Origin: a virus
Taxonomy: Duplodnaviria > Caudoviricetes
Direction: 5' to 3' (one strand)
Virus record (IMG/VR): IMGVR_UViG_3300007770_000001
Length of the DNA stretch: 64,000 nt
Shown here: piece by piece, positions 1 through 64,000 of the stretch
Position numbering within the stretch: position 1 is the first letter of the stretch
Layout: each line of letters opens with the position of its first letter
Position numbers and translations under genes: made by a program
The notes under the pieces: model-generated
What the model was told of the DNA's origin: nothing
Database searches by the model: none
Seen by the model: the letters and a program-made list of their open reading frames with translations, nothing else

Positions 1-4
1 TCTG

Positions 5-283
5 ATGGGACTCAAGAACATCTTGGCGGCGGAAGGAGTCACCCCTGGGAGGCAGGTCTCCTTCTCTGTAGAGGTCCTGGAAGAGGGCACCTATCCTGCG
101 GCCCCTCCCCACAAGAAGAGTGCCTCCTGGCGAAGGGTCCGCCTCTCCGGGCCTCGTAGATCCATTGAAGCCACCCTCACCAAGCGGGGCCGCACAGTGT
201 GTTGGGATTGGGACGAGGACGACAATATGCCAGACCGAGATCAGTGGCTCGCCCGCCTGGTGTCCTCTGTTGCGTTCAAGTAG
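5..283 (+). CDS. hypothetical protein (may be 5'-truncated at window edge)
   Basis: 92-aa ORF, co-oriented with and 6 nt before the next gene. Confidence 0.5.
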   Translation: MGLKNILAAEGVTPGRQVSFSVEVLEEGTYPAAPPHKKSASWRRVRLSGPRRSIEATLTKRGRTVCWDWDEDDNMPDRDQWLARLVSSVAFK

Positions 284-289
284 GATGAG

Positions 290-871
290 ATGCCCAAGGA
301 TAGACTTCGAGGTGTCTACGGAAAGCCTGTAGCTCGAGCCGCAGGTTTCTCCATCCCCCTGACCAAAGCTCAGTTGGAGTTCGTCGGAGAGACGATGGTC
401 ACGGAGATCCGACGAGAGATCGCCCGTGACACCGCCAAGTCCATGGGAATCCGCGGGAGAGGCGAGCCGGTTCCTATCCCTCGGACACGGGATTTCGCTC
501 GCTCGTTCAAGTCCCGCGTCGTAGGGTCCTCGACCATCGAGATCTACTCGGACGGGCCAACCGCCCAACAGCACGTCTCGAAGGATGTCGATCCGGACGC
601 TCCCAAGAAGGATAGGACACGCCCCTTCCCGATGACGTGGCTCACGCGCCCTGCCGTCCCCTATGCTCGGATCGTCCGGCAAGACGGACAGGTCATCGTT
701 CGGACGACACCCAACCCCAACAAGGGAGATAAGCCCTGGATCCACCCTGGGTTCCGCAAGTACACATTCTTGGAGAGAGGGATCAGGAAGGGTAAGAAGA
801 AGGCAATCGAGGCCCTCATGGAGGAGCTCATCGGTACAGTGCTGAGCGAGCACGACCTGCTGGGGTCCTAA
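290..871 (+). CDS. hypothetical protein, possibly virion morphogenesis/neck-type
   Basis: 193-aa ORF, GGATGAG upstream; basic; C-terminal PWIHPG...FLERGI pattern resembles phage morphogenesis proteins. Confidence 0.55.
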   Translation: MPKDRLRGVYGKPVARAAGFSIPLTKAQLEFVGETMVTEIRREIARDTAKSMGIRGRGEPVPIPRTRDFARSFKSRVVGSSTIEIYSDGPTAQQHVSKDVDPDAPKKDRTRPFPMTWLTRPAVPYARIVRQDGQVIVRTTPNPNKGDKPWIHPGFRKYTFLERGIRKGKKKAIEALMEELIGTVLSEHDLLGS

Positions 872-1468
872 GTGTACCTGGTCGAGACCAACTTCCTGTT
901 CCTTGAGGTCCCCGACCTTGGGATCGTTCTTCGGAAGGGAGTACCCTCCTGGGTTGAAGAGGACGACTACCAGCGGAGTTCCTGCCTCCAGGAACTGGTC
1001 CGGATAGGGAACGCCCGAGCCACTCCCAAGTCAAGGTCTCGGTCCCAGCGGCCAGCGAAGCCCTCCTTGCGGACCCGGAAGAGGACTCCCCCCAAGAAGG
1101 TTGCTCCGACCCCCAAGGCCCCTGAAGCTGTTCTGACGGTAGCACAGGCACAGGAGCTCGCGGAGAGGGCGGCGGAGAAAGCCGTACAGCGCGTCCTGGA
1201 GAGCTTCCCTACGCAACCCCCCACCGGGCTTCTGGAAGCCGTACAGGGGCTGCAGGAGGCCCTTGGAGCCGTCCCCGGAGCCGTGTCCGCACCCACGGAT
1301 TTCCTTTCTCCCCGAACAAGAGGTCCTGCTCCTGAGCCTATGTTCATCCCTTCGGGTATCGTTGGTCCATCCAAGGAGGCGGAGCTCGAGATACAGAGCT
1401 CTGAGTCGGGCGGAGGGGTCGAAGATGCCGCCCAAGCTCTCCGACGGATGAAAAACCGGAGGGAATGA
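872..1468 (+). CDS. hypothetical protein, Pro/Ala-rich linker
   Basis: 198-aa GTG ORF abutting the previous stop; ATGA overlap with the actin gene. Confidence 0.6.
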   Translation: MYLVETNFLFLEVPDLGIVLRKGVPSWVEEDDYQRSSCLQELVRIGNARATPKSRSRSQRPAKPSLRTRKRTPPKKVAPTPKAPEAVLTVAQAQELAERAAEKAVQRVLESFPTQPPTGLLEAVQGLQEALGAVPGAVSAPTDFLSPRTRGPAPEPMFIPSGIVGPSKEAELEIQSSESGGGVEDAAQALRRMKNRRE

Positions 1469-2466
1469 TGACAGCCAAGGGCAGGGGTCTCGATATCGGG
1501 ACCATGAACCTGGTGGCCGCAAAGAGTGCGGCCAAGGACAAGGTGGAGACCTCTCGCGTGAGGGATGCCTTCCTCAGCCTCGAGGCAGGAGCCAAGAGAC
1601 GGCTTCGTCTCTCGGGCGTCAACTTCATCGATCGAGGGGAGGACGGGATCATCGTAGTCGGAGACGCCGCCCTGGAGATGGCCAACGTCTTCGGTCTGGA
1701 TGTCCGCCGCCCCCTACAGGGCGGGTTGATCTCCGCGGGTGAGATGGACGCCCTGGAGATCCTGGGCGCCATGATCCAGAACCTCCTCGGGAAGCCAACC
1801 GTCAAGGATGAGGTCTGCTACTTCTCTATCCCTGCCTCCCCTGTCGATGTGGATCGGGATACCGTCTACCACAAGGGCGTCTTCGAGCGGATCATCTCGG
1901 AATGCGGCTTCCGACCGATCGCTGCCAACGAGGCCATGGCCATCATCTTCTCGGAGACGGCCAAGGAGATGTTCTCCGGTCTGGCGTTCTCCTTTGGCTC
2001 CGGGATGTGCAACGTCGCTCTCTCCGTGAACGCTGTCAAGGGCCTCACGTTCTCCGTGGCGCGAGGCGGGGACTGGATCGACCAGGGAGCCGCCCGTGCC
2101 GTGGGGTCCACGAGCTCTCGGATGTGTGTCCTCAAAGAGGCTGGCATCGACCTCCTGAACCCCCAGGGACGGGAGCAAGAGGCTCTGGTGCTCTACTACA
2201 AGAGCCTCATCGAGTACGCCCTGGACGAGACGGCTCGAGAGTTCCAGAAGATCAAGGATCGGTTCGCTCTCCCGCGTCCCATCCCGCTCATCGTTTCTGG
2301 TGGCACCTCCAAGGCGGGCAACTTCTTGGAGTTCTTCACAAGGACCTTTGATTCTCGACGCCGTAGGTTCCCTATCACAATCTCGGAAGTGCGGCAGGCG
2401 TCTGAACCTCTGAATGCGGTGGCTCGGGGCCTTCTCATTCAGGCCCTGCAGGAATACGAGGACTGA
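1465..2466 (+). CDS. actin-like ATPase, volactin-like
   Basis: Phosphate-1 GLDIGTMN, phosphate-2 SFGSGMCNV, FSVARGGDWID, adenosine IVSGGTS, connect-2 EPLNAVARG. Confidence 0.9.
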   Translation: MMTAKGRGLDIGTMNLVAAKSAAKDKVETSRVRDAFLSLEAGAKRRLRLSGVNFIDRGEDGIIVVGDAALEMANVFGLDVRRPLQGGLISAGEMDALEILGAMIQNLLGKPTVKDEVCYFSIPASPVDVDRDTVYHKGVFERIISECGFRPIAANEAMAIIFSETAKEMFSGLAFSFGSGMCNVALSVNAVKGLTFSVARGGDWIDQGAARAVGSTSSRMCVLKEAGIDLLNPQGREQEALVLYYKSLIEYALDETAREFQKIKDRFALPRPIPLIVSGGTSKAGNFLEFFTRTFDSRRRRFPITISEVRQASEPLNAVARGLLIQALQEYED

Positions 2467-2470
2467 GTTC

Positions 2471-2836
2471 ATGATCACTCAGGTAGGCAAGAAGTCCGAC
2501 GGGAAGGGCTGGTACCCAGTCACAGGGAACCGCCATCCGATTGGGTCTGTGAAGCGCATCCGGACCAAGTGGGCGGCGCGCACCCCGGACCCCCAGACCC
2601 GCACGGGTTTCGCCACTCGAGGGGAGGCTGTGGCGTTCCTGGTGTCGGAATCGGCCTCTCGCATCCCCGCCGAACCGACACCCAAGGCAACCACCTGGAC
2701 TGATGTCTCCCATGAGGGGACGATGGTCGGTCAGGTGATCTGCCTTTCCAACGGGACCTGGCGCTCCCGGACTCTCTCGGGGAAGGAGAAGATCAACATC
2801 GCCTCCTATGCCGAGGCGAAGGCTTCCCTGCTGTAG
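2471..2836 (+). CDS. hypothetical protein
   Basis: ATG 4 nt after the actin stop, in the 2414-2836 frame. Confidence 0.6.
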   Translation: MITQVGKKSDGKGWYPVTGNRHPIGSVKRIRTKWAARTPDPQTRTGFATRGEAVAFLVSESASRIPAEPTPKATTWTDVSHEGTMVGQVICLSNGTWRSRTLSGKEKINIASYAEAKASLL

Positions 2837-2873
2837 AGTTCTATCTCCGGTAACCTCCTTCCCGGAGGTCGAT

Positions 2874-3512
2874 ATGCCGGAAGCTGCTCTCCCCGAAGTC
2901 GCGATCAGACACAAGAAACAGCTGGCGGTGATGAGGGGCTGGCTGGAGGGACGTCGCTACTTCAAGGCGATGGATGCTCTGGAGTTCGTCCGTGGTCTCG
3001 AGAGAGGAACACGGAAGGACGGTGAGACCCCCAAGTTCCACCATCAGCTGTCCATTGCACGGCTGATCTCTACGCTCATCCCGCACCTGATCTATCCAGA
3101 GGAGACTCTGGCGGTGGCCTTCCTCCACGACACCAGAGAGGACCACCACGAGCAGGTGACCCATGATGTCCTGTTCGACAAGTTCGGATCTCTGGTCGCT
3201 GACGCCGTTTGGTTGCTGACCAAGAAGTGTGGGGGGCTCGTCAAGTCCCCGGAGACCTACTACAAGGCCATCGCAGGGTGTCCCATTGCTTCCATTGTGA
3301 AGCCGGGGGACCGCGCCCACAACCTCCAGACGATGGATGGGGTATTCACTCCGGAGAAACAGCTTCGGTACGTGGCCGAGGTCGAAGCCCACTACTGGGA
3401 TCTCATCCGCACCGCGCGCAGGCTCTTTCCTCGTCAGTATGGGGCCTACGAGAACCTCAAGATCCTGCTGCGCTGTCAGACGCGTCTGATTCGGAGAATA
3501 CATGAAGCCTGA
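2874..3512 (+). CDS. standalone RelA/SpoT-type HD hydrolase (small alarmone hydrolase, Mesh1-like)
   Basis: SD GGAGG; motifs RKDGETPKFHH, AFLHDTRED, IVKPGDRAHNLQTM. Confidence 0.85.
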   Translation: MPEAALPEVAIRHKKQLAVMRGWLEGRRYFKAMDALEFVRGLERGTRKDGETPKFHHQLSIARLISTLIPHLIYPEETLAVAFLHDTREDHHEQVTHDVLFDKFGSLVADAVWLLTKKCGGLVKSPETYYKAIAGCPIASIVKPGDRAHNLQTMDGVFTPEKQLRYVAEVEAHYWDLIRTARRLFPRQYGAYENLKILLRCQTRLIRRIHEA

Positions 3513-3768
3513 TCCCATCCCGATGCTCCTGTGGTGTCCTGCCTGCAGCGCCCGGCATATCGACGAGGGTGAGTTCGCGACCCGCCCCCACCACACTCAC
3601 GCCTGTCAGAGCTGCGGAATGGTCTGGCGCCCCGCTCTGGTTCCGACCTGTGGGGTTCAGTTCCTGCCCGGGTTCAAGGACGCAGAGAAGTGCAAGCTCT
3701 GCACGAACCCTGTCTCCAACCAGGAGTACGGGCTCTGTGCTGACCATCTGGCGGCGGGTCCCGGATGA
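3502..3768 (+). CDS. small Cys/His-rich putative Zn-binding protein
   Basis: CPAC...HTHACQSC and CKLC...C motifs. Confidence 0.65.
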   Translation: MKPDPIPMLLWCPACSARHIDEGEFATRPHHTHACQSCGMVWRPALVPTCGVQFLPGFKDAEKCKLCTNPVSNQEYGLCADHLAAGPG

Positions 3769-3902
3769 GGAAGGGATACGGGAGGGACCGCATCCCGAAA
3801 GAGAACCCATTCTGGACGTTGGCGAAGAGTCTGACCAACACCTGGGGTGGCGACGATCCTGACAACACCATTTTTCCCTACCCGCACCATCCACAACGAT
3901 AA
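3765..3902 (+). CDS. small hypothetical protein (45 aa)
   Basis: ATGA overlap with previous stop; MRKGYGRDRIPKENPFW... Confidence 0.45.
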   Translation: MRKGYGRDRIPKENPFWTLAKSLTNTWGGDDPDNTIFPYPHHPQR

Positions 3903-3930
3903 CGTGTGGAACTGGGACTGAGAAAGCCCC

Positions 3931-4215
3931 ATGAGCGAGATCCCAGACCTCCGACTGAACATCCTACTTGGCCAGGCTCTCACCCAGAATGCGAGACTGG
4001 AGGACGACTACTTTTTCGCCCGGTTCGGCTGGAAGATCTCCAAGCTCCGCGAGATCGAGATGCTGGTCGCCCGGTACTCCACCAGCGACACTCTGACTCC
4101 TGAGGGAGAGCGCGAGAGGGATCAGCTGATCACCAACTACAAGGAGGTCTGGCGTCCTCGCCGGCTCCACATCGAGAGGATCAAGAACGGTATCCGCGAT
4201 CTACAGAAGGGCTGA
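3931..4215 (+). CDS. hypothetical helical protein
   Basis: 94-aa ORF with phage-typical codon usage. Confidence 0.65.
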   Translation: MSEIPDLRLNILLGQALTQNARLEDDYFFARFGWKISKLREIEMLVARYSTSDTLTPEGERERDQLITNYKEVWRPRRLHIERIKNGIRDLQKG

Positions 4216-4222
4216 GACCCAG

Positions 4223-4250
4223 GTTTCTACTCGACCGGTTCCGACGTAAC
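4223..4250 (+). promoter_or_regulatory. promoter-like motif copy
   Basis: GTTTCT-N14-GACGTAAC followed by AAGGAGG and ATG 4273. Confidence 0.75.
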
Positions 4251-4272
4251 TCTTGTGTAAGGAGGCAGGAAC

Positions 4273-4749
4273 ATGGAAATCTGTGGATACCGGAACCGTC
4301 GTGGAGCTCTCGCGATTCGCGTGGACGATGATGGGCCCCTCGTTCTCGAGAACGGTCGCACCATTCCCGGCGAGCACCCCGCATGGGAATACGACGACGA
4401 TGTCGACATCTCTGAGTGCTCTGGGGACCAGATCGAGTACATCATGGCTCTCTCCCACGAGGAGGAGCGCGCAGAGAGCATCCGCCGCGCGAAGGCCGCG
4501 GAGGCCCGGCGCAACCTGATGACCAGCTACGTCAAGACGGTCGCCACCAGGGGTCTCTCTGTCACGGACAGCGAGTACCCCAAGGGCCGGGAAGTTCTCC
4601 AGGAGCTCGTCTCCGAGAGTGATGCTCGCGGGATCCTCGAGGCAGGCGCGCAGAAGGATCGCGAGATCCAGGCCCACCGGGATCAGGCGTGGGATCGTAT
4701 GCTCTCTGGGATGGAGAACCTGATCACGGTGCTGTCCCAGGCGCGGTAA
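4273..4749 (+). CDS. hypothetical protein
   Basis: 158-aa ORF with strong SD. Confidence 0.75.
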   Translation: MEICGYRNRRGALAIRVDDDGPLVLENGRTIPGEHPAWEYDDDVDISECSGDQIEYIMALSHEEERAESIRRAKAAEARRNLMTSYVKTVATRGLSVTDSEYPKGREVLQELVSESDARGILEAGAQKDREIQAHRDQAWDRMLSGMENLITVLSQAR

Positions 4750-4818
4750 CGGATTCCACTGATGTTGGGTTTTCTGGCTATTCTCAAGACCCCTTTCCGG
4801 GGGGAGCGGTCGGTGTCA

Positions 4819-5562
4819 ATGGAGACCCCTTTTGACCTGATCTCACAACAAGCTGGGGATGACGACGGCCAGCCTCGGACCAACCCTCTCGAGGGAAGCT
4901 GGTTCGACCTCCATGTTCGCAGGAGCTGCGGCCCTCGGTGCACTCCCCGGTGCTACGACCATCGGGGAGTGCTCGCTCAGTTGCCCTCGCAGTATCGGAT
5001 CCCATCGGCTCCGTTCATCCGATGGTGTCTGTCCAAGACACCATCGAGGCATCTGTCCCTTCCCTGGAAGCCTGCCCACAAGTCAGGGATGAAAATCACA
5101 GGAGACAACCCCTACCACACTGACTGGGTGGTAGGGGCGGGCGTTTCCCTTGCGATGGTGTATCGTGACCATGCCTTGAGCAAAGCCGCAGACAGGGTTC
5201 GTCTGGAAGTGCAGCAAGAGATCTGTGGATTCAAGGCAGCGGTCCTATGTGGAAATGCTCGGACCTCCTACCTGGAAGTGGTGCACCCGGAGCCCGATCA
5301 AGAGCTGAGCTCCTCAGTCATCGCTGTCTGTCCCTACGCATCTCCTGAGTACTACATCCCTGCAGTCACAGCTGCGGCAACCATCGTAGAGGTAGGGGGC
5401 CCTCTCTCCCACCTCGCCTGTGTAGGGCGCTCAGAGGGAGTCTCAGTACTCCAGGTTGATGGGGCCCGCGCCTTGTACCCGGAGGGAACTCGGGTACGGG
5501 TAGACGCCCTTCGCGGACTCGTGGAGGTGGATTTCCTCTACGACTTCCGGAGACCTGTTTGA
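4819..5562 (+). CDS. protein with C-terminal PEP-utilising enzyme mobile (phosphohistidine swivel) domain
   Basis: TIVEVGGPLSHLACVGRSEGVSVL...GTRVRVDALRGLV matches the GGxxSHxAxxAR swivel signature; ATG 4819 preferred over 4762 because of the upstream GGAG. Confidence 0.75.
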   Translation: METPFDLISQQAGDDDGQPRTNPLEGSWFDLHVRRSCGPRCTPRCYDHRGVLAQLPSQYRIPSAPFIRWCLSKTPSRHLSLPWKPAHKSGMKITGDNPYHTDWVVGAGVSLAMVYRDHALSKAADRVRLEVQQEICGFKAAVLCGNARTSYLEVVHPEPDQELSSSVIAVCPYASPEYYIPAVTAAATIVEVGGPLSHLACVGRSEGVSVLQVDGARALYPEGTRVRVDALRGLVEVDFLYDFRRPV

Positions 5563-6158
5563 CCACCTACACATATCTCGACACCGAGACCACAGGACTC
5601 GACTTCCTGGTCAGCGAGATCATCGAGATCGCAATCATCCGCGTGGGCCCTCGCGGAGAGGAGTCCCGCTTCGAGACGAAGATCAAACCCAAGAACATCG
5701 AGGCAGCACACCCCCGCGCTCTCGAGGTCAACGGATACACAGAGGAGGCTTGGGCAGACGCCCCCCAACTTGAAGAGGCAGCCGAAGAGATCGCACACCA
5801 CCTCCGGAAGTCTGCTCTGGTGGGACATAACGTCTCCTTCGATGAGGTTCTTCTCAAGGAGAACCTCAAGCGTGTGGGGATGGGTCATCTCAAGATCCCC
5901 TACCACAAGGTGGACACCATCACCTTGGTTCATGAGCACCTGTTTCCCCTCGGACTCCGGAGCGCCAGCTTCGATCGGGTCCGGGAGTTCTTGGGCTGGG
6001 AGGTCCGGAAAGTGCATCGGGCGATGGATGATGCCGAGGACGCCCGGAGACTCCACCTCTTGCTCCAGAGAGCCGGGGTATGGCGGAGATGCACTATTCG
6101 GCTGGGGAGAGTATGGCGTTCACTTCGGGGGCAGATGTCCTCTCCTCGGACCACATAG
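5559..6158 (+). CDS. DEDDh 3'-5' exonuclease (DnaQ-like)
   Basis: YLDTETTGLD, GHNVSFDE, HRAMDDAE. Confidence 0.9.
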   Translation: MTTYTYLDTETTGLDFLVSEIIEIAIIRVGPRGEESRFETKIKPKNIEAAHPRALEVNGYTEEAWADAPQLEEAAEEIAHHLRKSALVGHNVSFDEVLLKENLKRVGMGHLKIPYHKVDTITLVHEHLFPLGLRSASFDRVREFLGWEVRKVHRAMDDAEDARRLHLLLQRAGVWRRCTIRLGRVWRSLRGQMSSPRTT

Positions 6159-6664
6159 AGAAGGCTCTCCTCGACCAGATCAACAAGAAAGTATGGGGTC
6201 CTCTGGGCAACCCTCCTGGTTTCAAAACGAGAGTCCAGAGATTCGACAGCCCGTCTATGATGACACGGGGCTTCTGGATAGAGGTGGAAGTCGAAGGCCG
6301 CGCTCGGGTGGGGACCCGAGTCGAGTTCTCTCATCTTGCGTTGAGCCGGCTAAGCGCCACGGATCTGGGCCAGGCTCTCAAGAACCAGGTCATCGGGGGA
6401 ATGCTAAAGAACTTCCCTCCTCGTCTGTACGAGTATGATCCCCGGAAGGGAACGGCTCGTATCGTCGGGAACATCTGTGATGAGGTGCTGGCCTGTCCAA
6501 TCATAGATCCACCCCCAGGGGTCCGGAACCCGCTCGTTTTCGTGGACACCAAGGACCTCTGGAACCACTGCGCGACCTGTGATGTAGGATTCTCTCACGG
6601 GGAGGTGGTGTATTGGAGGGGTGGGTTTCTGCTCTGGGGATGTGCCCTCTGCACGCACGGTTGA
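6113..6664 (+). CDS. hypothetical protein with C-terminal Cys motifs
   Basis: ORF 6080-6664, GGAGAG before ATG 6113; CATC...CALC. Confidence 0.55.
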   Translation: MAFTSGADVLSSDHIEKALLDQINKKVWGPLGNPPGFKTRVQRFDSPSMMTRGFWIEVEVEGRARVGTRVEFSHLALSRLSATDLGQALKNQVIGGMLKNFPPRLYEYDPRKGTARIVGNICDEVLACPIIDPPPGVRNPLVFVDTKDLWNHCATCDVGFSHGEVVYWRGGFLLWGCALCTHG

Positions 6665-6704
6665 CTCCCTATCGGGGGCTCCTGGGTGTCCAAGGAGCTG
6701 TCAG

Positions 6705-7082
6705 ATGTCCGAAGAGCACCGTTTCAAAGTGTCTGTGGAGCGTGTTGCTCAGATGCACCGTGCTGCCACCGCCCCTCGGGTGGTGGTGATCGACATCTGG
6801 TCCAACCCAGGATACGAGAGGGAATACCAGGGTCCCCCCGGACATCTGGTGAAGCGCCAGATCGACCGGTACAGCATGTTCTCCGGGGGGTCTTGGAAGT
6901 TCTCCAAGACCTTCGATACCAAGAGGGAGGCGGAAGTCGCAGGGGAGAAGCTGAAGCGGGACTTCCAGAACAGGAACTGGCCTGGAGGGATGGCCGACTT
7001 CCCGGTGGTCATCGGATGGGATCACGGCGACGGATTCATCGAGTACCAGGCAGCGGTGAGCACGTATCTCTCTTGGTCGTAG
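6705..7082 (+). CDS. hypothetical protein with N-terminal SVERVA motif
   Basis: AAGGAG SD before ATG 6705. Confidence 0.7.
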   Translation: MSEEHRFKVSVERVAQMHRAATAPRVVVIDIWSNPGYEREYQGPPGHLVKRQIDRYSMFSGGSWKFSKTFDTKREAEVAGEKLKRDFQNRNWPGGMADFPVVIGWDHGDGFIEYQAAVSTYLSWS

Positions 7083-7087
7083 TCGGG

Positions 7088-7139
7088 TAACTACGACCCT
7101 CCAGAACGTAAACCTTCCGGGTAGTTAGGCTCCTGGAGG
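7088..7139 (+). other. candidate H-type pseudoknot / structured intergenic RNA
   Basis: Two interleaved perfect 7-bp helices: 7088-94 with 7121-27 and 7098-104 with 7133-39. Confidence 0.35.
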
Positions 7140-7185
7140 ACTGCATTTACCTCTGACCGGGTAACCCTCAGAAAGAGGGGGTTCC

Positions 7186-7728
7186 GTGACGAGGAAGTTG
7201 AGGCCGGTGGAGATCCCGCTTCCCGAGGACATCCAGGAAGCTGTGTTGGGCCTCCCGGTGAACGGTGATCTGGGAACCACCACCGTGGGCGAACTCCTCA
7301 GGAAGGCCCAGACCTATATGGATCTGGCAGAGGATGCTGTCCAAAAGAACCCTCTCCTTCAGGTAGCGGCAACGCATCTGATGCAGAAGGAGAACCGACG
7401 GGGGACCCCGGAGATACAGATAGGTCTGGGAGGCACTGTCTCCCTGGTCGTCCGGTACAATGGTGTCTCGGAGGAACCCCCGAGAACGCCCCTCCCCTCC
7501 CTCGGGGTTCTCCGGGAGATCGCAGCCAAAAACGGAGTGGACATCTCAGATCTGGGCCGGAAGAAGACGGAGATCCTCGAGCGCCTCCGGAAGTCCGGTA
7601 TCTCCGCTATCTCTTCTCCCACACCGGAGGCTTCTTGGCAGAGTTCGGCTACTGGCAGTTCGGAAAGAGAAACGGACTCAAAGGTGTCGCAGACACTTCC
7701 TACGAGCTCCCCGACGGGAGAATCGTAG
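7186..7728 (+). CDS. hypothetical protein with putative HeH/Rho-N-like helical motif
   Basis: GAGGGGG before GTG; LPSLGVLREIAAKNGVDISDLGRKKTEILERL. Confidence 0.6.
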   Translation: MTRKLRPVEIPLPEDIQEAVLGLPVNGDLGTTTVGELLRKAQTYMDLAEDAVQKNPLLQVAATHLMQKENRRGTPEIQIGLGGTVSLVVRYNGVSEEPPRTPLPSLGVLREIAAKNGVDISDLGRKKTEILERLRKSGISAISSPTPEASWQSSATGSSERETDSKVSQTLPTSSPTGES

Positions 7729-7967
7729 TTGTCAAGGATCCTAACAACCCTGCGGTCATGTCCGATCAGGACATCCTCTGGGCCCTCTCTCACTCACGCC
7801 GTGCCCGCTTCGACTTCGAGAAGCTGTTCCCAGATCTTGACGCAGATAGCCAGGACCGACTCACCACCCTTCTCAACCAGAACCCACGATACAAGAGCCT
7901 GGTAGGGGATGACCAAGCCTTCGCTGATGCGATTCAGAAGAAGGAAGTTACCTCAGGTGTCCGGTAA
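7635..7967 (+). CDS. hypothetical protein
   Basis: GGAGG 4 nt before TTG; overlaps the low-complexity tail of the previous ORF. Confidence 0.5.
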   Translation: MAEFGYWQFGKRNGLKGVADTSYELPDGRIVVVKDPNNPAVMSDQDILWALSHSRRARFDFEKLFPDLDADSQDRLTTLLNQNPRYKSLVGDDQAFADAIQKKEVTSGVR

Positions 7968-7979
7968 GGAGTACCAGAT

Positions 7980-8456
7980 ATGAGACGACGCAAGCTCAAC
8001 CTTCGGATCAGCCCCGACATCCACAAGAAGCGGGATGCTGCTCGTGCGGCGAAGGATGCGGCCAAGAAGAAGGGAGAGCAGAAGGCTCGACAGGCCGCCA
8101 AGGAAGCGCGTCTGAAGAAGGAGTCCGCACCGGCCCCCGAACCCGATCCAACTCCTGAGCCTGTCGTCGAGCCCACACCGGAGTCGGTCGTCGAGGATGC
8201 GCCTGAGCCTGAGATCGAGGAACCGACCCCCGAACCGGAGGTCTCCGAGGATCCCGAGCCTGCTCCCGAGATTGAGGAGCCGGTGACTCCGGGGCCGAAT
8301 CTCTCCATCGTCAACGGATCTATCACCAGCATCCGGGCAGCCCTCGAGACCGGCGAGTACGACGGACACCTTGAGGAGCTTCTGAGCGCTGAGAAGGCGA
8401 ACAAGGACCGGAAGGGGGCCAAGGAGGCCATCGAAGCTCGGATCGCCAAGGTCTGA
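7980..8456 (+). CDS. protein with basic N-terminus, Pro/Glu linker and small C-terminal helical domain
   Basis: AAGGAG SD; PEP/EPT low-complexity repeats. Confidence 0.75.
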   Translation: MRRRKLNLRISPDIHKKRDAARAAKDAAKKKGEQKARQAAKEARLKKESAPAPEPDPTPEPVVEPTPESVVEDAPEPEIEEPTPEPEVSEDPEPAPEIEEPVTPGPNLSIVNGSITSIRAALETGEYDGHLEELLSAEKANKDRKGAKEAIEARIAKV

Positions 8457-8460
8457 GACC

Positions 8461-8865
8461 GTGCGCGGCCGGATAGAGATGTTCTCCCGTGACGCCATGT
8501 ACGGGAAATGTCTCTCCGGACGAACCTCCCACCACTTCCATGCCCTGTCCTTCCGTAGATTGAAGACAGGAGGCCCCTTTCCTATCGTAGGGGAGGAGGT
8601 GGAGATAGAGATCCAGTTCGGGAAGGTGTTCTCTGTACACCGTCTGGAGGAGCCCGAGGTCTTGACAGGAGAGGTGATCTCCTTCTGGGACGGGTCTGGG
8701 TGGATCAAAGTGGACAACAGCCCGCGATACTTCCTCCACGGAAGCGAGGTGGTATCTGGAGTACCCTATCCCGGTGCTCGGGTACGATTCTTTCGAGGAC
8801 ACCGGAACTTCCAGCCACGCGCCTGCTGGGTAGAGGTCCTCCAGGGGTCTTATGTCTCAGGATAG
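8461..8865 (+). CDS. protein with C-terminal cold-shock-like OB fold
   Basis: GEVISFWDGSGWIKV...YFLHGSEV...GARVRF...PRACWVEV. Confidence 0.6.
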   Translation: MRGRIEMFSRDAMYGKCLSGRTSHHFHALSFRRLKTGGPFPIVGEEVEIEIQFGKVFSVHRLEEPEVLTGEVISFWDGSGWIKVDNSPRYFLHGSEVVSGVPYPGARVRFFRGHRNFQPRACWVEVLQGSYVSG

Positions 8866-9439
8866 GAACAGGTTCGGCGGGAAGAATCCACACGGTGGGT
8901 ACACCCCCATGTCAGAGGATGAGCAGGAGGTCCTGGAGAGGCTGATTGCGTCCCGAGACCTCCACGTCCATCTCGTAGGTTGGGGGATCATCCACTCCCC
9001 CCACATCACGTTTGGAGATCTCCGGGTCAATATCCCGATCCAGATCACGTTCTCCGCCCCTGACGTACCTGTCCTGGTCCACTACTTCGACCTGGAACTC
9101 CGCACCGGCTCGGGCATCCTCTTGTTCGCGCAGCGCCAGTCAACTGTGTACAATCACCAGCCATTGGCCATTGGCACAGGAACAGTCCTGACCATGGTGT
9201 GGCACATCGCTATCCAGGACATGGATCCCAAACTGGTCAAGGCCATCAAGCCCGGAGCTATCGGCCTCACCTCACGTTGGATCGACCGAGATACCGGGGA
9301 GAAGACCCAGCTGGGGAACACGAGGATGACCTCTGAGGACCGGCTGGCTCTCCAGAACCTTCGCCAATGGGAACAGATTTCCCGCCAGGACACTCTCCAG
9401 CAAGCAGCGAAGGCCACCAAGAAGGCTGGGGGATCCTGA
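8852..9439 (+). CDS. hypothetical protein
   Basis: 195-aa ORF overlapping the previous stop. Confidence 0.65.
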   Translation: MSQDRNRFGGKNPHGGYTPMSEDEQEVLERLIASRDLHVHLVGWGIIHSPHITFGDLRVNIPIQITFSAPDVPVLVHYFDLELRTGSGILLFAQRQSTVYNHQPLAIGTGTVLTMVWHIAIQDMDPKLVKAIKPGAIGLTSRWIDRDTGEKTQLGNTRMTSEDRLALQNLRQWEQISRQDTLQQAAKATKKAGGS

Positions 9440-9480
9440 GGCGCGGTAACTGGGGCTGAACCCAACCCCCAGGTGCCCCA

Positions 9481-9810
9481 ATGGCCTCCGTCGCTCCGAT
9501 CAGCCCCAACGACATCACTCCCGCCAAGAAGTTGGCTCTCCCCGACGAGGTGGTCGAGGCGTTCAACCACCTCCTGGCGAAGAATTTCTCTGGGGGTCGG
9601 GCTCGGATCACCCAGAACGAGGCAATCGCGGAGATCCAGCGTCGTTGGCTCCAGAATCACAGCGCAGAGCTCGGACGACACGACATCTTCGACCGCCGCT
9701 GGCTGGACGTCGAGCCTCTCTACCGGGAGCAGGGCTGGGAAGTCTCCTACGACAAGCCTGGCTACAACGAGCGTTATGGGGCGTACTTCATCTTCAGCAG
9801 AGGCAAGTAG
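9481..9810 (+). CDS. conserved phage hypothetical protein
   Basis: PDEVVEAFN...WLDVEPLYREQGWEVSYDKPGYNE pattern recalled from large phages. Confidence 0.7.
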   Translation: MASVAPISPNDITPAKKLALPDEVVEAFNHLLAKNFSGGRARITQNEAIAEIQRRWLQNHSAELGRHDIFDRRWLDVEPLYREQGWEVSYDKPGYNERYGAYFIFSRGK

Positions 9811-10098
9811 ATGTCCCAAGGAAGAAACTACACGGCAGGGGAACGCGCGGTCGCGCTCCTCGGCGTCCTGGCAGGGAAGACGGACGAGGAGATCCAGGAG
9901 GTCCTGACCAAGGACCAGACTCGAACCGGCGCCACGCTCCGGGAAGTCTCCTCGAACTCATTGGCCATGCTGCGTCGCTCCTACCTCCCGAAGCTCTTCC
10001 CTGGGGTCTCAGGAGACCAGGAGAGGTGGGAGATCGCCTGGGGCCACATCACGAACCCGAAGACCCTGGGCGACCTCTCCCGCGATGAGTCTGTTTGA
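9811..10098 (+). CDS. hypothetical protein
   Basis: Abuts previous stop, GAGG upstream. Confidence 0.65.
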   Translation: MSQGRNYTAGERAVALLGVLAGKTDEEIQEVLTKDQTRTGATLREVSSNSLAMLRRSYLPKLFPGVSGDQERWEIAWGHITNPKTLGDLSRDESV

Positions 10099-10378
10099 TC
10101 AGATCACAGGCCAACCTGCGGCCACCAAAGTCCGGGCTCACCTGTGGCTGTACCACAAGATCAAGGGAGTCCGTGCTCTTGGAGGCCCTCCGTTCCTGAC
10201 TCTTGGGGAAGCGGAACAGGTACTCCGAAGCCATACAGGACTCCCCCTCGTGTTCAAGACTCCAGTAGGCGACGTGATGAAGCGCGTTTACGTTGAGAAG
10301 CTCAACGTCGCGGTAACTCTTCGAGAGGATGGCACAGTGCTGTCTGAGGCGCGGCTACCTCTGGAGTACGGGACATGA
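10085..10378 (+). CDS. hypothetical protein
   Basis: Overlap-coupled ORF. Confidence 0.6.
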   Translation: MSLFDQITGQPAATKVRAHLWLYHKIKGVRALGGPPFLTLGEAEQVLRSHTGLPLVFKTPVGDVMKRVYVEKLNVAVTLREDGTVLSEARLPLEYGT

Positions 10379-11172
10379 ACCAAGCGAGTCGGTCGGAGCT
10401 TCTCAAATCCTTGGAATGGTCGGGATCTCGCACTCTATGGAGCGTCGCTGGGGAGCCTCATACGGAGGTCTCCTGCTGTCCTCGTTGCCGAGGCTTTGAG
10501 ACAGTCCCCTCTCACTTCAAGGTGGGGGGCCCCCACTCCGGGTTCGCTACCGTGAATACACATCCGGACCATCTCGATGAGGTGGGGCACCAGGATGACT
10601 GTTCGTTGGCAGAGGCCATCAAGTCTCTGGAGACCGAACCTCAGATCTCCGAAGTCCTGACCCGCTCCTTCTGCGCCCTCACTGAGATGTGGGGCCGTCG
10701 CTACGACACTCCCTCAGATGATATCCCCGAGGTCTCCGAGGGAGAGCCCTTCGGTGCTCCTGTTGCGGTAGACGTGGGTCTTCTGGCAGAAGCCCAGACC
10801 CATCTGTTCGAGGTGGTCAAACACCTCCTCCCGGAGCTCTACGCGCAGATGACGAACGGAGGGGCTCCGGATGTTCCTCTTGCCAGGCCCCAAGAGAATC
10901 TGGTCGATTTGGACAAGCACCGGATCCAGACGGAGCTCGAGTTCCCCGACGAACAGGTCGCCTATGCCGAGTTCCTCTGGGGCCGCACCACCTTCGGGTA
11001 CAACCTGGCGATACGGGATCTGGAGCAGATGCGCAGAGGGAAGGATGACGGGTCTCTCCGGCCTCCGGAGACGTATCACGAGATCTTTCACCTGATCCGG
11101 AATCTCCGAGAGATGGCCTCCCACATCGCGCAGACCTACGGGTTGGAACCCATCCCAGAGGAGAAAGGCTGA
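10375..11172 (+). CDS. hypothetical protein
   Basis: ATGA overlap; 265 aa. Confidence 0.7.
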   Translation: MNQASRSELLKSLEWSGSRTLWSVAGEPHTEVSCCPRCRGFETVPSHFKVGGPHSGFATVNTHPDHLDEVGHQDDCSLAEAIKSLETEPQISEVLTRSFCALTEMWGRRYDTPSDDIPEVSEGEPFGAPVAVDVGLLAEAQTHLFEVVKHLLPELYAQMTNGGAPDVPLARPQENLVDLDKHRIQTELEFPDEQVAYAEFLWGRTTFGYNLAIRDLEQMRRGKDDGSLRPPETYHEIFHLIRNLREMASHIAQTYGLEPIPEEKG

Positions 11173-11756
11173 TGTACTCTACTTGGAAGGAGGGCCGCCT
11201 CACGAGGGGGGTCGTGACCCTCGATTGCTGCGGGGGGGTCTTGAACCACCTGACTGTGATCCTGGCCTACCATCCTGGAGATATCAGCGATAAGCCTGCC
11301 GTCATCCGAGAGGCTCCCGCAGGCCTGAGTTGGGGCTGGTCCGAGGATATTGCTCCTTTCCCGAAGGGCCATCCAGACCACCACAAGTCTCCGATGCGTG
11401 TCTGGCTGGATTCTCTCCCCGAGGAAGCCAAGAAGGAGACCATCTTCGAGCGCGCGACCCCGTATTGGAAGGCCCGCCCTGCGGTTGAGGTCAGTTCCCT
11501 CCTGTGGCGGAACAAGGAGCACTACAAGGAGCCCCTCCCTTCGGCGAAGTTCTGCCCTCACTGCGGAACCCCAGTCCCCGAGATACAACGTACCGACAAC
11601 CTCATAGGCCCTGTCTACAAGCCGTCCGCGGATGGGGACTACTGCGCGACCTGCGAGAGCCGAAGCGGATGTTGCTCATGTCTCCCCCCAACATTCCTCT
11701 GGGAGACAGTTCGTCCCGAGGTTACCCGCCAAACGGAGCCTTCTGATGGCACGTAA
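11172..11756 (+). CDS. hypothetical protein with C-terminal Zn-finger-like Cys motifs
   Basis: TGATG overlap; CPHC...CATC...CCSC. Confidence 0.65.
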   Translation: MYSTWKEGRLTRGVVTLDCCGGVLNHLTVILAYHPGDISDKPAVIREAPAGLSWGWSEDIAPFPKGHPDHHKSPMRVWLDSLPEEAKKETIFERATPYWKARPAVEVSSLLWRNKEHYKEPLPSAKFCPHCGTPVPEIQRTDNLIGPVYKPSADGDYCATCESRSGCCSCLPPTFLWETVRPEVTRQTEPSDGT

Positions 11757-11973
11757 CTTCAGCTTCCTTCCTGAGCACGGGGAAGGTGGACATATCGACT
11801 TGACTCTCCTGTCCCCCCTCGAGTACCTGCGGAACCGGGATGAGGAGGACCCCCAACCCCGGATGGCCCTGCTGACGGTACGGGGACGGGACAATGAGCT
11901 GACAGCAGTGGAGCTGGAAAAGCTCGGGCGGGCATGTTTCCGTTACGCCCGGCTTATCCGTGATGGGAGGTAG
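11746..11973 (+). CDS. hypothetical protein
   Basis: GGAG before ATG 11746 in the 11632 frame. Confidence 0.55.
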   Translation: MARNFSFLPEHGEGGHIDLTLLSPLEYLRNRDEEDPQPRMALLTVRGRDNELTAVELEKLGRACFRYARLIRDGR

Positions 11974-12041
11974 TTTCAGGGCTGGGGGAAAACCCCGACC
12001 TCTGGAGTGAAAACTCCCAAACTACTTTCGATCTGGAGTTT
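11969..12041 (+). other. candidate multi-stem intergenic RNA structure
   Basis: Closing stem 11969-76 with 12019-26 enclosing GGGG-GAAAA-CCCC and GGAGT-GAAA-ACTCC hairpins. Confidence 0.4.
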
Positions 12042-12085
12042 CCTTTCTGCTCTGTGGCGTTTACAATAGAAGTGCGGAGGTCCCT

Positions 12086-12265
12086 ATGTTGGTTTCTTCG
12101 TGCACGCCAACCTGGACAGAAAGACGGAACCTGAACCTGCTCTCGGAGCGGGAGAGCACCATCTACATCATGGGCCGCATTGCCCGTGGCGAGGATGTCC
12201 CCGCTTCGGTATGGGAGTTCCTGGTCCGGAAGAACCTGATCCAAGGTCCGGTGGCCAACGCCTGA
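12086..12265 (+). CDS. small hypothetical protein (59 aa)
   Basis: GGAGG SD; MLVSSCTPTWTERRNL... Confidence 0.55.
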   Translation: MLVSSCTPTWTERRNLNLLSERESTIYIMGRIARGEDVPASVWEFLVRKNLIQGPVANA

Positions 12266-12310
12266 CAATCCTGTGTCCTGTGCTGAATCCCCGTTCAGTT
12301 GGAGCATTCT

Positions 12311-12995
12311 ATGTCTCTCATCGTTGAGATCAGGGCTGCGGAAGGAGGAGAGGACGCCAAGCTCCTTGTCCTTCAGCAGTTGTCCGTGTACTCCAAGTTT
12401 GAGGCTCGGGGGTCCCTTTGACTTCACGTTGGAAGTTGTAGCTGAACGACCAGGCTACATTGCACTGAGGGTCACGGGGAAGGACGCACGGAGAGCCTTC
12501 CGCAACGAGGCTGGAGGCCACCGCTGGCAACGGGTTCCCCCGACGGAGAAGCGAGGGAGAGTCCACACGTCCACGATCACCGTGGCGGTGCTTCGAGAAC
12601 CCACTCCATCCCAGGTTCGGCTGGATCCCAAGGACCTGGATATCACGACCTGCCGTGGTTCCGGCAAGGGTGGGCAACACAAGAACGTGACGGACAGCGC
12701 TGTCCAGGTCAAACACAAGCCCTCTGGCATCATCGTACGGGCAGAGGCCGAGAGGTCTCAGAACCAGAATAAGGAGCTCGCCCTGGGCGTCCTTCGGGCC
12801 AAGCTCCAGGAAGTCCGTACAGAGGGCGAGAACACCCGTAGAAACGCTCGTAGAAGATCCCAGGTAGGCTGCGGGGCCCGCGGTGACAAGCGCCGTACAG
12901 TACGCCTACAGGCCGGCCAGGTCGTGGACCACATCACCGGGAGGAGGACCTCAGCGAAGTCCTATCTCAGGGGACAGCTGGAGAAGCTGTGGTAG
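12311..12995 (+). CDS. class-I peptide chain release factor (RF1-type PxT, GGQ, no domain 1), expressed via +1 frameshift; about 227 aa
   Basis: Frame 0 gives MSLIVEIRAAEGGEDAKLL...GSL* (RF domain-2 start); +1 frame gives ...NEAGGHRWQRVPPTEKRGRVHTS...GSGKGGQHKNVTDSAV...RSQNQNKELAL. Confidence 0.9.
12408..12422 (+). promoter_or_regulatory. prfB-type programmed +1 frameshift cassette
   Basis: GGGGG-TCC-CTT-TGA-C: internal SD, 3-nt spacer, in-frame CUU followed by UGA-C. Confidence 0.85.
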
Positions 12996-13563
12996 GGGGG
13001 ACAGCGCAGGTCAAGCACGTCTCCACACAGCCAGACTCTCCCTTGAAGAGCTTGGCATCGCAGGACTCAGCCCAGCAGCAGTTCTCCGAGGTTGGGTCCT
13101 GTCCACACGCAGCTTCCCATCCGAGACAGGAGGCCCAGGAGAGGTCAGGACACTGAGCCTCACAGTAAGCCTCGTTGTTCGTCTCCCGCGCGAGGGGAGG
13201 GAGTCCCACATAGCTCTCAGGCAGGAACGTGATGTTCGAGAAGTCCGGACGAGCAGTTCCCGGACTCTCCGCTCCGCCAGGTCCGTCGTTCGGAGGTCCG
13301 GGAGGGGTGCCTGAGCACACGCAGTTGGACTTGCAGTCGGTCTCGCAGTCCCCGTCGCAGAGGACCATGAAGCAGCACGCCGTATGATCTCCGGCGAGAC
13401 ACGCCACGTGGTAGCCTGCGCAGTCCCAGAACCCCAGGGAATCACACTCAGCTTTGCATCGAGAGTCGAGATTCGAGCAGTCCGGATTCCCAACGGAAGG
13501 GGTGGCGGGGGCCGGGGGCGCTGAGGCCGTCGTGTAGCACGCCAGGACAAGAGCAAGGATCAT
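12967..13563 (-). CDS. Cys-rich putative lipoprotein with two internal disulfide-type repeats
   Basis: MILALVLAC lipobox-like start; duplicated C-x3-C-x7-C-x6-C-x7/8-CC-x4-C pattern. Confidence 0.7.
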   Translation of the reverse strand: MILALVLACYTTASAPPAPATPSVGNPDCSNLDSRCKAECDSLGFWDCAGYHVACLAGDHTACCFMVLCDGDCETDCKSNCVCSGTPPGPPNDGPGGAESPGTARPDFSNITFLPESYVGLPPLARETNNEAYCEAQCPDLSWASCLGWEAACGQDPTSENCCWAESCDAKLFKGESGCVETCLTCAVPPTTASPAVP

Positions 13564-13594
13564 GAGATACCCCGGAGGTCCAAGATCCACCAAC

Positions 13595-14056
13595 CTACCC
13601 GAGCGGGGCGTTGGCCGCCCAGAGCTTCTCGAACTCTTCCTTGAAGGCCCGGACCACATAGCTGATGCGGATGATGACGAAGTTTTCCGCATTCCGCTCG
13701 GTGGCGCTCTTGGTGAAGTTGTAGGAACCTGTGAGTACAGCCTTGGGCGCGTTCCGACCGTCTCCGATCAGGAACTTGTTGTGCATGATCCCCTTCTGGT
13801 GATCCCTTCGCACGTCCACACCAGCTGCCTCGAGCTTCTCGTCGTCCGCGTATTTGTTCCCTGCCTGGGTCTTGTCCATAAGCACGCGGACGACGACTCC
13901 CCGCTGGTGTGCTCGGATGATCGCGTCCGCGATAGGGTCATGGGTCAGCGAGTAGATGGCCACGTCGCAGAAGGTATCACATCCGTCTATGAATCCGACC
14001 ACAACCTCGTCGGCGCCGCGATCTGGGCTGAAGTAAGTGCTGGCGTATCGTCCCAT
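13595..14056 (-). CDS. phospholipase D-family (Nuc-like) nuclease, single HKD
   Basis: YFSP, VAIYSLT, MHNKFLIGD, TGSYNFTKSA, NAEN. Confidence 0.9.
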   Translation of the reverse strand: MGRYASTYFSPDRGADEVVVGFIDGCDTFCDVAIYSLTHDPIADAIIRAHQRGVVVRVLMDKTQAGNKYADDEKLEAAGVDVRRDHQKGIMHNKFLIGDGRNAPKAVLTGSYNFTKSATERNAENFVIIRISYVVRAFKEEFEKLWAANAPLG

Positions 14057-14103
14057 GCGCCCCTCTCTGTATAGCCGAGGTAACTGTGGCATAGGAGAAA
14101 AAC

Positions 14104-14543
14104 ATGAGGATCCTTTTGGTTCGCCACGGTGAGTCCCTGGCCAACGTCGATCGTTCCGTCTACCTATCCACAGCGGACCATGCCGTGCCCCTGTCGGACC
14201 GCAGGTCACGGACGAGCATATCCAGGACCTCACCGACGGGGTCCGGAAGAAGTTCCGGGATCTTCTGTGCGAGAGGGAGCTCACGGAGTGGCTCAAGATC
14301 TACGAGAAAGATCTCACCCCGGATGAGCGTCTGGTGCAAGGGCACCACTACGTCTACGAGGCCCGGCTCGTAGACGACCAGGCTGTCCTTTGGGAGGTTG
14401 GCTTCGGAAGAGGGCATGTCACTCGGAGGGATTTCATTCGAAAATTCGACTTCGATCCTCTCGAAGTCCTCAAGGAGCGACTCCAGGCCAAGACGGACGC
14501 CGCGGATGCTCAAGACCTCTTCAAAGAGGTCGGACACCTCTGA
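14104..14543 (+). pseudogene. chimeric remnant: histidine phosphatase N-terminus joined out of frame to an unrelated 3' coding segment
   Basis: MRILLVRHGESLANVD...DHAVPLSDR (RHG motif) stops resembling the family near 14203; a different frame (about 14202-14543) is protein-like but has no start. Confidence 0.6.
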
Positions 14544-14558
14544 CCATAGGATACCTCC

Positions 14559-14882
14559 ATGGCTGAAAGACTCACCCTCAAGACCTACTACGCCCTCGTC
14601 GACCGACTTGCAATCGAGGCAGAGGCACGGAAGGAGGCATGGCCTCGAGAACGCGGCTACAAGGGTGGCTTGGAGTTCTCCCACGAGGTCGTCCAGGAGG
14701 AGGAGTCTCCCCATACCCAGGACCCCATTCTTGGTCTGGTTCTCCTCTCGTTCGCCTCCCGACCCGGTATTGCTTGGGAGGACTGCCCGATGCACAATCC
14801 GACCCGGGACTTCGCTCGGAACACCAGAATCCTGGCTCGTGAGGCCCTCATCTGGGATGTGTATCAACGCATGACGATTTGA
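14559..14882 (+). CDS. hypothetical protein
   Basis: 107-aa ORF, AGGA upstream. Confidence 0.6.
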   Translation: MAERLTLKTYYALVDRLAIEAEARKEAWPRERGYKGGLEFSHEVVQEEESPHTQDPILGLVLLSFASRPGIAWEDCPMHNPTRDFARNTRILAREALIWDVYQRMTI

Positions 14883-14883
14883 G

Positions 14884-14911
14884 GTTTCCTCACTCCTCCC
14901 AGCGACGTAAC
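14884..14911 (+). promoter_or_regulatory. promoter-like motif copy
   Basis: GTTTCC-N14-GACGTAAC then AAGGAG and ATG 14936. Confidence 0.75.
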
Positions 14912-14935
14912 GGTAGGGAAGGAAGGAGAAACCTC

Positions 14936-15031
14936 ATGGCCCAGATCGCCGACCAGATCGCCACTCGCCTCCTCGCGGCCTCCCGCGCCTACTACGGTGG
15001 CCGCGAGCCCTGTGGGCTTTCAGGATTCTGA
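14936..15031 (+). pseudogene. orphaned 5' fragment of NAD-dependent DNA ligase (31 aa)
   Basis: MAQIADQIATRLLAASRAYYGG parallels [22 protein letters not shown] at 16052; truncated where the endonuclease gene begins. Confidence 0.8.
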
Positions 15032-15964
15032 AGCGTTTTGCGCTTTCCTTCTTGCCCAACGTCTTTTTTGGGATTCGCTCATTTTCCTGCGGGTCTCGGC
15101 GGATGTTACTTTCCCCGTATGGGTTTTCCGGACAGCTTCAGAGACCTTATTCCTGAAGTCTGGATCTTCCCATTGAGATACCATCTTTGCTCTCGCCGCT
15201 TCTCTCCGGGTTCCGTCGTCCTGGGACCACGCTTCCAGAGAGCGTTGTCGAACCCTTTCACGAATCGTATTGCCACCTTTCTCCCACCGTTCCCGTTGGG
15301 CGGTTGACATCTTCTGCCGAGACTCCTCGGAGTGAGTCCGCCCTTCCCAGTATTTGTTGCCTTGGTGTGCCTCGCTGATCTTTCTACGGGTCTCGGCAGA
15401 CACGGTTTTCCCTCGGTGGGCTGCTCCAATCTTCTTTTTGGTTTCCGCTGTGTGCTTTTTACCTGTGGCTGCATCTGTTATCCTTCGGAGGGCGTCTGGG
15501 CTATGCACATGACCCCTCATCCGTTCTCTAATCTGCTCCACATGAGATTCTGACAGCTTCCTGCCCGACATCGCTCTGCTAATCTTGGCTCGGGTCTCCG
15601 GAGTGTGGGGAATCCCTATTCGGATTCGGCCCTTGGGGCATATATTGTATCCGGTGGTATGGGGTCTGAGGCGGTCTAACCATTTCTGTTCCGACTGCTC
15701 TACTCCTTCCGGAGAAACCTTTTCGAGGACACTCACTGAGAATGTCTCCTCCCCGTATTTTTCCCAGGCTCGTTGGAGCTTTTGGGAGTGATGGGACCCT
15801 CTCCTGAGACTCCGGAAATGTCCCATTAGACGAGTCCTGATATTGACAGATCCTCCGACATACACTTTTCCGTTCAGGGTGTTGCTGATCTGGTAGACTC
15901 CCGAGCATTTCCGAGGGTCTCCCCCTACATCCCGTATCGCAGCTTCAATTGTGGGCACGTCCAT
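15020..15964 (-). mobile_element. free-standing GIY-YIG homing endonuclease with NUMOD3 repeats
   Basis: SGVYQISNTLNGKVYVGGS...R...H; repeated HT/S-xET(R/K)xKIS NUMOD3 units; visibly more AT-rich than flanks. Confidence 0.9.
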
Positions 15965-16000
15965 ATGATGCCTCTTGAGATAGGCTGTCTATTATTGTAG

Positions 16001-17149
<1,149 letters not shown>

Positions 17150-17177
17150 GTTTCTACACCCAGGTCCTGGACGTAAC
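17150..17177 (+). promoter_or_regulatory. promoter-like motif copy between the ligase halves
   Basis: GTTTCT-N14-GACGTAAC then AAGGAG and ATG 17202. Confidence 0.75.
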
Positions 17178-17201
17178 AGTCTTGAGGAAGGAGTGACCAA
17201 C

Positions 17202-17996
17202 ATGTTCCAGGTGCCCACCAACTGCCCCTCCTGTGGTTTCGAGCTCGAGATGGACGGAGGATACCTGAAGTGCTGCGGGCCCACGTGCCCGGCGCAGGTA
17301 GTCGGTTCCCTCAACCGGTGGGTGGGGAAGCTCCGCATCCTCAACATCGGGAACGCTCTGATCCAGGCCCTGGTCGATGCCGGGCGTGTGTCGGATATCT
17401 CTGGCCTGTACAGGCTGGAAGAGTCCTGGCTGCGCGAGTTCGAGATCGATGGCCGCAAGGTGGGCGGAAACGCCCGGCGCGTGGTGGCCTCCCTGAACGC
17501 AGCGCGGGATATCCCCGTCGACATGTTCGTGGGGAGCCTCGGGATTCCTCTCTGCGGCCGCAAGATGGTCAGCATCCTGGTCGACGCCGGCTACGACGAC
17601 CTCAGCAAGCTCGCCAAGGTCACGACTGCTCAGATGGAAGCGGTCCCCGGGTTCGGCGCCGAGCGCGCTCGTAGCTTCCGTGCCGGCTTCGATGCATGCC
17701 GCTCTCTGATGCTCCAGATCATGGCCTCCGGAGTCGACGTGATCGCTCCGGTCCGCGCGGTGGCTACCGGAGATGCGATGGCCGGCCAGGCCGTGTGCTT
17801 CACGGGTGTCCGTGACAAGGAGGCTTCCGCGGCCATCGTGGATCAGGGCGGCAAGATCGCCAGCGGCGTGTCCAAGAACACCACCCTGTTGGTCGCGAAG
17901 AACCCCGCCTCCACCAGCGGCAAGGCCAAGAAGGCTCGCGCCCTGGGTATCGAGATCATCAGCCAGGCCGAGATGCGGTCCCGGCTCGGCCTCTGA
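17202..17996 (+). CDS. ligA: NAD-dependent DNA ligase, C-terminal part (Zn finger, HhH, BRCT)
   Basis: PTNCPSC...CCGPTCPAQ, LGIPLCG, VPGFG, VCFTG...GVSKNTTLLV...GKAKKARALGIEII. Confidence 0.9.
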   Translation: MFQVPTNCPSCGFELEMDGGYLKCCGPTCPAQVVGSLNRWVGKLRILNIGNALIQALVDAGRVSDISGLYRLEESWLREFEIDGRKVGGNARRVVASLNAARDIPVDMFVGSLGIPLCGRKMVSILVDAGYDDLSKLAKVTTAQMEAVPGFGAERARSFRAGFDACRSLMLQIMASGVDVIAPVRAVATGDAMAGQAVCFTGVRDKEASAAIVDQGGKIASGVSKNTTLLVAKNPASTSGKAKKARALGIEIISQAEMRSRLGL

Positions 17997-18003
17997 GGAC
18001 GCC

Positions 18004-18156
18004 ATGAACGGTCCTGCTGGATTCTGGATCACCTACGTCATTGCCCCGCTCGTGGGACTCGCAGCCGGCATCCGCAGACACCGGAACCCGCTGAAGGTCC
18101 TCTACGCGGTGGTCGTCATCGGCCTCTGCTACCACACCTATGGCTGTCAGTTCTGA
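18004..18156 (+). CDS. small membrane protein
   Basis: GAGGA SD; two hydrophobic segments. Confidence 0.6.
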   Translation: MNGPAGFWITYVIAPLVGLAAGIRRHRNPLKVLYAVVVIGLCYHTYGCQF

Positions 18157-18456
18157 GGAGGAGCCCATGGATTCCCGCTACGCCGCGATAGGTTTCGTCT
18201 GGGATTCGAGGAGTACTTCTACCGCAGGGATGGGAAGAAGGCCAAGGTCACCCTCCCTGCAGGAACCGTCCTGAAGGTGGACCGCATCTACATCAGGGGA
18301 AAGGGCGGCCAGACTCGCGACTTCGACTCGGTCTCGTTCTTCTGCAACACCCATATCACCCCAGCCCGATCGAAGAAGCGAGGTCTGAAGCGAGGTCGGT
18401 TCTGGGTGAAGCTCGAGGACGCCAACAACATCAACTTCCGACCACTGGAGCTATGA
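18157..18456 (+). pseudogene. phage hypothetical frame lacking an in-frame canonical start near its 5' end
   Basis: KVTLPAGTVLKVDRIYIRG...FDSVSF...RFWVKLEDAN; the strong-SD ATG at 18167 is in another frame. Confidence 0.5.
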
Positions 18457-18663
18457 TGTCCTTCTCAGGATTCGACTTCGGCAAAGCCCTGCGCCACCTC
18501 CGCTCTACGGGAGCTATCCGGATCACCTGGGATGGGGTTCGTCTGACTGTCCTCCCCAGCTACGCGCAGAACAGCATCCATCCGGAGATCCCACATCGAG
18601 CCCTTCGAAATGGAGCTCAAGGGAGTCCCGATGCTCGCTCCGCCCCCCTTGATGTCTGGGTAG

Positions 18664-18691
18664 GCTTCTACCAGGCAGGACCTGACGTAAT
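18664..18691 (+). promoter_or_regulatory. promoter-like motif copy
   Basis: GCTTCT-N14-GACGTAAT then AAGGAG and in-frame ATG 18717. Confidence 0.65.
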
Positions 18692-18716
18692 ACTCCTGCA
18701 GAAGGAGTATGCTACG

Positions 18717-19283
18717 ATGTCCGTCCGGAACTACCTCGAGATGTTCTCCCAGGTCGTGGGTCGTCATCCCGACTTCTACAGTATGTACGAGTTGGTCGCG
18801 GAGCACGGGATCCTGTTCGGTCCGGGGAAGCATGAGGTCCCGGAGATAGAGATTGACCTCCTCTTGGCCGCGGAGGTCATGTGGCCCGGCTTCCGAGTCC
18901 AGGAGTGCTTCTTCAACGCACAGCGTCTTTCCGCCCATTCTCTCGGGGGCCTGCGATACTTCGAGGGCTTCGCGATGAGGATCATCCCGGTCCACCACGC
19001 ATGGTTGGTGACCCCCTCGGGGCTCGTCCTGGACCCTACCTGGAGGCTTCGTGATGGTGAGTCGCCCCCCTGCCGCCCTGAGGGGCTCCCGGAACGCTGG
19101 CAGGACCGTGTAGTCCTGGGAAGCGTCCCTGAGGACATCGAATACGTGGGGGTCGAGTTCCCGTACCCCAAGCACGACTTCATCAAGCGGATGGCCGACT
19201 ACGAGGTGGCCTGGTCCATGCTCGATTGTCCACGGGACCGGGAGATTCTTCGCCGCGATCGCTGGATTGGGACTTCCTCCTGA
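18717..19283 (+). CDS. hypothetical protein
   Basis: Start set by promoter and SD; ECFFNA...YFEGFA...PVHHAW motif. Confidence 0.7.
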   Translation: MSVRNYLEMFSQVVGRHPDFYSMYELVAEHGILFGPGKHEVPEIEIDLLLAAEVMWPGFRVQECFFNAQRLSAHSLGGLRYFEGFAMRIIPVHHAWLVTPSGLVLDPTWRLRDGESPPCRPEGLPERWQDRVVLGSVPEDIEYVGVEFPYPKHDFIKRMADYEVAWSMLDCPRDREILRRDRWIGTSS

Positions 19284-19299
19284 ATCCCGACGACGTAAC
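19272..19299 (+). promoter_or_regulatory. promoter-like motif copy
   Basis: ACTTCC-N14-GACGTAAC upstream of ATG 19328. Confidence 0.6.
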
Positions 19300-19327
19300 A
19301 CTATCGAATCCGCTACCGGATACGAAA

Positions 19328-19594
19328 ATGGCCCGCCGTCGCATCTCCCGCCGCCCCCAGCCCACCTTCCGCATCGGCAACCGCGTGACCGTGGATGGCG
19401 ACTACAACGGCGACTACACGGGAACCGTGATCGAGATCGGCCGCTACACCAAGGCGGCCAGCCTCCACGAGCCCAACCCCCAGACCAAGCCCGGGGCTGT
19501 CGTCCTGGTTGACACCTGGGAGGGTCGCTACTACGTTGGCGATGAGCGGTTCGAGGTCGTCGCGTGGGACTGCGAGGCCCACCGCGCTTCATAG
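19328..19594 (+). CDS. small beta-barrel (SH3/KOW-like) hypothetical protein
   Basis: FRIGNRVTV...YTGTVIEIG; high GC3. Confidence 0.65.
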   Translation: MARRRISRRPQPTFRIGNRVTVDGDYNGDYTGTVIEIGRYTKAASLHEPNPQTKPGAVVLVDTWEGRYYVGDERFEVVAWDCEAHRAS

Positions 19595-19620
19595 ATTCCA
19601 CCCCCGATCAGGAGAACCCA

Positions 19621-20268
19621 ATGATCGACCCCAACATGCTCCAGAGACTCCTCATCGCTGATGCCATGGGCCCGACAGGTCCCGCGCAGGCCATAGATGA
19701 GATCACCAACACGATCCAGAAGTGTGCCTCCGGCGTCATCCCCGATCGGGGCGACGTCCGCAAGGCCCTCGACGCCTGGGGGATCTCGTACAAGGAGGGG
19801 GCATCCATCTCGCAGCTCATGTCCCAGACCCCCGCGCTGAACGTGACGCTGCCCGAGGGCTGGGAGATCAAGCGGGAGGGAGGACACCACAACCTCGTCG
19901 ACAACCGGGACCGCAATCGTATCTGGTGGTACATCCACGGCTGGGATCCCATCGACGTCCGCATCAACCGTCGCTTCGGCGTCCGCCGTCAGGACCCCGT
20001 GATCGCCACCGAGGGCATCACTCTGGTCCGGGACGGCGACCAGGTCATCAAGTCCGTGACCATCCACTACCCACGCCCCTTGGAGAGCAAGCCGCGATCC
20101 CGTGGAGGCTTCTTCTACTTCATCGGCAACCTCCGCGACAACGGCTGGAAGGAGGCCGACCGCACCGCCGCCTACAAGGCCCAGAGTGACGCTGAGGCAG
20201 AGGCTCGTGCCTGGCTCGACGACAACTTCCCCGGCTGGCGGGATCCCATCCTGGCTTGGAGTCTGTAG
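19621..20268 (+). CDS. hypothetical protein
   Basis: AGGAG SD; high GC3. Confidence 0.75.
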   Translation: MIDPNMLQRLLIADAMGPTGPAQAIDEITNTIQKCASGVIPDRGDVRKALDAWGISYKEGASISQLMSQTPALNVTLPEGWEIKREGGHHNLVDNRDRNRIWWYIHGWDPIDVRINRRFGVRRQDPVIATEGITLVRDGDQVIKSVTIHYPRPLESKPRSRGGFFYFIGNLRDNGWKEADRTAAYKAQSDAEAEARAWLDDNFPGWRDPILAWSL

Positions 20269-20280
20269 ACCCTGGCTCTT

Positions 20281-20340
20281 CTGAATAACGAGGTTCGCCG
20301 TAGATATAGGGAACGTTTTCCCCAGATCCCCGTTATTTAG
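20281..20340 (+). promoter_or_regulatory. 60-nt hairpin immediately upstream of the sigma factor gene
   Basis: CTGAATAACG / CGTTATTTAG 10-bp stem plus inner GGGAA/TTCCC. Confidence 0.45.
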
Positions 20341-20343
20341 TAT

Positions 20344-21294
20344 TTGGCCAAGGGGGCAGAATTGGGCGCAATACCTGGAACTCTCTTCACGAGAGTGGAG
20401 CACGGCAGCTTTCCTGTATCTCGAAACGGCAAGGGGGTGCGGGTCCAATGGCCCCAGGGGGAACGTTCCTATCCGAACTGGCGTCGGGCTCTCATCGCCA
20501 TCTACAACAGGAATCCCGTCCCCGGAGAAGGGTCTGTCGACCCCCATCTGACCTTCAACCGCTACTTCCGGCTGGGACGGTACGCACCGCGCCGTCCTGC
20601 TTCCAATCTCCTGGATCTCTTCACTCCAGATCCGGAGAACCAGGTCACGATCACGCCTCCCTCCCCGGAGCCCGAGATCGATTCCTCCCTGGCGGTTCAG
20701 GAGGAGGCTCTTCAGGAGCCCACTCTTGGGTTCGATCCTGAGGAGAAGTGGCTCGATATCCGGAGGATCTTCTTCTCCGGATTCGCCAAACAGGCCATCG
20801 GGATGGGATACGACCCGGAAGATGTTCTCCAGGACACCTATGTGAAGATCCTGGCGCAGAATGCGGGCCCCAAGCCGTTCAATCCCGAGAAGGCCAGCTT
20901 CGGCCACTACATCTACATCATGTGTCGACACGCTCTGTCAAACTACAACCGACGGTGGTCGGGGAAGCGGCGGAGGGAGCAGTTCGGGACTCGGAACCTG
21001 GAAGGGGAGATGATCGACGTGGCCACCTCCGATATGGCCACTGTTCCCGCCCACCAGGAGGAGAAGGTGGCGTGGAGAGAGGCCCGAGAGGGTCTGTTCG
21101 AGTACCTCGAGATGCGAGCCCAGGAGTTGGGCTTCCCTGTGCGGTATGTCCGTCATTGCATGGAGCGATACTGCCTGGATGGAGCCTACTTCAAGACCAT
21201 CGGAGAGGAGATCGGTATCTCTCCCGGTCGGGTGTCCGGTATGGTGCGAGCGCTCCGTGAGGAAGCCCGCACCTGGGTCTATCAGGTCGCGTAG
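20344..21294 (+). CDS. sigma-70-family (ECF-like) RNA polymerase sigma factor with N-terminal extension
   Basis: Region 2: DPEDVLQDTYVKIL...FNPEKASFGHYIYIMCRHALSNY; region 4 HTH: FKTIGEEIGISPGRVSGMVRAL. Confidence 0.8.
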   Translation: MAKGAELGAIPGTLFTRVEHGSFPVSRNGKGVRVQWPQGERSYPNWRRALIAIYNRNPVPGEGSVDPHLTFNRYFRLGRYAPRRPASNLLDLFTPDPENQVTITPPSPEPEIDSSLAVQEEALQEPTLGFDPEEKWLDIRRIFFSGFAKQAIGMGYDPEDVLQDTYVKILAQNAGPKPFNPEKASFGHYIYIMCRHALSNYNRRWSGKRRREQFGTRNLEGEMIDVATSDMATVPAHQEEKVAWREAREGLFEYLEMRAQELGFPVRYVRHCMERYCLDGAYFKTIGEEIGISPGRVSGMVRALREEARTWVYQVA

Positions 21295-21340
21295 ACAGGC
21301 TATCTCCCGGAGCAGTCAGACCTGACTCTGGGAGAACGAA

Positions 21341-22099
21341 ATGCCGGGTGTCTCCGGAGGACAGCTTCGAATCTCCTCCAAGAACCCCTGTCGTGTCGCA
21401 ACTACAGGGAACATAGCGGACCTCGCTGCAGGGGCTCCCAACGTAGTTGATGGAAAAACGGTTCTGGTCTCGTCCCGGGTTCTCGTGTGGAAGCAGTCTA
21501 CGGCATCCCAGAACGGCTACTATCAGGTAGTCACCCCAGGCACGGGGAGCGATGGGGCGTGGGTGCGGACCGGCGACTTCGTCGACGCTGTAGACAACCA
21601 CATCAAGGCCGGCGTCTCCTGCTATGTGCAGGAGGGGGATCTCTACAAAGGCCACACGTTTATCCTGACGACCGAAGGGAACATCGTCGTCGGGACAACA
21701 GCCCTCACATTCTTCCAGGGATTCCCCCAGCGGTTCTTCGCCCACAAGGACTGGCCTGAAGGCACCGCCCAGGCCGGCAACGAACTCGACTACAAGCTGT
21801 GGTGGCCAGTTCCTACTCGGATCCTGGCAGTCAAGGTCCGGATGGGAACGGTGAACACCCAGGGGACGTACACCCTGGCTGTAACCAACGAGAACACGAC
21901 GAACTCAATGTTGGCTGGCGCCACGTTCAACATGAACGACCTCTCGGCGAACACGATCACCGACGTGGGTCTAACCAGCACCGACTCCGACAAGAAGGTC
22001 CCCGCGAACACTGACGTGACGATCACCCTGAACAGCAGCAGTGGTAGCTTTGACGGCTCGAAGATCTACCTCTCGGTCTACGTCGAGGAGACCGCCTGA
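21341..22099 (+). CDS. virion fibre/decoration-type structural protein
   Basis: CRVATTGNI...VDG...RVLVWKQSTASQNGYY...GAWVR...VQEG motif common to phage fibre/whisker proteins. Confidence 0.7.
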   Translation: MPGVSGGQLRISSKNPCRVATTGNIADLAAGAPNVVDGKTVLVSSRVLVWKQSTASQNGYYQVVTPGTGSDGAWVRTGDFVDAVDNHIKAGVSCYVQEGDLYKGHTFILTTEGNIVVGTTALTFFQGFPQRFFAHKDWPEGTAQAGNELDYKLWWPVPTRILAVKVRMGTVNTQGTYTLAVTNENTTNSMLAGATFNMNDLSANTITDVGLTSTDSDKKVPANTDVTITLNSSSGSFDGSKIYLSVYVEETA

Positions 22100-22899
22100 T
22101 GGCCACATACGGGAGCAGATGGCAGGCGTTCGACGCCCACGGCACCACTGTGATGAACCAGGCGGGAGGCTTGGTTGAGGTGGCAACGTGGGATTTCACG
22201 AAGGTGACGAACCACACCCTCACGGGAAGTGGGGACATCGACGACGATTTGGGTGCAAAGATCGTCGGATACAACGTCTTCACCCAGACAGGCTCTCCGA
22301 CCCAGACCTTCCAAGTCACGGACGGCACTGGACTCACTTGGTCTCGTAGGGCGGTCAACTCCACCGGAGGGATTGCCTTCGACTTGGTAGACGTGAAGGC
22401 CCTGCTGGGGACAAATCCCTGGCAGACAGTGTGGGTGATTGACGCCTACTTCACGTCGATGACCGGCTCGGAGGTCACAAACAAGACGTTCTGCGGGCTC
22501 TGCCTGGCTGATGTGAACAACAGCATCTCGAACAATCCCAATCGGGGTGGTCGGGTGATGTACGACGGGACGAACTGGCGGAGAGCCACCCGCGAGTACG
22601 TCTCCTCAGCAACCAATGTCAACTACAGCACGCTGGATGGGAAGCCCGCCTCCGGAGTCGGTCGGCTGGAGGTTCGAGGAAGCTCCGTCACTGCGGGCTG
22701 GCAGGATGATTCCGTAGCGGTGCCGGGTCGGCTGGTCGCCCCTGCTGCGTCTGCGGGGTCCGCCGCTGAGGTGGACGGGTCGATGCCCCTCACTCCCTGG
22801 ACGCATCTTATCCTCTGGGACAATCCGCTTGATAACGCCACGGCCAACACCTATACGCTAACCAAGATCGTGTGGTGGGCGCTGGGGGGAATCACATGA
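22099..22899 (+). CDS. putative structural beta-rich protein
   Basis: TGATG coupling to previous gene; Thr/Gly/Val-rich. Confidence 0.65.
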   Translation: MATYGSRWQAFDAHGTTVMNQAGGLVEVATWDFTKVTNHTLTGSGDIDDDLGAKIVGYNVFTQTGSPTQTFQVTDGTGLTWSRRAVNSTGGIAFDLVDVKALLGTNPWQTVWVIDAYFTSMTGSEVTNKTFCGLCLADVNNSISNNPNRGGRVMYDGTNWRRATREYVSSATNVNYSTLDGKPASGVGRLEVRGSSVTAGWQDDSVAVPGRLVAPAASAGSAAEVDGSMPLTPWTHLILWDNPLDNATANTYTLTKIVWWALGGIT

Positions 22900-23126
22900 G
22901 TTCCGTAGCTATCTGGAATTGTGTCTGCCAGAAGTCAAGCGATGACGACGGAAACTCCAACGACAAGATTGAGGTCCACCTCGAAGTTCAGTCTTCGGAG
23001 CTGGTGGGGTTGCTCCAGACAGCGAGCAAGAACAAGGCAGCCCCACAGGGGAAGTGCCCCTACCAGGACTTCGCGATCTCCATGCTGACCGCGATTGCCG
23101 ACTGCTGTCCTGAGTTCCTGGAGTGA
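22896..23126 (+). CDS. hypothetical protein
   Basis: ATGA overlap. Confidence 0.55.
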   Translation: MSSVAIWNCVCQKSSDDDGNSNDKIEVHLEVQSSELVGLLQTASKNKAAPQGKCPYQDFAISMLTAIADCCPEFLE

Positions 23127-23518
23127 GCTCCAAGGAGTGGTGGGTATACGTCCTACAGAGCCTACAGACGCGCCGTTCTCGGAAGGGGGCGGTACTGCCC
23201 GGGTTCTTCTATGTAGGGGCTACAACCGACCCTCTTCGACGCCTACGGCAACATAACGGAGAGCTCTCGGGAGGCGGGAAGTTCACTTCCCGGAATCGTC
23301 CGCATATACTCAAGGCAGTGTTCGGGCCATACAAGAACCGGTCGGAGGCAATGAAGGCCGAGAGGGCTCTGAAGAGGGGGAAGAGAGGGATCAACCGAAC
23401 GAGGTGGACCCCTCGGGATTCGAAGTGGTGTAGGGGACTGGGAACGGAAGACCCCCGCGTTCTCCAGTCTCGATCCGGTAATGCTGACACGGGGAGTCTG
23501 GATGAATCAGAAACGTAA
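23123..23518 (+). CDS. GIY-YIG nuclease, SLX1-like
   Basis: WVYVLQS...FYVGATTDPLRRLRQHNGELSGGGKFT...RP...EAMKAE. Confidence 0.85.
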   Translation: MSSKEWWVYVLQSLQTRRSRKGAVLPGFFYVGATTDPLRRLRQHNGELSGGGKFTSRNRPHILKAVFGPYKNRSEAMKAERALKRGKRGINRTRWTPRDSKWCRGLGTEDPRVLQSRSGNADTGSLDESET

Positions 23519-24169
23519 ACTGCCGGGGCGCTACTGCGTCTGCGGGCTCCTGGCCACCAGCTACGGGATGGATTCCCTGGTTCGGTGTCCAAACTGCTTC
23601 AACACCTGGCCTCACTCTCTCACAGAAAGATCCTCGGACGATGGAGGGATCTCGACCTGGTCCTTGCCCCAGCCCAAGGAACCCGCTCTCGTGTACAGCG
23701 AAATCGGATTGCGAGTCATGGCCTGGCGTCGGAAGAACTTTGGCGTGCAGTCCCGAATGCGGAACGTTCTCCAGCTGGTGGAAGAGTGTGGAGAGGCTTG
23801 CGAGGCCAAGCACAGCCAGGAGAACTTCAAAAAGAGCTTGCGGACTCCCTGCTTGCCCTCGCGGCCCTCAGCGTATCCGAAGGTTGTATACTGCTTCCCC
23901 CAGACGACATTCATGAGGGGGTGACCACTGACTCTTTGTTCTGCTTGGTCGGGAAGCTGGCGCGTGTGGTGGGGAAGGAGGATGAAGGGATCCGTCCCGA
24001 GAGCCGGGGGAGTGTGGAGCCCATCCTTTGCCGGATGGCCGGAGTCCTCGAGATGCTCTTCCAGCGGAGGTACAGCCATAGCGCCTCCCTTCGTCTGACC
24101 GTGTATGAGAGGATACAGAGGATGGAATCCCTGGACTTCACCAAGGACCCAGAAGGTGGGGAACGGTAA
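23502..24169 (+). pseudogene. MazG-like all-alpha NTP pyrophosphatase split by a frame change near 23822-23834
   Basis: AWRRKNFG...LQLVEECGEACEA in one frame, KELADSLLALAAL in the -1 frame. Confidence 0.65.
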
Positions 24170-24186
24170 CTCTGGGGGAGGACGCC

Positions 24187-24639
24187 ATGATCAACCTGCT
24201 CCCCAAAGAGTTCGAAGCGGAAGTCGCCCAGGCTGTAGAGAGCTCGCGTTCTCTGTGGCCGCGAGTACGCGTCTCCCAATACCGAGATCTGGGCCTGCTT
24301 CTGGAGCACCACATCTTCAAACGATGTACTGCCCTCCTCACTCTGGAAGGTAGGTCCGGGGAGGACTTCTTGTCTCTTGAGTCCCGAGTCTCTCCTGTCG
24401 CCAGTTCTGGATCTACCGCAGCGGCTCGTTCCTCATCTCGAGCTACGCTGGACGTGTGTGACGCTGTGGACCACCTCATGCTGGTTCTGGGACATCTCCG
24501 AGTTCACTTCAAGAAGGCTCCGTGCGACTTCTGTGAGAGCCGGCTGAACACCAAACCCTGCGAGGTCTGCGCGAACGAGAGGTTCCGGACCTCTCTCCAC
24601 AGCAGGTACAAGAGAGGGCAGTCTACAGACCCCTCATAG
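24187..24639 (+). CDS. hypothetical protein with C-terminal CxxC-CxxC
   Basis: GGAGG SD; CDFC...CEVC. Confidence 0.65.
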   Translation: MINLLPKEFEAEVAQAVESSRSLWPRVRVSQYRDLGLLLEHHIFKRCTALLTLEGRSGEDFLSLESRVSPVASSGSTAAARSSSRATLDVCDAVDHLMLVLGHLRVHFKKAPCDFCESRLNTKPCEVCANERFRTSLHSRYKRGQSTDPS

Positions 24640-24651
24640 AGAGGAACGCCC

Positions 24652-25005
24652 ATGATAGGGTACATGAAGGCGCTGATTGCGCAGCTCACGCAGATCTACG
24701 GGGAGGATCCTGGTCCGGGCACCTATCCGATCGTTCTCAAGGGGCGGTTGGACCTGGTTCGGCTGGACGAGGAGAACAAGATCCACTGTGGGAACTTCGT
24801 CCCCGTCGACACCCGCTTCCGCCATCGCAAGAGGGGCTCTACCTACAAGGTCAAGTCCTTCTCCGCGATGCAGTGCGCCGGACCTCTGGACGGACACCCA
24901 ATGGTTCGCTACGTCGCGGAGGACCCAACCACTCCTCCCCAGTTCAAGGACAACGTCCGTCCAGCCGCCGAGTTCTTCGACGGCCGCTTCGAGAGGCTTG
25001 GGTGA
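24652..25005 (+). CDS. hypothetical protein
   Basis: GAGG SD; YRHRKRGSTYKV-type DUF1653-like segment. Confidence 0.65.
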   Translation: MIGYMKALIAQLTQIYGEDPGPGTYPIVLKGRLDLVRLDEENKIHCGNFVPVDTRFRHRKRGSTYKVKSFSAMQCAGPLDGHPMVRYVAEDPTTPPQFKDNVRPAAEFFDGRFERLG

Positions 25006-25244
25006 GCTCTGGGGTCCTGGTCGCGCCGGCCCTCACCAAGAAGGAGCTCGCCTACATCGTGATGGGGTTAGGACACAAGAAGTGTATGCTGGAGACAGGG
25101 GACCCGCTCTACTCCCACGCTGACCTCATCCGGATGGACGAGAAGAGCCGGAAGAGGTTCCGGCTGAGGCTCGCGGACCGAGACCAACTCGAACAGGCAC
25201 GCGAAATAGAGGCCCTGATGGCCAAGCTGATGAGGTTGACATGA
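25002..25244 (+). CDS. hypothetical protein
   Basis: GTGA overlap with previous stop. Confidence 0.55.
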   Translation: MSSGVLVAPALTKKELAYIVMGLGHKKCMLETGDPLYSHADLIRMDEKSRKRFRLRLADRDQLEQAREIEALMAKLMRLT

Positions 25245-25552
25245 CCACCGAGAAGTTCAACCCGGGAGATAGGGATCTGAGAACCCAGTCCCAGATGAGG
25301 AAGGTGATCCTTGCAGATCTCATCCGGAAGTTCGCGCGGGGAGAGACCACCCTGGAGGATCTCGAGAAGGAGTACTGGGAACGCACCAACCCTCCTCAGA
25401 GTGCGCTCCTCCCCGAGGACCTCGATTTCCTAGTCGAGCTGGTCGATATCGCTCTCAGGAACCGCCTGACCCACCTGGGTGTTCGTATCGAGATCCCACC
25501 AGGCCTCAAGGAGCGCCTGGAGAAGGACTGGAAGGCGTCATGCCACAGGTGA
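25241..25552 (+). CDS. hypothetical protein
   Basis: ATGA overlap. Confidence 0.6.
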   Translation: MTTEKFNPGDRDLRTQSQMRKVILADLIRKFARGETTLEDLEKEYWERTNPPQSALLPEDLDFLVELVDIALRNRLTHLGVRIEIPPGLKERLEKDWKASCHR

Positions 25553-25902
25553 TTCATCTCGTAGCAGGAGACTTCACCTCCTGTTCCCGAACCGAGCACC
25601 TCAACGCAACCACCGAGAGGGAACAGGTCACCTGTAGGTCCTGCCTTCGGATCATGCTCCGACACGCCGAACGAGGTGCTCTCCTCTATGGGACCAGCAA
25701 GACCGCAGGGAAGTGGCTCGAGAAGCTGAATCGGGCGCGGGCGAAACGAGGCCGGCCTCGTTTCGCTGATTCCGTCACGGAGGCCTTCCAGATGAGGATG
25801 GGCGCCGCCAGGGATCTCAGGCGTCGTCTGGGCCTTCCTGAGGATGTTCCTGTGTACCAGCCAGATCTTGTAGGTGTCGAGACCCCTGCTTCCGCAGAGT
25901 GA
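25540..25902 (+). CDS. hypothetical protein with putative Zn site
   Basis: IHL...C...VTCRSC. Confidence 0.55.
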   Translation: MPQVIHLVAGDFTSCSRTEHLNATTEREQVTCRSCLRIMLRHAERGALLYGTSKTAGKWLEKLNRARAKRGRPRFADSVTEAFQMRMGAARDLRRRLGLPEDVPVYQPDLVGVETPASAE

Positions 25903-26800
25903 TCCAGACCTGAAGCGCGTTCTTCACCACCTCTTCCAGAGGAGAAGCCCCTCTGAGAGCATGGATCTGTCGGATCAAGTGGGCGGGGACGGTTTCCATG
26001 AGGAGCGTCCCCTGGTCCCCGTTCCATTCGATGCCCGCATGGAGGGAGCTCAGCCCCTGCTTGGAGGCATGGGAAAACTCGATGCCCTCCCGAAGCTCGT
26101 GGGTGCTGAGTTCCAGACATAGGGTCTGCGGGTCGTCCCAGAACTCGTCGAACATACCAGAGAACTGGTTCTCCCCGGTGTGGCCGGTTGTCACGTAGAC
26201 CTGCCGGAACTCATTCTGCCGGGGATCCTCTATCCTCAGACTTCGAGGATGGCGGCGGGCGGCCTCATCCACCGCCCCCACGAACAGAATGAGTCCCCTT
26301 GTGTCCTGGGGTTGGGCGAACACCCGGAGGGTCGCCAGGCCATCGTGCTCTGAAGAGAGATCCTTGTCCGTCTGGAAGCAGATCTCCCAATCACCACCCT
26401 GGAGGAAGCGTTCTCGGAGGAGAGGGATCTCCTCTACATCTTCCCGGAGGCTCCGTAGGATCGAGTGGGCATGATTCCGGTTCATCCCGAGGAGGACTCC
26501 GGAGAGCGGGGTGTCTGAGCAACCGACCTTCAGATGGGCTGTCGTTTCGTAGAGGACGATCAGCTTCAGGATATGGGTCTTCCCACTCCGACGGCCGGCG
26601 CAGAGAAGGAGCCTTCGGAACGGCCCGAACTCCCCTGGGATGTGGTTCAGCTTCTTCTGCTCAAGGAGAGAGCTCGGAAGAGCCTCCTTGTAGAAGGGAG
26701 GTAGGTCGCTCAGGTCCAGATCGTAGAACATCCTCAGGACCCATTCTTGGCCTTTGGTCAAGGGGTATCCGATGGACGCGGCAAACTGGATGATGTTCAT
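25817..26800 (-). CDS. terminase large-subunit-like ATPase domain without nuclease domain
   Basis: LTKGQ (Q motif), LLCAGRRSGKT (Walker A), GAVDEAA (Walker B), VYVTT (coupling motif). Confidence 0.75.
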   Translation of the reverse strand: MNIIQFAASIGYPLTKGQEWVLRMFYDLDLSDLPPFYKEALPSSLLEQKKLNHIPGEFGPFRRLLLCAGRRSGKTHILKLIVLYETTAHLKVGCSDTPLSGVLLGMNRNHAHSILRSLREDVEEIPLLRERFLQGGDWEICFQTDKDLSSEHDGLATLRVFAQPQDTRGLILFVGAVDEAARRHPRSLRIEDPRQNEFRQVYVTTGHTGENQFSGMFDEFWDDPQTLCLELSTHELREGIEFSHASKQGLSSLHAGIEWNGDQGTLLMETVPAHLIRQIHALRGASPLEEVVKNALQVWITLRKQGSRHLQDLAGTQEHPQEGPDDA

Positions 26801-26802
26801 GG

Positions 26803-26829
26803 GCTTCTATTCCTGCTGCAGGACGTAAC
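26803..26829 (+). promoter_or_regulatory. promoter-like motif copy
   Basis: GCTTCT-N13-GACGTAAC then GGAG and ATG 26851. Confidence 0.6.
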
Positions 26830-26850
26830 TGGAACGTACCCGGAGAGAAC

Positions 26851-27084
26851 ATGTACAGAAAAGGAACACCGGTAGTGTTGAAGCAGAGGATCGTCATGGC
26901 CGGTCTTGGGCGAACACAGATGGACATCCGTGCAGGTGTCCGGGGCTTCCTTCTCCAGGAGTGTCTCCCCCCGGACACCTGCATGTACGTGCTCCTCGAG
27001 TCGCCGGGGATGTCCATCTCCGTCCAGGCCACTCGGAACCACTTCGACGTCATCGACCAGGAGTCTGACAGATGCCACATATGA
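26851..27084 (+). CDS. hypothetical protein
   Basis: Promoter and SD upstream. Confidence 0.6.
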   Translation: MYRKGTPVVLKQRIVMAGLGRTQMDIRAGVRGFLLQECLPPDTCMYVLLESPGMSISVQATRNHFDVIDQESDRCHI

Positions 27085-27536
27085 CCACTGAGCTCCCGAC
27101 GGAGGCGGGCTACTACCTGTTCATCGGGGACCGGGGAGATCATGAAGGGGGGCCCAGGGGTCGTGTCCCTGAGTTGGTCTGTGTCTTCTGGTATCGGGGA
27201 GAGGTCGGCGGGAGGCTCTCGTACGTGGGGTCTGACTTTTTCTTCCACCCTGAGAAGGCTCGAGGCGTCTGGCGTCGAGTTCAGGTGGAGGACATGAAGG
27301 AAGCGGAACTCGAGATGCAGCTCGACCGCTTCTTCGAAAAGGCCATGGCCAAGCTCGACAAGTACTCCTGGTACAAACGGGACCGCAAGAACCTCCGAAG
27401 TCTCCTCTCGGGGAACTCTGGAGACATCAAGATCTACGAGTCGGTATCTCCGCTCTCCATCGATGAGATCGTAGAGCGTGCTTTCCAGAGGGGTCTCCTC
27501 ACAGACGAGGTTTCCCAGGATAGCTCCAAGACGTAA
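27081..27536 (+). CDS. hypothetical protein
   Basis: ATGA overlap; ELPTEAGYYLF N-terminus. Confidence 0.65.
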   Translation: MTTELPTEAGYYLFIGDRGDHEGGPRGRVPELVCVFWYRGEVGGRLSYVGSDFFFHPEKARGVWRRVQVEDMKEAELEMQLDRFFEKAMAKLDKYSWYKRDRKNLRSLLSGNSGDIKIYESVSPLSIDEIVERAFQRGLLTDEVSQDSSKT

Positions 27537-27537
27537 C
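27510..27537 (+). promoter_or_regulatory. promoter-like motif copy
   Basis: GTTTCC-N14-GACGTAAC upstream of ATG 27546/27558. Confidence 0.7.
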
Positions 27538-27545
27538 GTCGGGGA

Positions 27546-29087
27546 ATGGAGACCCTGATGTCCGAAGCCCCCCAGGTCCTGTACCACTTCACGTCGCCTC
27601 TCTACGCGCCGATGATCCGGCAGCAGGGGATCCGGCGGGGAGACATCACTGTCTCCCTGGAGACAGGGTTCTGCGCTCCTTGTCTGACCGCGGACTCTTC
27701 CTGGGACAAGCAGAGCTGGACGCAGAACTCGACCCCTGGTTTCAACAAGGCCCAGACCCGGTTCCGGGTGGAGATCCCCTCGTCCGAAAGACATCGGCTG
27801 CGGTGGTGGAAAGACCTCCTCCGTGGGCACGGCGCGTCGGAAGAGTGGATCCAGAACCAGGCAACAGAGGGACACGAGCACTGGTGGGTGTTCCTTGGTG
27901 TCATCCCACCTGAGTGGCTCACTGAGGTCAAGGGGTCTCCGGGACACCCTGCGTGGGACTGGTCGATCCTCGGCGCGACCAGTAATCTGCGGACCCTTTC
28001 GTACAGAGGCAAACCTGGGGAACCTCGGGTCGGACGTGTTCGCTTCAAGAGCACGAACATCCGAGATGCTCTGGCTCGGATAGGGCATTGGCCTCTCCCG
28101 GACCGCCTGGTCCGAGGCGGGAATCCTCTCCCTTGGTCCAACATGCCGAAGGGTCTCCTTCGGGTCCTGATAGACGCCTCCGGACCGGAGGAGCGAGTCA
28201 CCGAAGGACTCCGGTGGGTTACCAGGAACCTCCAGGCCCATGCTTGGAAGCCCGACTACCTGGATACCATCCCCTGCTTCATGGTGGGAGTAGGTCGTTG
28301 GCTTCGGGGATCCCAGAAGGTCATTGAGATCACCCCCGCCGCAGCGAACACTCTCCTGGAGATCGCCCCTCGTTTCTCAGATCTCCCCCCGCCCTCCAAG
28401 GAGAACAACCTCGCGTTCCTCTGGGACGGGTTGGTGTATGGGGTCTGCCCCACCGTAGAGGAGAACGGGGAACGGGGTGTCAGTGTCTACGTATGGGAGA
28501 AAAAGGATGGCTGTTGGGAGGCGTATGCGCCCGCAGAGGATCCCGATCGGGTTTGGGTAGGCCCCCTCAAGTGGAATGCTCTGGACCAACTCCTTGGAAC
28601 TCCCAGCCCCTTGAAGGAGGTGTTTCAGGTCCTGGTCAACGCCTTGGCTGCCATGAACGAGAAGCCCAAGATCGTGGTCGGGAAGAGGAAGCCTCCCCGG
28701 AAGCGACGTCACCGCCGGGCTCCCCAGACCCCTGGGAAGAGCCTCATCCTCGACGAGAGTGGACTCTGCTTGGTCACCAAGAGGTGGGCCTTGTTGGACG
28801 CAGAGGTGGAAGCCGAGAAGCGTCGATTGGAGCAGGAACGGAAGAAGCCCTGTCTCCACACCGTAGAGCCCCACAACTACCGCGTCTGGGTGAACAAGCC
28901 TCTCCCCCACGAGAAGGCCATCGAGACTCGGGAGAAGGTCTCCTCCAAGGGGGTCCGCTACACCCAGTTCCGTGTTTGGCGGAAGCGGGGGAAGACAGGC
29001 CCCGACGGAAAGAAGATCGCCTTCTCCCGAGGATCAGACGTCAAGGAGAAGAAGTCTCGACTGAAGCGGGGCCCTGCCGACCTGTAG
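27546..29087 (+). CDS. multidomain protein with putative N-terminal ADP-ribosyltransferase-fold domain
   Basis: LYHFTS...IRQQGI...CLT...WWVFLGVIPPEWL; basic C-terminus with PCLHTVEPHNYRVW. Confidence 0.6.
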   Translation: METLMSEAPQVLYHFTSPLYAPMIRQQGIRRGDITVSLETGFCAPCLTADSSWDKQSWTQNSTPGFNKAQTRFRVEIPSSERHRLRWWKDLLRGHGASEEWIQNQATEGHEHWWVFLGVIPPEWLTEVKGSPGHPAWDWSILGATSNLRTLSYRGKPGEPRVGRVRFKSTNIRDALARIGHWPLPDRLVRGGNPLPWSNMPKGLLRVLIDASGPEERVTEGLRWVTRNLQAHAWKPDYLDTIPCFMVGVGRWLRGSQKVIEITPAAANTLLEIAPRFSDLPPPSKENNLAFLWDGLVYGVCPTVEENGERGVSVYVWEKKDGCWEAYAPAEDPDRVWVGPLKWNALDQLLGTPSPLKEVFQVLVNALAAMNEKPKIVVGKRKPPRKRRHRRAPQTPGKSLILDESGLCLVTKRWALLDAEVEAEKRRLEQERKKPCLHTVEPHNYRVWVNKPLPHEKAIETREKVSSKGVRYTQFRVWRKRGKTGPDGKKIAFSRGSDVKEKKSRLKRGPADL

Positions 29088-29769
29088 GCTTGCCCAGGAT
29101 CACCACCGTGTCTTGCTCCTGCAGCCTGCGGTCGCGCATGAACGCCTCGAACTGTTCCTCGTTCTCCTCCCTCGGAGGAGTGGAGAACAGGGGTCCGGGA
29201 ACGCCCGGGAAGAGAGGAACCATGTCCAGGTAGGCCAGTTCCATCTGCCGAGCCGTCGGGCGCTTCCAGATATCCTCGAGCTGCTTCTCTGTCCCGTTCG
29301 AAGCCAGGTCTCCGAACTTCTCCAAGAGCTCCTGCTCGAAGCTATCCCTCTCCTCCTGGGAAGCCTTGTCCCACCGAGACGGGTTGGGAACCTTCCAGGG
29401 ATGCTCCTCCTCCCGGACGAAGCTGGTCGGAGTCCACCACCGCGTGGAGCTCAGGGCCTTCTCCCAGCGCTCCTTGTTCTCGTTGGGATCCCGGAGATCG
29501 AGCTTGAAGACACCCGCGAAGATGTGGCGGACCCAGTCCAGCCGCCTCTGGATCTCAGCCTTGGAGACGTTGTCGTCGTCATCCTTGTGGCGCCCTCCCG
29601 AGTAGAGGGCCGTCGTGAGGTGGAGGGGGCGAAGCTGGACGTGGAGCTCCCCCTTCTCGATCTTCCCGTGCTCCTTCTTGACGAGGATACGGGCCTGGGC
29701 GTGACTCCACATACCCGCCCCTACAGTCTCAGTCCCGAACTGGTGGCACCAAGGTCCGGTCTGACTCAC
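29041..29769 (-). CDS. hypothetical protein
   Basis: 242-aa ORF directly downstream of the tail tube gene, same strand. Confidence 0.65.
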   Translation of the reverse strand: MSQTGPWCHQFGTETVGAGMWSHAQARILVKKEHGKIEKGELHVQLRPLHLTTALYSGGRHKDDDDNVSKAEIQRRLDWVRHIFAGVFKLDLRDPNENKERWEKALSSTRWWTPTSFVREEEHPWKVPNPSRWDKASQEERDSFEQELLEKFGDLASNGTEKQLEDIWKRPTARQMELAYLDMVPLFPGVPGPLFSTPPREENEEQFEAFMRDRRLQEQDTVVILGKPTGRQGPASVETSSP

Positions 29770-29782
29770 CTACTCAAGAGGA

Positions 29783-30535
29783 TCAGGAGAAAGTTCCCCC
29801 GAAAGCGATGCTGCCGATCTGGCCCACAGAGGGGTCATTGCCCAGAGACGAGAACTCACCGATCAGGCTGGAAGCGTCGTGGACGTCGGTGCACATCGCG
29901 TCAGCACTCTGGGTCACGAGAGCGGAGTCCCGCATGAAGCCGGAGTTCCCGCCGCCCGTCCACCAGCAGGCCTCATAGTAGGTGATCAGGACGTTGTGGG
30001 TGCCCTGGGTCGCGTCGACGGAGCTTCCCCCGAGGTTCCCCGAGTAGGTCAGGGTCCCGACGCCAGCCTGGGAGCCGTTCCCCGCCTGGATGCTGGAGCC
30101 GCCTGAGAACTCGAAGTCTGCGATGACGGAGAACACGATCTCCTGTCGGATGTCGAAGGGCCAGCGGTGGTGGCGCAGGGACCGCATCGGACCAGAGACA
30201 CCTGATGCGTACCCAGTGGCCTGCCACAGATCGCTCAGGTAGAGAAGCTGCCGCTCGAAGGAGAGGGACATTGGGTCAGTCACGCCGGGGACGAGCTCGG
30301 CGATGATATCCCCGAAGCCGATCCCCCGGACAGGCTCGACCGAGCGAGACTCAGAGGGAGTGAATCCTCCGAGAACTCCGATCTGATGGAGCACGTCGTT
30401 CGCCCCAAAGGCGGGGGCCAGGATGCGGACCTTCTGCGAGACGACCGACCGAGTGTTGGGCGATGTCCCGAAGCGATACAGGGGAGAGGTCCCCTGAACT
30501 CCGCCCTGCGGGTTGTGGTCGGTGTTGGATGCCAT
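29783..30535 (-). CDS. contractile tail tube protein (putative)
   Basis: IGVLGGFTPSESRSVEPVRGIGFGD.IAELVPG...PFDI...YEACW pattern; adjacent to the tape measure cluster. Confidence 0.7.
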   Translation of the reverse strand: MASNTDHNPQGGVQGTSPLYRFGTSPNTRSVVSQKVRILAPAFGANDVLHQIGVLGGFTPSESRSVEPVRGIGFGDIIAELVPGVTDPMSLSFERQLLYLSDLWQATGYASGVSGPMRSLRHHRWPFDIRQEIVFSVIADFEFSGGSSIQAGNGSQAGVGTLTYSGNLGGSSVDATQGTHNVLITYYEACWWTGGGNSGFMRDSALVTQSADAMCTDVHDASSLIGEFSSLGNDPSVGQIGSIAFGGTFS

Positions 30536-30595
30536 GGAAGATACCCTCCGTGTTCAGCCTCTTCCCGAGTATAGTGGCGCTATTGTGGAGAGCAT

Positions 30596-31621
30596 ATGGA
30601 CCTCAGCAGTCTCACCCAGGCCCTCAAGCCCCTGTCCCAGTTCGGACAGGACGAACTGGATTTCGAGGTCGACGGGACTGAGGTCCACCTACGCCCCCTT
30701 CTCCCCCGAGAGGAGGTCATCTGCCAGGAGCGCGCAGCGGAGATCCTGGCCCAGGCCAAGGAAGAGGAGCAACTCGAGGATAACGATGAGGTCACCAGAG
30801 CCCTCTCTCTGAAGTACTTCGACCAGTTCCGAGCTGAGGTCATCGGGTTCGCCCTGGTTCAGGTAGGCCCACACGACTTCCGAGGTCTCCAGGGCATCCA
30901 CACGGGAGAGGTGCTCGACAACGGAACGCGGGTTCAGGTTCCCCTACAGCGCGCCCTCCGAGACCTGATTAACAAGACTTGGTCCCGGGCGATGCTCACT
31001 ATCTGCTTCGCCAAGTACGGGGACCTGGTCACCAAGATTGCCGAAAAGGCTGACCGCATCGCCCGAGAGTCGATTTCCGATCTGGACGAGGAGGTCGAGC
31101 GCCTGGAGCGCCGTCTCAAGGCGGTCAAGGAGGAGCGGGCGAAGCGCGCCAAGGGAGATCCCAGCGCAACGACCCAGCAGATCCAGAACCTGGTGTCCGC
31201 GGGAGAGGCGCTCCAGAAGGATGTGGATGCGGCTATCCAAGCATCCCAAGAGGACCGCCGCCTCGCCGAGGAGATCCGCCAGGCAGCCCAAGAGGATACC
31301 CCTCCGGAGCCCGAAGCTCCCAGCGAGGTTCAGGTGCGCCCGCCTGCTCCCCGGCGCCAGAGCGTCGTCCCAAAGAGAGCCCCTCCTCCTACAGCGCCCC
31401 CAACCCCGTCCCCAGAGGATAGGATCAGAGAGGCACAGGAGCAGGCAGACCTGATCGTCGGAGCCAGCGATCCCCTGACGGTGGTCGGAGAGGGGCCCAG
31501 GCAAAGGGAGGTCATCTCGGGACGTGCAGACTCGGGAGGCCGGGGGATGAAGGACGTCAAGGTCCGAACCAACCAGCCAAAGGGCGGGGCGGAGAACCCA
31601 CACTTCAAGCGCCGGGGATGA
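30596..31621 (+). CDS. putative tail assembly chaperone
   Basis: Position between tube and tape measure; FEVDGTEVHLRPL; coiled coil. Confidence 0.6.
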   Translation: MDLSSLTQALKPLSQFGQDELDFEVDGTEVHLRPLLPREEVICQERAAEILAQAKEEEQLEDNDEVTRALSLKYFDQFRAEVIGFALVQVGPHDFRGLQGIHTGEVLDNGTRVQVPLQRALRDLINKTWSRAMLTICFAKYGDLVTKIAEKADRIARESISDLDEEVERLERRLKAVKEERAKRAKGDPSATTQQIQNLVSAGEALQKDVDAAIQASQEDRRLAEEIRQAAQEDTPPEPEAPSEVQVRPPAPRRQSVVPKRAPPPTAPPTPSPEDRIREAQEQADLIVGASDPLTVVGEGPRQREVISGRADSGGRGMKDVKVRTNQPKGGAENPHFKRRG

Positions 31622-31624
31622 GGT

Positions 31625-32851
31625 GTGGATCGAGAGGAATTCCTCAAGGCGCTCAATGAGGCAAACGAGGACAGCCTACTCCTCGAATCCCAGGCCCGCC
31701 GGTTCCTGTACCGTGATGTAGAGACCTTGGTTGGGGAGGGCTTCCTTCACCACACCTTGATCCTGGGACAGCACTCGGTCACTCTCAGGACTCTCTCCCC
31801 CAGGACGACCCTTCTCCTGAGAGCGCGAGCCCAAGCAGGAGACCTGTATCGATGGACCATAGCGTCCTCGATCTGGCTGATCGACGGATGTGAGGTGCCG
31901 CCCCACCTTATACCTCACGTGTACAGATCATGGATCAAGGACCTCCATGTCGCGTACGCAGACATCCTCCTGTCCTGCGCGAACGGGCTCCGTAACAGGT
32001 TCTCCAGGGCCTTGAGGCTCGTTGAGGCCTACTGCTACGAGCCATACTCCAGGGGGCTTTGGAGGATGCTTGGGAAGCCCTGTACAGGGCTCGAGGACGC
32101 CAACGCCGTCCGGCGGATATGGGTCGCCTACAACCTGAGTGAGGATCTCAACCAACAGGACATAGAACGTTGGAGCCACACCCAAGCTCTGGTTTCGGCA
32201 CTCACGAGCAAGGGAGGGAAGAAGCTCCGGAACGCAGTGACTCGGGATCAGGAAAGGGAGAAGGAACGGCGCCAGAGGGTGATCGAGGACGCTGTGAACT
32301 GGGTAATCCGTGGGGATGAGGAGGCCCAGAAGGTCGTCGTAACCATCGACGGTCAGGACATCGAGGTGAAGCGGGTGGTATCCCAGAGGAGCACTAAGGA
32401 TCTCCTCGAGGAGATGGACCGTGTCAAGTCAGGGGAGATCGATCTACACGACGCCCTCATCGCCCAGTACCACAAGGATGTTCGCAGGGAGATCCAGGGC
32501 CGAAGGGACGCCGTCGCGGAGAAGATCAGAGCAGCACAAGAAGCCGTCGAGCAGGCAATCGATGTAGGCAGGCCCTCCTTGGTCGGATACACACCAGAGC
32601 AGCTCAAGGAGCTCCGTCCGGGGATGGCAGACCGCCCCCGGACCACCGCTACTATTCCTGGGTCGCAGAGGGTGAATCATGTCTACGACCGCTACATCCA
32701 GCCTGACTTGAAGCCCGGACAGATCACCGTAGATCGCCGAGTTGAGGAGATCGGGACTCAGCCCAAGCAGGCAGATAGGCCCTCCCTGCAGGAGCAGATC
32801 GCGAAGAGGAACCCCCGTCTACATCAAGGGCCCCCGCAGAAGGAGCAGTGA
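31625..32851 (+). CDS. putative second tail assembly chaperone-like protein
   Basis: Immediately upstream of the tape measure gene; same frame as the previous gene. Confidence 0.6.
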   Translation: MDREEFLKALNEANEDSLLLESQARRFLYRDVETLVGEGFLHHTLILGQHSVTLRTLSPRTTLLLRARAQAGDLYRWTIASSIWLIDGCEVPPHLIPHVYRSWIKDLHVAYADILLSCANGLRNRFSRALRLVEAYCYEPYSRGLWRMLGKPCTGLEDANAVRRIWVAYNLSEDLNQQDIERWSHTQALVSALTSKGGKKLRNAVTRDQEREKERRQRVIEDAVNWVIRGDEEAQKVVVTIDGQDIEVKRVVSQRSTKDLLEEMDRVKSGEIDLHDALIAQYHKDVRREIQGRRDAVAEKIRAAQEAVEQAIDVGRPSLVGYTPEQLKELRPGMADRPRTTATIPGSQRVNHVYDRYIQPDLKPGQITVDRRVEEIGTQPKQADRPSLQEQIAKRNPRLHQGPPQKEQ

Positions 32852-32890
32852 TCAGGCTATCTCCCTCCCTATCGGCAGGATAGGATTCCC

Positions 32891-35800
32891 ATGCTCAACC
32901 TGAAAGCCATCGTAGATCTTGTCGTCGGGACCGTCACCCGTGGGCGAGAGGCAGAGCGGGAGATCACACGGATGACTGGGGAGGCCACCGAAGAGGGGGT
33001 CATCCGCGGAATGACGGCCGGAACCAAGAAGGCCCAGGAGAAGCTCTACAAGACATACGCCCAGCTGGGCAAGGTCGGGATGACCGAGGCGGCCAAGACC
33101 CTTCGCTACGAGGTGGACAGGGCCAACAAGGACCAGCTGGAGACCCAGAAGAAGATCTCCGACATCCGGAAGAAGCTCAAGAAGACGGACAAAGAGGAGG
33201 AGAAGGAGATCCTCCGGATGCAGGAGGATAGCCTCAAGTTCCAGCTGGCGGCACAGCACGAGGCTCAAGAGAAGCTGATCGATCGAGCCATGGGCGCCAC
33301 CAAAGATCGCGTAGCTCTCATGGAAGCCGCCCAGAAGCGCATGGATCGGACCCAGGACCAGGTCTGGAAGGACCGTTCCGACGGGTTCCAGAAGAGCATC
33401 CAGAGCGCGCTGTCCATGGACAGGCTGGACCCGTCCAACATAGCAGAGGGGCTCATGAAGGGTCTCTCAGGAGTGATGGACGCCAAGGCTGGGAAGATGA
33501 TGGCCTCTGGCGCCGGAGGTACGGCAGCGGGAGCGGCTGGGATTGCCAAGCTGACGGCCGCTGCCGGAACCCTGGCCGCCGCTGCGGGAGGTCTCGCCGC
33601 CTTCTTGGCAGTCCTGGGAGCCGCCTATGGGCAGACCAAGGATCTGAACAAGGCTCTGATGGAGGGTGTTTCCGCCGCCGACATGTATGGGGCAGGGGCT
33701 GTCAGCCTGGGAGCAACCCTGGGTGATCTCCGGAAGGTGTCAATCGGCCTCGCCGGAGACTATCGGTTGACCAAGGAGGAGGTGCTCGGCGCCATCACAG
33801 CGTTCAATGAGGCGGGCGTCACCCTTGGTGAGATGAGAGGGATGGTCACTGAGACCACCATTGACATGGCCAAGTACAAGACGATCACGGAGATGGCCAT
33901 CCGGGCGACCCAAACTCTGGGTCTGTCCTTCTCCGATGTCGCGGACTTCACCAACAAGATGAACCGGGACCTGGGAGCCGGCCTGGATTCCGTCCAGGGG
34001 GCCTTCGGCATGATCGCCGAGGAAGCCGGCAAGGCGGGGATGAACACCAAGGACTTCTTCGCAGCCATCAACAACGCGACCTCAGGCATGGCCCTGTACA
34101 ACTTCCGTGTCGGGGATACGGTGGGGCTGTTCTCGGACCTGGTCAAGATCCTCGGCGAAGACTTGGCCAAGGAGAAGATCGGTCTCGAGGGAACGTTCCG
34201 TGGGATGGGAATGCAGGAGCGGTTCAAGAGCCAGATGCTGATGGGCCGGGGCCGGGCTTCCGGGATCGTTCGTGCGGATGCTGAGTCCCAGGGAGAAGCC
34301 TTCGCGGACAAGTTTGCAGGGAAGCTCTCCGGAGACCCCGCTTTCAAGGGGCTGTTCTCCGCGGACGGTCGGTCCATGGATATCGAGGCCCTCTCCAAGA
34401 TGACAGGCGAGGAGTTCCGCGCCGCTTATGCTTCTGCCCAGAAAGCTGATCCTGCTGCCGCACGTCAGTTGTTCTCTCTCCGGGGACTCGCCCAAGGAGC
34501 CACCGGTGGGGGCATGGCTGCTGCGGGAGCGCTCGGGCATCTTTCCAAGACAGGAGAGCTCGCGGCCCAGCTGGCCCAGGGAGCCGCGTTCCGAGGAGGA
34601 GGGGAGACCCCGCTTGCTGAGCTCACTGGCGTGAACCGGATGATGATGGAGGAGGTCACAGGACTGACTGGAGAAGCTTTCGACCAGCTGGCCCTCCTGG
34701 AGACGGGACTCCGAGCCGAATACGAGGCCAAGGGTGGGAAGGAAGTCCTGGGGGACTTCTACGATGCATTGGCCGCTGGGGAGCTCAGCGGAGGAGCAGA
34801 GCTTGAAGCCCTCGGGGAGCTGAAGTTCTCTACCATGGAACGGATCGCCAAGGAGCAGCTGGAGGAGACTCGTAGCTTCTCCCAGGAGCTCAGTAACGTC
34901 ATCGCCGGGCTCCTTGAGCAGATTGCCAGCGGCATGGAGATGCTGGTCGGGATCATGGGCGACGATGAGCATTCGAAGAAGATCGAGGCCCGCCGCGCCA
35001 GTGTCGGGGAGTCCCAGAGGATCGGAGACGAGATCGCTGTGCTGGACGAGAAGCTCTCCGAGCTCAAGCAGAAGCAGGTCACCTCTGCGGATGGGGAGGA
35101 GGTTGCTGCATTGGGGAAAGAAATCTCCCGCCTCCAGGGACAGCGTTCCGGTCTCTCCGCCCAGGGGGACGCCCAGTCCCGGTTCCAGAGGAACCTTTCC
35201 TTGGGGATGACAGCCCAAGAAGCGATGGAAGCTACGTTCTCCGATGAGCAGAAGTCCATGGTGGACTACGGAGAGAGCACCTACGCCACTCGCACCACGA
35301 AGCGTATGGGAGAGATGCATACGGAGACCTATGCAACGTCTTCCCCTGAGTTTGACAAAGATCGGATGACCCCAGAGAAGATCTCAGAGATGGCCTCCGG
35401 GATCACAGACGCAGAACAGGAGCAGAAGCTGCGCGACGAGGAACAGCTCAAGCTCCAAGAGAAGCAGCTCAAGGAGGAGAAGAAAGGGTTCGATGCTGTC
35501 GTTGAGAGTGTAGAGAACGCCCAGAAACGGGAGGCCCTGGCCGAGCTTGGGTCACAGTTCGGCTACAAGGCAGTCCAGACGGCCCACCAGACCGGGGACT
35601 GGACCTCGGTGGTGGCCAACGCCCGGAAGGGGGGTCTCACCATGGAAGAGAGCCAAGCCCTGGCCTTGGGTGGGGCAAGCACCGACCTTCTGTACAATCC
35701 CATGGCCAACGACTTCATCTACCGGGGAGACGGTCGGTCCGGAAACATCACGCCCATCAACAAGTCTGACGAGTTCTTCGGTGCGAAGCCGGGAGGTCCG

Positions 35801-35929
35801 ATTTCCCAGGGGATGGGGAACAAGAGCGTCACCATCAACATCAACGGAGGGGACATCAACAAGGTGAAGGAGGTGGTCACCAAAGTGCTCCTGGACACCG
35901 GCTACCCGAGCATGAAGTCCTATGGCTGA
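32891..35929 (+). CDS. tape measure protein
   Basis: 1012 aa, Ala/Gly-rich helical and coiled-coil, followed by baseplate genes. Confidence 0.8.
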   Translation: MLNLKAIVDLVVGTVTRGREAEREITRMTGEATEEGVIRGMTAGTKKAQEKLYKTYAQLGKVGMTEAAKTLRYEVDRANKDQLETQKKISDIRKKLKKTDKEEEKEILRMQEDSLKFQLAAQHEAQEKLIDRAMGATKDRVALMEAAQKRMDRTQDQVWKDRSDGFQKSIQSALSMDRLDPSNIAEGLMKGLSGVMDAKAGKMMASGAGGTAAGAAGIAKLTAAAGTLAAAAGGLAAFLAVLGAAYGQTKDLNKALMEGVSAADMYGAGAVSLGATLGDLRKVSIGLAGDYRLTKEEVLGAITAFNEAGVTLGEMRGMVTETTIDMAKYKTITEMAIRATQTLGLSFSDVADFTNKMNRDLGAGLDSVQGAFGMIAEEAGKAGMNTKDFFAAINNATSGMALYNFRVGDTVGLFSDLVKILGEDLAKEKIGLEGTFRGMGMQERFKSQMLMGRGRASGIVRADAESQGEAFADKFAGKLSGDPAFKGLFSADGRSMDIEALSKMTGEEFRAAYASAQKADPAAARQLFSLRGLAQGATGGGMAAAGALGHLSKTGELAAQLAQGAAFRGGGETPLAELTGVNRMMMEEVTGLTGEAFDQLALLETGLRAEYEAKGGKEVLGDFYDALAAGELSGGAELEALGELKFSTMERIAKEQLEETRSFSQELSNVIAGLLEQIASGMEMLVGIMGDDEHSKKIEARRASVGESQRIGDEIAVLDEKLSELKQKQVTSADGEEVAALGKEISRLQGQRSGLSAQGDAQSRFQRNLSLGMTAQEAMEATFSDEQKSMVDYGESTYATRTTKRMGEMHTETYATSSPEFDKDRMTPEKISEMASGITDAEQEQKLRDEEQLKLQEKQLKEEKKGFDAVVESVENAQKREALAELGSQFGYKAVQTAHQTGDWTSVVANARKGGLTMEESQALALGGASTDLLYNPMANDFIYRGDGRSGNITPINKSDEFFGAKPGGPISQGMGNKSVTININGGDINKVKEVVTKVLLDTGYPSMKSYG

Positions 35930-36527
35930 TCGGCCGATCTTCACAGGAGCGTTCCCTGCCGGGGAGGAGGATGAGTTCTCCGGGCGAGGGGTCCGCCCCG
36001 TGGTGTTTGATATTCTGGGCCCGGACTGGGAGACCTCAATCCTCCCCGAGGGGGTCCGGTTGGTCCTCCATGTCAACCCAAACTCGATGACCATCAAGTG
36101 GACTCGCTCGGTCGTGCGGATCCAGACCAAGTCAGGGTTCGTAGAGCAGCACTTCGGGGACAACGCGCAGAACATCGACTTCGACGTCGCTACGGGCGGG
36201 TTCAAGAGGCTTTACACAGGGCTCACCAGCACCACTTCTCCGAACCAGACGGGAGGAACCCGTCGCGAGACCCTCTCCTATGACAGCTACCTTGACCTGT
36301 TGGCTTTGTTCCACAACAATGGCTCTGTGTACGACGCCGCAGGACAGGTGGTTCTCCAGGGGATTATCAAGGTGATATTTGACGGCGGTGTCTATTTCGG
36401 TTGGTTCGATACATTCAACGTGACGGAAGACGCCAACAAGCCGTTCCAGTTCACCCTGACGGCAGCTATGACGATCTCCCATGAGAGCCAAGTCTGGCGA
36501 ACCGCAATCCAGTTGGGGGACTCCTGA
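35922..36527 (+). CDS. baseplate tube-initiator-like protein (gp48/gp54 class)
   Basis: LHVNPNSM...RIQTKSGFVEQHFG...F.G.F..F.VTE.A..PF pattern. Confidence 0.6.
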   Translation: MADRPIFTGAFPAGEEDEFSGRGVRPVVFDILGPDWETSILPEGVRLVLHVNPNSMTIKWTRSVVRIQTKSGFVEQHFGDNAQNIDFDVATGGFKRLYTGLTSTTSPNQTGGTRRETLSYDSYLDLLALFHNNGSVYDAAGQVVLQGIIKVIFDGGVYFGWFDTFNVTEDANKPFQFTLTAAMTISHESQVWRTAIQLGDS

Positions 36528-37591
36528 TGGCCATTGCAAGCCTCCGAGAGGACCTGATTGCCGATCGGTACGCGACCCTCCCTGTGGGGCCAGGGCTGGT
36601 GTATTCGTTCGAGACCCAGGCAGGGATCCCCGTAGACGCAGGGAACCCTCTCACCCGGGACCTGTCTCCATTCACGATCCGGATTGTAGTCCCGGATCTG
36701 GTCGCCGAAAACACAGGGATCGATGTAAACCTGATCGGCCGGGGAGGACAGTCTACCGACGAGTTCAACACAGCCGCGAACGCTGTTCGTTCCTCTTTCG
36801 GAATCTCTACGATCACCGGAGGGACAGGAGCCTTGTCTCAACTCGAGCGGATCGTGTCGGCAGGCCAAATTGTATCGGGAGCCACGAACACGGAGCGGGC
36901 TGTCTTCACTGATGCTCTGACCGCAGCCGATGTAGCCCGTCAGGTAGAGATCCTCCTGAACACACCGCCCCTGACGCTCTTCGTCAACCCGGCGAACATG
37001 TCCGTCAGCTACTCGACGGTCCAGCAGTTCTCGAATCGAACCCGCTGGGGATTCATGTTCGAGCGCTGGGGAGAGGGTCAGCCTGCGATCTCGTTCTCTG
37101 GATCCACCGGCGCGTTCATGGCGGGGGCGAACCCTGCCACAGCGATCCCAGGCCAAGCGGAAACGGGCTCAGCCAGCGGAACTCAGTTCGCATCGAAGCG
37201 GGACAGCGCCGCGTTCCAGAACTTCACCTCTCTGTACCACTTCTACAGGAACAACGGCTACATCTTCAATACGATAGAGGGGTCCGAAGCCCATCACATG
37301 GTAGGCGGCCTGGCCATTGACTACGACCAGTTCACCTACTTCGGCCACATCGAGAGGTTCTCCTACAGCTACCAGGAGGGGTCTCCTCATCGGATCGAGT
37401 GGTCCATGGAGTTCACCGTTAGCTTTATGTACGATCACGCGGAGAGGACTACAGTGGTGCAGCCGATGAGGGCCTTGGGGGAGACCCAGACCAACAGTGC
37501 AGACCCTGGGCTTGGCGCTGGTCTATCTTCCGGAGCCTCATCGGTAGATGAATCCCTGGCCCACCTGCCCATTGATCTCCTGGGGTTCTGA
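36527..37591 (+). CDS. second tube-initiator-like paralog
   Basis: LFVNPANM...RTRWGFMFERWGE...ISFSGSTG; similar to 35922. Confidence 0.6.
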   Translation: MAIASLREDLIADRYATLPVGPGLVYSFETQAGIPVDAGNPLTRDLSPFTIRIVVPDLVAENTGIDVNLIGRGGQSTDEFNTAANAVRSSFGISTITGGTGALSQLERIVSAGQIVSGATNTERAVFTDALTAADVARQVEILLNTPPLTLFVNPANMSVSYSTVQQFSNRTRWGFMFERWGEGQPAISFSGSTGAFMAGANPATAIPGQAETGSASGTQFASKRDSAAFQNFTSLYHFYRNNGYIFNTIEGSEAHHMVGGLAIDYDQFTYFGHIERFSYSYQEGSPHRIEWSMEFTVSFMYDHAERTTVVQPMRALGETQTNSADPGLGAGLSSGASSVDESLAHLPIDLLGF

Positions 37592-40500
37592 TGTCCTTGA
37601 GCAACCGCCCCTACATCGGGACCTGGCAGATGCGAGGCCAGACTTCGGTCAAGCACTCGCCCGATGCCATCGTCCTGATCAACGGCCACCAGGAGATGGC
37701 CACCTGTCCTACCTGCAACAAGGGTCTGGATCTCAACCGCTACATCACCAACATCTCGGTGGATGGGACCACCGATCCCGTTGCCTCCGCGAACATCTCC
37801 CTGAGCATCCCTCGCTATGACGCGAGTCTCTTCTCCTTCGATGGGAACCATGTCCTGAAGCCGGGATTGGAAGTCATTGTCTTCATGAAGGGATACTTCC
37901 CCATGAAGGGCTTCGCCAGCCTGGGGCAGGACCCCTCGGAGCTCGAAGGCTTCGACCCGGATGGAGTCCCCCTCTATCCCTACTACCAGGTGTTCAGAGG
38001 AGTCACGACCAACGTCTCCCATGGATTCAGCGGGGGCTTCTACACGGCGACTCTACAGTGCTCCAACCTCCTACACTTCTGGCAGAACCTCAAACTGTCC
38101 ACCAACGGTGCGGTGATGGGGAAGAGGCCGGCGGACTCCCAAGTCCAGCCTGATCTTCGGGGACACAAGTTCACCAGCGCCAACCCCTACGCCATCATCT
38201 ACACGCTGGTTCGGGTGGGGTTCGGGGCTGCCTATGGCGTCGAGTTCATGCTGGGGAAGCAAACCAGCATCTCGGCCAAGGACGGGGACAACCGCAAGTA
38301 CCAGTTCAAGCACGCCGCTGAGTGGTGGGAGAAACGTTGGACGGAGCACTCAGGCAGCCTCCGCATGTATGGGATTGACGGGAGGATCTTCAACGCCTTC
38401 GAGCAGGCGTACCTGGGGGCCTGGTACGACACCCGGGGAGAGTCCTCTGGAAGCTCTGTGCTCTTCCAGACTGCGCAAAGGATCCTGCAGACGGAGGGCC
38501 AGGACTACAATCCCCAGAGGCATCAGGAGTTCTTGGAGAAGGCCCAGGAGTTGGGATACGACCCCCTGGCTACTCGGGCTGCTGTGTACGATACATCAGG
38601 AGGGAACGGGACGTCCTTCGCGACCGAGGACGTTCTACGGATGCAGGCGTTCACTCTCGATGTGGGGCGTCTTGGGTCCATCAACATGTTCGAAACCGAG
38701 TACATGTCCAAGCTCGAGATCGTCGAGCGGGTCAAGTCTATCACAGGCTTCGAGTTCTACCAGGACGTTGATGGGGACCTCGTCTTCAAGCCCCCTCTGT
38801 ACAACATGGACACCCGAGACGACCCTGTCTACGTGATCGAGGACCGGGATCTGATCTCCATCAACCCTTCTGAGGGAGAGCCCGAGGCCACCATGGTCAA
38901 GGGGACAGGCTCCCACTTTGCCAATCTCTCCGGACACGGGATCGAAGGATGGCTGGGGGTCGGGGGTGTCTTCATCGACTACAAGCTGGTCGCTCAGTAC
39001 GGATACCGCGAGGAGACCTTCGAGTCGAACTACCTGAGCTCTCGCCAGGCTCTGTTCGTATCTGCGATCAACCGACTGGACATGGCCAACGTAGGAGTCA
39101 AGAGCGCCTCCATTACCATCCCTCTCCGCCCCGAGCTCCGCCCAGGCTTCCCTGTCTACGTCCGCTCCATGGACTGCTTCTACTACGTGAGGTCCTTCTC
39201 CCACAGCTACCAGGCCGGTGGGCAGTGCAACACCCAGATCAACGGAGTGGCCAAGAGGGCCAAGTGGCTTCCCCCGATGGAAACCCCAGGAGACGGTTCT
39301 CTTCCGGATGTCTCCCACGTTCGCCTGGACGCTCCTGGGGAGTTCCCTGCCCAGCCCATGATGGGATTCGACCAACATATGTCGGAGGACGCGGGGGATG
39401 CAGGACCCCCGCGCAACTACGGATTCCCCAACGTTGTCTTGGCATTGGACCCAGACAAGATCAACCTGGCCACTGTGGATCTGGCGAGCGGGGTCATCAC
39501 TGCGGAGGGGTACATCCAGATCGCCCTGACCTCAGGGATCCTGGAGCGCGGGGAGACCGACCAGATCTTCTATCTCAGGTCCTCCAATGAGGAGAAGATC
39601 GAGATACAGCTGTCCGAGATCGAGCAGCAGTGGACGGATGTCCAAGAAGCCCTCAAGGCAGGCACCTACCAACCGGATCCCAGCAACAACCTGGGATTGG
39701 TCCTGGCCGCAATCCAACGCCGGACTTCCATAGATGTCTCAGATTCCTCGAACCTGAACAACTACCTGGCGCTGCAGACTTCCTTGAAGGGCACTTTTGC
39801 TCCAGGCACCAGCGCCCAGGGCCGATACCGATACTTCTCGTGCTCACATCCGGACGCAGAGCATCAGGCGCCAGGGAACCTCTATGTTGATCACGAAACC
39901 TCTGAGCACTCTACGGTGGCAGGGGGAGTTCCTGATGAGGGCTTCACCACCTCTATCCGCGCACTGACCAATGCAGGGAACGGCAAGGGGATCGCTCTCG
40001 ATACAGAGCCCCGGCCTATCCAGAGAGGGATCAAGGTAGCGGCGCTCTCCCAGAAGGAGGACCCGGGAGACTACAGTTTCCAGACGGAGGTCATGGCAAC
40101 CTCCGATATCCGGTTCGTCACATTCGGCCCCCAGACGGTCAGGAAGCGGATCACGGTGTCTCGGACCAAGCCCGGTTGGAGCGCGGGGACCAACTTCGGC
40201 CTGTCCCCCTCCTCGACCAAGGATGCCTACACAGCCCTGCTGGAGTCCCGAGCGGTTCCTGATCCTGGCCTCACTATCGGAGAGAGGTTCGAGGACGAGT
40301 ACTTCCGAATCCTGGGAGAGATCCTTCAGTTCAGTCAGGACCTGGGTGTGGATTCCGCTTCCCAGGTTAGTGCGGCCCAGTCCAAGGTGTCAACCGTGGG
40401 TCGGTGTCTGGATAGCTATGCGAAGCAGCTTGCCGAAGGATCCGACGGAAGCCTGGTATCTGCGGTGTTCATCCGGAAGTCGGACCTGGACGCCGTTCGG

Positions 40501-41460
40501 TCCTTGGCGTCCTCCTTGTCTCAAGGGCTGTGGGCCTATACCCGCCAAGTTGTCAGCGCAGCGAATAAACTTTCACCCGAGGACTGGTCCGAGTTCATGG
40601 ATGCTCGGGAGAGCTTCATCCGGAACTACACAGACGGCGTTGTAGAGGTGTCTGAAGGGGAGCCGGGTGTCTTGGTATTCCGCCCAGACTCCTATGAAGA
40701 GATCAATGACTACACCCCGATCTTCCCTGTCTCCGACGCGGGAGGCTATGAGGTGTACGGGAACCTCCCATACGGTCGGGGAGTGGGGGTAGAAGCCTTC
40801 GCGTCCCTGATGGATAGCACTACCCAAGGGGACGATTCAGGAGACGCTACAACCACGTCTACGACCTCCACCACATGGGTCGGCGGGGTAGGCTCAAACG
40901 CCTCCGACCTCCAAGCTATCGAGAAGTTCATCATCCTTTTCCTGGCCGGAGAGGATCCCCAGACGATCTTTGGGAAGCTCTCGGCCACCGAGAGGGATGC
41001 TGTCCTGGCGGCATCCAATACCACGGAGGAGGCAATCACACGGGAGGCAGTTGAGAGCCTCCAGCACAACTCCACCAGCCAGAGAGCCCGTATCCGGAAC
41101 ACTCCAGTGACCAGCTTCTTCCGGGGAATGTCCCAGACAGGAGAGGTGGCTGCCGCCAACCTCGCAGATCTCTCGGTTACGGGAGACACCTGCGTCTGTA
41201 AGGGGGCTGACGCCGCGACTCTCCTCTCAGCTTTCTCGGAGGAGTTCATCGACCTCTTCGATGATCCTGTCCAGGGCTTCCTGGAGCAGCAGGCGGCTGG
41301 GGTCAGCGAGAGCCATCAGTTCTCCCGAGAGGCAATGGCGGGCTCTATTGTGGACAGCAGCAACGAGCAGCCTCTCGCCGACTTCTCCCGCGCAATCCAA
41401 GATTCCGTAGGGAACCTCACCGGAGGGTTGGCCTCCGCAACGGATGGGGATACCACATGA
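37591..41460 (+). CDS. baseplate hub-like protein (gp27 class) with long extension
   Basis: 1289 aa; FEFYQDVDGDLVFKPP, ITIPLRPELRPGFP, YYVRSFSH. Confidence 0.65.
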   Translation: MSLSNRPYIGTWQMRGQTSVKHSPDAIVLINGHQEMATCPTCNKGLDLNRYITNISVDGTTDPVASANISLSIPRYDASLFSFDGNHVLKPGLEVIVFMKGYFPMKGFASLGQDPSELEGFDPDGVPLYPYYQVFRGVTTNVSHGFSGGFYTATLQCSNLLHFWQNLKLSTNGAVMGKRPADSQVQPDLRGHKFTSANPYAIIYTLVRVGFGAAYGVEFMLGKQTSISAKDGDNRKYQFKHAAEWWEKRWTEHSGSLRMYGIDGRIFNAFEQAYLGAWYDTRGESSGSSVLFQTAQRILQTEGQDYNPQRHQEFLEKAQELGYDPLATRAAVYDTSGGNGTSFATEDVLRMQAFTLDVGRLGSINMFETEYMSKLEIVERVKSITGFEFYQDVDGDLVFKPPLYNMDTRDDPVYVIEDRDLISINPSEGEPEATMVKGTGSHFANLSGHGIEGWLGVGGVFIDYKLVAQYGYREETFESNYLSSRQALFVSAINRLDMANVGVKSASITIPLRPELRPGFPVYVRSMDCFYYVRSFSHSYQAGGQCNTQINGVAKRAKWLPPMETPGDGSLPDVSHVRLDAPGEFPAQPMMGFDQHMSEDAGDAGPPRNYGFPNVVLALDPDKINLATVDLASGVITAEGYIQIALTSGILERGETDQIFYLRSSNEEKIEIQLSEIEQQWTDVQEALKAGTYQPDPSNNLGLVLAAIQRRTSIDVSDSSNLNNYLALQTSLKGTFAPGTSAQGRYRYFSCSHPDAEHQAPGNLYVDHETSEHSTVAGGVPDEGFTTSIRALTNAGNGKGIALDTEPRPIQRGIKVAALSQKEDPGDYSFQTEVMATSDIRFVTFGPQTVRKRITVSRTKPGWSAGTNFGLSPSSTKDAYTALLESRAVPDPGLTIGERFEDEYFRILGEILQFSQDLGVDSASQVSAAQSKVSTVGRCLDSYAKQLAEGSDGSLVSAVFIRKSDLDAVRSLASSLSQGLWAYTRQVVSAANKLSPEDWSEFMDARESFIRNYTDGVVEVSEGEPGVLVFRPDSYEEINDYTPIFPVSDAGGYEVYGNLPYGRGVGVEAFASLMDSTTQGDDSGDATTTSTTSTTWVGGVGSNASDLQAIEKFIILFLAGEDPQTIFGKLSATERDAVLAASNTTEEAITREAVESLQHNSTSQRARIRNTPVTSFFRGMSQTGEVAAANLADLSVTGDTCVCKGADAATLLSAFSEEFIDLFDDPVQGFLEQQAAGVSESHQFSREAMAGSIVDSSNEQPLADFSRAIQDSVGNLTGGLASATDGDTT

Positions 41461-43868
41461 GCACCGCAGCCCTCAAGGAAAAGCTCCGCCCCCGCCAGCT
41501 TCGAAAGGACCGCGCAGGGGGCCAGCCCGGGGAGTACCCACTTCGGATCGCCAAGGTCACCGAGGTGGACTCTATCCAGCGGACGTTTTCCCTGTACATC
41601 CTCACAGGGAGTGGAGACACCTACGACAAGATGCAGATGTCCTTCCCCGGAGCAGGGGCTCGACACTTCCTCGGCGCCATCCCAGAGGTGAATGACCTCT
41701 GTGTGGTGGGATTCTCCCCTGCCGAGTCAGGGAGCTCAGCTGTCCCTTATGTGGTGGGATGGTTGGTCCCGGGAGCTTCGGCTGGGTACGACTGGTTGAT
41801 GACCTCTCCGACCAAGGAGGACGAGGTCTCCCTCACCCCAGCTATGCGAGAAGCCCTCACGGGAACATTCGGCCGGAGGCGCCACAAGCTCCGACACTTG
41901 GAGGCCGGGAACGTAGGGGCCTCCAGCTCTCAGGGATCTGATCTCATCCTTGACGAGGGGGTCCTCCTGGCCAACCGGAGAGGGAACGAGCTCCTCCTCA
42001 GGGATCAGGATCAAGCTCTCGTCTCCCGGTCCTTGCAGAGGTTCCATGCGGGAGCCGGGGTCCGCACCTATTCGGGAATGGTCCAAAGGGATAGCACTCT
42101 CCTTCCGACCCAGATGTTTGCTGATGACATCGACTGGACAGCGGGCAAGCAGATCGAATCCGACGGAACCGCCGTGGCGCCTGGAGATCTCCCAGAGACC
42201 GACAACCCCGGAGCACTCACCGCACACCCCGTATTTGAAACCAACCTGCAGATGGGGAACGTAGATCCCAACCAGGCACTGGTTCGTGGTCTGTTCATCG
42301 ACGAACACGGGATGATGTACGACGAATTGGTGCGTCCTTCGGCGACCTATGGGGGAAAGAACCTCTATCGGGTCTCCATGGATCCCAACGCTGACGGGAG
42401 CTACCCGAACGCTGCGTTGAGCGAGGATGCTGAGGTCTTCACCGAGGTCCGTTGGGAGGTCTCCCATACGGCAGACGGAACTCTCCCGGTTACTGAGCAG
42501 ACCGATGGGATCGACATCGATCGGCTCCTACCGAACGCTCCCACCGAGGGGACGGACGGGAGTGGGGATGTGAACCCCCTGAACCGATCCCCGAACGCTC
42601 CTATGGTTGAGGTCGTCATGGGAACGGCGATCGGGAACGATCCGATCAACGAGAGGTCCAGTTACGGCCGTCCGTTGGTCCCCGCCCTGTTCGACGAGAA
42701 CGGAAGATTCTCTCCAGGTCTCCACGCTGCGGGACCTACAACCCCGGTCTCGGACCACGCCGCCTTCCTGGTTCGGGTCCACAACCCCACTGACCCCAAG
42801 GCCCCTCCCGCCTTCATGGCGATCACCAAGGGCGGAGCATATCGATCCTACTTCCCGGGGTCTGGGTCCGAGAGCCACCAGGAGTTCTACCAGACGGGGA
42901 AGAGAATCCGCGTCGGGAGAAGCGCTGCTGGAGAGAGCTACGTCCTCGAGGGAACAGGAGGTGTCTCTGTCCGAGGAATCGGCGTGGGCCGCTCCGTGGA
43001 CAACATTGGTGTGGAGATGCGGGCAGAGGAGTCCGCTGTCTCTATCTTCGGAGGAGCCGCGACGACCTCAGGGGCAGCCTCTCCGACTTCCGACCCCAAT
43101 CTGACTCTGGCGGGCAACAGATACGCTGTCCTGATCGAGAGCGCCAAGTCTATGTTGCTCTCGGCAGTAGAGACGCTCAAGATCTCGGGCCAACGAGTGG
43201 AGCTCGATGAGATCGATACTCTCAGGGCCCGCGCGAACACCTCTATGGAGATCCTGTCCGGAGACACGATTGCTGTGTCCTCCAAGAAGCTGAACGTGAC
43301 CATCACAGGGAAGGCAGAGTTCACCTACGGAGGGCCTCTCGACTCCAAGCCCACCAACGGTCCCTCGCGGACGACCACGTTCACAGCCACCCCACTGACG
43401 GGAGGGACCGGCGGGGTCGTAGATCGCTTCGACTACGTGTTCGGCGGCCGGAAGTCGGTGTTCCGCGTCGGACGCCAGGATACAGTGATGAACGCAGGGT
43501 CGTTCAATGTCACCACCATGGCGCCAGCCCCAATCACGGTAGGCCAGGGTTCCGGAGTCCATCTCTCCACAGGACTTCCGGGATTGAAGAACAAGCTGGA
43601 CCTGGATGTCCTCGGAGCAGCATTGGTGGCCGGAGCGGGGTCCGTGAAGGTACAGGCGACCAAGGGGTCCGCCTCATTGAAGGGGAGTGTGAGCGCCGTG
43701 GTCCAGGGTGGGATATCAGCAACGATCCGTGCGTCCTTTGTCAAGGTGAACACACCTACTCCCTTCACAGGAGGAGTCCTCACTGACGGCTGCCTGAGCC
43801 CCATTACAGGACGTTCGTACGCGCTGTCCGGAGGCCTGGGAGTCGCTACCTTCCGAGTCTCCAACTGA
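41457..43868 (+). CDS. baseplate spike-like protein (gp5/VgrG OB fold plus beta-helix)
   Basis: IAKVTEVD...GAIPEVNDLCVVGF; C-terminal beta-strand repeats. Confidence 0.65.
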   Translation: MSTAALKEKLRPRQLRKDRAGGQPGEYPLRIAKVTEVDSIQRTFSLYILTGSGDTYDKMQMSFPGAGARHFLGAIPEVNDLCVVGFSPAESGSSAVPYVVGWLVPGASAGYDWLMTSPTKEDEVSLTPAMREALTGTFGRRRHKLRHLEAGNVGASSSQGSDLILDEGVLLANRRGNELLLRDQDQALVSRSLQRFHAGAGVRTYSGMVQRDSTLLPTQMFADDIDWTAGKQIESDGTAVAPGDLPETDNPGALTAHPVFETNLQMGNVDPNQALVRGLFIDEHGMMYDELVRPSATYGGKNLYRVSMDPNADGSYPNAALSEDAEVFTEVRWEVSHTADGTLPVTEQTDGIDIDRLLPNAPTEGTDGSGDVNPLNRSPNAPMVEVVMGTAIGNDPINERSSYGRPLVPALFDENGRFSPGLHAAGPTTPVSDHAAFLVRVHNPTDPKAPPAFMAITKGGAYRSYFPGSGSESHQEFYQTGKRIRVGRSAAGESYVLEGTGGVSVRGIGVGRSVDNIGVEMRAEESAVSIFGGAATTSGAASPTSDPNLTLAGNRYAVLIESAKSMLLSAVETLKISGQRVELDEIDTLRARANTSMEILSGDTIAVSSKKLNVTITGKAEFTYGGPLDSKPTNGPSRTTTFTATPLTGGTGGVVDRFDYVFGGRKSVFRVGRQDTVMNAGSFNVTTMAPAPITVGQGSGVHLSTGLPGLKNKLDLDVLGAALVAGAGSVKVQATKGSASLKGSVSAVVQGGISATIRASFVKVNTPTPFTGGVLTDGCLSPITGRSYALSGGLGVATFRVSN

Positions 43869-44434
43869 TGGCGTTCACAGCACCCCCCACCACAGTCGCC
43901 ATCATCACCGCAGGGCCTGATTTGACAGGCCCTCTATGGATGCAGATAGCCTCTGCGACCGGCGCGGGTGTCGCGGCATGGATCCGATCAGTCAAGCTCC
44001 AAGGCACCGTATCCGGCTTCCTGGGGGCTGGAACAGTCCAAGGGAAGTTCACTGTAGTCCCCAGCGCAACCCCTGTAGTGGCAGCGTTTGTAGCAGCCGG
44101 CCTGAGCGGACCTACAGGCCTCCGGATGGCTTCTGCGGTAGGGCTGGGAGTCGCCAACGCTTTGAACGCTTCAGCGACCTACAAGGGGGTCTCTACAGGG
44201 GCCGTCGGAGCGGATGCATCTCGAGTGGTATCTGCCCTGGCGCCTTCCTTGGCCACCTCCCTCATATCCTCTCTTGCAGCTCAGGGGATCACAGGACCTG
44301 TTGCTCTCCGATACGCGACCGCTCTGAGCAACGGTATCAGCGCTATCGTGAGGACAGGTAGCGGTGTCGGCGTGTCGACAGGGGGAGGAGGTCCTCTACC
44401 GGGTATGGGGGCCTCAGTATCCACGCTGTTCTGA
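43868..44434 (+). CDS. Ala/Gly-rich structural protein
   Basis: TGATG coupling within the tail module. Confidence 0.6.
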   Translation: MAFTAPPTTVAIITAGPDLTGPLWMQIASATGAGVAAWIRSVKLQGTVSGFLGAGTVQGKFTVVPSATPVVAAFVAAGLSGPTGLRMASAVGLGVANALNASATYKGVSTGAVGADASRVVSALAPSLATSLISSLAAQGITGPVALRYATALSNGISAIVRTGSGVGVSTGGGGPLPGMGASVSTLF

Positions 44435-44445
44435 AGGGATCCTGA

Positions 44446-47400
44446 GTGGGCTTCAATCTCTCTGGGTACGTGCTCCGCCCGGCGCGCGTAGCGACTGGGA
44501 ACGCTTCTTCCACAGGGGAGGCGACCTCAGGAGTCAGCCGGGATCATCTCTCTCCCGCGGAGATGTTGGCAGCGGGATACGAGATCCCGGCTCCCCGCGA
44601 CGTAGAGCCCTATGCCGACATGTACAGGGCAGCTGTCCTCCTGAGAGGAGGCGGAACGGACGAATACCTGGTGTGGGCAGCCACCTCTGGATCCCTGTCT
44701 ACAGTGGACTCGGATGCGTTCAGAATCTCGGGAGATCCCACCTACGTCCAACCGGCCGAAGGATCCCTGACCGTCGGGACCTACACAGACGGGACCGCTA
44801 CCTTCTACGTGAGGGATGAAAACGGACGGGACCTGTCCTCCGTGACCGGGATGACTCTCCTCCGGGGCGACACCTTGGGGCAGGTGGTCGCGGCTTTCGA
44901 TCCGGGGCAGGATCCCCTCATCGGGAAGGTGGTCATTGACGCCGCCACTCTCTCTTCGATGGGGGGAGGGTTCTCGGTAGGCAGAGGGGACCAAATCCTC
45001 CTCGTCTCGTACAGGCTCTCAGGCCCTACCTTCTGGTGGTCTCGCAACGATTCCCAGGCGACACGATTCGGGTGGGATGGCAGCAAGGGGAGGTGGGTTC
45101 CGTTCCAAGGCACCACTCCCCAGGATCTCGGGGAGGTGGGTTCGAAGGACTCTTATGAGCTCTCCCCACCCCCGTCCCGCTTCTCCGTCGGAGACACCCT
45201 TCCCGGAGCCTCTGGTTCTCCGGATAGCTTCTCCCTGGTTCGTGGGGGTCTGTTCCCCGACTCGACCGCGATACCCCTGGATATCCTGGTCGTCGCCGAC
45301 CCCGATACCGAAGGGGACTATCCTGCAGTGGGCTCGGGATACGACGCTGTGGTCGGAGTCACCAACGGGGTCCTTCTCCTCAACACCACATACACCACCG
45401 CCAACGTAGGCCTCACCCTCTGGTACAACCCCGAGAGCTTCCGCCCTGGGGACGATGGGGATCTCGGGGAGCTCGCCGGCCTTCCCACGGACTCAACTCT
45501 GGGATATCCGGTCCTCTCTCCAGTCCCTGGACCCACCGAGCGACCCTTCATTCGCCTTGGGAGTCGCAGGTACCTGGCGCCTGTGGCCTACGATACAGAC
45601 GCGGACCTTCCTGGGGATCCCTCCTCCGTCCCTGAAGGAGAGGTCTGGTGGTCTCGTGCAACTGGGAAGGTGGTGTTCTCCGAGACGGACATCAAGAAGA
45701 CCCAGCCGGGAGAGACCGAATACGATATCGCATATCTGGGAGCTCACGCTTTCTACGATGGGGTTTCCCTCTCCACCCAGCCTGTTCCGCTCCAGAGCCC
45801 TGTTCCTCTGGTGGACGAGAACGGGAATGAGCTGGTCGGAGAGGATACTGGAGGCTCTGGTGTTCCTGGGTCTGGGGATCTCTTCATCCAGAGGAGTGCC
45901 TCTATGCCCCCTCCAGGAGCCTCCGGAGTCCTCTATGTTCCTGATAGGACCGGAGAGAGCCCGGATTCCTCAACCGCAGCGAACGCTCGCCCCAACGGCA
46001 GCGGACTGGTCCGTCAGCTTGAGGGCGTCGGAGATACCTTCATCTTTGCAGGCTCTCGTGCTCTGGAGACCCTCGAGGTTGTCGAGTACGAGGAGGATAT
46101 CCCCACCCTCAAGATTCGAGTCAAGAAGACCGAGGCAGTGACCTCTCTGGAGCCCGCACCCTCCCAGCCGCCAGGGTTCGCTGCGACCTCCCGAGTCCAG
46201 ATGAAGCGAAGAGGCATCAAGGGAGAGGGTCTCTACTTCGCGCAGGCCCAGGTCACTCCAGCCACGTACTCGGACGAGGCGCGGCTCTATTCTCGGAACT
46301 CGGAGCCCTACACTCTCGTGGGGACAGAGGAGCTTCGCTTCGCCGTAGACGGCACCCCCTACACATGGACGGCCTCTGGAAGCGGAGAGTTCACCGCAGC
46401 TCAGATCGCAACGGAACTCAACACGGTCATCACCGGGACGGGCCAGGCAGGGGTCATCCGAGGTCGCGTCTTCATCGAGGCCGGAACTCCTTCTTCGGGG
46501 CGTGTGGAGATCGGCTGGAACACCGACGCCGATGACCTCTCCGGACACACCGTCCTGGGATTCCTTCCCGGCTGGAGGGTGGATGCCTCAGGGGACACCT
46601 TCCGTTGGCAGCCCGACAACGGATCAAGCCTCGGCCTGTACCGGAGTCCTGAGAATCTGAGCCGGGAGAATCTGACCGCAGACATCCGAGCGACAGGCTC
46701 CTACACTGGGAAGGTGTTCACCGATAACGTCCAGGCCAGCCCGTTCGTTCATGTCAACAACCCTCCCTTGGTGGACATCCCCGGCTTCGATGAGGACGTA
46801 CACTTCCAGATGAGCCTTGGGCTGAACCTGGTCCGTCTGTCCAACTATGGTCTCCGTCAAAGGGTTGGCCTCAAGTACGATCTGGAGAACAACCGGGTCA
46901 TCTGGGCCGAGTTCGGAGAGACCCCCGCCACAACTGTCCTGTCCCCAACGGATACGCTTCAGCTGGACCACACGGGGGTCATCGAGGAAACAGTAGACAG
47001 CGAAGCCATGGATCCCACTCGGGCAGGCTTCGGTCTGTACCTCAAGCGGCCTGGTCTCATCAGCTATTCAGAACTGGGACAGGGTTCCGAGTTTCTCCTC
47101 CCTGGAGAGGGAGCCCCCGGGCAAGCTGTTCTGATCTCCCCCGAAGGAGGTTCCGTTTACTCCGGGGGTGGCGGAACCTTCTCATCGGGGGTCTTCTCGA
47201 ACCCTGTCCTGAGCCCCGAGTCAACCCAGAACGCGATCCTCCAGGGGAATCTCCTGAGCGCCGTTTCGGTGGGTGACAGACTCCATGTCATCAACGGATC
47301 CGGGGCCGGTCTCTACACAGTCACTGGCGCCAACCTGGTCGGGGGGATCGCTGAGTTCACTGTCTCCCCTACACCTGCTGATGAGACAGGACTCTCGTGG

Positions 47401-50400
47401 AGGATCCTGGAAGGCCAGACCACTGATACCTTCGACCCCACGATCCTCGCAGACGCCCAGAGGGTCCCGTTCAACCACTTCCTGAACGAGCCGTTCAGGA
47501 TTCGACTCCTGTCCCCCACGGGAACGGTCGGGGGGTCTCTATCCGCCGTCGTATCGGATGCCTTGGGGAGCAACCGGCCTGTGGCTCTGCGGTTCGGTCT
47601 TGCGTCAAGTAGTCCTTCGGCTACGGTCTCTTTCCTCGAGACGGGGTCGGACCTGGGGACATTGGCAGAGACCGGGTTGTCCGTCCCCGACGTAACCGAT
47701 CCCCATTTCCTCAACTCCACAGCGCCGGCGACCGCGTATTTCAGGATCCGAGTGGGGTCTCAGGAGTTCACAGCCGGGACCAACATGACGCTGGTTTCGT
47801 CGTTCTCCACGACGATCGCGACGGGGGAGATCGAAGTAGGGGAGCCCGGCGGCGGGGTCGCGGGAGAGATCCGATTCGCTTCTGATGTGCTCACGAACTT
47901 CGCGGGGGAAACGGTCTACTACGATCAGCTGTTCCTGGATGGGAGCCTCTTGGCCTCTGGGTTCTGTGAGATCGATCCCACTGATGGGAGCATTCGCCTC
48001 TCTGACGCTGATACTACAGCCCATACAGGGGAGACAGCCTACTTCCTCGAGGAGCTGATCACTGAGCGAGGATTGGATGTGGTGATGTCTCCCCTCTCCG
48101 GAGACATCTATATCACCAAGCCCCTGCGGGACGGACAGATAGTAGAGGCCGCATACTACCAAGCGGACACGGACGGAGACCCCCTCACCGGAACGTTGAT
48201 CACTGAGTTCCTTCCTCTGATCGTACAGCTGGAGGAGGCCACTCGCGTAGACGACTTCACCTACACGTTCAACCCAACCGGGAGAACTGTATCGGAGGAG
48301 ATCGAGGCGGCAATCTGGGTAGGTGTGGAGCTCCAGAACTTCGCTGGTCTCGTACAGGTCACTGTGAGTGGGAGTACTCTCACATTCGCCGAGGCTGTTG
48401 ACCCCTCCGAGACAGTCAAGATCACCTATGGGGTCCTGGAAGCCTTCGGTGGGGAACAAGCCTACCAGGTGTCCACCCCTCCTGTGTACAGGAAACCGTT
48501 CTTCCTGGAAGAGGGCCAGGACACAGCAACCGTGGGAGGGAATCGCACTCCGGACGTGCAGGTCGGCGCCCTGATGGTCCTGGACCAGACCCTTTTCTAC
48601 GTGAAGTCGGTCTCGTACGACGCCGGGGAAGACGAAACCACGTTCACTGTGTGGCCTCCGCCCAGCACCGAGGTTGGAAGCAGGGCTCCGGCTCGGGACT
48701 CCGAGTTCTCGTTCTCTTCCCAGAGGATCGCCATCACCGTAGACCCCTCCGACCCCGTAGCAGGGGGTGGACAAGAGGGATTCCTCCCAGTTGTCTCCGG
48801 GGTTCCTCTGGTAGAAGCGGACAGAGGGCAGCTGCAAGTTGTGTTCCTCGGGGACCTGACCCAGTACGCCCGTGTAGGTCATCTCCTGGAAATCGCTGGA
48901 TATCCCTACCTGGTTGCAGGCTCTGCTCTGTCCGATGATGGGAGATTCACCCGAGTAGACCTCTCCAACCCCATAGCCACGGGACATACATCCACAGACA
49001 CCATTCGTCTCTCGGTCCGGCCCGTCTTTGGTCCTCTCCCAAGGACGTTCCCAGGGATTTCAGGATTCGTAGATACAGAGGAGTTCTCCCTGTTCCTGGT
49101 CGGCCGGACAGAGGCTGGGGTTGAACTCCCTGGGAAAGAGCTCACGGAGGGCGTCCACTACGAGGCGGATCCTTCCTCTGGCGCCGTGGAGTTCGTCCTC
49201 CCCACACAGGGAGCTCTCCAGCCCGGGGAATCCCTGGTCGCCACCTACACGGCAGTGTCCGAGGTGGGTCCTCTGGTAGACGAGGCGGCCATCCTTGCTC
49301 CGGCCTTCAAGGCCCAGTACCTCTTCATCACAACTCCGTCTCTCCAGAATCGGATCCTTGGAGCAACCCTCACTGCCCAGTACACGTTCTCGAATCCGGA
49401 CAGCTTCTTCTACGAGGTCCTTCCAATGGAGGATTTCCTGGGAGAGGTCTCAGGGAAGGCTTTGGGGGCTGTGGCCTCGGACAGCGGAGGCCCCACCGAC
49501 GCGTTCGCCGGTCTCCCGGACAACTCTGAACAGGGGCTCCTTGGGCTCCGTGGGGATGTGCGAGACAAGAAGGACCTGGACCGTGCCGCCCGTGCCTTCA
49601 TCGAGCTCTACAACGGGGTGGTCCTGGCCTTCGAGCAGGTCTTGGAGTCTTTCGATGGGCGTGTGATCGGGGACCGGGATGGGAAGTTCCGGTTCTTCAT
49701 CGGACATGACAAGAGGTACGCAGGGCCCGGCTACGAGGACGAAATCTCGGGAGACCTGACGGTTCGTCTCATCTGGAGGGAAGTCCTGGACGAGTGGTCC
49801 GGTGGTGTCGGATTCTACGAGGAAGTGGACCCGGTCTACGACCCAACTACAGCAACCGAGAAGGACCCTGTAGGGCGTCCTGGTGAGACGGACGGGGATA
49901 CCCCGGACCCCGAGACTCTGGCCTCTTTCACGGTCCGTCAGAGAGGTCGTGTCAAGAACGATATGGACGACCGGCTCCTCATTGGAATGGGCCGTCCTCG
50001 AGGGCTCGCGCTCATCTTCCCAGGACTCAACGTCCCTGGGCTGTTCCGAGATATGTGGGAGCCTCATGTCTATTCGAGGCTCTTCCCCGAGAGAGCCCGG
50101 CACTTCTCGCGGCTCCTTCCCGGGATCGATGCTGTCCCGAGCGCCTCTGGTTTCACTGATCCCGGATACTACACGTCCGGCCGGAAGGTTGAGACCCCCG
50201 GTCCGGAGCCTGGAGAGACAACCAAGTCCGTTGTCCGAACTCGAGGCACTGCCATTGGGAACATCTCCAATGAAGCTCTTGGGAACATCACGGGGATCAT
50301 CGAGGTCCTCGCCACCGATAGACACCCTCGGGCTCGGATCTGGAGGTTCTTCCCAGAGGGAGATGCGGAGATGGATTCCGCTCTCACATCAGCTACAGGG

Positions 50401-53400
50401 ATAACAGTCTCCACCGTCGGGAAGGCAACCCTGGTAGCAACGCCGCTGCTTCTCTCTGAGTTCCCTGTAGATCCAGACACGGGATGGCCTGACGCAACCC
50501 AGCTCATGTTCAACCCGCTCCCGGCAGGGGCTTCCCTGTTCTCCCTGTTCACAGGGGATATCGATCTCTCCACCCCGGGATTCGAGACCGGCCAACGGCT
50601 ACGATTCGGGAAGCCCGACGGGTCGGTGTTTGAGCTCAGCGATCCAAACGGCAACGGGATCTTCGTCGGGGAAGTCCAGGTAGGCTGTATCCTGACCCTC
50701 GTTGGTGTGGACGGCTCCGACCTCTCCGGATCGGAAGTCCTGGTGGACGGCACAGACCCTCTCGAGGATGTGGTCTCCGAGAACACCGGGCGCGGGGATA
50801 CTATCTTCGGCGGGGAGGACCTCCTGGATATCGAGGATATCCCAGAGGACGAAGACGAGATCACGCCAAAGCAGATGCGGGAGCTCTCCCGCATGATTCC
50901 GGACTACCGAGTCCAGTTCGATCTCAAGGTGGCTCGGGGCTCAGGGGAGTTCATCGACGCTTCCCTCCCGGGTCGGGAGGACATCTTCCCACTCCCGCTC
51001 CAGGACATGCTTGGGCAGAAGCCCCCTCAGCCCCTCAGCTGCATCGAAGGTTTGGTAGAGTTCAACAACACTGATCGAAGGCCCGTCAAGCTCCCCTGCC
51101 TCAAGGGGGAGTCCGCTGACGACTCAGGGGATATCCAGATCCCCTACCTCCAGGGAACCGAGACAGAGCTCGCTATCCTCGGGGACGTAGCGGCCAAGTT
51201 CCGAATCCTCCTCGGTGCGGACACGTCCGTGGCAATGCCCTATGGAGACCAGACTTGGAAGGCTGTATATCCGGATGAGATCGTAGCTGTCGATGGCGTT
51301 CTGGTAGAGACCTACACACTGGGTCCCGACCGAGATCCCGCAACTCTCTATACAGGTCAGGACCTGACCCCTGTCGCCACAGCAGGCTCCTACACAGACG
51401 GAACGGCAATCGGTGACGGCCGAGCCTACGACCTCATCCTGGTGGAGGCGGATCAGCCCCAGGAAGCTGCCGGAGAGCTCCTGACGGGAATGACAGGGAT
51501 CCTCTCCGTTGGCGCCGTATCCTCCGGGAAGGTGGAGACCCCACGGTTCGTGACCCCGACTACCAAGACGGACACCCACAAGTACACAGTGGAGAATGCG
51601 TTTGGATACCTGGGGGGCGCGTTCCCTGCGACCTCTGGCCTCACCCCCTCCGAGACGAACCCTGGGAACTGGATCACCCTCCTCGACTGCTCATCGGTGG
51701 GTGGGCTGGTGTTCGACTCCAATGGAGGAGGTCTCGCAGGAGGGTTGCTTGCCCTGGTCGCAGGCGGAAACGCCATTGTCATCCGCCTCTACAACCCAGA
51801 CCCTGCGACTGCCTCCGGACAGTCCCTCATAGGTGAGGTTGTCATCCCGACCCTGGCAGCTGCAGGCTCCATCTACGTGAACGACCCCTTCGCGACCGTG
51901 ACTACTCTCACGTTGGCAGGGACAGGGGTCTCGTTGACAGCTGCGGGGATCATCTCGGTAGAGACCTCTGCCTCATTGCTCTCTGCGCTCTCGGGAGTCA
52001 CCGGTGGCAACTATCATGACTTCACCGTCACGATCGACACCTACATCACCAACACAACCCGTGTCTCTTCCGGGAACAACATCCCGGTGGGTTCGGCAGG
52101 GGGGTCAACCACCTGCGAGATCAAGGCGAATCGCCTCACGTTCGGTGAGCAGGTCTCCTTCGCGACAACCCTCCCTCGGAACTCCAATCCTGCCAACGGA
52201 GACGCTACGGAACTTGGAGTTTCTCTGGAGGCACATGAGTCTCCGATCGGTGCAGGGACAGCTACTGCGGTCAACGCCTCCGCAGAGGTGAACGGAGGGT
52301 CCGCTCTCACGTTCCTGGAGCGGGTTGGGCCCGACGAGGACAGCACTGTTCTCTCAGGGGTTCCCTACGTGGGAACCTTTATCCCAGGAGCAGCGGGATC
52401 CGAGGAAGGGAAGCTCCGAGCCATGGCCTGGGAGGGCCATGGGAACACGACCTCTCCGTTCACCACCGGAAGCGTGGAGGGGGTGATATTCTCGGTGATC
52501 CCCTCTTCAGACCTGGATGAGGACTCCGTGATCCTGGAAGGGGATGGAACCCTCTGGGATGCCGCCGACGGAGCTCTGACAGTGGATGGACTTCGTCATT
52601 GGATCAGCGCTGTCTCGGCGACCTCTGGGGGTCTCTCCGAGGTGGTTCCAGGAGATATCCTCCTGATCGATCAGACTACAGGGGGCGGCGGGGCGGTCGC
52701 GACAGGAACATACCTGGTCCGGCACGCCGTGGACACCAACACAGGAAATCTCTGGGAGCAGGAGATCTATTCGGACGCGGGACAAAAGAACGGATTGGAC
52801 CTCCGCTTCCCTTCGGTGAAGTCAGCCATCAGCTTGACTCTCGTGGCTGAGGAGGTCCCCGAAGTTCCACATTCCCCCGAGGATTGCGGATTCCCAACCG
52901 GCGACGGCGCCACGACGTTCGTGTACCTGATCAGGAACTCCCGATACGCCATCTACGATGCGGGATCCTACACCCTTCAGTCCGATTCCGTGTACCGGAT
53001 GGCCTACTCCGCTGTCTCCTACGACAGCGCCACGGGGGAGGCCACATTCACTCTGTCTACGGGAACAGCGACCGACGCCAACGGGGGGGCTCTCACCGAC
53101 GCAGAGTTCCGGGACGCGGCGAACGAGTCTGGAGTCCAGGTGTCCGGGATGATCTACTTCCCATTCACCCCGCGAGCCTCGCATGGACTTCCCTCGAACA
53201 ACGTGGTGGGGAGCTCCGAAGATGGCTCCGGGAACGATGCTACAGCGGGGTTCACCTTGGCTGTGATGGGAAACCGAAACCCCAGCGTCCACGGAACAAC
53301 AACCGTCACCACCATGGCTTGGGACAAGACGAGCACTGCTTCCGATATCCAGTACCTGTTGGGAGACACGAGCACTCCTTCCTCCAGCTCCTTGGGTGTC

Positions 53401-55341
53401 AGAGTCCCGACTCCTGTCAGCGAGGCGGTCTTCTTCGAGGACCGCGCCTCAGTGAGATATGCGCGGAGCTACGCAGGAGTCTCGATTGCTGAGAAGATCG
53501 AAGGCGTCCCAACCCACGTCTCCCTGGAGGGGATGCAGGCAGCTGACTGGACAGCCGTACATTTTGACACTGGGGCGGGGCTCCCCGGTCAAGTCCTCGA
53601 GTGCCTCCTTCCTCGGGACCGGTTCATTCTCGGCAGCACTCTCGAGGAAGGAGGCACTCCTGGATTCACTGCTCTTGGGGGCGTGTTCCTTGAGCCGACT
53701 TTCGCCCGGCCCTCCACTGATTTGAATCTCGCTCGGCCCCATGTAGTATCTGACTCCCATAGCTTGGCGGGGTTCCCTGCTCAAGTTGGACATCGCAACT
53801 ACTCAGACTTCGTCCCAGGGACCTATTCGGAGGCCGTTCACTTCAAGGTCCGGAGAATCCGCCGCTTCCATGAGATTCAGACGGAGATCTCTGATGCGCT
53901 GAGTCTCCTCAAGTATCTGTACGAGATCAGGCGGGGGACCTTCGGCTCCTACGTGGCTGCGACCCGAACCTTCTCCGCGGGAACGAGTCCTGCAACCACG
54001 ATTGGGGACTTCAACGAGGGACGCGTCAACATCAACGCGGGAGACGTCCTCCGTATCCTGGATGTGAACGGAGCCTTGATAGACTCTGCCGAGATCCAAG
54101 GAGTGTCGGGGGCTGGGGACCTCATCCTCCGGCGGCCTGGTCTAACCGCCAGTCTGGTGTCGGCGGCCACTTTCGAGATCTACCTGGAACAGCCGATCGT
54201 TCCCCAGGAGCAGTCCAACGCCCAGCTCCTGGATTGCGTCACGGACTCTGAAGTACTTCGACGTGTGGTCGACTATCCGGGAGGAGATACCGACGGAGGA
54301 TCCGCATCTACGTGGAACACGATGCAGGACAACCTGGTATCCTCCTGGACCTCTGAAGGGGTGGTAGAGGGCGACTACGTGCTTGTACAGCCGGCTGGGG
54401 AGCTCTACGACCCGTCCGAGAAGGGTGTCCGCCCCGTAGGGGATACCGGAACTGTGGGGCGCTCAGCCTACGTCTCCGGAGCCGCAGCAGCCCTTGATGA
54501 TAACCGAGGAGCCTACAAGATCACCGGAATCAGTGGCGGCGACCTCGAGGTTGATGGAACCTCCCGGTTTGGAGGAAGCGATGAGGGCGGGGGGGATGAC
54601 GTCATCCTTGGAGGCACGGGTGCTGAATACGTGGCTCTGCCCACCATCCACGTCAGCACCCTGGGATCCGGGAGGGAGGGGCAGAACACTCTCCGCCCGA
54701 CAGCGCCTGCCGTGGGGGGTCTCTTCGGGAACCGAACCGGGAACGACGCGGTCTCCAGCATCCAGCCGTTCCCGTACCGAATCATCCGACCCAACTCCAT
54801 CTTCTCCCAGGATGCGTTGGACCTGGTGTTCTTCCTGTGGGAGAGGACCCTATCCTGGTTGGATGAAATCAAGGGGATCTACGAGGAAGGGCGTGGGGGG
54901 GACTACCATGTCTTCCAGGCGGAGGACCACATCAACAACATCGGGTCACCAACTGACCCCACAGACGGAGCCGGGGTGGTGTCGAATCTGGTGGTGGAAT
55001 CCCTGGAAGGTCTGGTAGACGAGACACCCTACACCAATACGTCCGACTGCCTCTCTATCCTGGGCCGGCGCTTCTGGCTCTTGGACGGCCGCTTGGATGA
55101 GGGGGGTTGGACAGACTTCGCGGATGATGGATTCGGACAGCGGCCTGTGATCCCTGACCTCATCGAAGACGTCCTCAACCTCGATGACCGGTTCCGGGAC
55201 CTCCGCTACGCATGGATCCGTTTCCGGGCCGATCGAGTAGACGGATCAATCATGGAAGCGCGACGTGCCGAGGACGAACTTCCGGACAAGCTCCAACGCC
55301 AGAGAGAGCTCGTAGCCCTCAAGAAGGGTCTGGACTCGTAG
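44446..55341 (+). CDS. giant virion structural protein (3631 aa), putative baseplate wedge/fibre
   Basis: Uninterrupted 10.9-kb ORF, acidic and Gly/Thr/Ser-rich, in the baseplate cluster. Confidence 0.85.
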   Translation: MGFNLSGYVLRPARVATGNASSTGEATSGVSRDHLSPAEMLAAGYEIPAPRDVEPYADMYRAAVLLRGGGTDEYLVWAATSGSLSTVDSDAFRISGDPTYVQPAEGSLTVGTYTDGTATFYVRDENGRDLSSVTGMTLLRGDTLGQVVAAFDPGQDPLIGKVVIDAATLSSMGGGFSVGRGDQILLVSYRLSGPTFWWSRNDSQATRFGWDGSKGRWVPFQGTTPQDLGEVGSKDSYELSPPPSRFSVGDTLPGASGSPDSFSLVRGGLFPDSTAIPLDILVVADPDTEGDYPAVGSGYDAVVGVTNGVLLLNTTYTTANVGLTLWYNPESFRPGDDGDLGELAGLPTDSTLGYPVLSPVPGPTERPFIRLGSRRYLAPVAYDTDADLPGDPSSVPEGEVWWSRATGKVVFSETDIKKTQPGETEYDIAYLGAHAFYDGVSLSTQPVPLQSPVPLVDENGNELVGEDTGGSGVPGSGDLFIQRSASMPPPGASGVLYVPDRTGESPDSSTAANARPNGSGLVRQLEGVGDTFIFAGSRALETLEVVEYEEDIPTLKIRVKKTEAVTSLEPAPSQPPGFAATSRVQMKRRGIKGEGLYFAQAQVTPATYSDEARLYSRNSEPYTLVGTEELRFAVDGTPYTWTASGSGEFTAAQIATELNTVITGTGQAGVIRGRVFIEAGTPSSGRVEIGWNTDADDLSGHTVLGFLPGWRVDASGDTFRWQPDNGSSLGLYRSPENLSRENLTADIRATGSYTGKVFTDNVQASPFVHVNNPPLVDIPGFDEDVHFQMSLGLNLVRLSNYGLRQRVGLKYDLENNRVIWAEFGETPATTVLSPTDTLQLDHTGVIEETVDSEAMDPTRAGFGLYLKRPGLISYSELGQGSEFLLPGEGAPGQAVLISPEGGSVYSGGGGTFSSGVFSNPVLSPESTQNAILQGNLLSAVSVGDRLHVINGSGAGLYTVTGANLVGGIAEFTVSPTPADETGLSWRILEGQTTDTFDPTILADAQRVPFNHFLNEPFRIRLLSPTGTVGGSLSAVVSDALGSNRPVALRFGLASSSPSATVSFLETGSDLGTLAETGLSVPDVTDPHFLNSTAPATAYFRIRVGSQEFTAGTNMTLVSSFSTTIATGEIEVGEPGGGVAGEIRFASDVLTNFAGETVYYDQLFLDGSLLASGFCEIDPTDGSIRLSDADTTAHTGETAYFLEELITERGLDVVMSPLSGDIYITKPLRDGQIVEAAYYQADTDGDPLTGTLITEFLPLIVQLEEATRVDDFTYTFNPTGRTVSEEIEAAIWVGVELQNFAGLVQVTVSGSTLTFAEAVDPSETVKITYGVLEAFGGEQAYQVSTPPVYRKPFFLEEGQDTATVGGNRTPDVQVGALMVLDQTLFYVKSVSYDAGEDETTFTVWPPPSTEVGSRAPARDSEFSFSSQRIAITVDPSDPVAGGGQEGFLPVVSGVPLVEADRGQLQVVFLGDLTQYARVGHLLEIAGYPYLVAGSALSDDGRFTRVDLSNPIATGHTSTDTIRLSVRPVFGPLPRTFPGISGFVDTEEFSLFLVGRTEAGVELPGKELTEGVHYEADPSSGAVEFVLPTQGALQPGESLVATYTAVSEVGPLVDEAAILAPAFKAQYLFITTPSLQNRILGATLTAQYTFSNPDSFFYEVLPMEDFLGEVSGKALGAVASDSGGPTDAFAGLPDNSEQGLLGLRGDVRDKKDLDRAARAFIELYNGVVLAFEQVLESFDGRVIGDRDGKFRFFIGHDKRYAGPGYEDEISGDLTVRLIWREVLDEWSGGVGFYEEVDPVYDPTTATEKDPVGRPGETDGDTPDPETLASFTVRQRGRVKNDMDDRLLIGMGRPRGLALIFPGLNVPGLFRDMWEPHVYSRLFPERARHFSRLLPGIDAVPSASGFTDPGYYTSGRKVETPGPEPGETTKSVVRTRGTAIGNISNEALGNITGIIEVLATDRHPRARIWRFFPEGDAEMDSALTSATGITVSTVGKATLVATPLLLSEFPVDPDTGWPDATQLMFNPLPAGASLFSLFTGDIDLSTPGFETGQRLRFGKPDGSVFELSDPNGNGIFVGEVQVGCILTLVGVDGSDLSGSEVLVDGTDPLEDVVSENTGRGDTIFGGEDLLDIEDIPEDEDEITPKQMRELSRMIPDYRVQFDLKVARGSGEFIDASLPGREDIFPLPLQDMLGQKPPQPLSCIEGLVEFNNTDRRPVKLPCLKGESADDSGDIQIPYLQGTETELAILGDVAAKFRILLGADTSVAMPYGDQTWKAVYPDEIVAVDGVLVETYTLGPDRDPATLYTGQDLTPVATAGSYTDGTAIGDGRAYDLILVEADQPQEAAGELLTGMTGILSVGAVSSGKVETPRFVTPTTKTDTHKYTVENAFGYLGGAFPATSGLTPSETNPGNWITLLDCSSVGGLVFDSNGGGLAGGLLALVAGGNAIVIRLYNPDPATASGQSLIGEVVIPTLAAAGSIYVNDPFATVTTLTLAGTGVSLTAAGIISVETSASLLSALSGVTGGNYHDFTVTIDTYITNTTRVSSGNNIPVGSAGGSTTCEIKANRLTFGEQVSFATTLPRNSNPANGDATELGVSLEAHESPIGAGTATAVNASAEVNGGSALTFLERVGPDEDSTVLSGVPYVGTFIPGAAGSEEGKLRAMAWEGHGNTTSPFTTGSVEGVIFSVIPSSDLDEDSVILEGDGTLWDAADGALTVDGLRHWISAVSATSGGLSEVVPGDILLIDQTTGGGGAVATGTYLVRHAVDTNTGNLWEQEIYSDAGQKNGLDLRFPSVKSAISLTLVAEEVPEVPHSPEDCGFPTGDGATTFVYLIRNSRYAIYDAGSYTLQSDSVYRMAYSAVSYDSATGEATFTLSTGTATDANGGALTDAEFRDAANESGVQVSGMIYFPFTPRASHGLPSNNVVGSSEDGSGNDATAGFTLAVMGNRNPSVHGTTTVTTMAWDKTSTASDIQYLLGDTSTPSSSSLGVRVPTPVSEAVFFEDRASVRYARSYAGVSIAEKIEGVPTHVSLEGMQAADWTAVHFDTGAGLPGQVLECLLPRDRFILGSTLEEGGTPGFTALGGVFLEPTFARPSTDLNLARPHVVSDSHSLAGFPAQVGHRNYSDFVPGTYSEAVHFKVRRIRRFHEIQTEISDALSLLKYLYEIRRGTFGSYVAATRTFSAGTSPATTIGDFNEGRVNINAGDVLRILDVNGALIDSAEIQGVSGAGDLILRRPGLTASLVSAATFEIYLEQPIVPQEQSNAQLLDCVTDSEVLRRVVDYPGGDTDGGSASTWNTMQDNLVSSWTSEGVVEGDYVLVQPAGELYDPSEKGVRPVGDTGTVGRSAYVSGAAAALDDNRGAYKITGISGGDLEVDGTSRFGGSDEGGGDDVILGGTGAEYVALPTIHVSTLGSGREGQNTLRPTAPAVGGLFGNRTGNDAVSSIQPFPYRIIRPNSIFSQDALDLVFFLWERTLSWLDEIKGIYEEGRGGDYHVFQAEDHINNIGSPTDPTDGAGVVSNLVVESLEGLVDETPYTNTSDCLSILGRRFWLLDGRLDEGGWTDFADDGFGQRPVIPDLIEDVLNLDDRFRDLRYAWIRFRADRVDGSIMEARRAEDELPDKLQRQRELVALKKGLDS

Positions 55342-55726
55342 AGACGGGGAACCCGACGGGCTCTCCGGTCTCCAGATCTACGAAAGGAGAGGCCAGGATC
55401 TTCTCCTCGTTCTCGATATAGTTGAAGGTGATCTCACCTCCAGGGTTGATCTGAACGAGAGCCACCAGACACCCCCCTTCTACCTTGCAGGTGGGGTTCA
55501 CAGAGTGATTCGTGTATCTCCCAAACTCGTCATCTATGTGGACATCCGGAGCAGTGCGAATGGACTCTCTGGTAGGATGGAGGTACACATCCCCATCCAG
55601 GAGGCGAACCACCTCCCCGGGAGAGAAGGACACCTTGGCAACCAGGCATAGGTGTCCCCGACGGGACACGACTCTGAAGAGACTGTTCTCGGGCAGCACG
55701 TTCCCTCCGGGTGTTCGGGAGTACAC
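55319..55726 (-). CDS. SET-domain protein (putative lysine methyltransferase)
   Basis: GRYTNHSVNPT, ALVQINPGGEITFNY; probable start GTG 55699 with GGAGG upstream. Confidence 0.8.
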   Translation of the reverse strand: MYSRTPGGNVLPENSLFRVVSRRGHLCLVAKVSFSPGEVVRLLDGDVYLHPTRESIRTAPDVHIDDEFGRYTNHSVNPTCKVEGGCLVALVQINPGGEITFNYIENEEKILASPFVDLETGEPVGFPVSTSPDPS

Positions 55727-55759
55727 TGACTATATCCCCAACACCCTACGGGAGAACAC

Positions 55760-55996
55760 ATGACTCCAGAGGAAGCCCGGAGAAGGCTCCGAGAGGCGGG
55801 GATCCCCGAGGGGTGGTCTCCCAGCACCGATGGGTTGGTTGAGGGTCTCCTCTTGGGGAGACAACGAGCTCTCCTTACCTCCCTGGAAGGGTTGGTTGAG
55901 AAGCAGATCGAGCAGGACCAGAAGCAGGTGTCAGAGCTACACTCAGCCCTACAGAAGCTGAAGGCAGGCGGGGGAAAGGCGGCCAAGAATGGCTGA
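55760..55996 (+). CDS. hypothetical coiled-coil protein
   Basis: GGGAG SD. Confidence 0.6.
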   Translation: MTPEEARRRLREAGIPEGWSPSTDGLVEGLLLGRQRALLTSLEGLVEKQIEQDQKQVSELHSALQKLKAGGGKAAKNG

Positions 55997-58511
55997 ATGG
56001 AAGTCCGTAGAGGTTTCGACAGAGCCGCTCCTCGAGAAGGTGCAGCCCCCTATCGATTCGCTCACCGCGGTCCTCGATTTCCTAATCACCATCCTCTCCA
56101 TCGCCCAGCAAATCCTCAACGTCCTGAAAGCGTTCCTGGTAGGCCTGCTGGACCCCATCCGCTCCCTGGTTGAGCAGATCATACAGGAGATCCGGGACCT
56201 CATCCACGACCTCCGGCAGCTTGGCCTGTACATGTCGGGGGACTGGGATCTGATCAAGTCCGAGGACCGCTACATCTACTTGGTCGGAGGCTACCAGGCG
56301 TATGAGCGCCGGATGATTGGGCGGTTGCTGGACAACACGGACCCCGGACGGCCGGATTTCACCTCCTCCTCTACAGTGGTGGCCCTGTTCCTGTATGTGT
56401 CCTCTGGAGACCTGGATACGGTCATCCGACTCATCAGGGCCATCGTCAAGTTCTTCCGGAGAGAGGACCTCCTATCCTCTTCCATGCCCTATGGAACACC
56501 GAACACACCGACCATCAAGTACGGGACAGACGGAGCAGGAGTCGCAGCGTTCCGTCAGATAGGGTCACTGTCGGTGACTCCCACAGCACTCACTGTGTCC
56601 TGGTCCATGCCGGCTCCCCTGGGAGGCAAAGGGTTCTCTCCGGCCCCCAAAGGGTTCCTGATCCATGTCTCCACCATCCCTGATGGACTACAGGTGATCA
56701 GCGCCACACCCAAGGCGGAGACTTCCAGTGACGTAGAGGACCTGGCTCGGGTCCTGTCTGGCGCCGTGGATCCCCTCACCAACGGTCCTCTCAAGTTGTA
56801 TGGGGGGATCACTGACCTCAACACGACGGTCCCGGACTTCTCCGACCTGGCTCTCCCGGATCCTCGAGCCCCTCTCCTGTTCCTCCAAGCTGGCGCGAAC
56901 ACGCCCCTTATCCAGCCGGCCACACTGATCCATGAAGGAGCCCCGCTCCTGGCGACGACGTTCTTCGCGAAGGCTGGGTTCGTCTCCAAGCTGGGGGCTG
57001 GCGCCACGTTCTCAGCTACGATCTCGAAGTCGGATCTCCCACTCCATGCCACATTTGTCGCGGGATCCGAGGGTTTCGCCGAGGTGGATGGATCTCCCTT
57101 CGAGGCCCAGACCTACTGGATCCGGATCCGGGCGGTCACCAAGGACTACATAGACGAGCTCCTCCCAGGGGTATCCGGGACCCTACAGAACCCCTCTCCC
57201 GTGTATCCTTCGGGAGCAGCCCCCTACTACTTCACCGCCAACTCAATCGTCCAGGCGTCCGGAGGCATCCTCCTCCCCGAGCAAGCATCCAAGTTCAGCT
57301 CGGAAGTGGGATACACCTGTATGACCCAGGCATCAGGGCCTGTAGTCGCCGAGTTCCCCTCCGAGAACCAGGTCAGGTACACACAGGCCGTCCAGGCAGC
57401 CATAGCTCTTGCTGTCCTGTGTCGCGCGGATCTATCCGAGGCTCCGGACTCCGGATTCCGAGAGAGCACCTACCTCCCGGGCCAGGGGCTCAAGGGCCTG
57501 GAGAACGCGGCTCGAGACATCCTGGCTCGATACGGATTCCAGCCTCGATGGTTCAAGGGACGTCGTCCAGGAGCATTCCGCCGCAAGTTGAAGGCTGTTC
57601 TTCTGCGGGTCTCTTCCGACCTGCTCAACCGAGCTCTTCCTCCAGAGGGAGTCGCTGACGCCATTGTTTCCGGGGCCAAGGACCTCTTGGGATTCGTCTG
57701 GAAGGACGCCCACGACGATTTCCCCGAGCAGACCATCCTTGAGTCCTTGGGCCTTGGAGCCACCTCTTCCTCTGAGGACAGCGGGGTAGGTGGGAACCCT
57801 TTCTGTCGGACCATCAACAAGCGGAACCTGCGTGGCCAGTACCAGGAGGGACAGGGACCCCCTCGAGCCCCTGCTTTCTCCGAGTCCCCCAAGGTAGAGG
57901 TCTTGGACACCACGGGGACGGTGGTATGGGTCTCAGGAGGGGGGTCTGCCGACGACTCTCCTGTTTTGTTCAATGACTCGACGGGAGAGGTTCAGTTCAT
58001 CCGGAACGCTGTCTCGCAGTACGATGGGGGTTCCTTGCTGGACGCTGCTGTTGCAGTCCTGCAGCTGGCGGGGGCCTGGGTTTCCCGTCCCGTAGCGGAT
58101 ACCCAGTGGGTGACGATACGCCTTCTTCCCCAAGCCCTCACTCCTCTTGATGATCTCCTTGAGAGGCTGGACCGTTTCCTCCAGGCAGTCCTGGATGGCC
58201 TGGAGGGGATCACAGATAAAATCGTTGCCTACATCGAGGCTATCCAGGCGCGGATCTACCAGTTGCAGGCCCTGTTGGTGAAGATCCGCGCTCTCCTGAA
58301 CTCCCTTGAGCTGCTCCGCTTCGGCCCTGCGTCTGGATTGGTGCTGGCCGAGTCGGGGACCGCAGGAATCGTCCAGGCTCTGGTTGCCGCAGAGGAGAAA
58401 CCAGAGGATAGCGCCACCGCGTATGGCGCTGGAGTGGTCCTGGTAGCGGGAGGTCTCCCAACACTACTGCTTGATCTCCTCAAGAAGATCTTCGACGGAG
58501 GATCGGACTGA
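55989..58511 (+). CDS. conserved structural-type protein (840 aa)
   Basis: Helical N- and C-termini, coupled to flanking genes. Confidence 0.75.
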   Translation: MAEWKSVEVSTEPLLEKVQPPIDSLTAVLDFLITILSIAQQILNVLKAFLVGLLDPIRSLVEQIIQEIRDLIHDLRQLGLYMSGDWDLIKSEDRYIYLVGGYQAYERRMIGRLLDNTDPGRPDFTSSSTVVALFLYVSSGDLDTVIRLIRAIVKFFRREDLLSSSMPYGTPNTPTIKYGTDGAGVAAFRQIGSLSVTPTALTVSWSMPAPLGGKGFSPAPKGFLIHVSTIPDGLQVISATPKAETSSDVEDLARVLSGAVDPLTNGPLKLYGGITDLNTTVPDFSDLALPDPRAPLLFLQAGANTPLIQPATLIHEGAPLLATTFFAKAGFVSKLGAGATFSATISKSDLPLHATFVAGSEGFAEVDGSPFEAQTYWIRIRAVTKDYIDELLPGVSGTLQNPSPVYPSGAAPYYFTANSIVQASGGILLPEQASKFSSEVGYTCMTQASGPVVAEFPSENQVRYTQAVQAAIALAVLCRADLSEAPDSGFRESTYLPGQGLKGLENAARDILARYGFQPRWFKGRRPGAFRRKLKAVLLRVSSDLLNRALPPEGVADAIVSGAKDLLGFVWKDAHDDFPEQTILESLGLGATSSSEDSGVGGNPFCRTINKRNLRGQYQEGQGPPRAPAFSESPKVEVLDTTGTVVWVSGGGSADDSPVLFNDSTGEVQFIRNAVSQYDGGSLLDAAVAVLQLAGAWVSRPVADTQWVTIRLLPQALTPLDDLLERLDRFLQAVLDGLEGITDKIVAYIEAIQARIYQLQALLVKIRALLNSLELLRFGPASGLVLAESGTAGIVQALVAAEEKPEDSATAYGAGVVLVAGGLPTLLLDLLKKIFDGGSD

Positions 58512-59359
58512 TGGCGGTGTTCTCCTGGTCCTCCCGATTTCGTGAGGGACAGTGGCGTGCGTTCCGAAGGTTCATGCTGGAGGAGCGCCGGGACGTGGCT
58601 GCACGCTTCCAGGTGATAGACGCAGAACTCCAGAGAATCGGAGAGATCCAGGTCCTCTTCGAGAGGGACGAGGCAGGGAACACCACGGAGAAGCGGAAAG
58701 GGATCGTCGTAGAGCCTGCGGACTCCTCCCTGGGCAAGCTCCTCCTGGCGTACACAAGCTTGGGCGGGAATCCTCTCGACATCTCCCTGTTCCTGACACC
58801 AGAGAGGGCTATCGAGATTGACGGGGAATACATCCCAACGATGCCTGGAGGGGGTCAGCTATACCAGAAGAACATCAGATACAGCTATGATCAGGGAGTC
58901 CAGGACGGGGACGCAAGTCTCCAAAAGTACAGGCCCTCCCGGATGGGAGGCAAGGGGATCGCGATTCGGGAGAAGGACATCTCCGTTTACGTGGGGGTGG
59001 GTCGCCGTTGGATCTCCCAAGCAATGCGGACCAAGCGCACCCGGCTCGAGGAAAGGATCATCAAGTTGATGGACCTACGGGAACAGCTGGAACAGGAGGT
59101 CCAGGACATGATTGGAGCGACTGGGTTCTCCTTGGGCTCCAACTTCTCAACTGACGAGTACAATCCGAGTCTCACGGCAGCCAGCATCGCGTATTTCTTC
59201 GACTCGACGTTCCGTGTTCCGGATTCTGATGACCCCACGTCCATCCCGGTTGACGATACAGCTGACGCAGGACAGTCCGGCTCCTTGAACACCAGCGTGT
59301 TGGCCGGTTACGACTCGTTGATGGTAGACGAAGACGAGGAGGAGAACACCGCTCTCTGA
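58511..59359 (+). CDS. hypothetical protein
   Basis: TGATG coupling; 282 aa. Confidence 0.7.
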   Translation: MAVFSWSSRFREGQWRAFRRFMLEERRDVAARFQVIDAELQRIGEIQVLFERDEAGNTTEKRKGIVVEPADSSLGKLLLAYTSLGGNPLDISLFLTPERAIEIDGEYIPTMPGGGQLYQKNIRYSYDQGVQDGDASLQKYRPSRMGGKGIAIREKDISVYVGVGRRWISQAMRTKRTRLEERIIKLMDLREQLEQEVQDMIGATGFSLGSNFSTDEYNPSLTAASIAYFFDSTFRVPDSDDPTSIPVDDTADAGQSGSLNTSVLAGYDSLMVDEDEEENTAL

Positions 59360-59405
59360 CGGTCGACAGCCAATATCCAGGCTCCCGCGTTCAAGGAGAT
59401 CGGAT

Positions 59406-60056
59406 ATGAAGCCCTCTGCTGCACGCGTCGCCAAGAAGTGGAAGAATCTCCCCAAGGGCTGGACCGACGAGTCCGTGCGGAAGTTCTGGGACACGATGAC
59501 CAAGGGAGCTCCGAAGCACCCAGTGACCAAGTGTATCAAGGAGATGGACGGCAAGGTCGGGGATCCGGGGGCCTTCTGTGGGGGGCTGGCCGACTGGATG
59601 GAGGGGAAGTCTTGGAGGAAAGAGTCCGCGACCATCAACGACTCCGTCACATACACAGGTTCGGATGGAGATATCACATATACGGTGGTGGAAGTCCGGG
59701 GGGCCATCTACAAGGTCCGTGCCCGCCATTCGGAGAAGGGAGAAGCCCCGAAGCTCCTGACTTTCACCAGGAATGCATGGGACAACCTCCTGGAGCAGGC
59801 GGACCGTCTTGGGCCCCGGTTCGCAGGAACCAAGGTCGCGAAGAGGATTCGGATCGTCTTCTACGAGTGCGAGCACACCGGAGACGCCCAACACTACCAG
59901 GCAGACCTGGAGAGCAGCGGAGCGCGGGTGATCACCCGACGCCTGGACCTGGATGAGGAGACCTGTTCGTTCCTCATCAATGTCGACGACCCTCGGGACT
60001 TCTCGAGACGCTTCCGGGATACAGTATCCGCTGAGTTTTCCAACCTTGGATATTGA
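59406..60056 (+). CDS. modular hypothetical protein with N-terminal SAARVA motif
   Basis: AAGGAG SD. Confidence 0.75.
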   Translation: MKPSAARVAKKWKNLPKGWTDESVRKFWDTMTKGAPKHPVTKCIKEMDGKVGDPGAFCGGLADWMEGKSWRKESATINDSVTYTGSDGDITYTVVEVRGAIYKVRARHSEKGEAPKLLTFTRNAWDNLLEQADRLGPRFAGTKVAKRIRIVFYECEHTGDAQHYQADLESSGARVITRRLDLDEETCSFLINVDDPRDFSRRFRDTVSAEFSNLGY

Positions 60057-60075
60057 TGTCGGGGTAACACCAACT

Positions 60076-60285
60076 ATGCCTTGCTATCATGTCCAGCTGG
60101 AAACCGAGAGCGATACCTACGGCTTCGAGGTATGGACTGACGACTTCAACTACGTGGACCTGGCGCGCCAGGGCCTTGCCAAGATCATCGGTCCTGAGCA
60201 GGCTCAGAGAGCCCATGTAGGGGGTTGCTCCAACATCGGATTCGATCCGGATATGGGTCGTCCCAAGATCAAGCGGATCTTGTGA
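60076..60285 (+). CDS. small hypothetical protein
   Basis: ATG in the 59953 frame; GTGA overlap with next gene. Confidence 0.55.
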   Translation: MPCYHVQLETESDTYGFEVWTDDFNYVDLARQGLAKIIGPEQAQRAHVGGCSNIGFDPDMGRPKIKRIL

Positions 60286-60737
60286 TCCGGGAACTCTCCC
60301 TCAAGGACCACACCGAAGAGATCCTATTGCTGGCGACCCCTGGATCCGCCGAGGACTGGGGAGACTTCGAGGTCTTCCGAGGAACCAGCTGGGAAGGCGG
60401 GGTATGTGTGGTCTCCGGAGCGTCCTATTCCCATGCCCTCCATGGACATCTCATACCTCTCCTCCGAGAGTTGGGGAGAGACCCCCGCGCCTCTGGGAGA
60501 AGGGTGTCTGAGGAGGAAGGGTTGTGCGGGGTTCGCTCTACCTGTATGTCCTGGAACCCCAAGCTCTGTCGACCTGGCGGCCAGCACAAGGGATCCCCCG
60601 GCCCGCCGACTTGCTACGATGCCCCTCTGGAGAGCCCGGACCCCGAGGTTGCCCACCTATTCCGCCGCGTAGCCCTGGCTTGGTCTGAGGGGCGCCACAC
60701 TGTGGTGGTGGAGGGCCCTGGCTTCAACTATCGGTAG
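60282..60737 (+). CDS. hypothetical Cys-containing protein
   Basis: GTG overlapping previous stop. Confidence 0.6.
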   Translation: MIRELSLKDHTEEILLLATPGSAEDWGDFEVFRGTSWEGGVCVVSGASYSHALHGHLIPLLRELGRDPRASGRRVSEEEGLCGVRSTCMSWNPKLCRPGGQHKGSPGPPTCYDAPLESPDPEVAHLFRRVALAWSEGRHTVVVEGPGFNYR

Positions 60738-60746
60738 AGTAGTCTC

Positions 60747-61640
60747 ATGTCACTTCCTGATCTATGGGACAACTGCTATGATGGGAAGGCTCGCAGCCTG
60801 CTCTCTCCTGAAGCCTTCCGGAACGAATACTGTCGGAAGTGTATCAACTTCGGATGCAGGAACGCCCGTGGAGAGGATAGGGGTCTGACTCTCTGGGACA
60901 AGCGGATGTCTACCCAAGCAGATCGTCTGCTCCACAACCCCAACTTCGGGAACCCCCAGGATCCAGCGTATCGGAACGTGGTACAGGCCCAGTTCCAAGA
61001 CATCGTACAGAAGGCCCTGGCTATTGAGGTCGCGGAGAGGAAGGGGGACTGGTCTATCCCCACCCCAGAGGAAGTTGGGACGGAGGCTGCGTCCTTGATT
61101 GGACTGACCCCTTCAGGATTTCGTAGCACCCCCGAGCCTGATGATGTCAAGCCCCCAGAGCGCCTCGTAGATGAAGTCAAGGTCTCCAAGTTCGAGAGGA
61201 TGCAGGAGCTCCAGCAACTTCCACCCCCTCCCGAGCCAGAGGGCCTCTGGCGTGTCCAAGGGTCCAAGAAGGGAACCTTCTACGAGGTTTCTCAGTTCCC
61301 TGGGGATGTATGGAGATGCACCTGTCCTTCGAGAGAAGATCCGTGCAAGCACATACAACACATACAGAAGAGGGTACGTCGACTCCCCGTTCCGGAGGCT
61401 CCCAAGAAGGTCGAGCCTCCAAGGCTCCCCCCACCGGCCTCAGCGGCTCCCGTATGGGCTCCGGGACAGGGGCTAAAGAACACTTCTGAGCCCTCCCAGG
61501 GGATCATGGTAGGGGGTGGCAAGCCCTCTCCCTCCGAGGACCCCTGGGCCCCGACACCGACGCCAAAGGTGAGGGAGCGGAAGATATCCGTTGGGGGGAG
61601 AATCAGATTCAAGAAGAGTTCCGGACCCAAGAACAGGTAA
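60747..61640 (+). CDS. SWIM zinc-finger protein
   Basis: YEV...WRCTCPSREDPCKHI (CxC...CxH); N-terminal CRKCINFGC. Confidence 0.75.
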   Translation: MSLPDLWDNCYDGKARSLLSPEAFRNEYCRKCINFGCRNARGEDRGLTLWDKRMSTQADRLLHNPNFGNPQDPAYRNVVQAQFQDIVQKALAIEVAERKGDWSIPTPEEVGTEAASLIGLTPSGFRSTPEPDDVKPPERLVDEVKVSKFERMQELQQLPPPPEPEGLWRVQGSKKGTFYEVSQFPGDVWRCTCPSREDPCKHIQHIQKRVRRLPVPEAPKKVEPPRLPPPASAAPVWAPGQGLKNTSEPSQGIMVGGGKPSPSEDPWAPTPTPKVRERKISVGGRIRFKKSSGPKNR

Positions 61641-61648
61641 TCAACCCC

Positions 61649-62656
61649 GTGATGACCCAACCAACCATCCTCAGCCTCCTCGGAGCCGTCAACGAGAAGT
61701 TGGCCGCGACTCCAGAGGGGCGAGACATCTTCGATCGCCTGAAGAGGGGTGAGATCGACATGGAGAATGCAGCCGTTGCTCTTCATGACATCGCCGCCCG
61801 GTCGGGATTGATTCCAGACCTGACCTCCCTCTCCAAGAGGTTCTCCGAGATCTCCCCCGGAATGCTCAAGGGAGGCCGCCCCGTAGCGGTCAAGCTCACG
61901 GGATTGCCTCAGCTCAATCCTCTGGTGGAGGCCGCCATCATGGAGCGGGCCTCCCTGGACGGAGATGTTCCCGAGATGAGAACAGGGCAACTCCCTCCGG
62001 AAGGACGTCCCGCCGTCCCGGTGATCGCCGATGTAATGGAGCCTGCAACCCTGGGCTCCATGCTCGAGACCGCCTCGGAGCATATCTCTCGGAAGCTGGT
62101 AGCGGCTCGGGCGGGGCACACGGAGACCTGTGGCCGGCTCATTGAGCTTGCTCGGGAGACCGCAGCGCGCAATGGAGTGGATCAGGTCACGGCCATGATG
62201 ATCGCCTCCCAGAACTTCCCTCCAGTCCCTACTGGAGTTCCGGGCTACGAGGCGGGGCAGGCCCCCACAGCACTCAGGATAGCGGAGCCCAATCCACTGG
62301 CGATCGCGGCTCTCCCAGAGACCCAGAAGCGCGCCCTGTCCTTCAAGGTCCTGTCAACGACCCAGGGACGCAAGTCTGCCGCTTTCTGCATCGAACAGGA
62401 CCTCACCCGCCGATCAGGAGTCCCAGAGGGGAAGCCTTCCGAGATCAGCCCTGCCGTCATCTGGCAGGCCGAAGCCCACGGAGCGGAGGACCTCGGAGAC
62501 TCAAACAGCATGGCCCAGGCCGCCGCTGCTTTCCTGAGGCTCCTCCGTCAGGCCTCCCGGGAAGATCCCTCGACTGTCTTCTCCGTGAGCCCTTGGGCTG
62601 ACATCCCCTCGCGAAAGTTCGGGTGGGTGATGGAATACGGACCCCCAGCCAAGTAG
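61649..62656 (+). CDS. hypothetical protein
   Basis: 335-aa ORF. Confidence 0.7.
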   Translation: MMTQPTILSLLGAVNEKLAATPEGRDIFDRLKRGEIDMENAAVALHDIAARSGLIPDLTSLSKRFSEISPGMLKGGRPVAVKLTGLPQLNPLVEAAIMERASLDGDVPEMRTGQLPPEGRPAVPVIADVMEPATLGSMLETASEHISRKLVAARAGHTETCGRLIELARETAARNGVDQVTAMMIASQNFPPVPTGVPGYEAGQAPTALRIAEPNPLAIAALPETQKRALSFKVLSTTQGRKSAAFCIEQDLTRRSGVPEGKPSEISPAVIWQAEAHGAEDLGDSNSMAQAAAAFLRLLRQASREDPSTVFSVSPWADIPSRKFGWVMEYGPPAK

Positions 62657-62665
62657 GGAGACACC

Positions 62666-62968
62666 ATGGACACGTTCGCATCCAACCTGGTCGGGTTCCT
62701 CCGCCGCTGGGATACCGACAGCCTGGTTGTGGTGGTTCACCCTGGAAGGGATGTCACCCGTGCCCACGCGCTCATCTCCTCGGAGTTCCCAGAGTCCGTG
62801 TTCACCACCAACTTCTGGGCAGCCGGGGACCGGGAGATACGAGTCCGGTCCACAAAGGAGTCTCCGGGGGACCTCTCAGGATACACCCTGTTCCTGTGCA
62901 ACGGGGGCCAGTCCTTCCCCTCCGAGGCCCAGAGGTGTCTTCAGGAGTGGGAGACACGTGCCCTCTGA
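62666..62968 (+). CDS. hypothetical protein
   Basis: GGGAG SD. Confidence 0.6.
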   Translation: MDTFASNLVGFLRRWDTDSLVVVVHPGRDVTRAHALISSEFPESVFTTNFWAAGDREIRVRSTKESPGDLSGYTLFLCNGGQSFPSEAQRCLQEWETRAL

Positions 62969-63365
62969 TCTCCTTACTGTCCAGATCCGTGGGGGAGAGC
63001 CATTCGAGATCTCCCTGGAAGGGAATCCTCTCTTCACGCACAACGGGGCGACCACAGTCCAACCGTTGATGATCACCCCCGAAGAGGAAGAGGCCCTGAG
63101 AGGCTTAGCTCTCAGGGCAGGATCTCAGATAGAGTTTTTCCGGCCGGGGAAGCCAAGCGAGGAGCAGGAGAGGATTCGCTCCCTTCTGATGGGAGAGGCC
63201 GGCGCCGCTCGTGTATGGCCCTGTGTCCAGTGCCCAACCTGTCCGTGGGCCAACCCCTTCCACGAGTACCCTTGCGGACTGGACACCATGGAGGCCGCAA
63301 CCATACAGGGACTCATGGGAGATCCCCTGTACGAGAAGGCAATCGAGGAGTGTCCGGTAGCATAG
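62958..63365 (+). CDS. hypothetical protein with C-terminal CxxCxxC
   Basis: GGGAG before GTG 62958. Confidence 0.6.
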   Translation: MPSDLLTVQIRGGEPFEISLEGNPLFTHNGATTVQPLMITPEEEEALRGLALRAGSQIEFFRPGKPSEEQERIRSLLMGEAGAARVWPCVQCPTCPWANPFHEYPCGLDTMEAATIQGLMGDPLYEKAIEECPVA

Positions 63366-63366
63366 A

Positions 63367-63394
63367 GTTTCTTGGGCTATCCCTGTGGGGTAAT
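63367..63394 (+). promoter_or_regulatory. variant promoter-like motif copy
   Basis: GTTTCT-N14-GGGGTAAT upstream of ATG 63417. Confidence 0.5.
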
Positions 63395-63416
63395 GCAGGT
63401 GAGCCAGGGAGATACG

Positions 63417-63821
63417 ATGAGCAAGCCCGACACCACCCCCAACATCGGCTGGACTGTCACCCTGGCTGGAGGACATCCCGCTTTGGTCCTTCAGACCAAC
63501 ACCCGAGGCCTCTGTCGCAAGTGGGCCCTCTCGGACTTCTCCACCCTCTGGATGAACAATGAACACGGCCTGTTCATCGTCCGTGACGGTGTTGATACGG
63601 TGTTCTCCGATCCAGAGCAGGCCGTGACCTCATTCCTCTTCGACGCTCTCGAGGCAGGGAACCCCTGGTTCCTGGTCCTCCAGTACTACACGGAGGAGGG
63701 AGATCCCGTCACCTCCTGTTGGCTGACCCAGGAGGAGGACACCCAGCTGGTCCGCATGCTTGACCGGTGGCTCTGCGTCCTGTCCACCCCGCCCGACTCC
63801 GAGAACACATTCGCCGCATAG
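63417..63821 (+). CDS. hypothetical protein
   Basis: GGGAG SD before ATG 63417. Confidence 0.65.
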   Translation: MSKPDTTPNIGWTVTLAGGHPALVLQTNTRGLCRKWALSDFSTLWMNNEHGLFIVRDGVDTVFSDPEQAVTSFLFDALEAGNPWFLVLQYYTEEGDPVTSCWLTQEEDTQLVRMLDRWLCVLSTPPDSENTFAA

Positions 63822-64000
63822 GTTTTTTCGCCAAAAGAGTAGGCGCAGACCCAAACGCGGTTATACCTCAATCGTTATGACCAACGTCTCCTTCAGCACC
63901 TTGTCCTATTCAAGCTGGCTTTCGAGCCTGTTTGGCACAGGGAGGGTGCGCGAGTAGACCAACGAGGTCACCGACCAGGAACCCCCTCCGGCCCAAACGG

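Follow-up and report, generated by a model that had tools for sequence, protein, structure and literature searches.

A recurrent bipartite motif upstream of non-structural genes in a marine jumbo phage as a probable promoter class read by a phage-encoded ECF-like sigma factor

A two-part DNA motif recurs in front of non-structural genes of an uncultured marine jumbo phage (IMGVR_UViG_3300007770_000001), which raises the question of whether it marks a class of promoters and which sigma factor would read it. A first-pass annotation of 64,000 nt of this genome (the window) had listed eight main copies, at positions 4223, 14884, 16006, 17150, 18664, 19272, 26803 (with a 13-nt spacer) and 27510, and all eight were present as described. 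Together the eight sites in the window followed (A/G)(G/A)nTTCY-N14(13)-GACGTAAY, and two further sites were present in 19.5 kb of flanking phage sequence, at approximately −9626 and 71303 in window numbering. The site scan thus covered 83.5 kb (window plus flanks) of a genome of 285–339 kb. We refer to these sites as class 1 and write their short consensus as GGnTTCY-N14-GACGTAAY, where GGnTTCY, also written (A/G)GnTTCY, would be the −35 box and GACGTAAY, with the core CGTA, the −10 box.

The strict pattern matched 5 times against 0.00 expected from 100 shuffles. GACGTAA occurred nine times in the window, exclusively on the + strand, against 2.1 expected; eight of these were motif sites and the ninth, at 47689, lay within a 3631-aa ORF and had no −35 box. 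When a position weight matrix (PWM) was trained on nine sites and the tenth was scored, the sites reached 17.8–27.5 bits over the 83.5 kb, against at most 13.8 bits for the best non-site position on either strand. All 10 sites were on the + strand and co-oriented with their genes, each followed after 18–28 nt by a start codon and most by a Shine–Dalgarno (SD) sequence, which bears out the annotated proximity to starts. ACGTAA and CGTAAC were the top words 5′ of SD–start pairs in an unbiased word count; an order-2 background and words upstream of SD–start pairs were effective here, and maximal-order Markov word statistics were insensitive. TTC and CGTA were separated by 17 nt in nine of the 10 sites and by 16 nt in the remaining one. 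No class-1 site lay in the virion (structural) block at 30.6–63 kb, and the genes behind the motif here include the NAD-dependent DNA ligase, as expected from the claim that it precedes non-structural genes.

The motif had no internal base-pairing, and its spacers and flanks were unconserved around a fixed gap. Because the spacers differ between copies, the copies are not recent duplicates. Assemblies of the phage from other samples were 99.8–100% identical, so that population variants gave no selection signal at the boxes. Four metatranscriptome runs from the same studies had no match over positions 14000–30000, a result with no bearing on expression. The strict orientation, the fixed distance to SD and start and the unconserved spacers agree with the promoter class proposed in the annotation.

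The first site (4223–4250, GTTTCT-N14-GACGTAAC, 25.5 bits) lay 22 nt 5′ of the ATG at 4273 of a 158-aa ORF with the SD sequence GGAGG. The site at 14884–14911 (GTTTCC-N14-GACGTAAC, 24.5 bits) was 24 nt 5′ of the ATG at 14936, which opens a 31-codon stub copying the ligase N-terminus; it is probably the original ligase promoter, left stranded by an endonuclease cassette. The adenylation and OB half of the NAD-dependent DNA ligase now starts at ATG 16052, 18 nt downstream of the site at 16006–16033 (GTTTCT-N14-GACGTAAT, 24.4 bits), and the HhH and BRCT half starts at ATG 17202, 24 nt downstream of the site at 17150–17177 (GTTTCT-N14-GACGTAAC, 23.1 bits), which occupies the 52-nt gap separating the two ligase genes. 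This start, which the annotation had corrected by means of the motif, was the same in an independent gene call. A similar correction to ATG 18717 (188 aa), 25 nt downstream of the site at 18664–18691 (GCTTCT-N14-GACGTAAT, 21.2 bits), was upheld as well: the site sits within an in-frame upstream extension (18456–18716) with no homologue and low GC3 (0.62 upstream versus 0.80 downstream), and the homologue in a relative aligns from residue 86 onward.

The site at 19272–19299 (ACTTCC-N14-GACGTAAC, 18.9 bits), 28 nt 5′ of ATG 19328, overlaps the stop codon of the 18717 gene with its −35 box and stands at the head of a run comprising 19328–19594, 19621–20268 and then a sigma factor gene. The site with the 13-nt spacer (26803–26829, GCTTCT-N13-GACGTAAC, 23.4 bits) was 21 nt 5′ of ATG 26851, in a divergent gap adjoining the minus-strand gene at 25817–26800. 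The last site in the window (27510–27537, GTTTCC-N14-GACGTAAC, 24.5 bits) was 20 nt 5′ of ATG 27558 (509 aa), and the gene at 27072–27536 ends with the TAA of its −10 box as stop codon; with an SD present and this 20-nt distance, 27558 fits better as a start than 27546. Two variants that the annotation had added, both on the + strand, did not hold up as motif copies. The one at 7064–7091 scored −2.6 bits, and the one at 63367–63394 scored 11.8 bits, within the background range; the spacer of the latter contains GGCTATCCCT, a copy of the class-2 motif GT-N7-CTATC that lies 40 nt 5′ of ATG 63417.

As the reader of the motif, the annotation had proposed either a phage sigma factor encoded at 20344 or a host extracytoplasmic function (ECF) sigma factor. 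A sigma gene was present, but TTG 20362 is more likely to be its start than 20344. By its profile matches and predicted structure, the 310-aa product (20362–21294, + strand) is a divergent two-domain (sigma2 and sigma4) ECF-like sigma factor with an extra N-terminal domain: a conserved domain at residues ∼1–90 is followed by a disordered linker, sigma2 (∼130–205) and sigma4 (∼232–309), and sigma1.1 and sigma3 are absent, as in ECF (group 4) factors. Its scores were below the curated family thresholds, at 39.4 bits for TIGR02937 (cut-off 42.9; E = 4.6e-10, with positions 16–160 of 165 aligned to residues 140–301) and 18.3 bits for Pfam Sigma70_r2 (cut-off 24), and phrog_1740 matched with E = 1.6e-9. 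In the AF2 model (pLDDT 87.6), two helical domains follow the linker, and the top Foldseek matches were sigma factors without exception, mostly of the ECF type, including Mycobacterium tuberculosis sigH and sigL, Escherichia coli sigmaE and AlgU (probability 0.9–0.99, E from 2e-3 to 4e-2). A PDB sequence search gave no match at E ≤ 1, and tblastn gave none among ∼50,700 phage records. A search of viral contigs with the single protein returned nothing, and an alignment-based search recovered the wider family, which comprises at least 514 clusters (at 50% identity), mostly from huge-phage contigs of up to 618 kb. The protein was the sole member of this family within the 83.5 kb of the 285–339 kb genome.

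Seven phages with this sigma family, including the present one, had GTA-anchored sites in which GnTT stood ∼23 nt 5′ of (C)GTA. Their GC contents were 45–62% and their spacing was the same, with lineage-specific flanks; as the seven phages are mutually related, their common features are not independent. The GnTT..(C)GTA set comprised 10 sites in this phage, 14 in G001 and 34 in G004 (2.8 expected). The corresponding forms were GGGGGGTTCAAC..TCCGTATAG in G002 (21 sites), CGTTAAAAC..TTCCGTAAGTA in G003 (16 sites), GGnCTTAT..GAGTAGTCTA in G010 (69 versus 11.8 expected) and GGnT(C/T)G..TCCGTATA in G006, the phage with 45% GC, where CCGTATA occurred 58 times and TCCGTATA 40 times (4.2 expected). 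The nearest relative, G001, whose sigma factor is 43% identical, had GGnTTCC-N-GACGTAA, and its 13 copies of GACGTAA on the gene strand and 2 on the other compared with 0 and 1 in the control.

In three phages (this phage, G001 and G010), the ligase was preceded by the lineage's own version of the motif, and G010 has a split ligase as here, with a putative promoter for each half. The motifs before these orthologous genes differed in step with the lineage, and in a three-way alignment of the ligase upstream regions (the stub, the current gene and G001), conservation was confined to the two boxes (−35 and −10), the SD and the start codon ATG, with different spacers. Other non-structural genes behind the motif in relatives encode PARP-like proteins, ADP-ribosylglycohydrolase, NAPRTase, MoxR/VWA proteins and phosphoesterase. 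Two loci with 38–41% identical sigma factors (6.7 and 14 kb) contained no class-1 sites but are too short for this to carry weight. G002 and G003 had similar sigma4 recognition helices and visibly different −35 flanks, so that the covariation between sigma4 and the −35 box is not clean.

None of six genomes had a class-1 motif directly upstream of the sigma gene, the nearest being 597 nt to 69 kb away. Several relatives had a TAnnnT-type −10 sequence upstream of the gene, and its candidate own promoter is TAGTAT, 18 nt before the start, in this phage and GGTAT(T/A)GT in relatives. Since no class-1 box lies directly 5′ of the gene, the sigma factor is probably made first from another promoter. 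It might alternatively be a late product that is delivered alongside the DNA, given that the gene lacks the motif throughout and adjoins virion-type genes in this phage.

Several features recall bacterial ECF promoters, of which the Bacillus subtilis sigmaW promoter TGAAAC-N16-CGTA is an example: a two-domain sigma factor, a bipartite promoter, a 16–17 nt spacer and a −10 box with a CGT(A) core. ECF −35 boxes have a conserved AAC core (GGAAC or TGAAAC), whereas the −35 box here is GGnTTC without AAC; G002 and G003 have AAC 3′ of GTT. ECF sigma factors also drive their own genes through a promoter of the type they recognize, as a rule together with a co-transcribed anti-sigma factor, and the present protein differs both in the lack of a class-1 site directly 5′ of its gene across the six genomes and in its scores under the family cut-offs. 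Sigma70 promoters have a −35 box of TTGACA and a −10 box of TAnnnT with invariant A-11 and T-7. Taken as such a hexamer, the −10 box of class 1 would read TAAYnn, in which a final T is not conserved, next to a −35 box of GGnTTC, and a sigma70 consensus scan of 12–31 kb found 2 sites against 3.0 expected. T4 middle promoters combine a MotA box with a sigma70 −10 box and involve AsiA; they resemble class 1 in having a phage-specific upstream box and a −10 box before middle (replication and repair) genes, but the −10 box here is not of the sigma70 type and the spacing is that of −35 and −10 boxes, not of a −30 MotA box.

We consider it probable, on comparative sequence grounds, that the motif is an early/middle promoter class read by the host core RNA polymerase together with the phage's own sigma factor. 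The 17 nt from TTC to CGTA correspond to ECF-type promoter geometry, and the two-domain factor encoded at 20362–21294 would direct the host core enzyme to class-1 sites, with transcription starting a few nt past GACGTAAY and 5′ leaders of ∼10–20 nt holding the SD. The sigma factor would be made first from a different promoter and would then switch on the regulon, so that control would take the form of a cascade and not of ECF-style autoregulation. The phage factor is the most likely reader because all examined relatives with this factor have related versions of the motif, and the comparative data thus favour this branch of the annotation's two proposals.

The other branch, in which the sites are real promoters read by an alternative (ECF-type) sigma factor of the host that the phage exploits for early expression, seems to us distinctly unlikely. 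In its favour, both the CGTA −10 box and the 17-nt spacing resemble those of ECF promoters, and since the phage sigma gene lacks the motif, the phage factor could act as the initial reader only if it had been supplied or produced beforehand; however, GnTT...(C)GTA recurs in seven phages that differ in GC content and probably in host, their known common feature is the phage sigma family, and the flanks follow the phage lineage even before the same orthologous gene. Moreover, 10 sites in 83.5 kb make this a main non-structural promoter class of this stretch, for which dependence on a stress-gated host factor would be risky. Reading through a different phage factor, either another sigma-like protein encoded beyond the window or a GGnTTC-binding activator with a remodelled host sigma factor in the manner of T4 MotA/AsiA, is also unlikely, if less so. 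It draws on the further sigma-like ORFs of the complete relatives, which include tandem sigma4-only proteins and one weak sigma2–4 match, but sigma4-only proteins are unable to read a −10 box, and the 20362 family was confirmed as sigma2 plus sigma4 proteins in all seven genomes. A remodelled sigma70 does not fit because the −10 box breaks the TAnnnT rule, with C, G or T at the sixth position after TA without preference.

Least of all do we expect the motif to be something other than a promoter, such as an operator or repressor site, a 5′ leader element acting at the RNA level or a relic of a mobile repeat, which we regard as very improbable. The copy at 16006 is part of the endonuclease cassette, which means that mobile DNA does carry some copies along. 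Nevertheless, a pair of short boxes at a fixed separation, co-orientation and a constant SD distance form a promoter footprint, and an origin from mobile repeats leaves the family-wide conservation of spacing unexplained.

Reading by the phage sigma factor would have precedents in known phage sigma-dependent promoter classes. As with phiEco32 gp36 and SPO1 gp28/gp34, an encoded sigma factor is found with a conserved motif before one functional class of genes. phiEco32 gp36 is a distant phage sigma factor with sigma2-like and sigma4-like domains that binds the host core RNA polymerase and serves middle and late promoters with the consensus AATGTA near −11.5 and −35 contacts; the early genes, including the class to which its sigma gene belongs, depend on host sigma70 (PMC12276001). 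Both phages encode a two-domain sigma factor and have a phage-specific motif, the binding of the factor being a prediction here. The present protein differs in having no detectable sequence relation to gp36 (tblastn, ∼50,700 phage records) and an extra N-terminal domain of ∼90 aa with a linker; both boxes (GGnTTCY and GACGTAAY) are strongly conserved here, and the regulon is non-structural, with another motif at structural genes.

Group 2 (T4-like) jumbo phages have no RNA polymerase of their own and encode sigma factors that recruit the host polymerase, described as minimal single-HTH and RpoD-like versions with no promoter code (Iyer et al. 2021, PMC7824862). This phage has rIIB and baseplate-J genes. 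PF00562 (RpoB-type) had no match in five relatives, including two with complete genomes, although phiKZ-type polymerases are very divergent; the lack of a detected RpoB-type gene in the two complete relatives would be in line with the published picture. The difference lies in an ECF-like sigma factor with an N-terminal domain and a likely promoter consensus from seven genomes. The 3631-aa ORF was considered as an N4-type virion RNA polymerase and dropped as unsupported, having no Pfam or PHROG match, and megablast with this gene found no match among GenBank phages.

A wider reading is possible but doubtful at present, namely that a huge-phage clade runs its entire non-structural programme through a private ECF-like sigma factor with the code GnTT-∼18 nt-(C)GTA, the flanks co-diverging with the factor, and with the factor perhaps even a late product that accompanies the DNA on delivery. 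If true, nature would have supplied a set of sigma/promoter pairs that are orthogonal to one another, and, with delivery, class-1 sites would be true early promoters independent of host sigma70. Should the pairing of sigma factor and promoter hold, the seven lineage versions would be candidate orthogonal expression switches and would extend the published ECF classification, which did not capture phage ECF factors (PMC7826278). The consensus, the candidate sigma factor and the regulon, with DNA ligase among its members and NAD/ADP-ribose enzymes as well in relatives, offer a testable transcription map for uncultured huge marine phages with no cultured relative. For annotation, the motif supported the starts at 18717, 17202 and 27558, exposed a shadow ORF and marked the orphaned ligase stub.

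We found five matches to the strict pattern GTTTCY-N13-15-GACGTAAY in the window, all on the + strand, and none in 100 dinucleotide-preserving shuffles. The word GACGTAA alone occurred nine times, on the + strand only, against 2.1 expected, and eight of these copies were the main sites of the first-pass annotation, all of which were thereby recovered. GTTTCY was replaced by GCTTCT or ACTTCC at three of the eight sites and the spacer was N13 at one, while the ninth copy, at 47689 within a 3631-aa ORF, had no upstream box. When the window was lengthened to 83.5 kb with adjoining sequence from a second assembly of this phage (L087 on the upstream side and L004 on the downstream side), two sites were added, near -9626 and 71303 on the window's numbering. 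When each of the ten sites was scored with a matrix derived from the remaining nine, scores ranged from 17.8 to 27.5 bits; good sites elsewhere or antisense, which had been named as evidence against the motif, were not seen, the highest non-site position on either strand of the 83.5 kb scoring at most 13.8 bits with these leave-one-out matrices. When all 6-mers within 60 nt ahead of SD-start pairs were counted blind to the motif, ACGTAA and CGTAAC ranked highest.

The end of GACGTAAY lay 18–28 nt before the start codon, and at the last site this spacing was obtained with 27558 as the start, the codon used in the public gene call and preceded by an SD, and not with 27546. The TAA within the -10 box of this site (GACGTAA, 27530–27536) also terminates the gene before it (27072–27536), and at 19272 and 14884 the preceding stop codon overlaps or directly adjoins the -35 box. 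Two public gene calls were also affected. A 275-aa call includes 87 in-frame codons (18456–18716) 5′ of ATG 18717 that have no homologue in the nearest relative, G001, and a GC3 of 0.62 versus 0.80 for the rest of the gene; this stretch is probably non-coding and holds the 18664 promoter, in agreement with the start correction to 18717 proposed earlier. The site at about -9626 lies upstream of a 209-aa + strand ORF (L087:133–762) with a coding signature (GC by codon position 0.62/0.45/0.72), an SD and the promoter motif, and the public minus-strand call overlapping it (L087:55–708) looks like a shadow ORF.

Two variants proposed in the first-pass annotation were lost on scoring: that at 7064 scored -2.6, and that at 63367 scored 11.8, which is background level, and belongs with a second motif, GT-N7-CTAT(C/A), often GGCTATCYCY, located 28–41 nt before gene starts. 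This motif was found at 6660–6673, 7598–7611, 21291–21307, 32848–32864, 55721–55734 and 63375–63384, ahead of genes starting at 6705, 7635, 21341, 32891, 55760 and 63417, respectively, several of which are of structural type. Its exact 10-mer occurred three times, always in intergenic positions, and a looser pattern 11 times against 5.2 expected; it probably represents a late promoter class.

The window comes from an uncultured, T4-like marine jumbo phage: rIIB and baseplate-J genes were found in the flanks, and the candidate sigma protein described below and a protein from the window end occurred in marine or seawater metagenomes, where their contigs measured 68, 285 and 339 kb. Nearly all genes are on the + strand. 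Between 30.6 and 63 kb lies a block made up of very large ORFs, none with a Pfam or PHROG match, and sites of the GACGTAAY class are absent from it. The 3631-aa ORF at 44446–55341 had no match whatever in either database, and likewise the adjoining ORFs of 1012, 1289, 803 and 840 aa.

G001, an IMG/VR contig whose sigma protein is 43% identical, carries GGnTTCC-N-GACGTAA ahead of SD-start pairs, and GACGTAA was present 13 times on the gene strand and twice on the opposite one (0 and 1 in the reversed control). In five further phages with the same sigma family, over-represented words were sought without presupposing the motif, and each genome yielded one dominant bipartite element: GGGGGTTCC-N-CCGTA in G004 (34 versus 2.8 expected), GGGGGGTTCAACTC..ATCTCCGTATAGG in G002 (21 copies), CGTTAAAAC..CTGCTTCCGTAAGTA in G003 (16 copies), GGnCTTAT..GAGTAGTCTAGGTG in the complete 436-kb genome G010 (69 versus 11.8 expected) and GGnT(C/T)G..TCCGTATA in G006, which has 45% GC (CCGTATA 58 times; TCCGTATA 40 versus 4.2 expected). 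Upstream of the GTA-anchored sites, GnTT occupied identical columns in all seven genomes, which are from related phages and are not independent samples; core and spacing were constant and the flanks lineage-specific. The downstream genes in relatives were non-structural, encoding ligase, PARP-like transferase, ADP-ribosylglycohydrolase, NAPRTase, MoxR/VWA proteins and phosphoesterase. By these sequence comparisons, the motif is real and conserved and very probably a promoter class. Other strongly over-represented words were CTGAATCA and CTGAAGCA in G004 (L114–L122; 48 and 66 copies versus 5 and 11 expected) and CTAGTTCG in G006 (L145–L159; 103 copies versus 5.7 expected).

The ligase gene is preceded by the lineage-specific version of the motif in this phage, G001 and G010. 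Here two separate genes encode the NAD-dependent DNA ligase, one for the adenylation and OB half (16052–17149) and one for the HhH and BRCT half (17202–17996), and the 52-nt gap between them has a stop, a promoter motif and an SD. The distant relative G010 has the same two halves, each with its own promoter, and the gene is fused in G001, G002 and G003. A predicted homing-endonuclease cassette occupies the 5′ end of the gene (14936–16052): a 31-codon stub copying the ligase N-terminus (14936–15031), with its own site, is followed by a minus-strand GIY-YIG/NUMOD3 endonuclease gene (15020–15964) and then by the present start at 16052, which also has a site and a replacement N-terminus spelled differently from the stub. 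When the regions upstream of the stub, the present ligase and the G001 ligase were aligned, only the -35 box, -10 box, SD and ATG were conserved, and the spacers differed throughout. The stranded stub promoter now points antisense into the endonuclease gene and is predicted to fire.

The sole member of the sigma family in the searched 83.5 kb, a minor part of this phage's genome, is the ORF at 20362–21294 (+), which has a TTG start and the SD AAGGGGG. It covered nearly the whole TIGR02937 (sigma70-ECF) profile with an E-value of 4.6e-10 and 39.4 bits, slightly below the 42.9-bit cut-off, and matched PHROG 1740 ‘RNA polymerase sigma factor’ (E 1.6e-9). In its AlphaFold model (32 homologues; mean pLDDT 87.6), a disordered linker connects a small N-terminal domain to two helical domains, and the top Foldseek matches in the PDB were exclusively sigma factors, mainly ECF. 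The family comprised at least 514 representative clusters at E ≤ 1e-3 and was found on 58 IMG/VR contigs, many of 180–618 kb, with no relatives among about 50 700 GenBank phage records; a limited literature search found no paper describing the family or its promoter. The conserved N-terminal domain of about 90 residues (within residues 1–125; 20362–20730) was confidently modelled with three strands plus helices and the motif HLTFxRYFRxGRY, and leads into an acidic, proline-rich linker that is disordered.

Since the -10 box breaks the sigma70 rule TAnnnT and sigma70-like sites were not enriched in the region scanned, an alternative sigma is needed. The first-pass annotation had left the choice between a phage sigma and a host ECF sigma. 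A host sigma is disfavoured, as the hosts of all these phages would need to have retained it and it would also have to drift in step with the phage, while the phage sigma family is common to seven phages of differing GC. Furthermore, no RpoB-type gene was found in two complete relatives, in line with the literature, where jumbo phages of the T4-like group are described as lacking a polymerase and relying on their own sigma factors (PMC7824862). Taken together, these points favour the phage branch of the earlier proposal on comparative grounds, and the most likely reader of the promoters is the ECF-like sigma that the phage itself encodes. One caveat is that another phage sigma-like protein might read them, as relatives do encode other sigma-like ORFs, but these are mainly tandem sigma4-only proteins, for which reading the -10 box is impossible. 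Assignment to the ECF-like sigma carries a further caveat in that the sigma4 helices of G002 and G003 are alike and their -35 flanks unlike.

Among studied systems, phiEco32 gp36 comes nearest in function; it is a distant phage sigma of two domains that reads AATGTA-type middle/late promoters with the host core polymerase (PMC12276001). The sites share the geometry of bacterial ECF promoters but lack AAC in the -35 box, and, unlike in bacterial ECF systems, no autoregulation was seen and the protein scores below the family thresholds; the ECF classification itself states that phage ECFs are not captured (PMC7826278). Phage-sigma promoter classes as such are already known, and what is added here is a family-wide promoter code.

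The promoter motif was never found directly upstream of the sigma gene in the genomes compared, and several relatives have GGTAT(T/A)GT there, a TAnnnT-type -10 box. GGnCTTC-N9-(C/T)GGTAT(T/A)GT is shared by the regions upstream of the sigma genes of four relatives (L010, L012, L013 and L015), and in the window (20269–20361) TAGTAT precedes the TTG start by 18 nt. All are possible host-sigma70 promoters of the sigma gene. A TAnnnT-type box without the phage motif suggests that host sigma70 would express the sigma gene early, followed by a switch to the phage sigma. A scan found no terminator between the 19272 site and the sigma gene, and read-through from that site into the gene could provide positive feedback.

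Follow-up and report, generated by a model that had tools for sequence, protein, structure and literature searches.

Introduction

The +1 frameshift at CUU-UGA is a textbook case of translational autoregulation, and to our knowledge frameshifting at CUU-UGA has been regarded as a peculiarity of RF2. The autoregulatory +1 frameshift of bacterial prfB, the gene for RF2, was reportedly worked out by Craigen and Caskey in 1986 and by Baranov et al. in 2002. The codon-recognition tripeptide of RF1 is PxT, and its counterpart in RF2 is SPF. Shorter proteins are also known. PrfH (RF-H) is a release-factor homolog without domain 1 that is coupled to RtcB and is devoid of the RF1 codon-recognition motifs, and ArfB, of about 140 residues, has only a GGQ domain and a basic C-terminal tail.

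The prfB consensus has been given as AGGGGG-N3-CTT-TGA-C (Prince et al. 2025, PMC12421855). In that survey, which spanned over 12,000 genomes, no prfA (RF1) gene had a programmed shift, and UAG was absent from all 8,164 prfB motifs (PMC12421855). In viruses, the eRF1-like termination factor genes of Mimivirus and Megavirus reportedly need recoding (Jeudy et al. 2012, PMC3521657), and RF1 and RF2 genes have been reported from huge and stop-recoded phages (PMC7162821; 10.1101/2021.08.26.457843).

Here we describe a release-factor gene in a 64-kb stretch of DNA from a tailed phage; this whole stretch, at its full length, is called the window below. With a probability of about 0.78, positions 12311-12995 form one gene, whose product would be a 227-residue class-I factor of the RF1 type without domain 1, made by way of a programmed +1 frameshift. 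Comparison with its relatives gives strong support to the claim that this phage gene depends on a prfB-style +1 shift, the site of which is not the one used in prfB.

Results

The gene begins with ATG 12311, which sits 6 nt downstream of a Shine-Dalgarno (SD) sequence, GGAG, read at 12301..12304 on the plus strand. Thirty-six codons follow in frame 0 (12311..12418, plus strand). Their translation, MSLIVEIRAAEGGEDAK...ARGSL, corresponds to the first strand and helix of domain 2 (EIRAAEGGEDAK...) and matches positions 101-131 of the PCRF model and 106-135 of the prfA model. Residues E11, G12, G13 and D15 of this part are invariant in the family alignment A1. Codon 37 is a TGA (12419-12421) in the local string GGGGG-TCC-CTT-TGA-C. 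The string is made up of an internal SD-like stimulator, GGGGG (12408..12412, plus strand), placed 3 nt 5' of CTT with TCC as the spacer; a slippery CTT-T (12416..12419, plus strand), which is the P-site Leu codon and the first base of the stop; and the in-frame TGA followed by C (12419..12422, plus strand), a weak UGA-C context. An earlier note on this DNA had listed the ATG with its upstream GGAG, the domain 2 start and the codon-37 stop within this string, and each element lies where the note had put it. The pattern GGGG-N4-CTTTGAC occurs once in the 64-kb window, against 0.06 occurrences expected by chance.

When T12419 is skipped, the next codon is GAC at 12420 and the frame stays open to the TAG at 12993-12995, with the junction reading ...FEARGSL-DFTLEVV... 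and GSLDFTLEVVAER as the predicted tryptic peptide across it. The +1-frame segment (12420..12995, plus strand; 191 codons and the TAG) contains the remainder of domain 2, the PPT codon-recognition loop (codons at 12537-12545), the GGQ domain (GGQ codons at 12669-12677) and domain 4. It matches PCRF positions 153-194, the RF-1 domain (E 1.3e-27) and prfA model positions 157-334. A +1 slip would thus reach the frame with the rest of the factor, including GGQ, as had been proposed. The two gene parts match consecutive stretches of the same Pfam and NCBIfam models (PCRF and then RF-1; the prfA model). The +1 frame is open already from 12273, and no SD was found in the sequence before the GTG at 12273. 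RNA structure in the 82 nt 3' of the internal stop was nothing unusual (z = -0.11), and a promoter and terminator scan around the gene gave no signal above chance. A reading of UGA as a sense codon in frame 0 was rejected, as the next TGA comes 8 codons on and it is the +1 frame that shows the homology. Given a T run of just 3, transcriptional slippage was rejected as well.

The joined product (P0003) has 227 residues and is an RF1-type factor that begins at the start of domain 2, with PPT at residues 76-78 and an intact GGQ at residues 120-122. It is not a canonical full-length RF1, which has about 360 residues and is thus longer by some 130. RF1 models gave its best scores; against the prfA equivalog (NF001859/TIGR00019) it reached 182 bits, with a cut-off of 400, and the match begins at model position 106. 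Scores fall far under the full-length RF1 cut-offs because domain 1 is absent and the protein starts at domain 2. A profile of the family (A1, 38 members) compared with solved structures gave about 250 bits for RF1, about 155 for RF2 and 90 for PrfH. The profile covers residues 87-316 of Thermotoga RF1 and is free of gaps at the junction, where the Leu of CTT aligns with the Trp of R-K-G-W. The match to ArfB (NF006718; 35 bits, cut-off 100) was confined to the GGQ segment.

Natural unbroken homologs align with residues 1-227 over the full length at 59-62% identity. A structure model was made of one of them, P0036, which is 62% identical to the joined protein. The model had a pLDDT of 85, and a compact RF1 (1rq0) came first in the fold search (TM 0.82, rmsd 3.1), with PrfH at rank 50. 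In this model, the junction maps to the domain-2 loop that links the first helix to the second strand, and the segment 5' of it supplies a strand and a helix to the domain-2 fold. Since the junction lies inside this fold, the 36-residue part is no unit of its own.

The Gln and Thr that flank the PPT loop are kept; in RF1, we take these positions to be the ones that read the third stop base. Judging from these motifs, the stops read by the product would be UAA and UAG, not UGA. A product with RF1-type motifs should therefore not replace RF2 at UGA, and the logic of the device would be cross-regulation rather than autoregulation. One split member of the family, from a 485-kb phage (LR745208.1; L001:1392-2049), is without the PxT loop, with RVQRTSNGRIH versus RWQRVPPTEKRGRVH in relatives, and its stop-codon recognition may therefore differ.

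A single-base frame break in a metagenomic assembly invites the question of whether the DNA is correct, and an assembly indel was what the earlier note had wanted checked in the reads. Positions 11800-13400 were found with neither substitution nor indel in Logan contigs of four runs from two marine/seawater studies, at a depth of 10-38x, in samples that may include the window's own source and in contigs that can hide minority variants. As the four per-run assemblies are identical, an assembly indel is very unlikely.

Relatives of the gene were gathered from IMG/VR (31 loci), from GenBank phages and from one genome per prokaryote species (32 loci). Thirty-one relatives, from phage contigs, MAGs and three cultured bacteria, need a +1 shift; they are 37-70% identical to the window gene. 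CTT stands immediately 5' of the internal stop in all 31, whereas it accounts for 14% of the Leu codons elsewhere in the same split genes and for 9.7% in the genes of the window. The site falls in the window's alignment column in 27 of the 31. An SD-like run lies 0-5 nt upstream in 23/31 (at 2-4 nt in 21 of these), and the other eight have no recognisable run; C directly follows the internal stop in 22/31. The SD-like run is usually encoded by the conserved R-R/x-G codons of the family, CGG AGG GGT, which read CGG GGG in the window.

The nearest relative, L003, is 70% identical and shares its gene order with the window. At identical residues, the fraction of identical codons between the two is 0.90 in codons 25-36 and 0.45 gene-wide. 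A second peak of codon identity, 0.89, was seen at codons 205-216 (window 12924-12960), near the 3' end of the gene; a 241-residue minus-strand ORF (12967-13692) starts just downstream of this second peak and overlaps the last 29 nt of the gene. The split gene exists as real DNA, its two parts make up a single RF1-like fold unit, and selection has kept the cassette. Conservation across homologs, the other check that had been called for, thus came out in favour of the cassette. The note had also held that continuous homologs would speak against a shift. The split relatives all keep the CTT-stop, and about 10% of close relatives are indeed unbroken (12 of the best 120 database entries, and also L020, L034 and L035); some lineages can therefore do without the shift.

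Among the best 120 database proteins, those closest to the C-terminal part, 108 do not have the N-terminal motif in their frame. About 75 of the 120 are +1-frame calls that run through the junction, with F-D/E in 51 (TGA), F-S in 22 (TAG) and F-N in 2 (TAA); these counts were corrected by hand and inferred from the protein sequences, with DNA confirmation for TGA and TAA only. A further 32 begin downstream of the junction and one more is ambiguous. The N-terminal extensions of the proteins called in the +1 frame are unrelated strings of low complexity.

In the tree, the short family is a single clade, separate from the sampled canonical RF1 sequences (support 99/92). At the DNA level, the internal stop is TGA in 25 of the 31 split genes and TAG in six, and a CTT-TAA, confirmed in DNA, was found in L067, beyond the 31. 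The TAG variants are scattered over the tree, and near-identical proteins differ: L038 and L041 have TGA, and L039 has TAG.

The position of the cassette varies as well. Three cultured betaproteobacteria, Thiobacillus denitrificans DSM 12475 (L054:3001-3670), Achromobacter anxifer LMG 26857 (L055:3001-3691) and Novimethylophilus kurashikiensis La2-4 (L056:2953-3673), have split family members in which a cassette CGG-GGY-YAY-CTT-TGA-C sits 13-14 columns further downstream in the alignment than the usual site. From its sequence and position, this cassette looks like one of independent origin. In the first of these genomes, the release-factor gene sits within an array of 26 tRNA genes. A third position is used in L029:2992-3661, a contig of 21% GC, where the required +1 shift would fall at CTT-TAG-C in family column 73, with no SD-like run upstream of it. 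L029 is nested within relatives in which a TGA stands in frame one codon earlier. Single-frame relatives with one or two in-frame TGA codons, mostly of low GC, are L009, L012-L014, L016, L021, L027, L028, L030-L033, L040 and L043. Their TGA codons occupy columns 55, 59, 64, 68 and 72, at or beside the three frameshift sites (columns 55, 68/69 and 73); at column 55, the main site, canonical RF1 has a Trp. This class is similar to the RF1 genes described from TGA-recoded phages (10.1101/2021.08.26.457843).

The earlier note had left it open whether the cassette was transplanted or convergent. Because the SD-like run comes from the family's own R-R/x-G codons, and because two lineages have cassettes at other codons of domain 2, repeated origin in place is favoured and a transplant is unlikely. 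The coding origin of the run suggests that pre-adapted sequence was turned into the cassette where it stood.

The window bears the marks of a large phage, with giant ORFs that have no database match, a homing endonuclease and a PLD-like nuclease. The PLD-like nuclease gene (PF13091; 13595-14296, minus strand) is 72% identical to its L003 counterpart and, like the GIY-YIG/NUMOD3 homing endonuclease gene (15020-15964, minus strand), lies downstream of the release-factor gene. Five very long plus-strand ORFs, of 1012 (32891-35929), 1289 (37591-41460), 803 (41457-43868), 3631 (44446-55341) and 840 residues (55989-58511), had no PHROG match. For most of the neighbour genes, PHROGs and Pfam gave no match, and megablast of positions 11000-14500 against GenBank phages gave none. 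The runs that hold the stretch are marine, and the protein call of the window is present on a contig of up to 228 kb. The coding density of the window is about 0.84-0.91 with the standard code. By crude gene calls and a codon-usage model, its genes stop at TGA in 40 cases, at TAG in 13-17 and at TAA in 4-6. As TGA ends most of the genes, UGA is a genuine and dominant stop in this phage, which is not recoded. No tRNA gene was found in the 64-kb window, and there is therefore no local suppressor tRNA.

In many relatives, the release-factor gene lies within tRNA arrays or beside tmRNA genes. Two loci, L016 and L043, have a tRNA with the anticodon CUA (an amber suppressor, called tRNA-Pyl by ARAGORN; L016:4538-4610 and L043:4548-4620) and a tmRNA gene, both at most 3 kb from the release-factor gene; in L006 and L020, too, this gene is flanked by tmRNA genes. 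Chromosomal copies occur in Myxococcota, including the finished genome of Minicystis rosea DSM 24000 (CP016211.1; L066:3898-4567). There the string is GGG-CTT-TGA-C, the annotation splits the locus into two overlapping genes, one of 37 and one of 188 residues, and no obvious phage genes were seen among its neighbours.

Discussion

How would the two parts of the gene be joined? In the mechanism that we propose, the ribosome would decode 36 codons and reach the point where CUU, bound by peptidyl-tRNA-Leu, fills the P site and UGA-C the A site, with the GGGGG located 3 nt upstream paired to the anti-SD of 16S rRNA. If RF2 terminates, the 36-residue peptide would be released. If termination by RF2 is slow, the tRNA would re-pair from CUU to UUU, GAC would enter the A site, and the remainder of the factor would be made; the slower the termination at UGA, the more full-length factor would result. 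We infer the slippage and its dependence on RF2 from the established mechanism of prfB, and the codon specificity and activity of the product from its sequence motifs. A stop-dependent shift competes with the cognate release factor, and therefore its output should rise as RF2 termination at UGA-C slows. The dependence on UGA matters because UGA ends about two thirds of the genes of this phage.

The device would couple the supply of an RF1-type factor to the state of RF2-dependent termination, and would not be self-regulation; in the UAG variants, the loop could be truly autoregulatory. The earlier note took the factor to be made only when RF2 is limiting, which would follow from the known prfB mechanism. 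Its reading of a prfB-style +1 shift outside the prfB position is borne out by the CTT-stop in 31/31 split relatives, whereas prfB-like autoregulation would not fit a factor that is RF1-type by its PPT and its scores (250 versus 155 bits). Since UAG and UAA replace UGA in relatives, sensing specific to RF2 cannot be the purpose of the whole family. In a phage whose main stop is UGA, an RF1-type factor is not the obvious answer to a shortage of RF2. As a speculation, RF1-type activity might cover UAA and UAG while the many UGA stops of the phage saturate RF2.

The main functional rival accepts that the shift is real and required and takes it as a fixed attenuator, which would keep a potentially harmful extra factor at a low and roughly constant level, with no sensing role for the identity of the stop. 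The interchange of stops within the family would be expected from such a device (25 TGA and 6 TAG in the 31 split genes, with CTT-TAA in L067), as would that among the near-identical proteins L038, L039 and L041, with TGA, TAG and TGA, and overexpression of a release factor reduces the fitness of Bacillus subtilis (PMC12421855). Nevertheless, we regard it as unlikely. A +1 shift at a stop is always in kinetic competition with the cognate release factor and so cannot escape some dependence on the level of that factor; 22/31 retain the weak C after the stop; and a plain weak initiation site would suffice for low expression and would spare the cost of truncated peptides.

Far less probable are the two explanations in which no shift takes place. 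The locus could in principle give two products, a 36-residue peptide and a C-terminal protein begun in the +1 frame, for example at GTG 12273 or at the start used for P0004. The +1 frame is indeed open from 12273 and many database entries are called in this way, with the N-terminal motif out of frame or absent in 108 of the best 120. Upstream of the junction, however, the conserved residues are in frame 0 and not in the +1 frame (EIRAAEGGEDAK; E11, G12, G13, D15), and in the P0036 model this segment belongs to the domain-2 fold as strand and helix; the +1-frame extensions of the called proteins, by comparison, are unrelated and of low complexity, and GTG 12273 has no SD. These observations leave the two-product reading very little room. 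An error of assembly or sequencing, or a decaying pseudogene, is slightly less credible still and is already close to refuted. Metagenome assemblies often show single-base frame breaks as artefacts, and gene callers call the locus as a truncated gene (P0004, 198 residues), but the same DNA came from four separate per-run assemblies of two studies, the break recurs in the same column in 27 genes, each time with CTT and a stop, conservation at the protein level is maintained in both gene parts, and the break is also present in the finished Minicystis rosea chromosome.

With the programmed +1 shift as the preferred reading of the window gene, a wider proposal can be made for the family, which we advance tentatively and at somewhat less than even odds. 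Synthesis of the factor would be tied throughout to failed termination at an internal stop: UGA would report on RF2, UAG would make the first autoregulatory loop of an RF1-type factor, and UAA would report on both. In TGA-recoded phages, UGA codons for Trp at or beside the same columns would allow the factor to be made only once UGA is read through. The cassettes would have arisen independently at at least three codons of domain 2.

We found no published description of such a frameshift in the prfB survey (PMC12421855), the GeneTack survey, the huge-phage paper (PMC7162821), the stop-recoding preprint (10.1101/2021.08.26.457843), a review of release-factor evolution or full-text literature searches; this coverage is incomplete, and absence from it is no proof. 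Here, phages and a few cultivable bacteria carry the prfB device in the gene of an RF1-type factor; it sits at another position, and its stop is UGA, UAG or UAA. The natural variants in the family could serve to test how a frameshift sensor gets its specificity from the stop. The family likely represents convergent evolution, and if the origins are indeed independent and at least three, it would be the clearest known convergence of a frameshift sensor. It also provides a clue to the control of termination by large phages during infection. For annotation, the consequence is immediate, as 108 of the best 120 entries appear to be mis-called, like the two split genes of Minicystis rosea.

Among known systems, prfB is the closest. 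Both have the four cis elements with the same spacing (the SD-like run, a 3-nt spacer, CTT-T, and UGA followed by C), both are genes of class-I release factors, and in both the +1 frame holds the functional bulk of the protein. Unlike the product of prfB, the window protein is RF1-type and without domain 1. The prfB site is at codon 26, in domain 1, whereas that of the window is at codon 36-37, in domain 2, near RF1 residue 140; the note's distinction between the two sites was therefore right, the prfA model position being about 140. The window product is predicted not to read the UGA of its own cassette, so that the device would not be autoregulation, the relatives also use UAG and UAA, and the cassette of the family appears to have arisen at three different codons.

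The other comparisons are more distant. The RF1 and RF2 of huge and recoded phages are likewise release factors of large phages, but the papers on them make no mention of a frameshift (PMC7162821; 10.1101/2021.08.26.457843), the window phage uses TGA as its main stop and is not recoded, and its factor is about 130 residues below canonical RF1. PrfH resembles the window factor in the absence of domain 1 and in the retention of domains 2-4 with GGQ; the window protein, however, scored only 80 bits against PrfH (TIGR03072, cut-off 166.65) and keeps the RF1 codon-recognition motifs, and a Pfam scan of six neighbours in the window found no RtcB domain. In Mimivirus and Megavirus, a virus-encoded termination factor also reportedly depends for its synthesis on recoding at a stop codon, but the factor is a eukaryote-type eRF1, the host belongs to another domain of life, and the signals are others. 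By its signals, then, the frameshift of the window family is to be placed with that of prfB in kind, and appears to have arisen separately from it. The mechanism is of the known prfB kind, while the protein it serves, its place in the gene, the stops it uses and the logic of the regulation are all different.

Follow-up and report, generated by a model that had tools for sequence, protein, structure and literature searches.

A short RF1-type release factor gene of huge phages and Myxococcota, predicted to be expressed through a prfB-like +1 frameshift site with a labile stop codon

Why should a phage gene whose product carries the stop-codon-reading residues of RF1 be gated by UGA, a codon for which no reading by RF1-type factors is known? 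Textbooks treat programmed +1 frameshifting at CUU-UGA as a peculiarity of prfB alone. The question arises from a locus in the window, by which we mean the whole 64 kb stretch of viral DNA analysed here. The original prediction for this locus was of a UGA sensor placed in front of a release factor of about 227 aa that has an RF1-type PxT loop and lacks domain 1. It offered cross-regulation by RF2, an altered specificity that includes UGA, and ribosome rescue as possible roles without choosing between them, and suggested that the locus could be an undescribed phage translation-control circuit.

Little in the literature prepares the reader for such a gene. The prfB gate carries TGA in 98.6% of 8,164 genomes and TAG in 0, and the same 2025 survey, which covers more than 12,000 genomes, reports prfA without any programmed frameshift (PMC12421855). 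A 2016 review called both a UAG/RF1 counterpart and a version with an in-frame stop unknown, and the one case that it cites is a giant-virus eRF1 (PMC5009743). Papers on phage release factors make no mention of frameshifting, and our literature search found no published description of the short release factor family reported below. The eRF1 gene of Mimivirus and Megavirus is reportedly expressed through readthrough plus frameshifting. It resembles the present gene in being a viral release factor gene expressed via recoding at stops, but it is of eukaryote type and belongs to amoebal giant viruses, and its protein and signals are unrelated to those of the short factor.

The short release factor gene lies on the + strand of the window as two overlapping ORFs, ORF0 (12311-12421) and then a +1 frame (12420-12995), with the following features:

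12301-12304, + strand: ribosome-binding site GGAG, 6 nt 5′ of the ORF0 ATG, read from the DNA
12311-12421, + strand: ORF0 in frame 0, 36 codons then TGA, matched to prfA-model positions 106-135
12407-12412, + strand: Shine-Dalgarno (SD)-like stimulator CGGGGG, followed by the 3 nt spacer TCC (12413-12415) before the shift codon
12416-12422, + strand: +1 shift site CTT TGA C, with P-site CUU at 12416-12418 and A-site UGA at 12419-12421, then C
12420-12995, + strand: +1-frame part, 191 aa then TAG, comprising the remainder of domain 2, the GGQ-bearing domain 3 and domain 4 (prfA-model 157-334)
12528-12572, + strand: codon-recognition loop QRVPPTEKRGRVHTS, with the PxT tripeptide PPT at 12537-12545
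12669-12677, + strand: GGQ catalytic motif, invariant across the family
12993-12995, + strand: TAG (a codon of RF1 type) that terminates the gene itself, read from the DNA

A single 4-base step at CTT-T (CTT-T-GAC) joins ORF0 to the +1 frame and gives a protein of 227 aa, the junction reading CGGGGG-TCC-CTT-TGA-C. The UGA at 12419-12421, which terminates ORF0, is the sensor codon, and the C that follows it is a weak context. The ORF0 peptide starts MSLIVEIRAAEGGEDAKLLV and ends ARGSL; within domain 2 it contributes the first strand and then alpha-5 (IVEIRAAEGGEDAKLLV...), a helix whose tip is GGEDA. In RF1 and RF2 the tip of this helix contacts the first base of the stop codon, and conservation of the ORF0 segment extends over more than 120 loci. 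As the gene is laid out, the full-length short factor is predicted to be obtainable from the window solely via a programmed +1 frameshift at SD-N3-CUU-UGA-C, within domain 2. Positions 12200-13050 were found identical and gap-free in contigs of four marine or seawater metagenome runs, which may be the window's own source samples, and a comparison of window DNA 11000-15000 with GenBank phages returned no match.

The joined protein behaves as one release factor that has lost its front. It gives a single continuous Pfam PCRF match that starts at position 101 and reaches the last position, 194, with the RF-1 domain after it; the part of the profile that represents domain 1 (positions 1-100) has no counterpart, and the protein begins at prfA-model position 106. 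The predicted length of about 227 aa and the loss of domain 1 were therefore correct. Against the NCBIfam models the factor scores 182 bits for prfA, 120 for prfB, 80 for prfH and 35 for ArfB, and matches to PDB chain sequences follow the same order, with 128-147 bits for RF1, about 89 for RF2 and 51 for PrfH. An AlphaFold2 model of the 227-aa protein (pLDDT 84.9) superposes over all 227 residues on free RF1 (1rq0_A, TM 0.82) and on RF2 (2ihr, TM 0.85); within it, the ORF0 segment forms a strand (2-11) and a helix (14-33) at pLDDT 81-96. On these matches, the window factor is a predicted class-I release factor of the RF1 lineage, made of domains 2-4 without domain 1, and is placed nearer to RF1 than to RF2, PrfH or ArfB. 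With domain 1 missing, it probably acts independently of RF3 and of contacts with the L11 stalk.

Likeness to RF1 has clear limits. The decoding residues, the GGQ motif and the fold of domains 2-4 are common to both, whereas the window factor lacks about 105 residues of domain 1, is basic where RF1 is acidic or neutral, and is encoded by a recoded gene. The tripeptide of the short factors is PPT in place of the PAT or PVT of RF1, and the alpha-5 tip carries Asp in place of Glu. The prfA equivalog cut-offs are missed by a wide distance (182 bits against 400 for NF001859, and 177 against 423 for TIGR00019). By sequence criteria, the short factor thus falls outside the prfA equivalogs, and it is not assignable to PrfH, to ArfB or to the release factors of phage code-change modules, each of which is considered below.

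The window gene is one member of a family. We gathered 75 viral loci from IMG/VR and 67 loci from bacterial genomes, of which 128 were analysable. The carriers are huge phages in IMG/VR (90-480 kb), Myxococcota, a few Betaproteobacteria and one Cupriavidus plasmid; in the Myxococcota the gene is chromosomal, in Nannocystis, Minicystis, Pyxidicoccus, Kofleriaceae and Haliangiales. The short factors of several Nannocystis species form one clade, which suggests vertical descent. The suggestion of an undescribed phage circuit therefore holds in so far as we found no published account of it, and fails in so far as the gene is not specific to phages. The phylogeny that had been proposed as a check was built from 118 distinct family proteins together with RF1 and RF2 from carrier genomes, over some 220 residues and rooted on RF2; it recovered the family as monophyletic (support 0.92) and grouped it with RF1 (support 1.0).

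Canonical prfA, prfB and prfC are all present in the five bacterial carriers examined, so that the short factor is a third codon-reading factor there. Five huge-phage records, four of them complete, were searched for a second codon-reading release factor, including an RF2-type factor of their own, and none was found; the short factor stood alone. Among 301 genomes of the order to which Variovorax belongs, only canonical prfA was detected, apart from the Variovorax genome already known as a carrier. The family loci have no neighbouring gene in common, and sharing of neighbours is limited to one close phage group.

A search of the databases returned 4,036 homologues at E <= 1e-10. The entries P0003-P0122 are 170-230 aa long and start in the +1 frame without the N-terminus encoded by ORF0 (P0003, for example, has 198 aa). 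This suggests that many annotations of the family are truncated at the N-terminus, with gene callers starting in the +1 frame, and a practical upshot is that thousands of entries for short release factors appear to lack their first segment.

The frameshift cassette recurs throughout the family. A +1 shift is required in 95 of the 128 analysable loci, and the codon before the stop is CTT in all 95. In the alignment the shift falls at three positions: site 34, that of the window (82 loci, including one deletion variant numbered 30), site 44 (seven loci, including one at 49) and site 50 (six loci). Within 15 nt upstream, 72 of 87 distinct cassettes have an SD-like core 4 nt or more in length, and in 47 of the 87 exactly 3 nt separate GGAGG, GGGAG or GGGGG from CTT. 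At site 34, the stop is followed by C in 58 of 75 cassettes. Members without any gate are few, about 4 in 130 (L015, L090, L026 and L027), and a stop-codon gate is kept by 97%. The split gene is also found in chromosomes of isolates, as in Minicystis rosea with CGG-AGT-GGG-CTT-TGA-C. With CTT before the stop at 95 of 95 junctions, far beyond chance, the frame break is predicted to be programmed. The C after the stop, with the near-absence of TAA described below, indicates apparent selection for a weak, titratable stop.

Each element of this cassette is familiar from prfB, from the SD-like element and its 3-nt spacer to the P-site CUU, the in-frame stop and the C after it, and in both genes the product is a class-I release factor. 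The prfB genes of carriers themselves contain this cassette, as CGGAGG-CAT-CTT-TGA-C in Nannocystis and as GGAGG-TAT-CTT-TGA-C in Variovorax, and because these genes use it, the ribosomes of the carriers do shift on it. The differences are as informative. In prfB the shift occurs at codon 26, in domain 1, whereas in the window gene it follows codon 36 and lies in domain 2, at about RF1 residue 140-150, where the shift site aligns at or next to a conserved Trp of RF1 domain 2. Unlike prfB, the family has three alternative shift positions; the stop is UGA or UAG (64 to 30), and some members have an in-frame UGA instead. The product is of the PxT (RF1) type, whereas that of prfB is SPF, and by its sequence determinants it should not read the UGA of its own gate.

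This last difference is the heart of the matter, and it extends beyond the window. The predicted PxT loop is present as PPT, every diagnostic residue of the window factor is RF1-type and its gate codon is UGA, so that the original reading of a sensor at odds with its effector is borne out for this gene. In the family, the loop reads QRVPPTE without exception (118 of 118 sequences), and the RF1-diagnostic decoding residues (the Gln before the loop, V-P-x-T-E and the Thr of HTS) are RF1-type in all 118; a further diagnostic position, I/V-H-T-S, is RF1-type as well. We therefore predict that the effector of the family is a reader of UAA and UAG. Some features are peculiar to the family, namely the middle Pro of PPT (as in SPF), the Asp at the alpha-5 tip (Glu in RF1) and a basic loop flank, K/R-R/K.

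Set against this constancy, the gate codon is labile: across all 95 shift sites it is TGA in 64, TAG in 30 and TAA in one. On the tree, at least 19 changes of gate codon (Fitch count) are needed among the 77 distinct site-34 members, about as many as when the labels are shuffled (mean 21.7, minimum 15), so that the gate codon has no phylogenetic signal; since the tree rests on some 220 residues, some of the inferred switches may be errors of topology. Sister pairs that differ in gate codon include L122/L146 (78% identity, support 0.99) and L013/L084 (support 0.98). A search for decoding residues that co-vary with the gate codon found one associated column alone, whose residue comes from the shift site. 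Judged from these alignments, the mismatch between sensor and effector appears real and general, and is to be seen as one of the states that a labile gate takes, not as a wire designed to run from RF2 to RF1; unlike in bacterial RF2, the gate codon is predicted not to be matched to the factor.

A second kind of gate occurs in 31 of the 128 analysable loci, many of them low-GC phages, in which an in-frame TGA takes the place of the shift site. Nine members share an in-frame TGA in one alignment column, beside the position at which their closest relatives have the site-44 shift site. These are the Cupriavidus plasmid (L135), Variovorax sp. WDL1 (L143), two metagenome-assembled genomes (MAGs) and five phage contigs (L137, L141, L068, L069, L071, L073 and L074), and their genes are otherwise intact. 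The Cupriavidus plasmid and Variovorax sp. WDL1 come from bacteria whose use of the standard genetic code is established, and in the high-GC phage loci L007, L069 and L071 the neighbouring genes also terminate with TGA. The nine members are candidates for programmed UGA readthrough. In these genes, as in L007, readthrough would be needed, a second route by which production of the factor would hinge on failed termination by RF2.

The low-GC relatives invite comparison with the RF1 and RF2 genes of phage code-change modules. As in those modules, the release factor gene is found in large phages and, in some low-GC relatives, adjoins suppressor tRNA genes. An amber-suppressor-type tRNA (anticodon CTA) lies 1-3 kb from the release factor gene in L037, L049, L060 and L062 and in G017-G019; the release factor genes of these relatives carry a pair of in-frame TGAs or else a CTT-TAG shift site, and the terminase genes of three such phages are 600-aa frames free of internal stops. 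ARAGORN predicted tmRNA genes near the release factor gene in two low-GC phage loci (L049:225-579 and L057:924-1297). Crude six-frame ORF coverage did not discriminate the genetic code of the 6.5-kb loci. The window itself differs from a code-change module: its genes follow the standard code and end mostly in TGA (41 of 62, against 16 with TAG and five with TAA), and no tRNA gene was found within its 64 kb. The paper describing the code-change module mentions neither a frameshift gate nor the loss of domain 1 (Borges et al., bioRxiv 10.1101/2021.08.26.457843).

What, then, could a gate that its product should not read be for? The explanation that we favour, and hold to be somewhat probable, is that the gate is a termination-load sensor, an open loop running via host RF2, that switches on a back-up RF1-type factor. 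By analogy with prfB, when CUU occupies the P site and UGA the A site, host RF2 would terminate and release a 36-aa peptide; alternatively, at the same pause, peptidyl-tRNA-Leu would slip to UUU and the factor would be completed. The slower the RF2-dependent termination, the higher the yield of factor should be. From its decoding residues, the product is expected to read UAA and UAG and not UGA, and because these residues are RF1-type it should not act on its own UGA; the loop would then be open in the phage of the window, where host RF2 activity, and not the factor itself, would set the level of the factor. Cross-regulation by RF2, one of the options initially raised, thus fits the window gene, with the proviso that its UGA gate is one state among those that the family displays. 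Across the family, the conserved property would be that synthesis needs failed termination at a weak, non-UAA stop. Such a gate would report the termination load or capacity of the cell and turn on a back-up RF1-type factor, which in the window would serve the 21 of 62 genes (34%) that end in TAG or TAA. A related idea, that the phage avoids TGA stops and hence tolerates a shut-off of RF2, was rejected, as TGA terminates 41 of the 62 window genes.

The terminators of the short factor genes bear on this explanation without deciding it. TAA is the sole stop that both canonical release factors read. Among loci with GC >= 0.6, to which the comparison was confined, TAA ends 28 of 57 short factor genes but, of the genes next to them, 22 of 241 (odds ratio 9.6, p = 6e-11). 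This bias fits a gene that needs to terminate whichever release factor is short, although high expression could simply account for it. An apparent tendency of the gene's own terminator to complement its gate codon proved to be an effect of the TAA enrichment, and the direct contrast was not significant (p = 0.35).

Two further observations sit uneasily with the favoured sensor of termination load. The strong basicity of the factor, as in charge-altered RF2 mutants, means that it may also read UGA, and free interchange of UGA and UAG would be odd if the two gates sensed different factors, being better accommodated by an attenuator or by a factor of relaxed specificity. The latter is the most serious rival, which we regard as unlikely yet credible: a short basic factor that reads UGA, UAG and UAA alike, so that any gate would close a prfB-like autoregulatory loop. 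Interchange of UGA and UAG gates in front of an invariant loop is exactly what such a factor predicts. The window protein has a net charge of +19 and a pI of 10.75, and the family medians are +9 and about 10, whereas RF1 and RF2 encoded in the same genomes mostly show a pI of 5.3-7.8 over domains 2-4. The middle Pro of PPT, the alpha-5 Asp and the basic loop flank, all specific to the family, point in the same direction.

No natural omnipotent bacterial-type release factor is known to us (see also PMC7530605), and this counts against relaxed specificity. A study of RF2 charge mutants points the other way: charge-reversal mutants of RF2, with changes far from the tripeptide, acquire the reading of UAG and UGG, and neutralizing or reversing the negative charge of RF2 made release at UAG 30- to 70-fold faster and strengthened binding to UGG complexes (PMC7530605). 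The same omnipotent mutants are, however, toxic through termination on UGG (PMC7530605). In favour of relaxed specificity, the closed loop of prfB never has TAG (0 of 8,164 genomes; PMC12421855); on the other side, all known RF1-specificity residues are RF1-type in 118 of 118 members. In its strongest form, in which the family would be a natural omnipotent, RF3-independent emergency release factor that is produced when termination stalls at a stop specific to either RF1 or RF2, reads UAA, UAG and UGA and silences itself at whichever gate codon it carries, the proposal strikes us as unlikely. Were it correct, the members with an in-frame UGA would be the readthrough-autoregulated release factor genes once postulated for RF2. 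To our knowledge, such genes were postulated decades ago and have never been found.

The gate could also be a plain attenuator, a shift site that fixes a low yield or blocks expression in the wrong context, in which the identity of the stop has no regulatory meaning. This would explain why the gate codon carries no phylogenetic signal (19 changes against 21.7 with shuffled labels) and why both the type and the position of the gate vary, with three shift positions and in-frame variants. A stop without meaning does not readily explain why TAA occurs in just one of 95 sites or why 58 of 75 site-34 cassettes have C after the stop, nor why the whole prfB-type cassette is retained together with its SD spacing. 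If a fixed low yield were all that was needed, a weak promoter or ribosome-binding site would achieve it more simply, yet a stop-codon gate is retained in 97% of members; we consider plain attenuation improbable.

A codon-independent rescue factor, acting like PrfH, ArfB or ICT1 on stalled, damaged or non-stop ribosomes, was among the roles put forward at the outset and now looks very improbable. PrfH, of the RtcB2-PrfH ribosome repair module, has an altered decoding loop and an RtcB partner. Like PrfH, the window factor is a short class-I release factor homologue that has no domain 1 and keeps GGQ, and like ArfB and ICT1 it is basic; being made upon failed termination would also suit a rescue role. 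Its loop, however, is a canonical PxT, and its score against the PrfH model TIGR03072 (80 bits) is below the cut-off of 166.65. The ORFs flanking the window gene gave no match to RtcB, and no neighbour family is common to the loci, so that neither this partner nor any other conserved neighbour supports the comparison. ArfB and ICT1 have no domain other than that with GGQ, followed by a basic C-terminal tail, whereas the window factor has the codon-reading domains 2 and 4, and only its GGQ region is matched by the ArfB model (35 bits against a cut-off of 100). Above all, PrfH, ArfB and ICT1 have lost or altered their stop-reading elements, whereas the short factors keep both loop and alpha-5 tip unchanged, the loop in 118 of 118 sequences, although they otherwise share just 32-69% identity.

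That the frame break is a lesion in a pseudogene or an assembly error, as splitting by gene callers and database entries starting in the +1 frame (such as the 198-aa P0003) might suggest, is effectively ruled out by the CTT-stop junction in 95 phage and isolate loci with both halves conserved as protein and no other lesions, and by the identical, gap-free contigs from four runs (possibly the source samples).

Release specificity and shifting are, for all members of the family, predictions from motifs and from likeness to prfB, and they lend themselves to work at the bench, as the family occurs in huge phages and in cultivable myxobacteria. It supplies an RF1-lineage factor with UGA gates, UAG gates and in-frame UGA gates, and so raises the questions of whether a gate codon must match the specificity of its factor, whether a factor without domain 1 terminates free of RF3, and why cells and phages should keep a third codon-reading release factor.

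The surroundings of the gene in the window are sparsely annotated, and the large genes of the window have almost no match in PHROG or Pfam. A 1012-aa protein of the window has a full-length homologue with 45% identity on the IMG/VR contig that carries the closest relative of the release factor, which marks the window as the same kind of element and bears on its phage nature. Immediately 5′ of the release factor gene, a 59-aa ORF (12086-12265, + strand) has no Pfam or PHROG match, and a similar peptide precedes the release factor gene in L002. A convergent Cys-rich ORF with a lipoprotein-like leader (12967-13692, - strand) overlaps the last 29 nt of the gene and has no Pfam match. A PLD-like (HKD) nuclease-family protein is encoded at 13595-14296 (- strand; PF13091, E = 9e-26; phrog_12711). 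A NAD-dependent DNA ligase is encoded in two adjoining ORFs on the + strand, the first with the adenylation and OB domains (16019-17149) and the second with HhH and BRCT (17193-17996). Lastly, the ORF at 1465-2466 (+ strand) encodes an actin-fold protein that matches the Pfam family Volactin (PF25216) over its full length (E = 4e-70).
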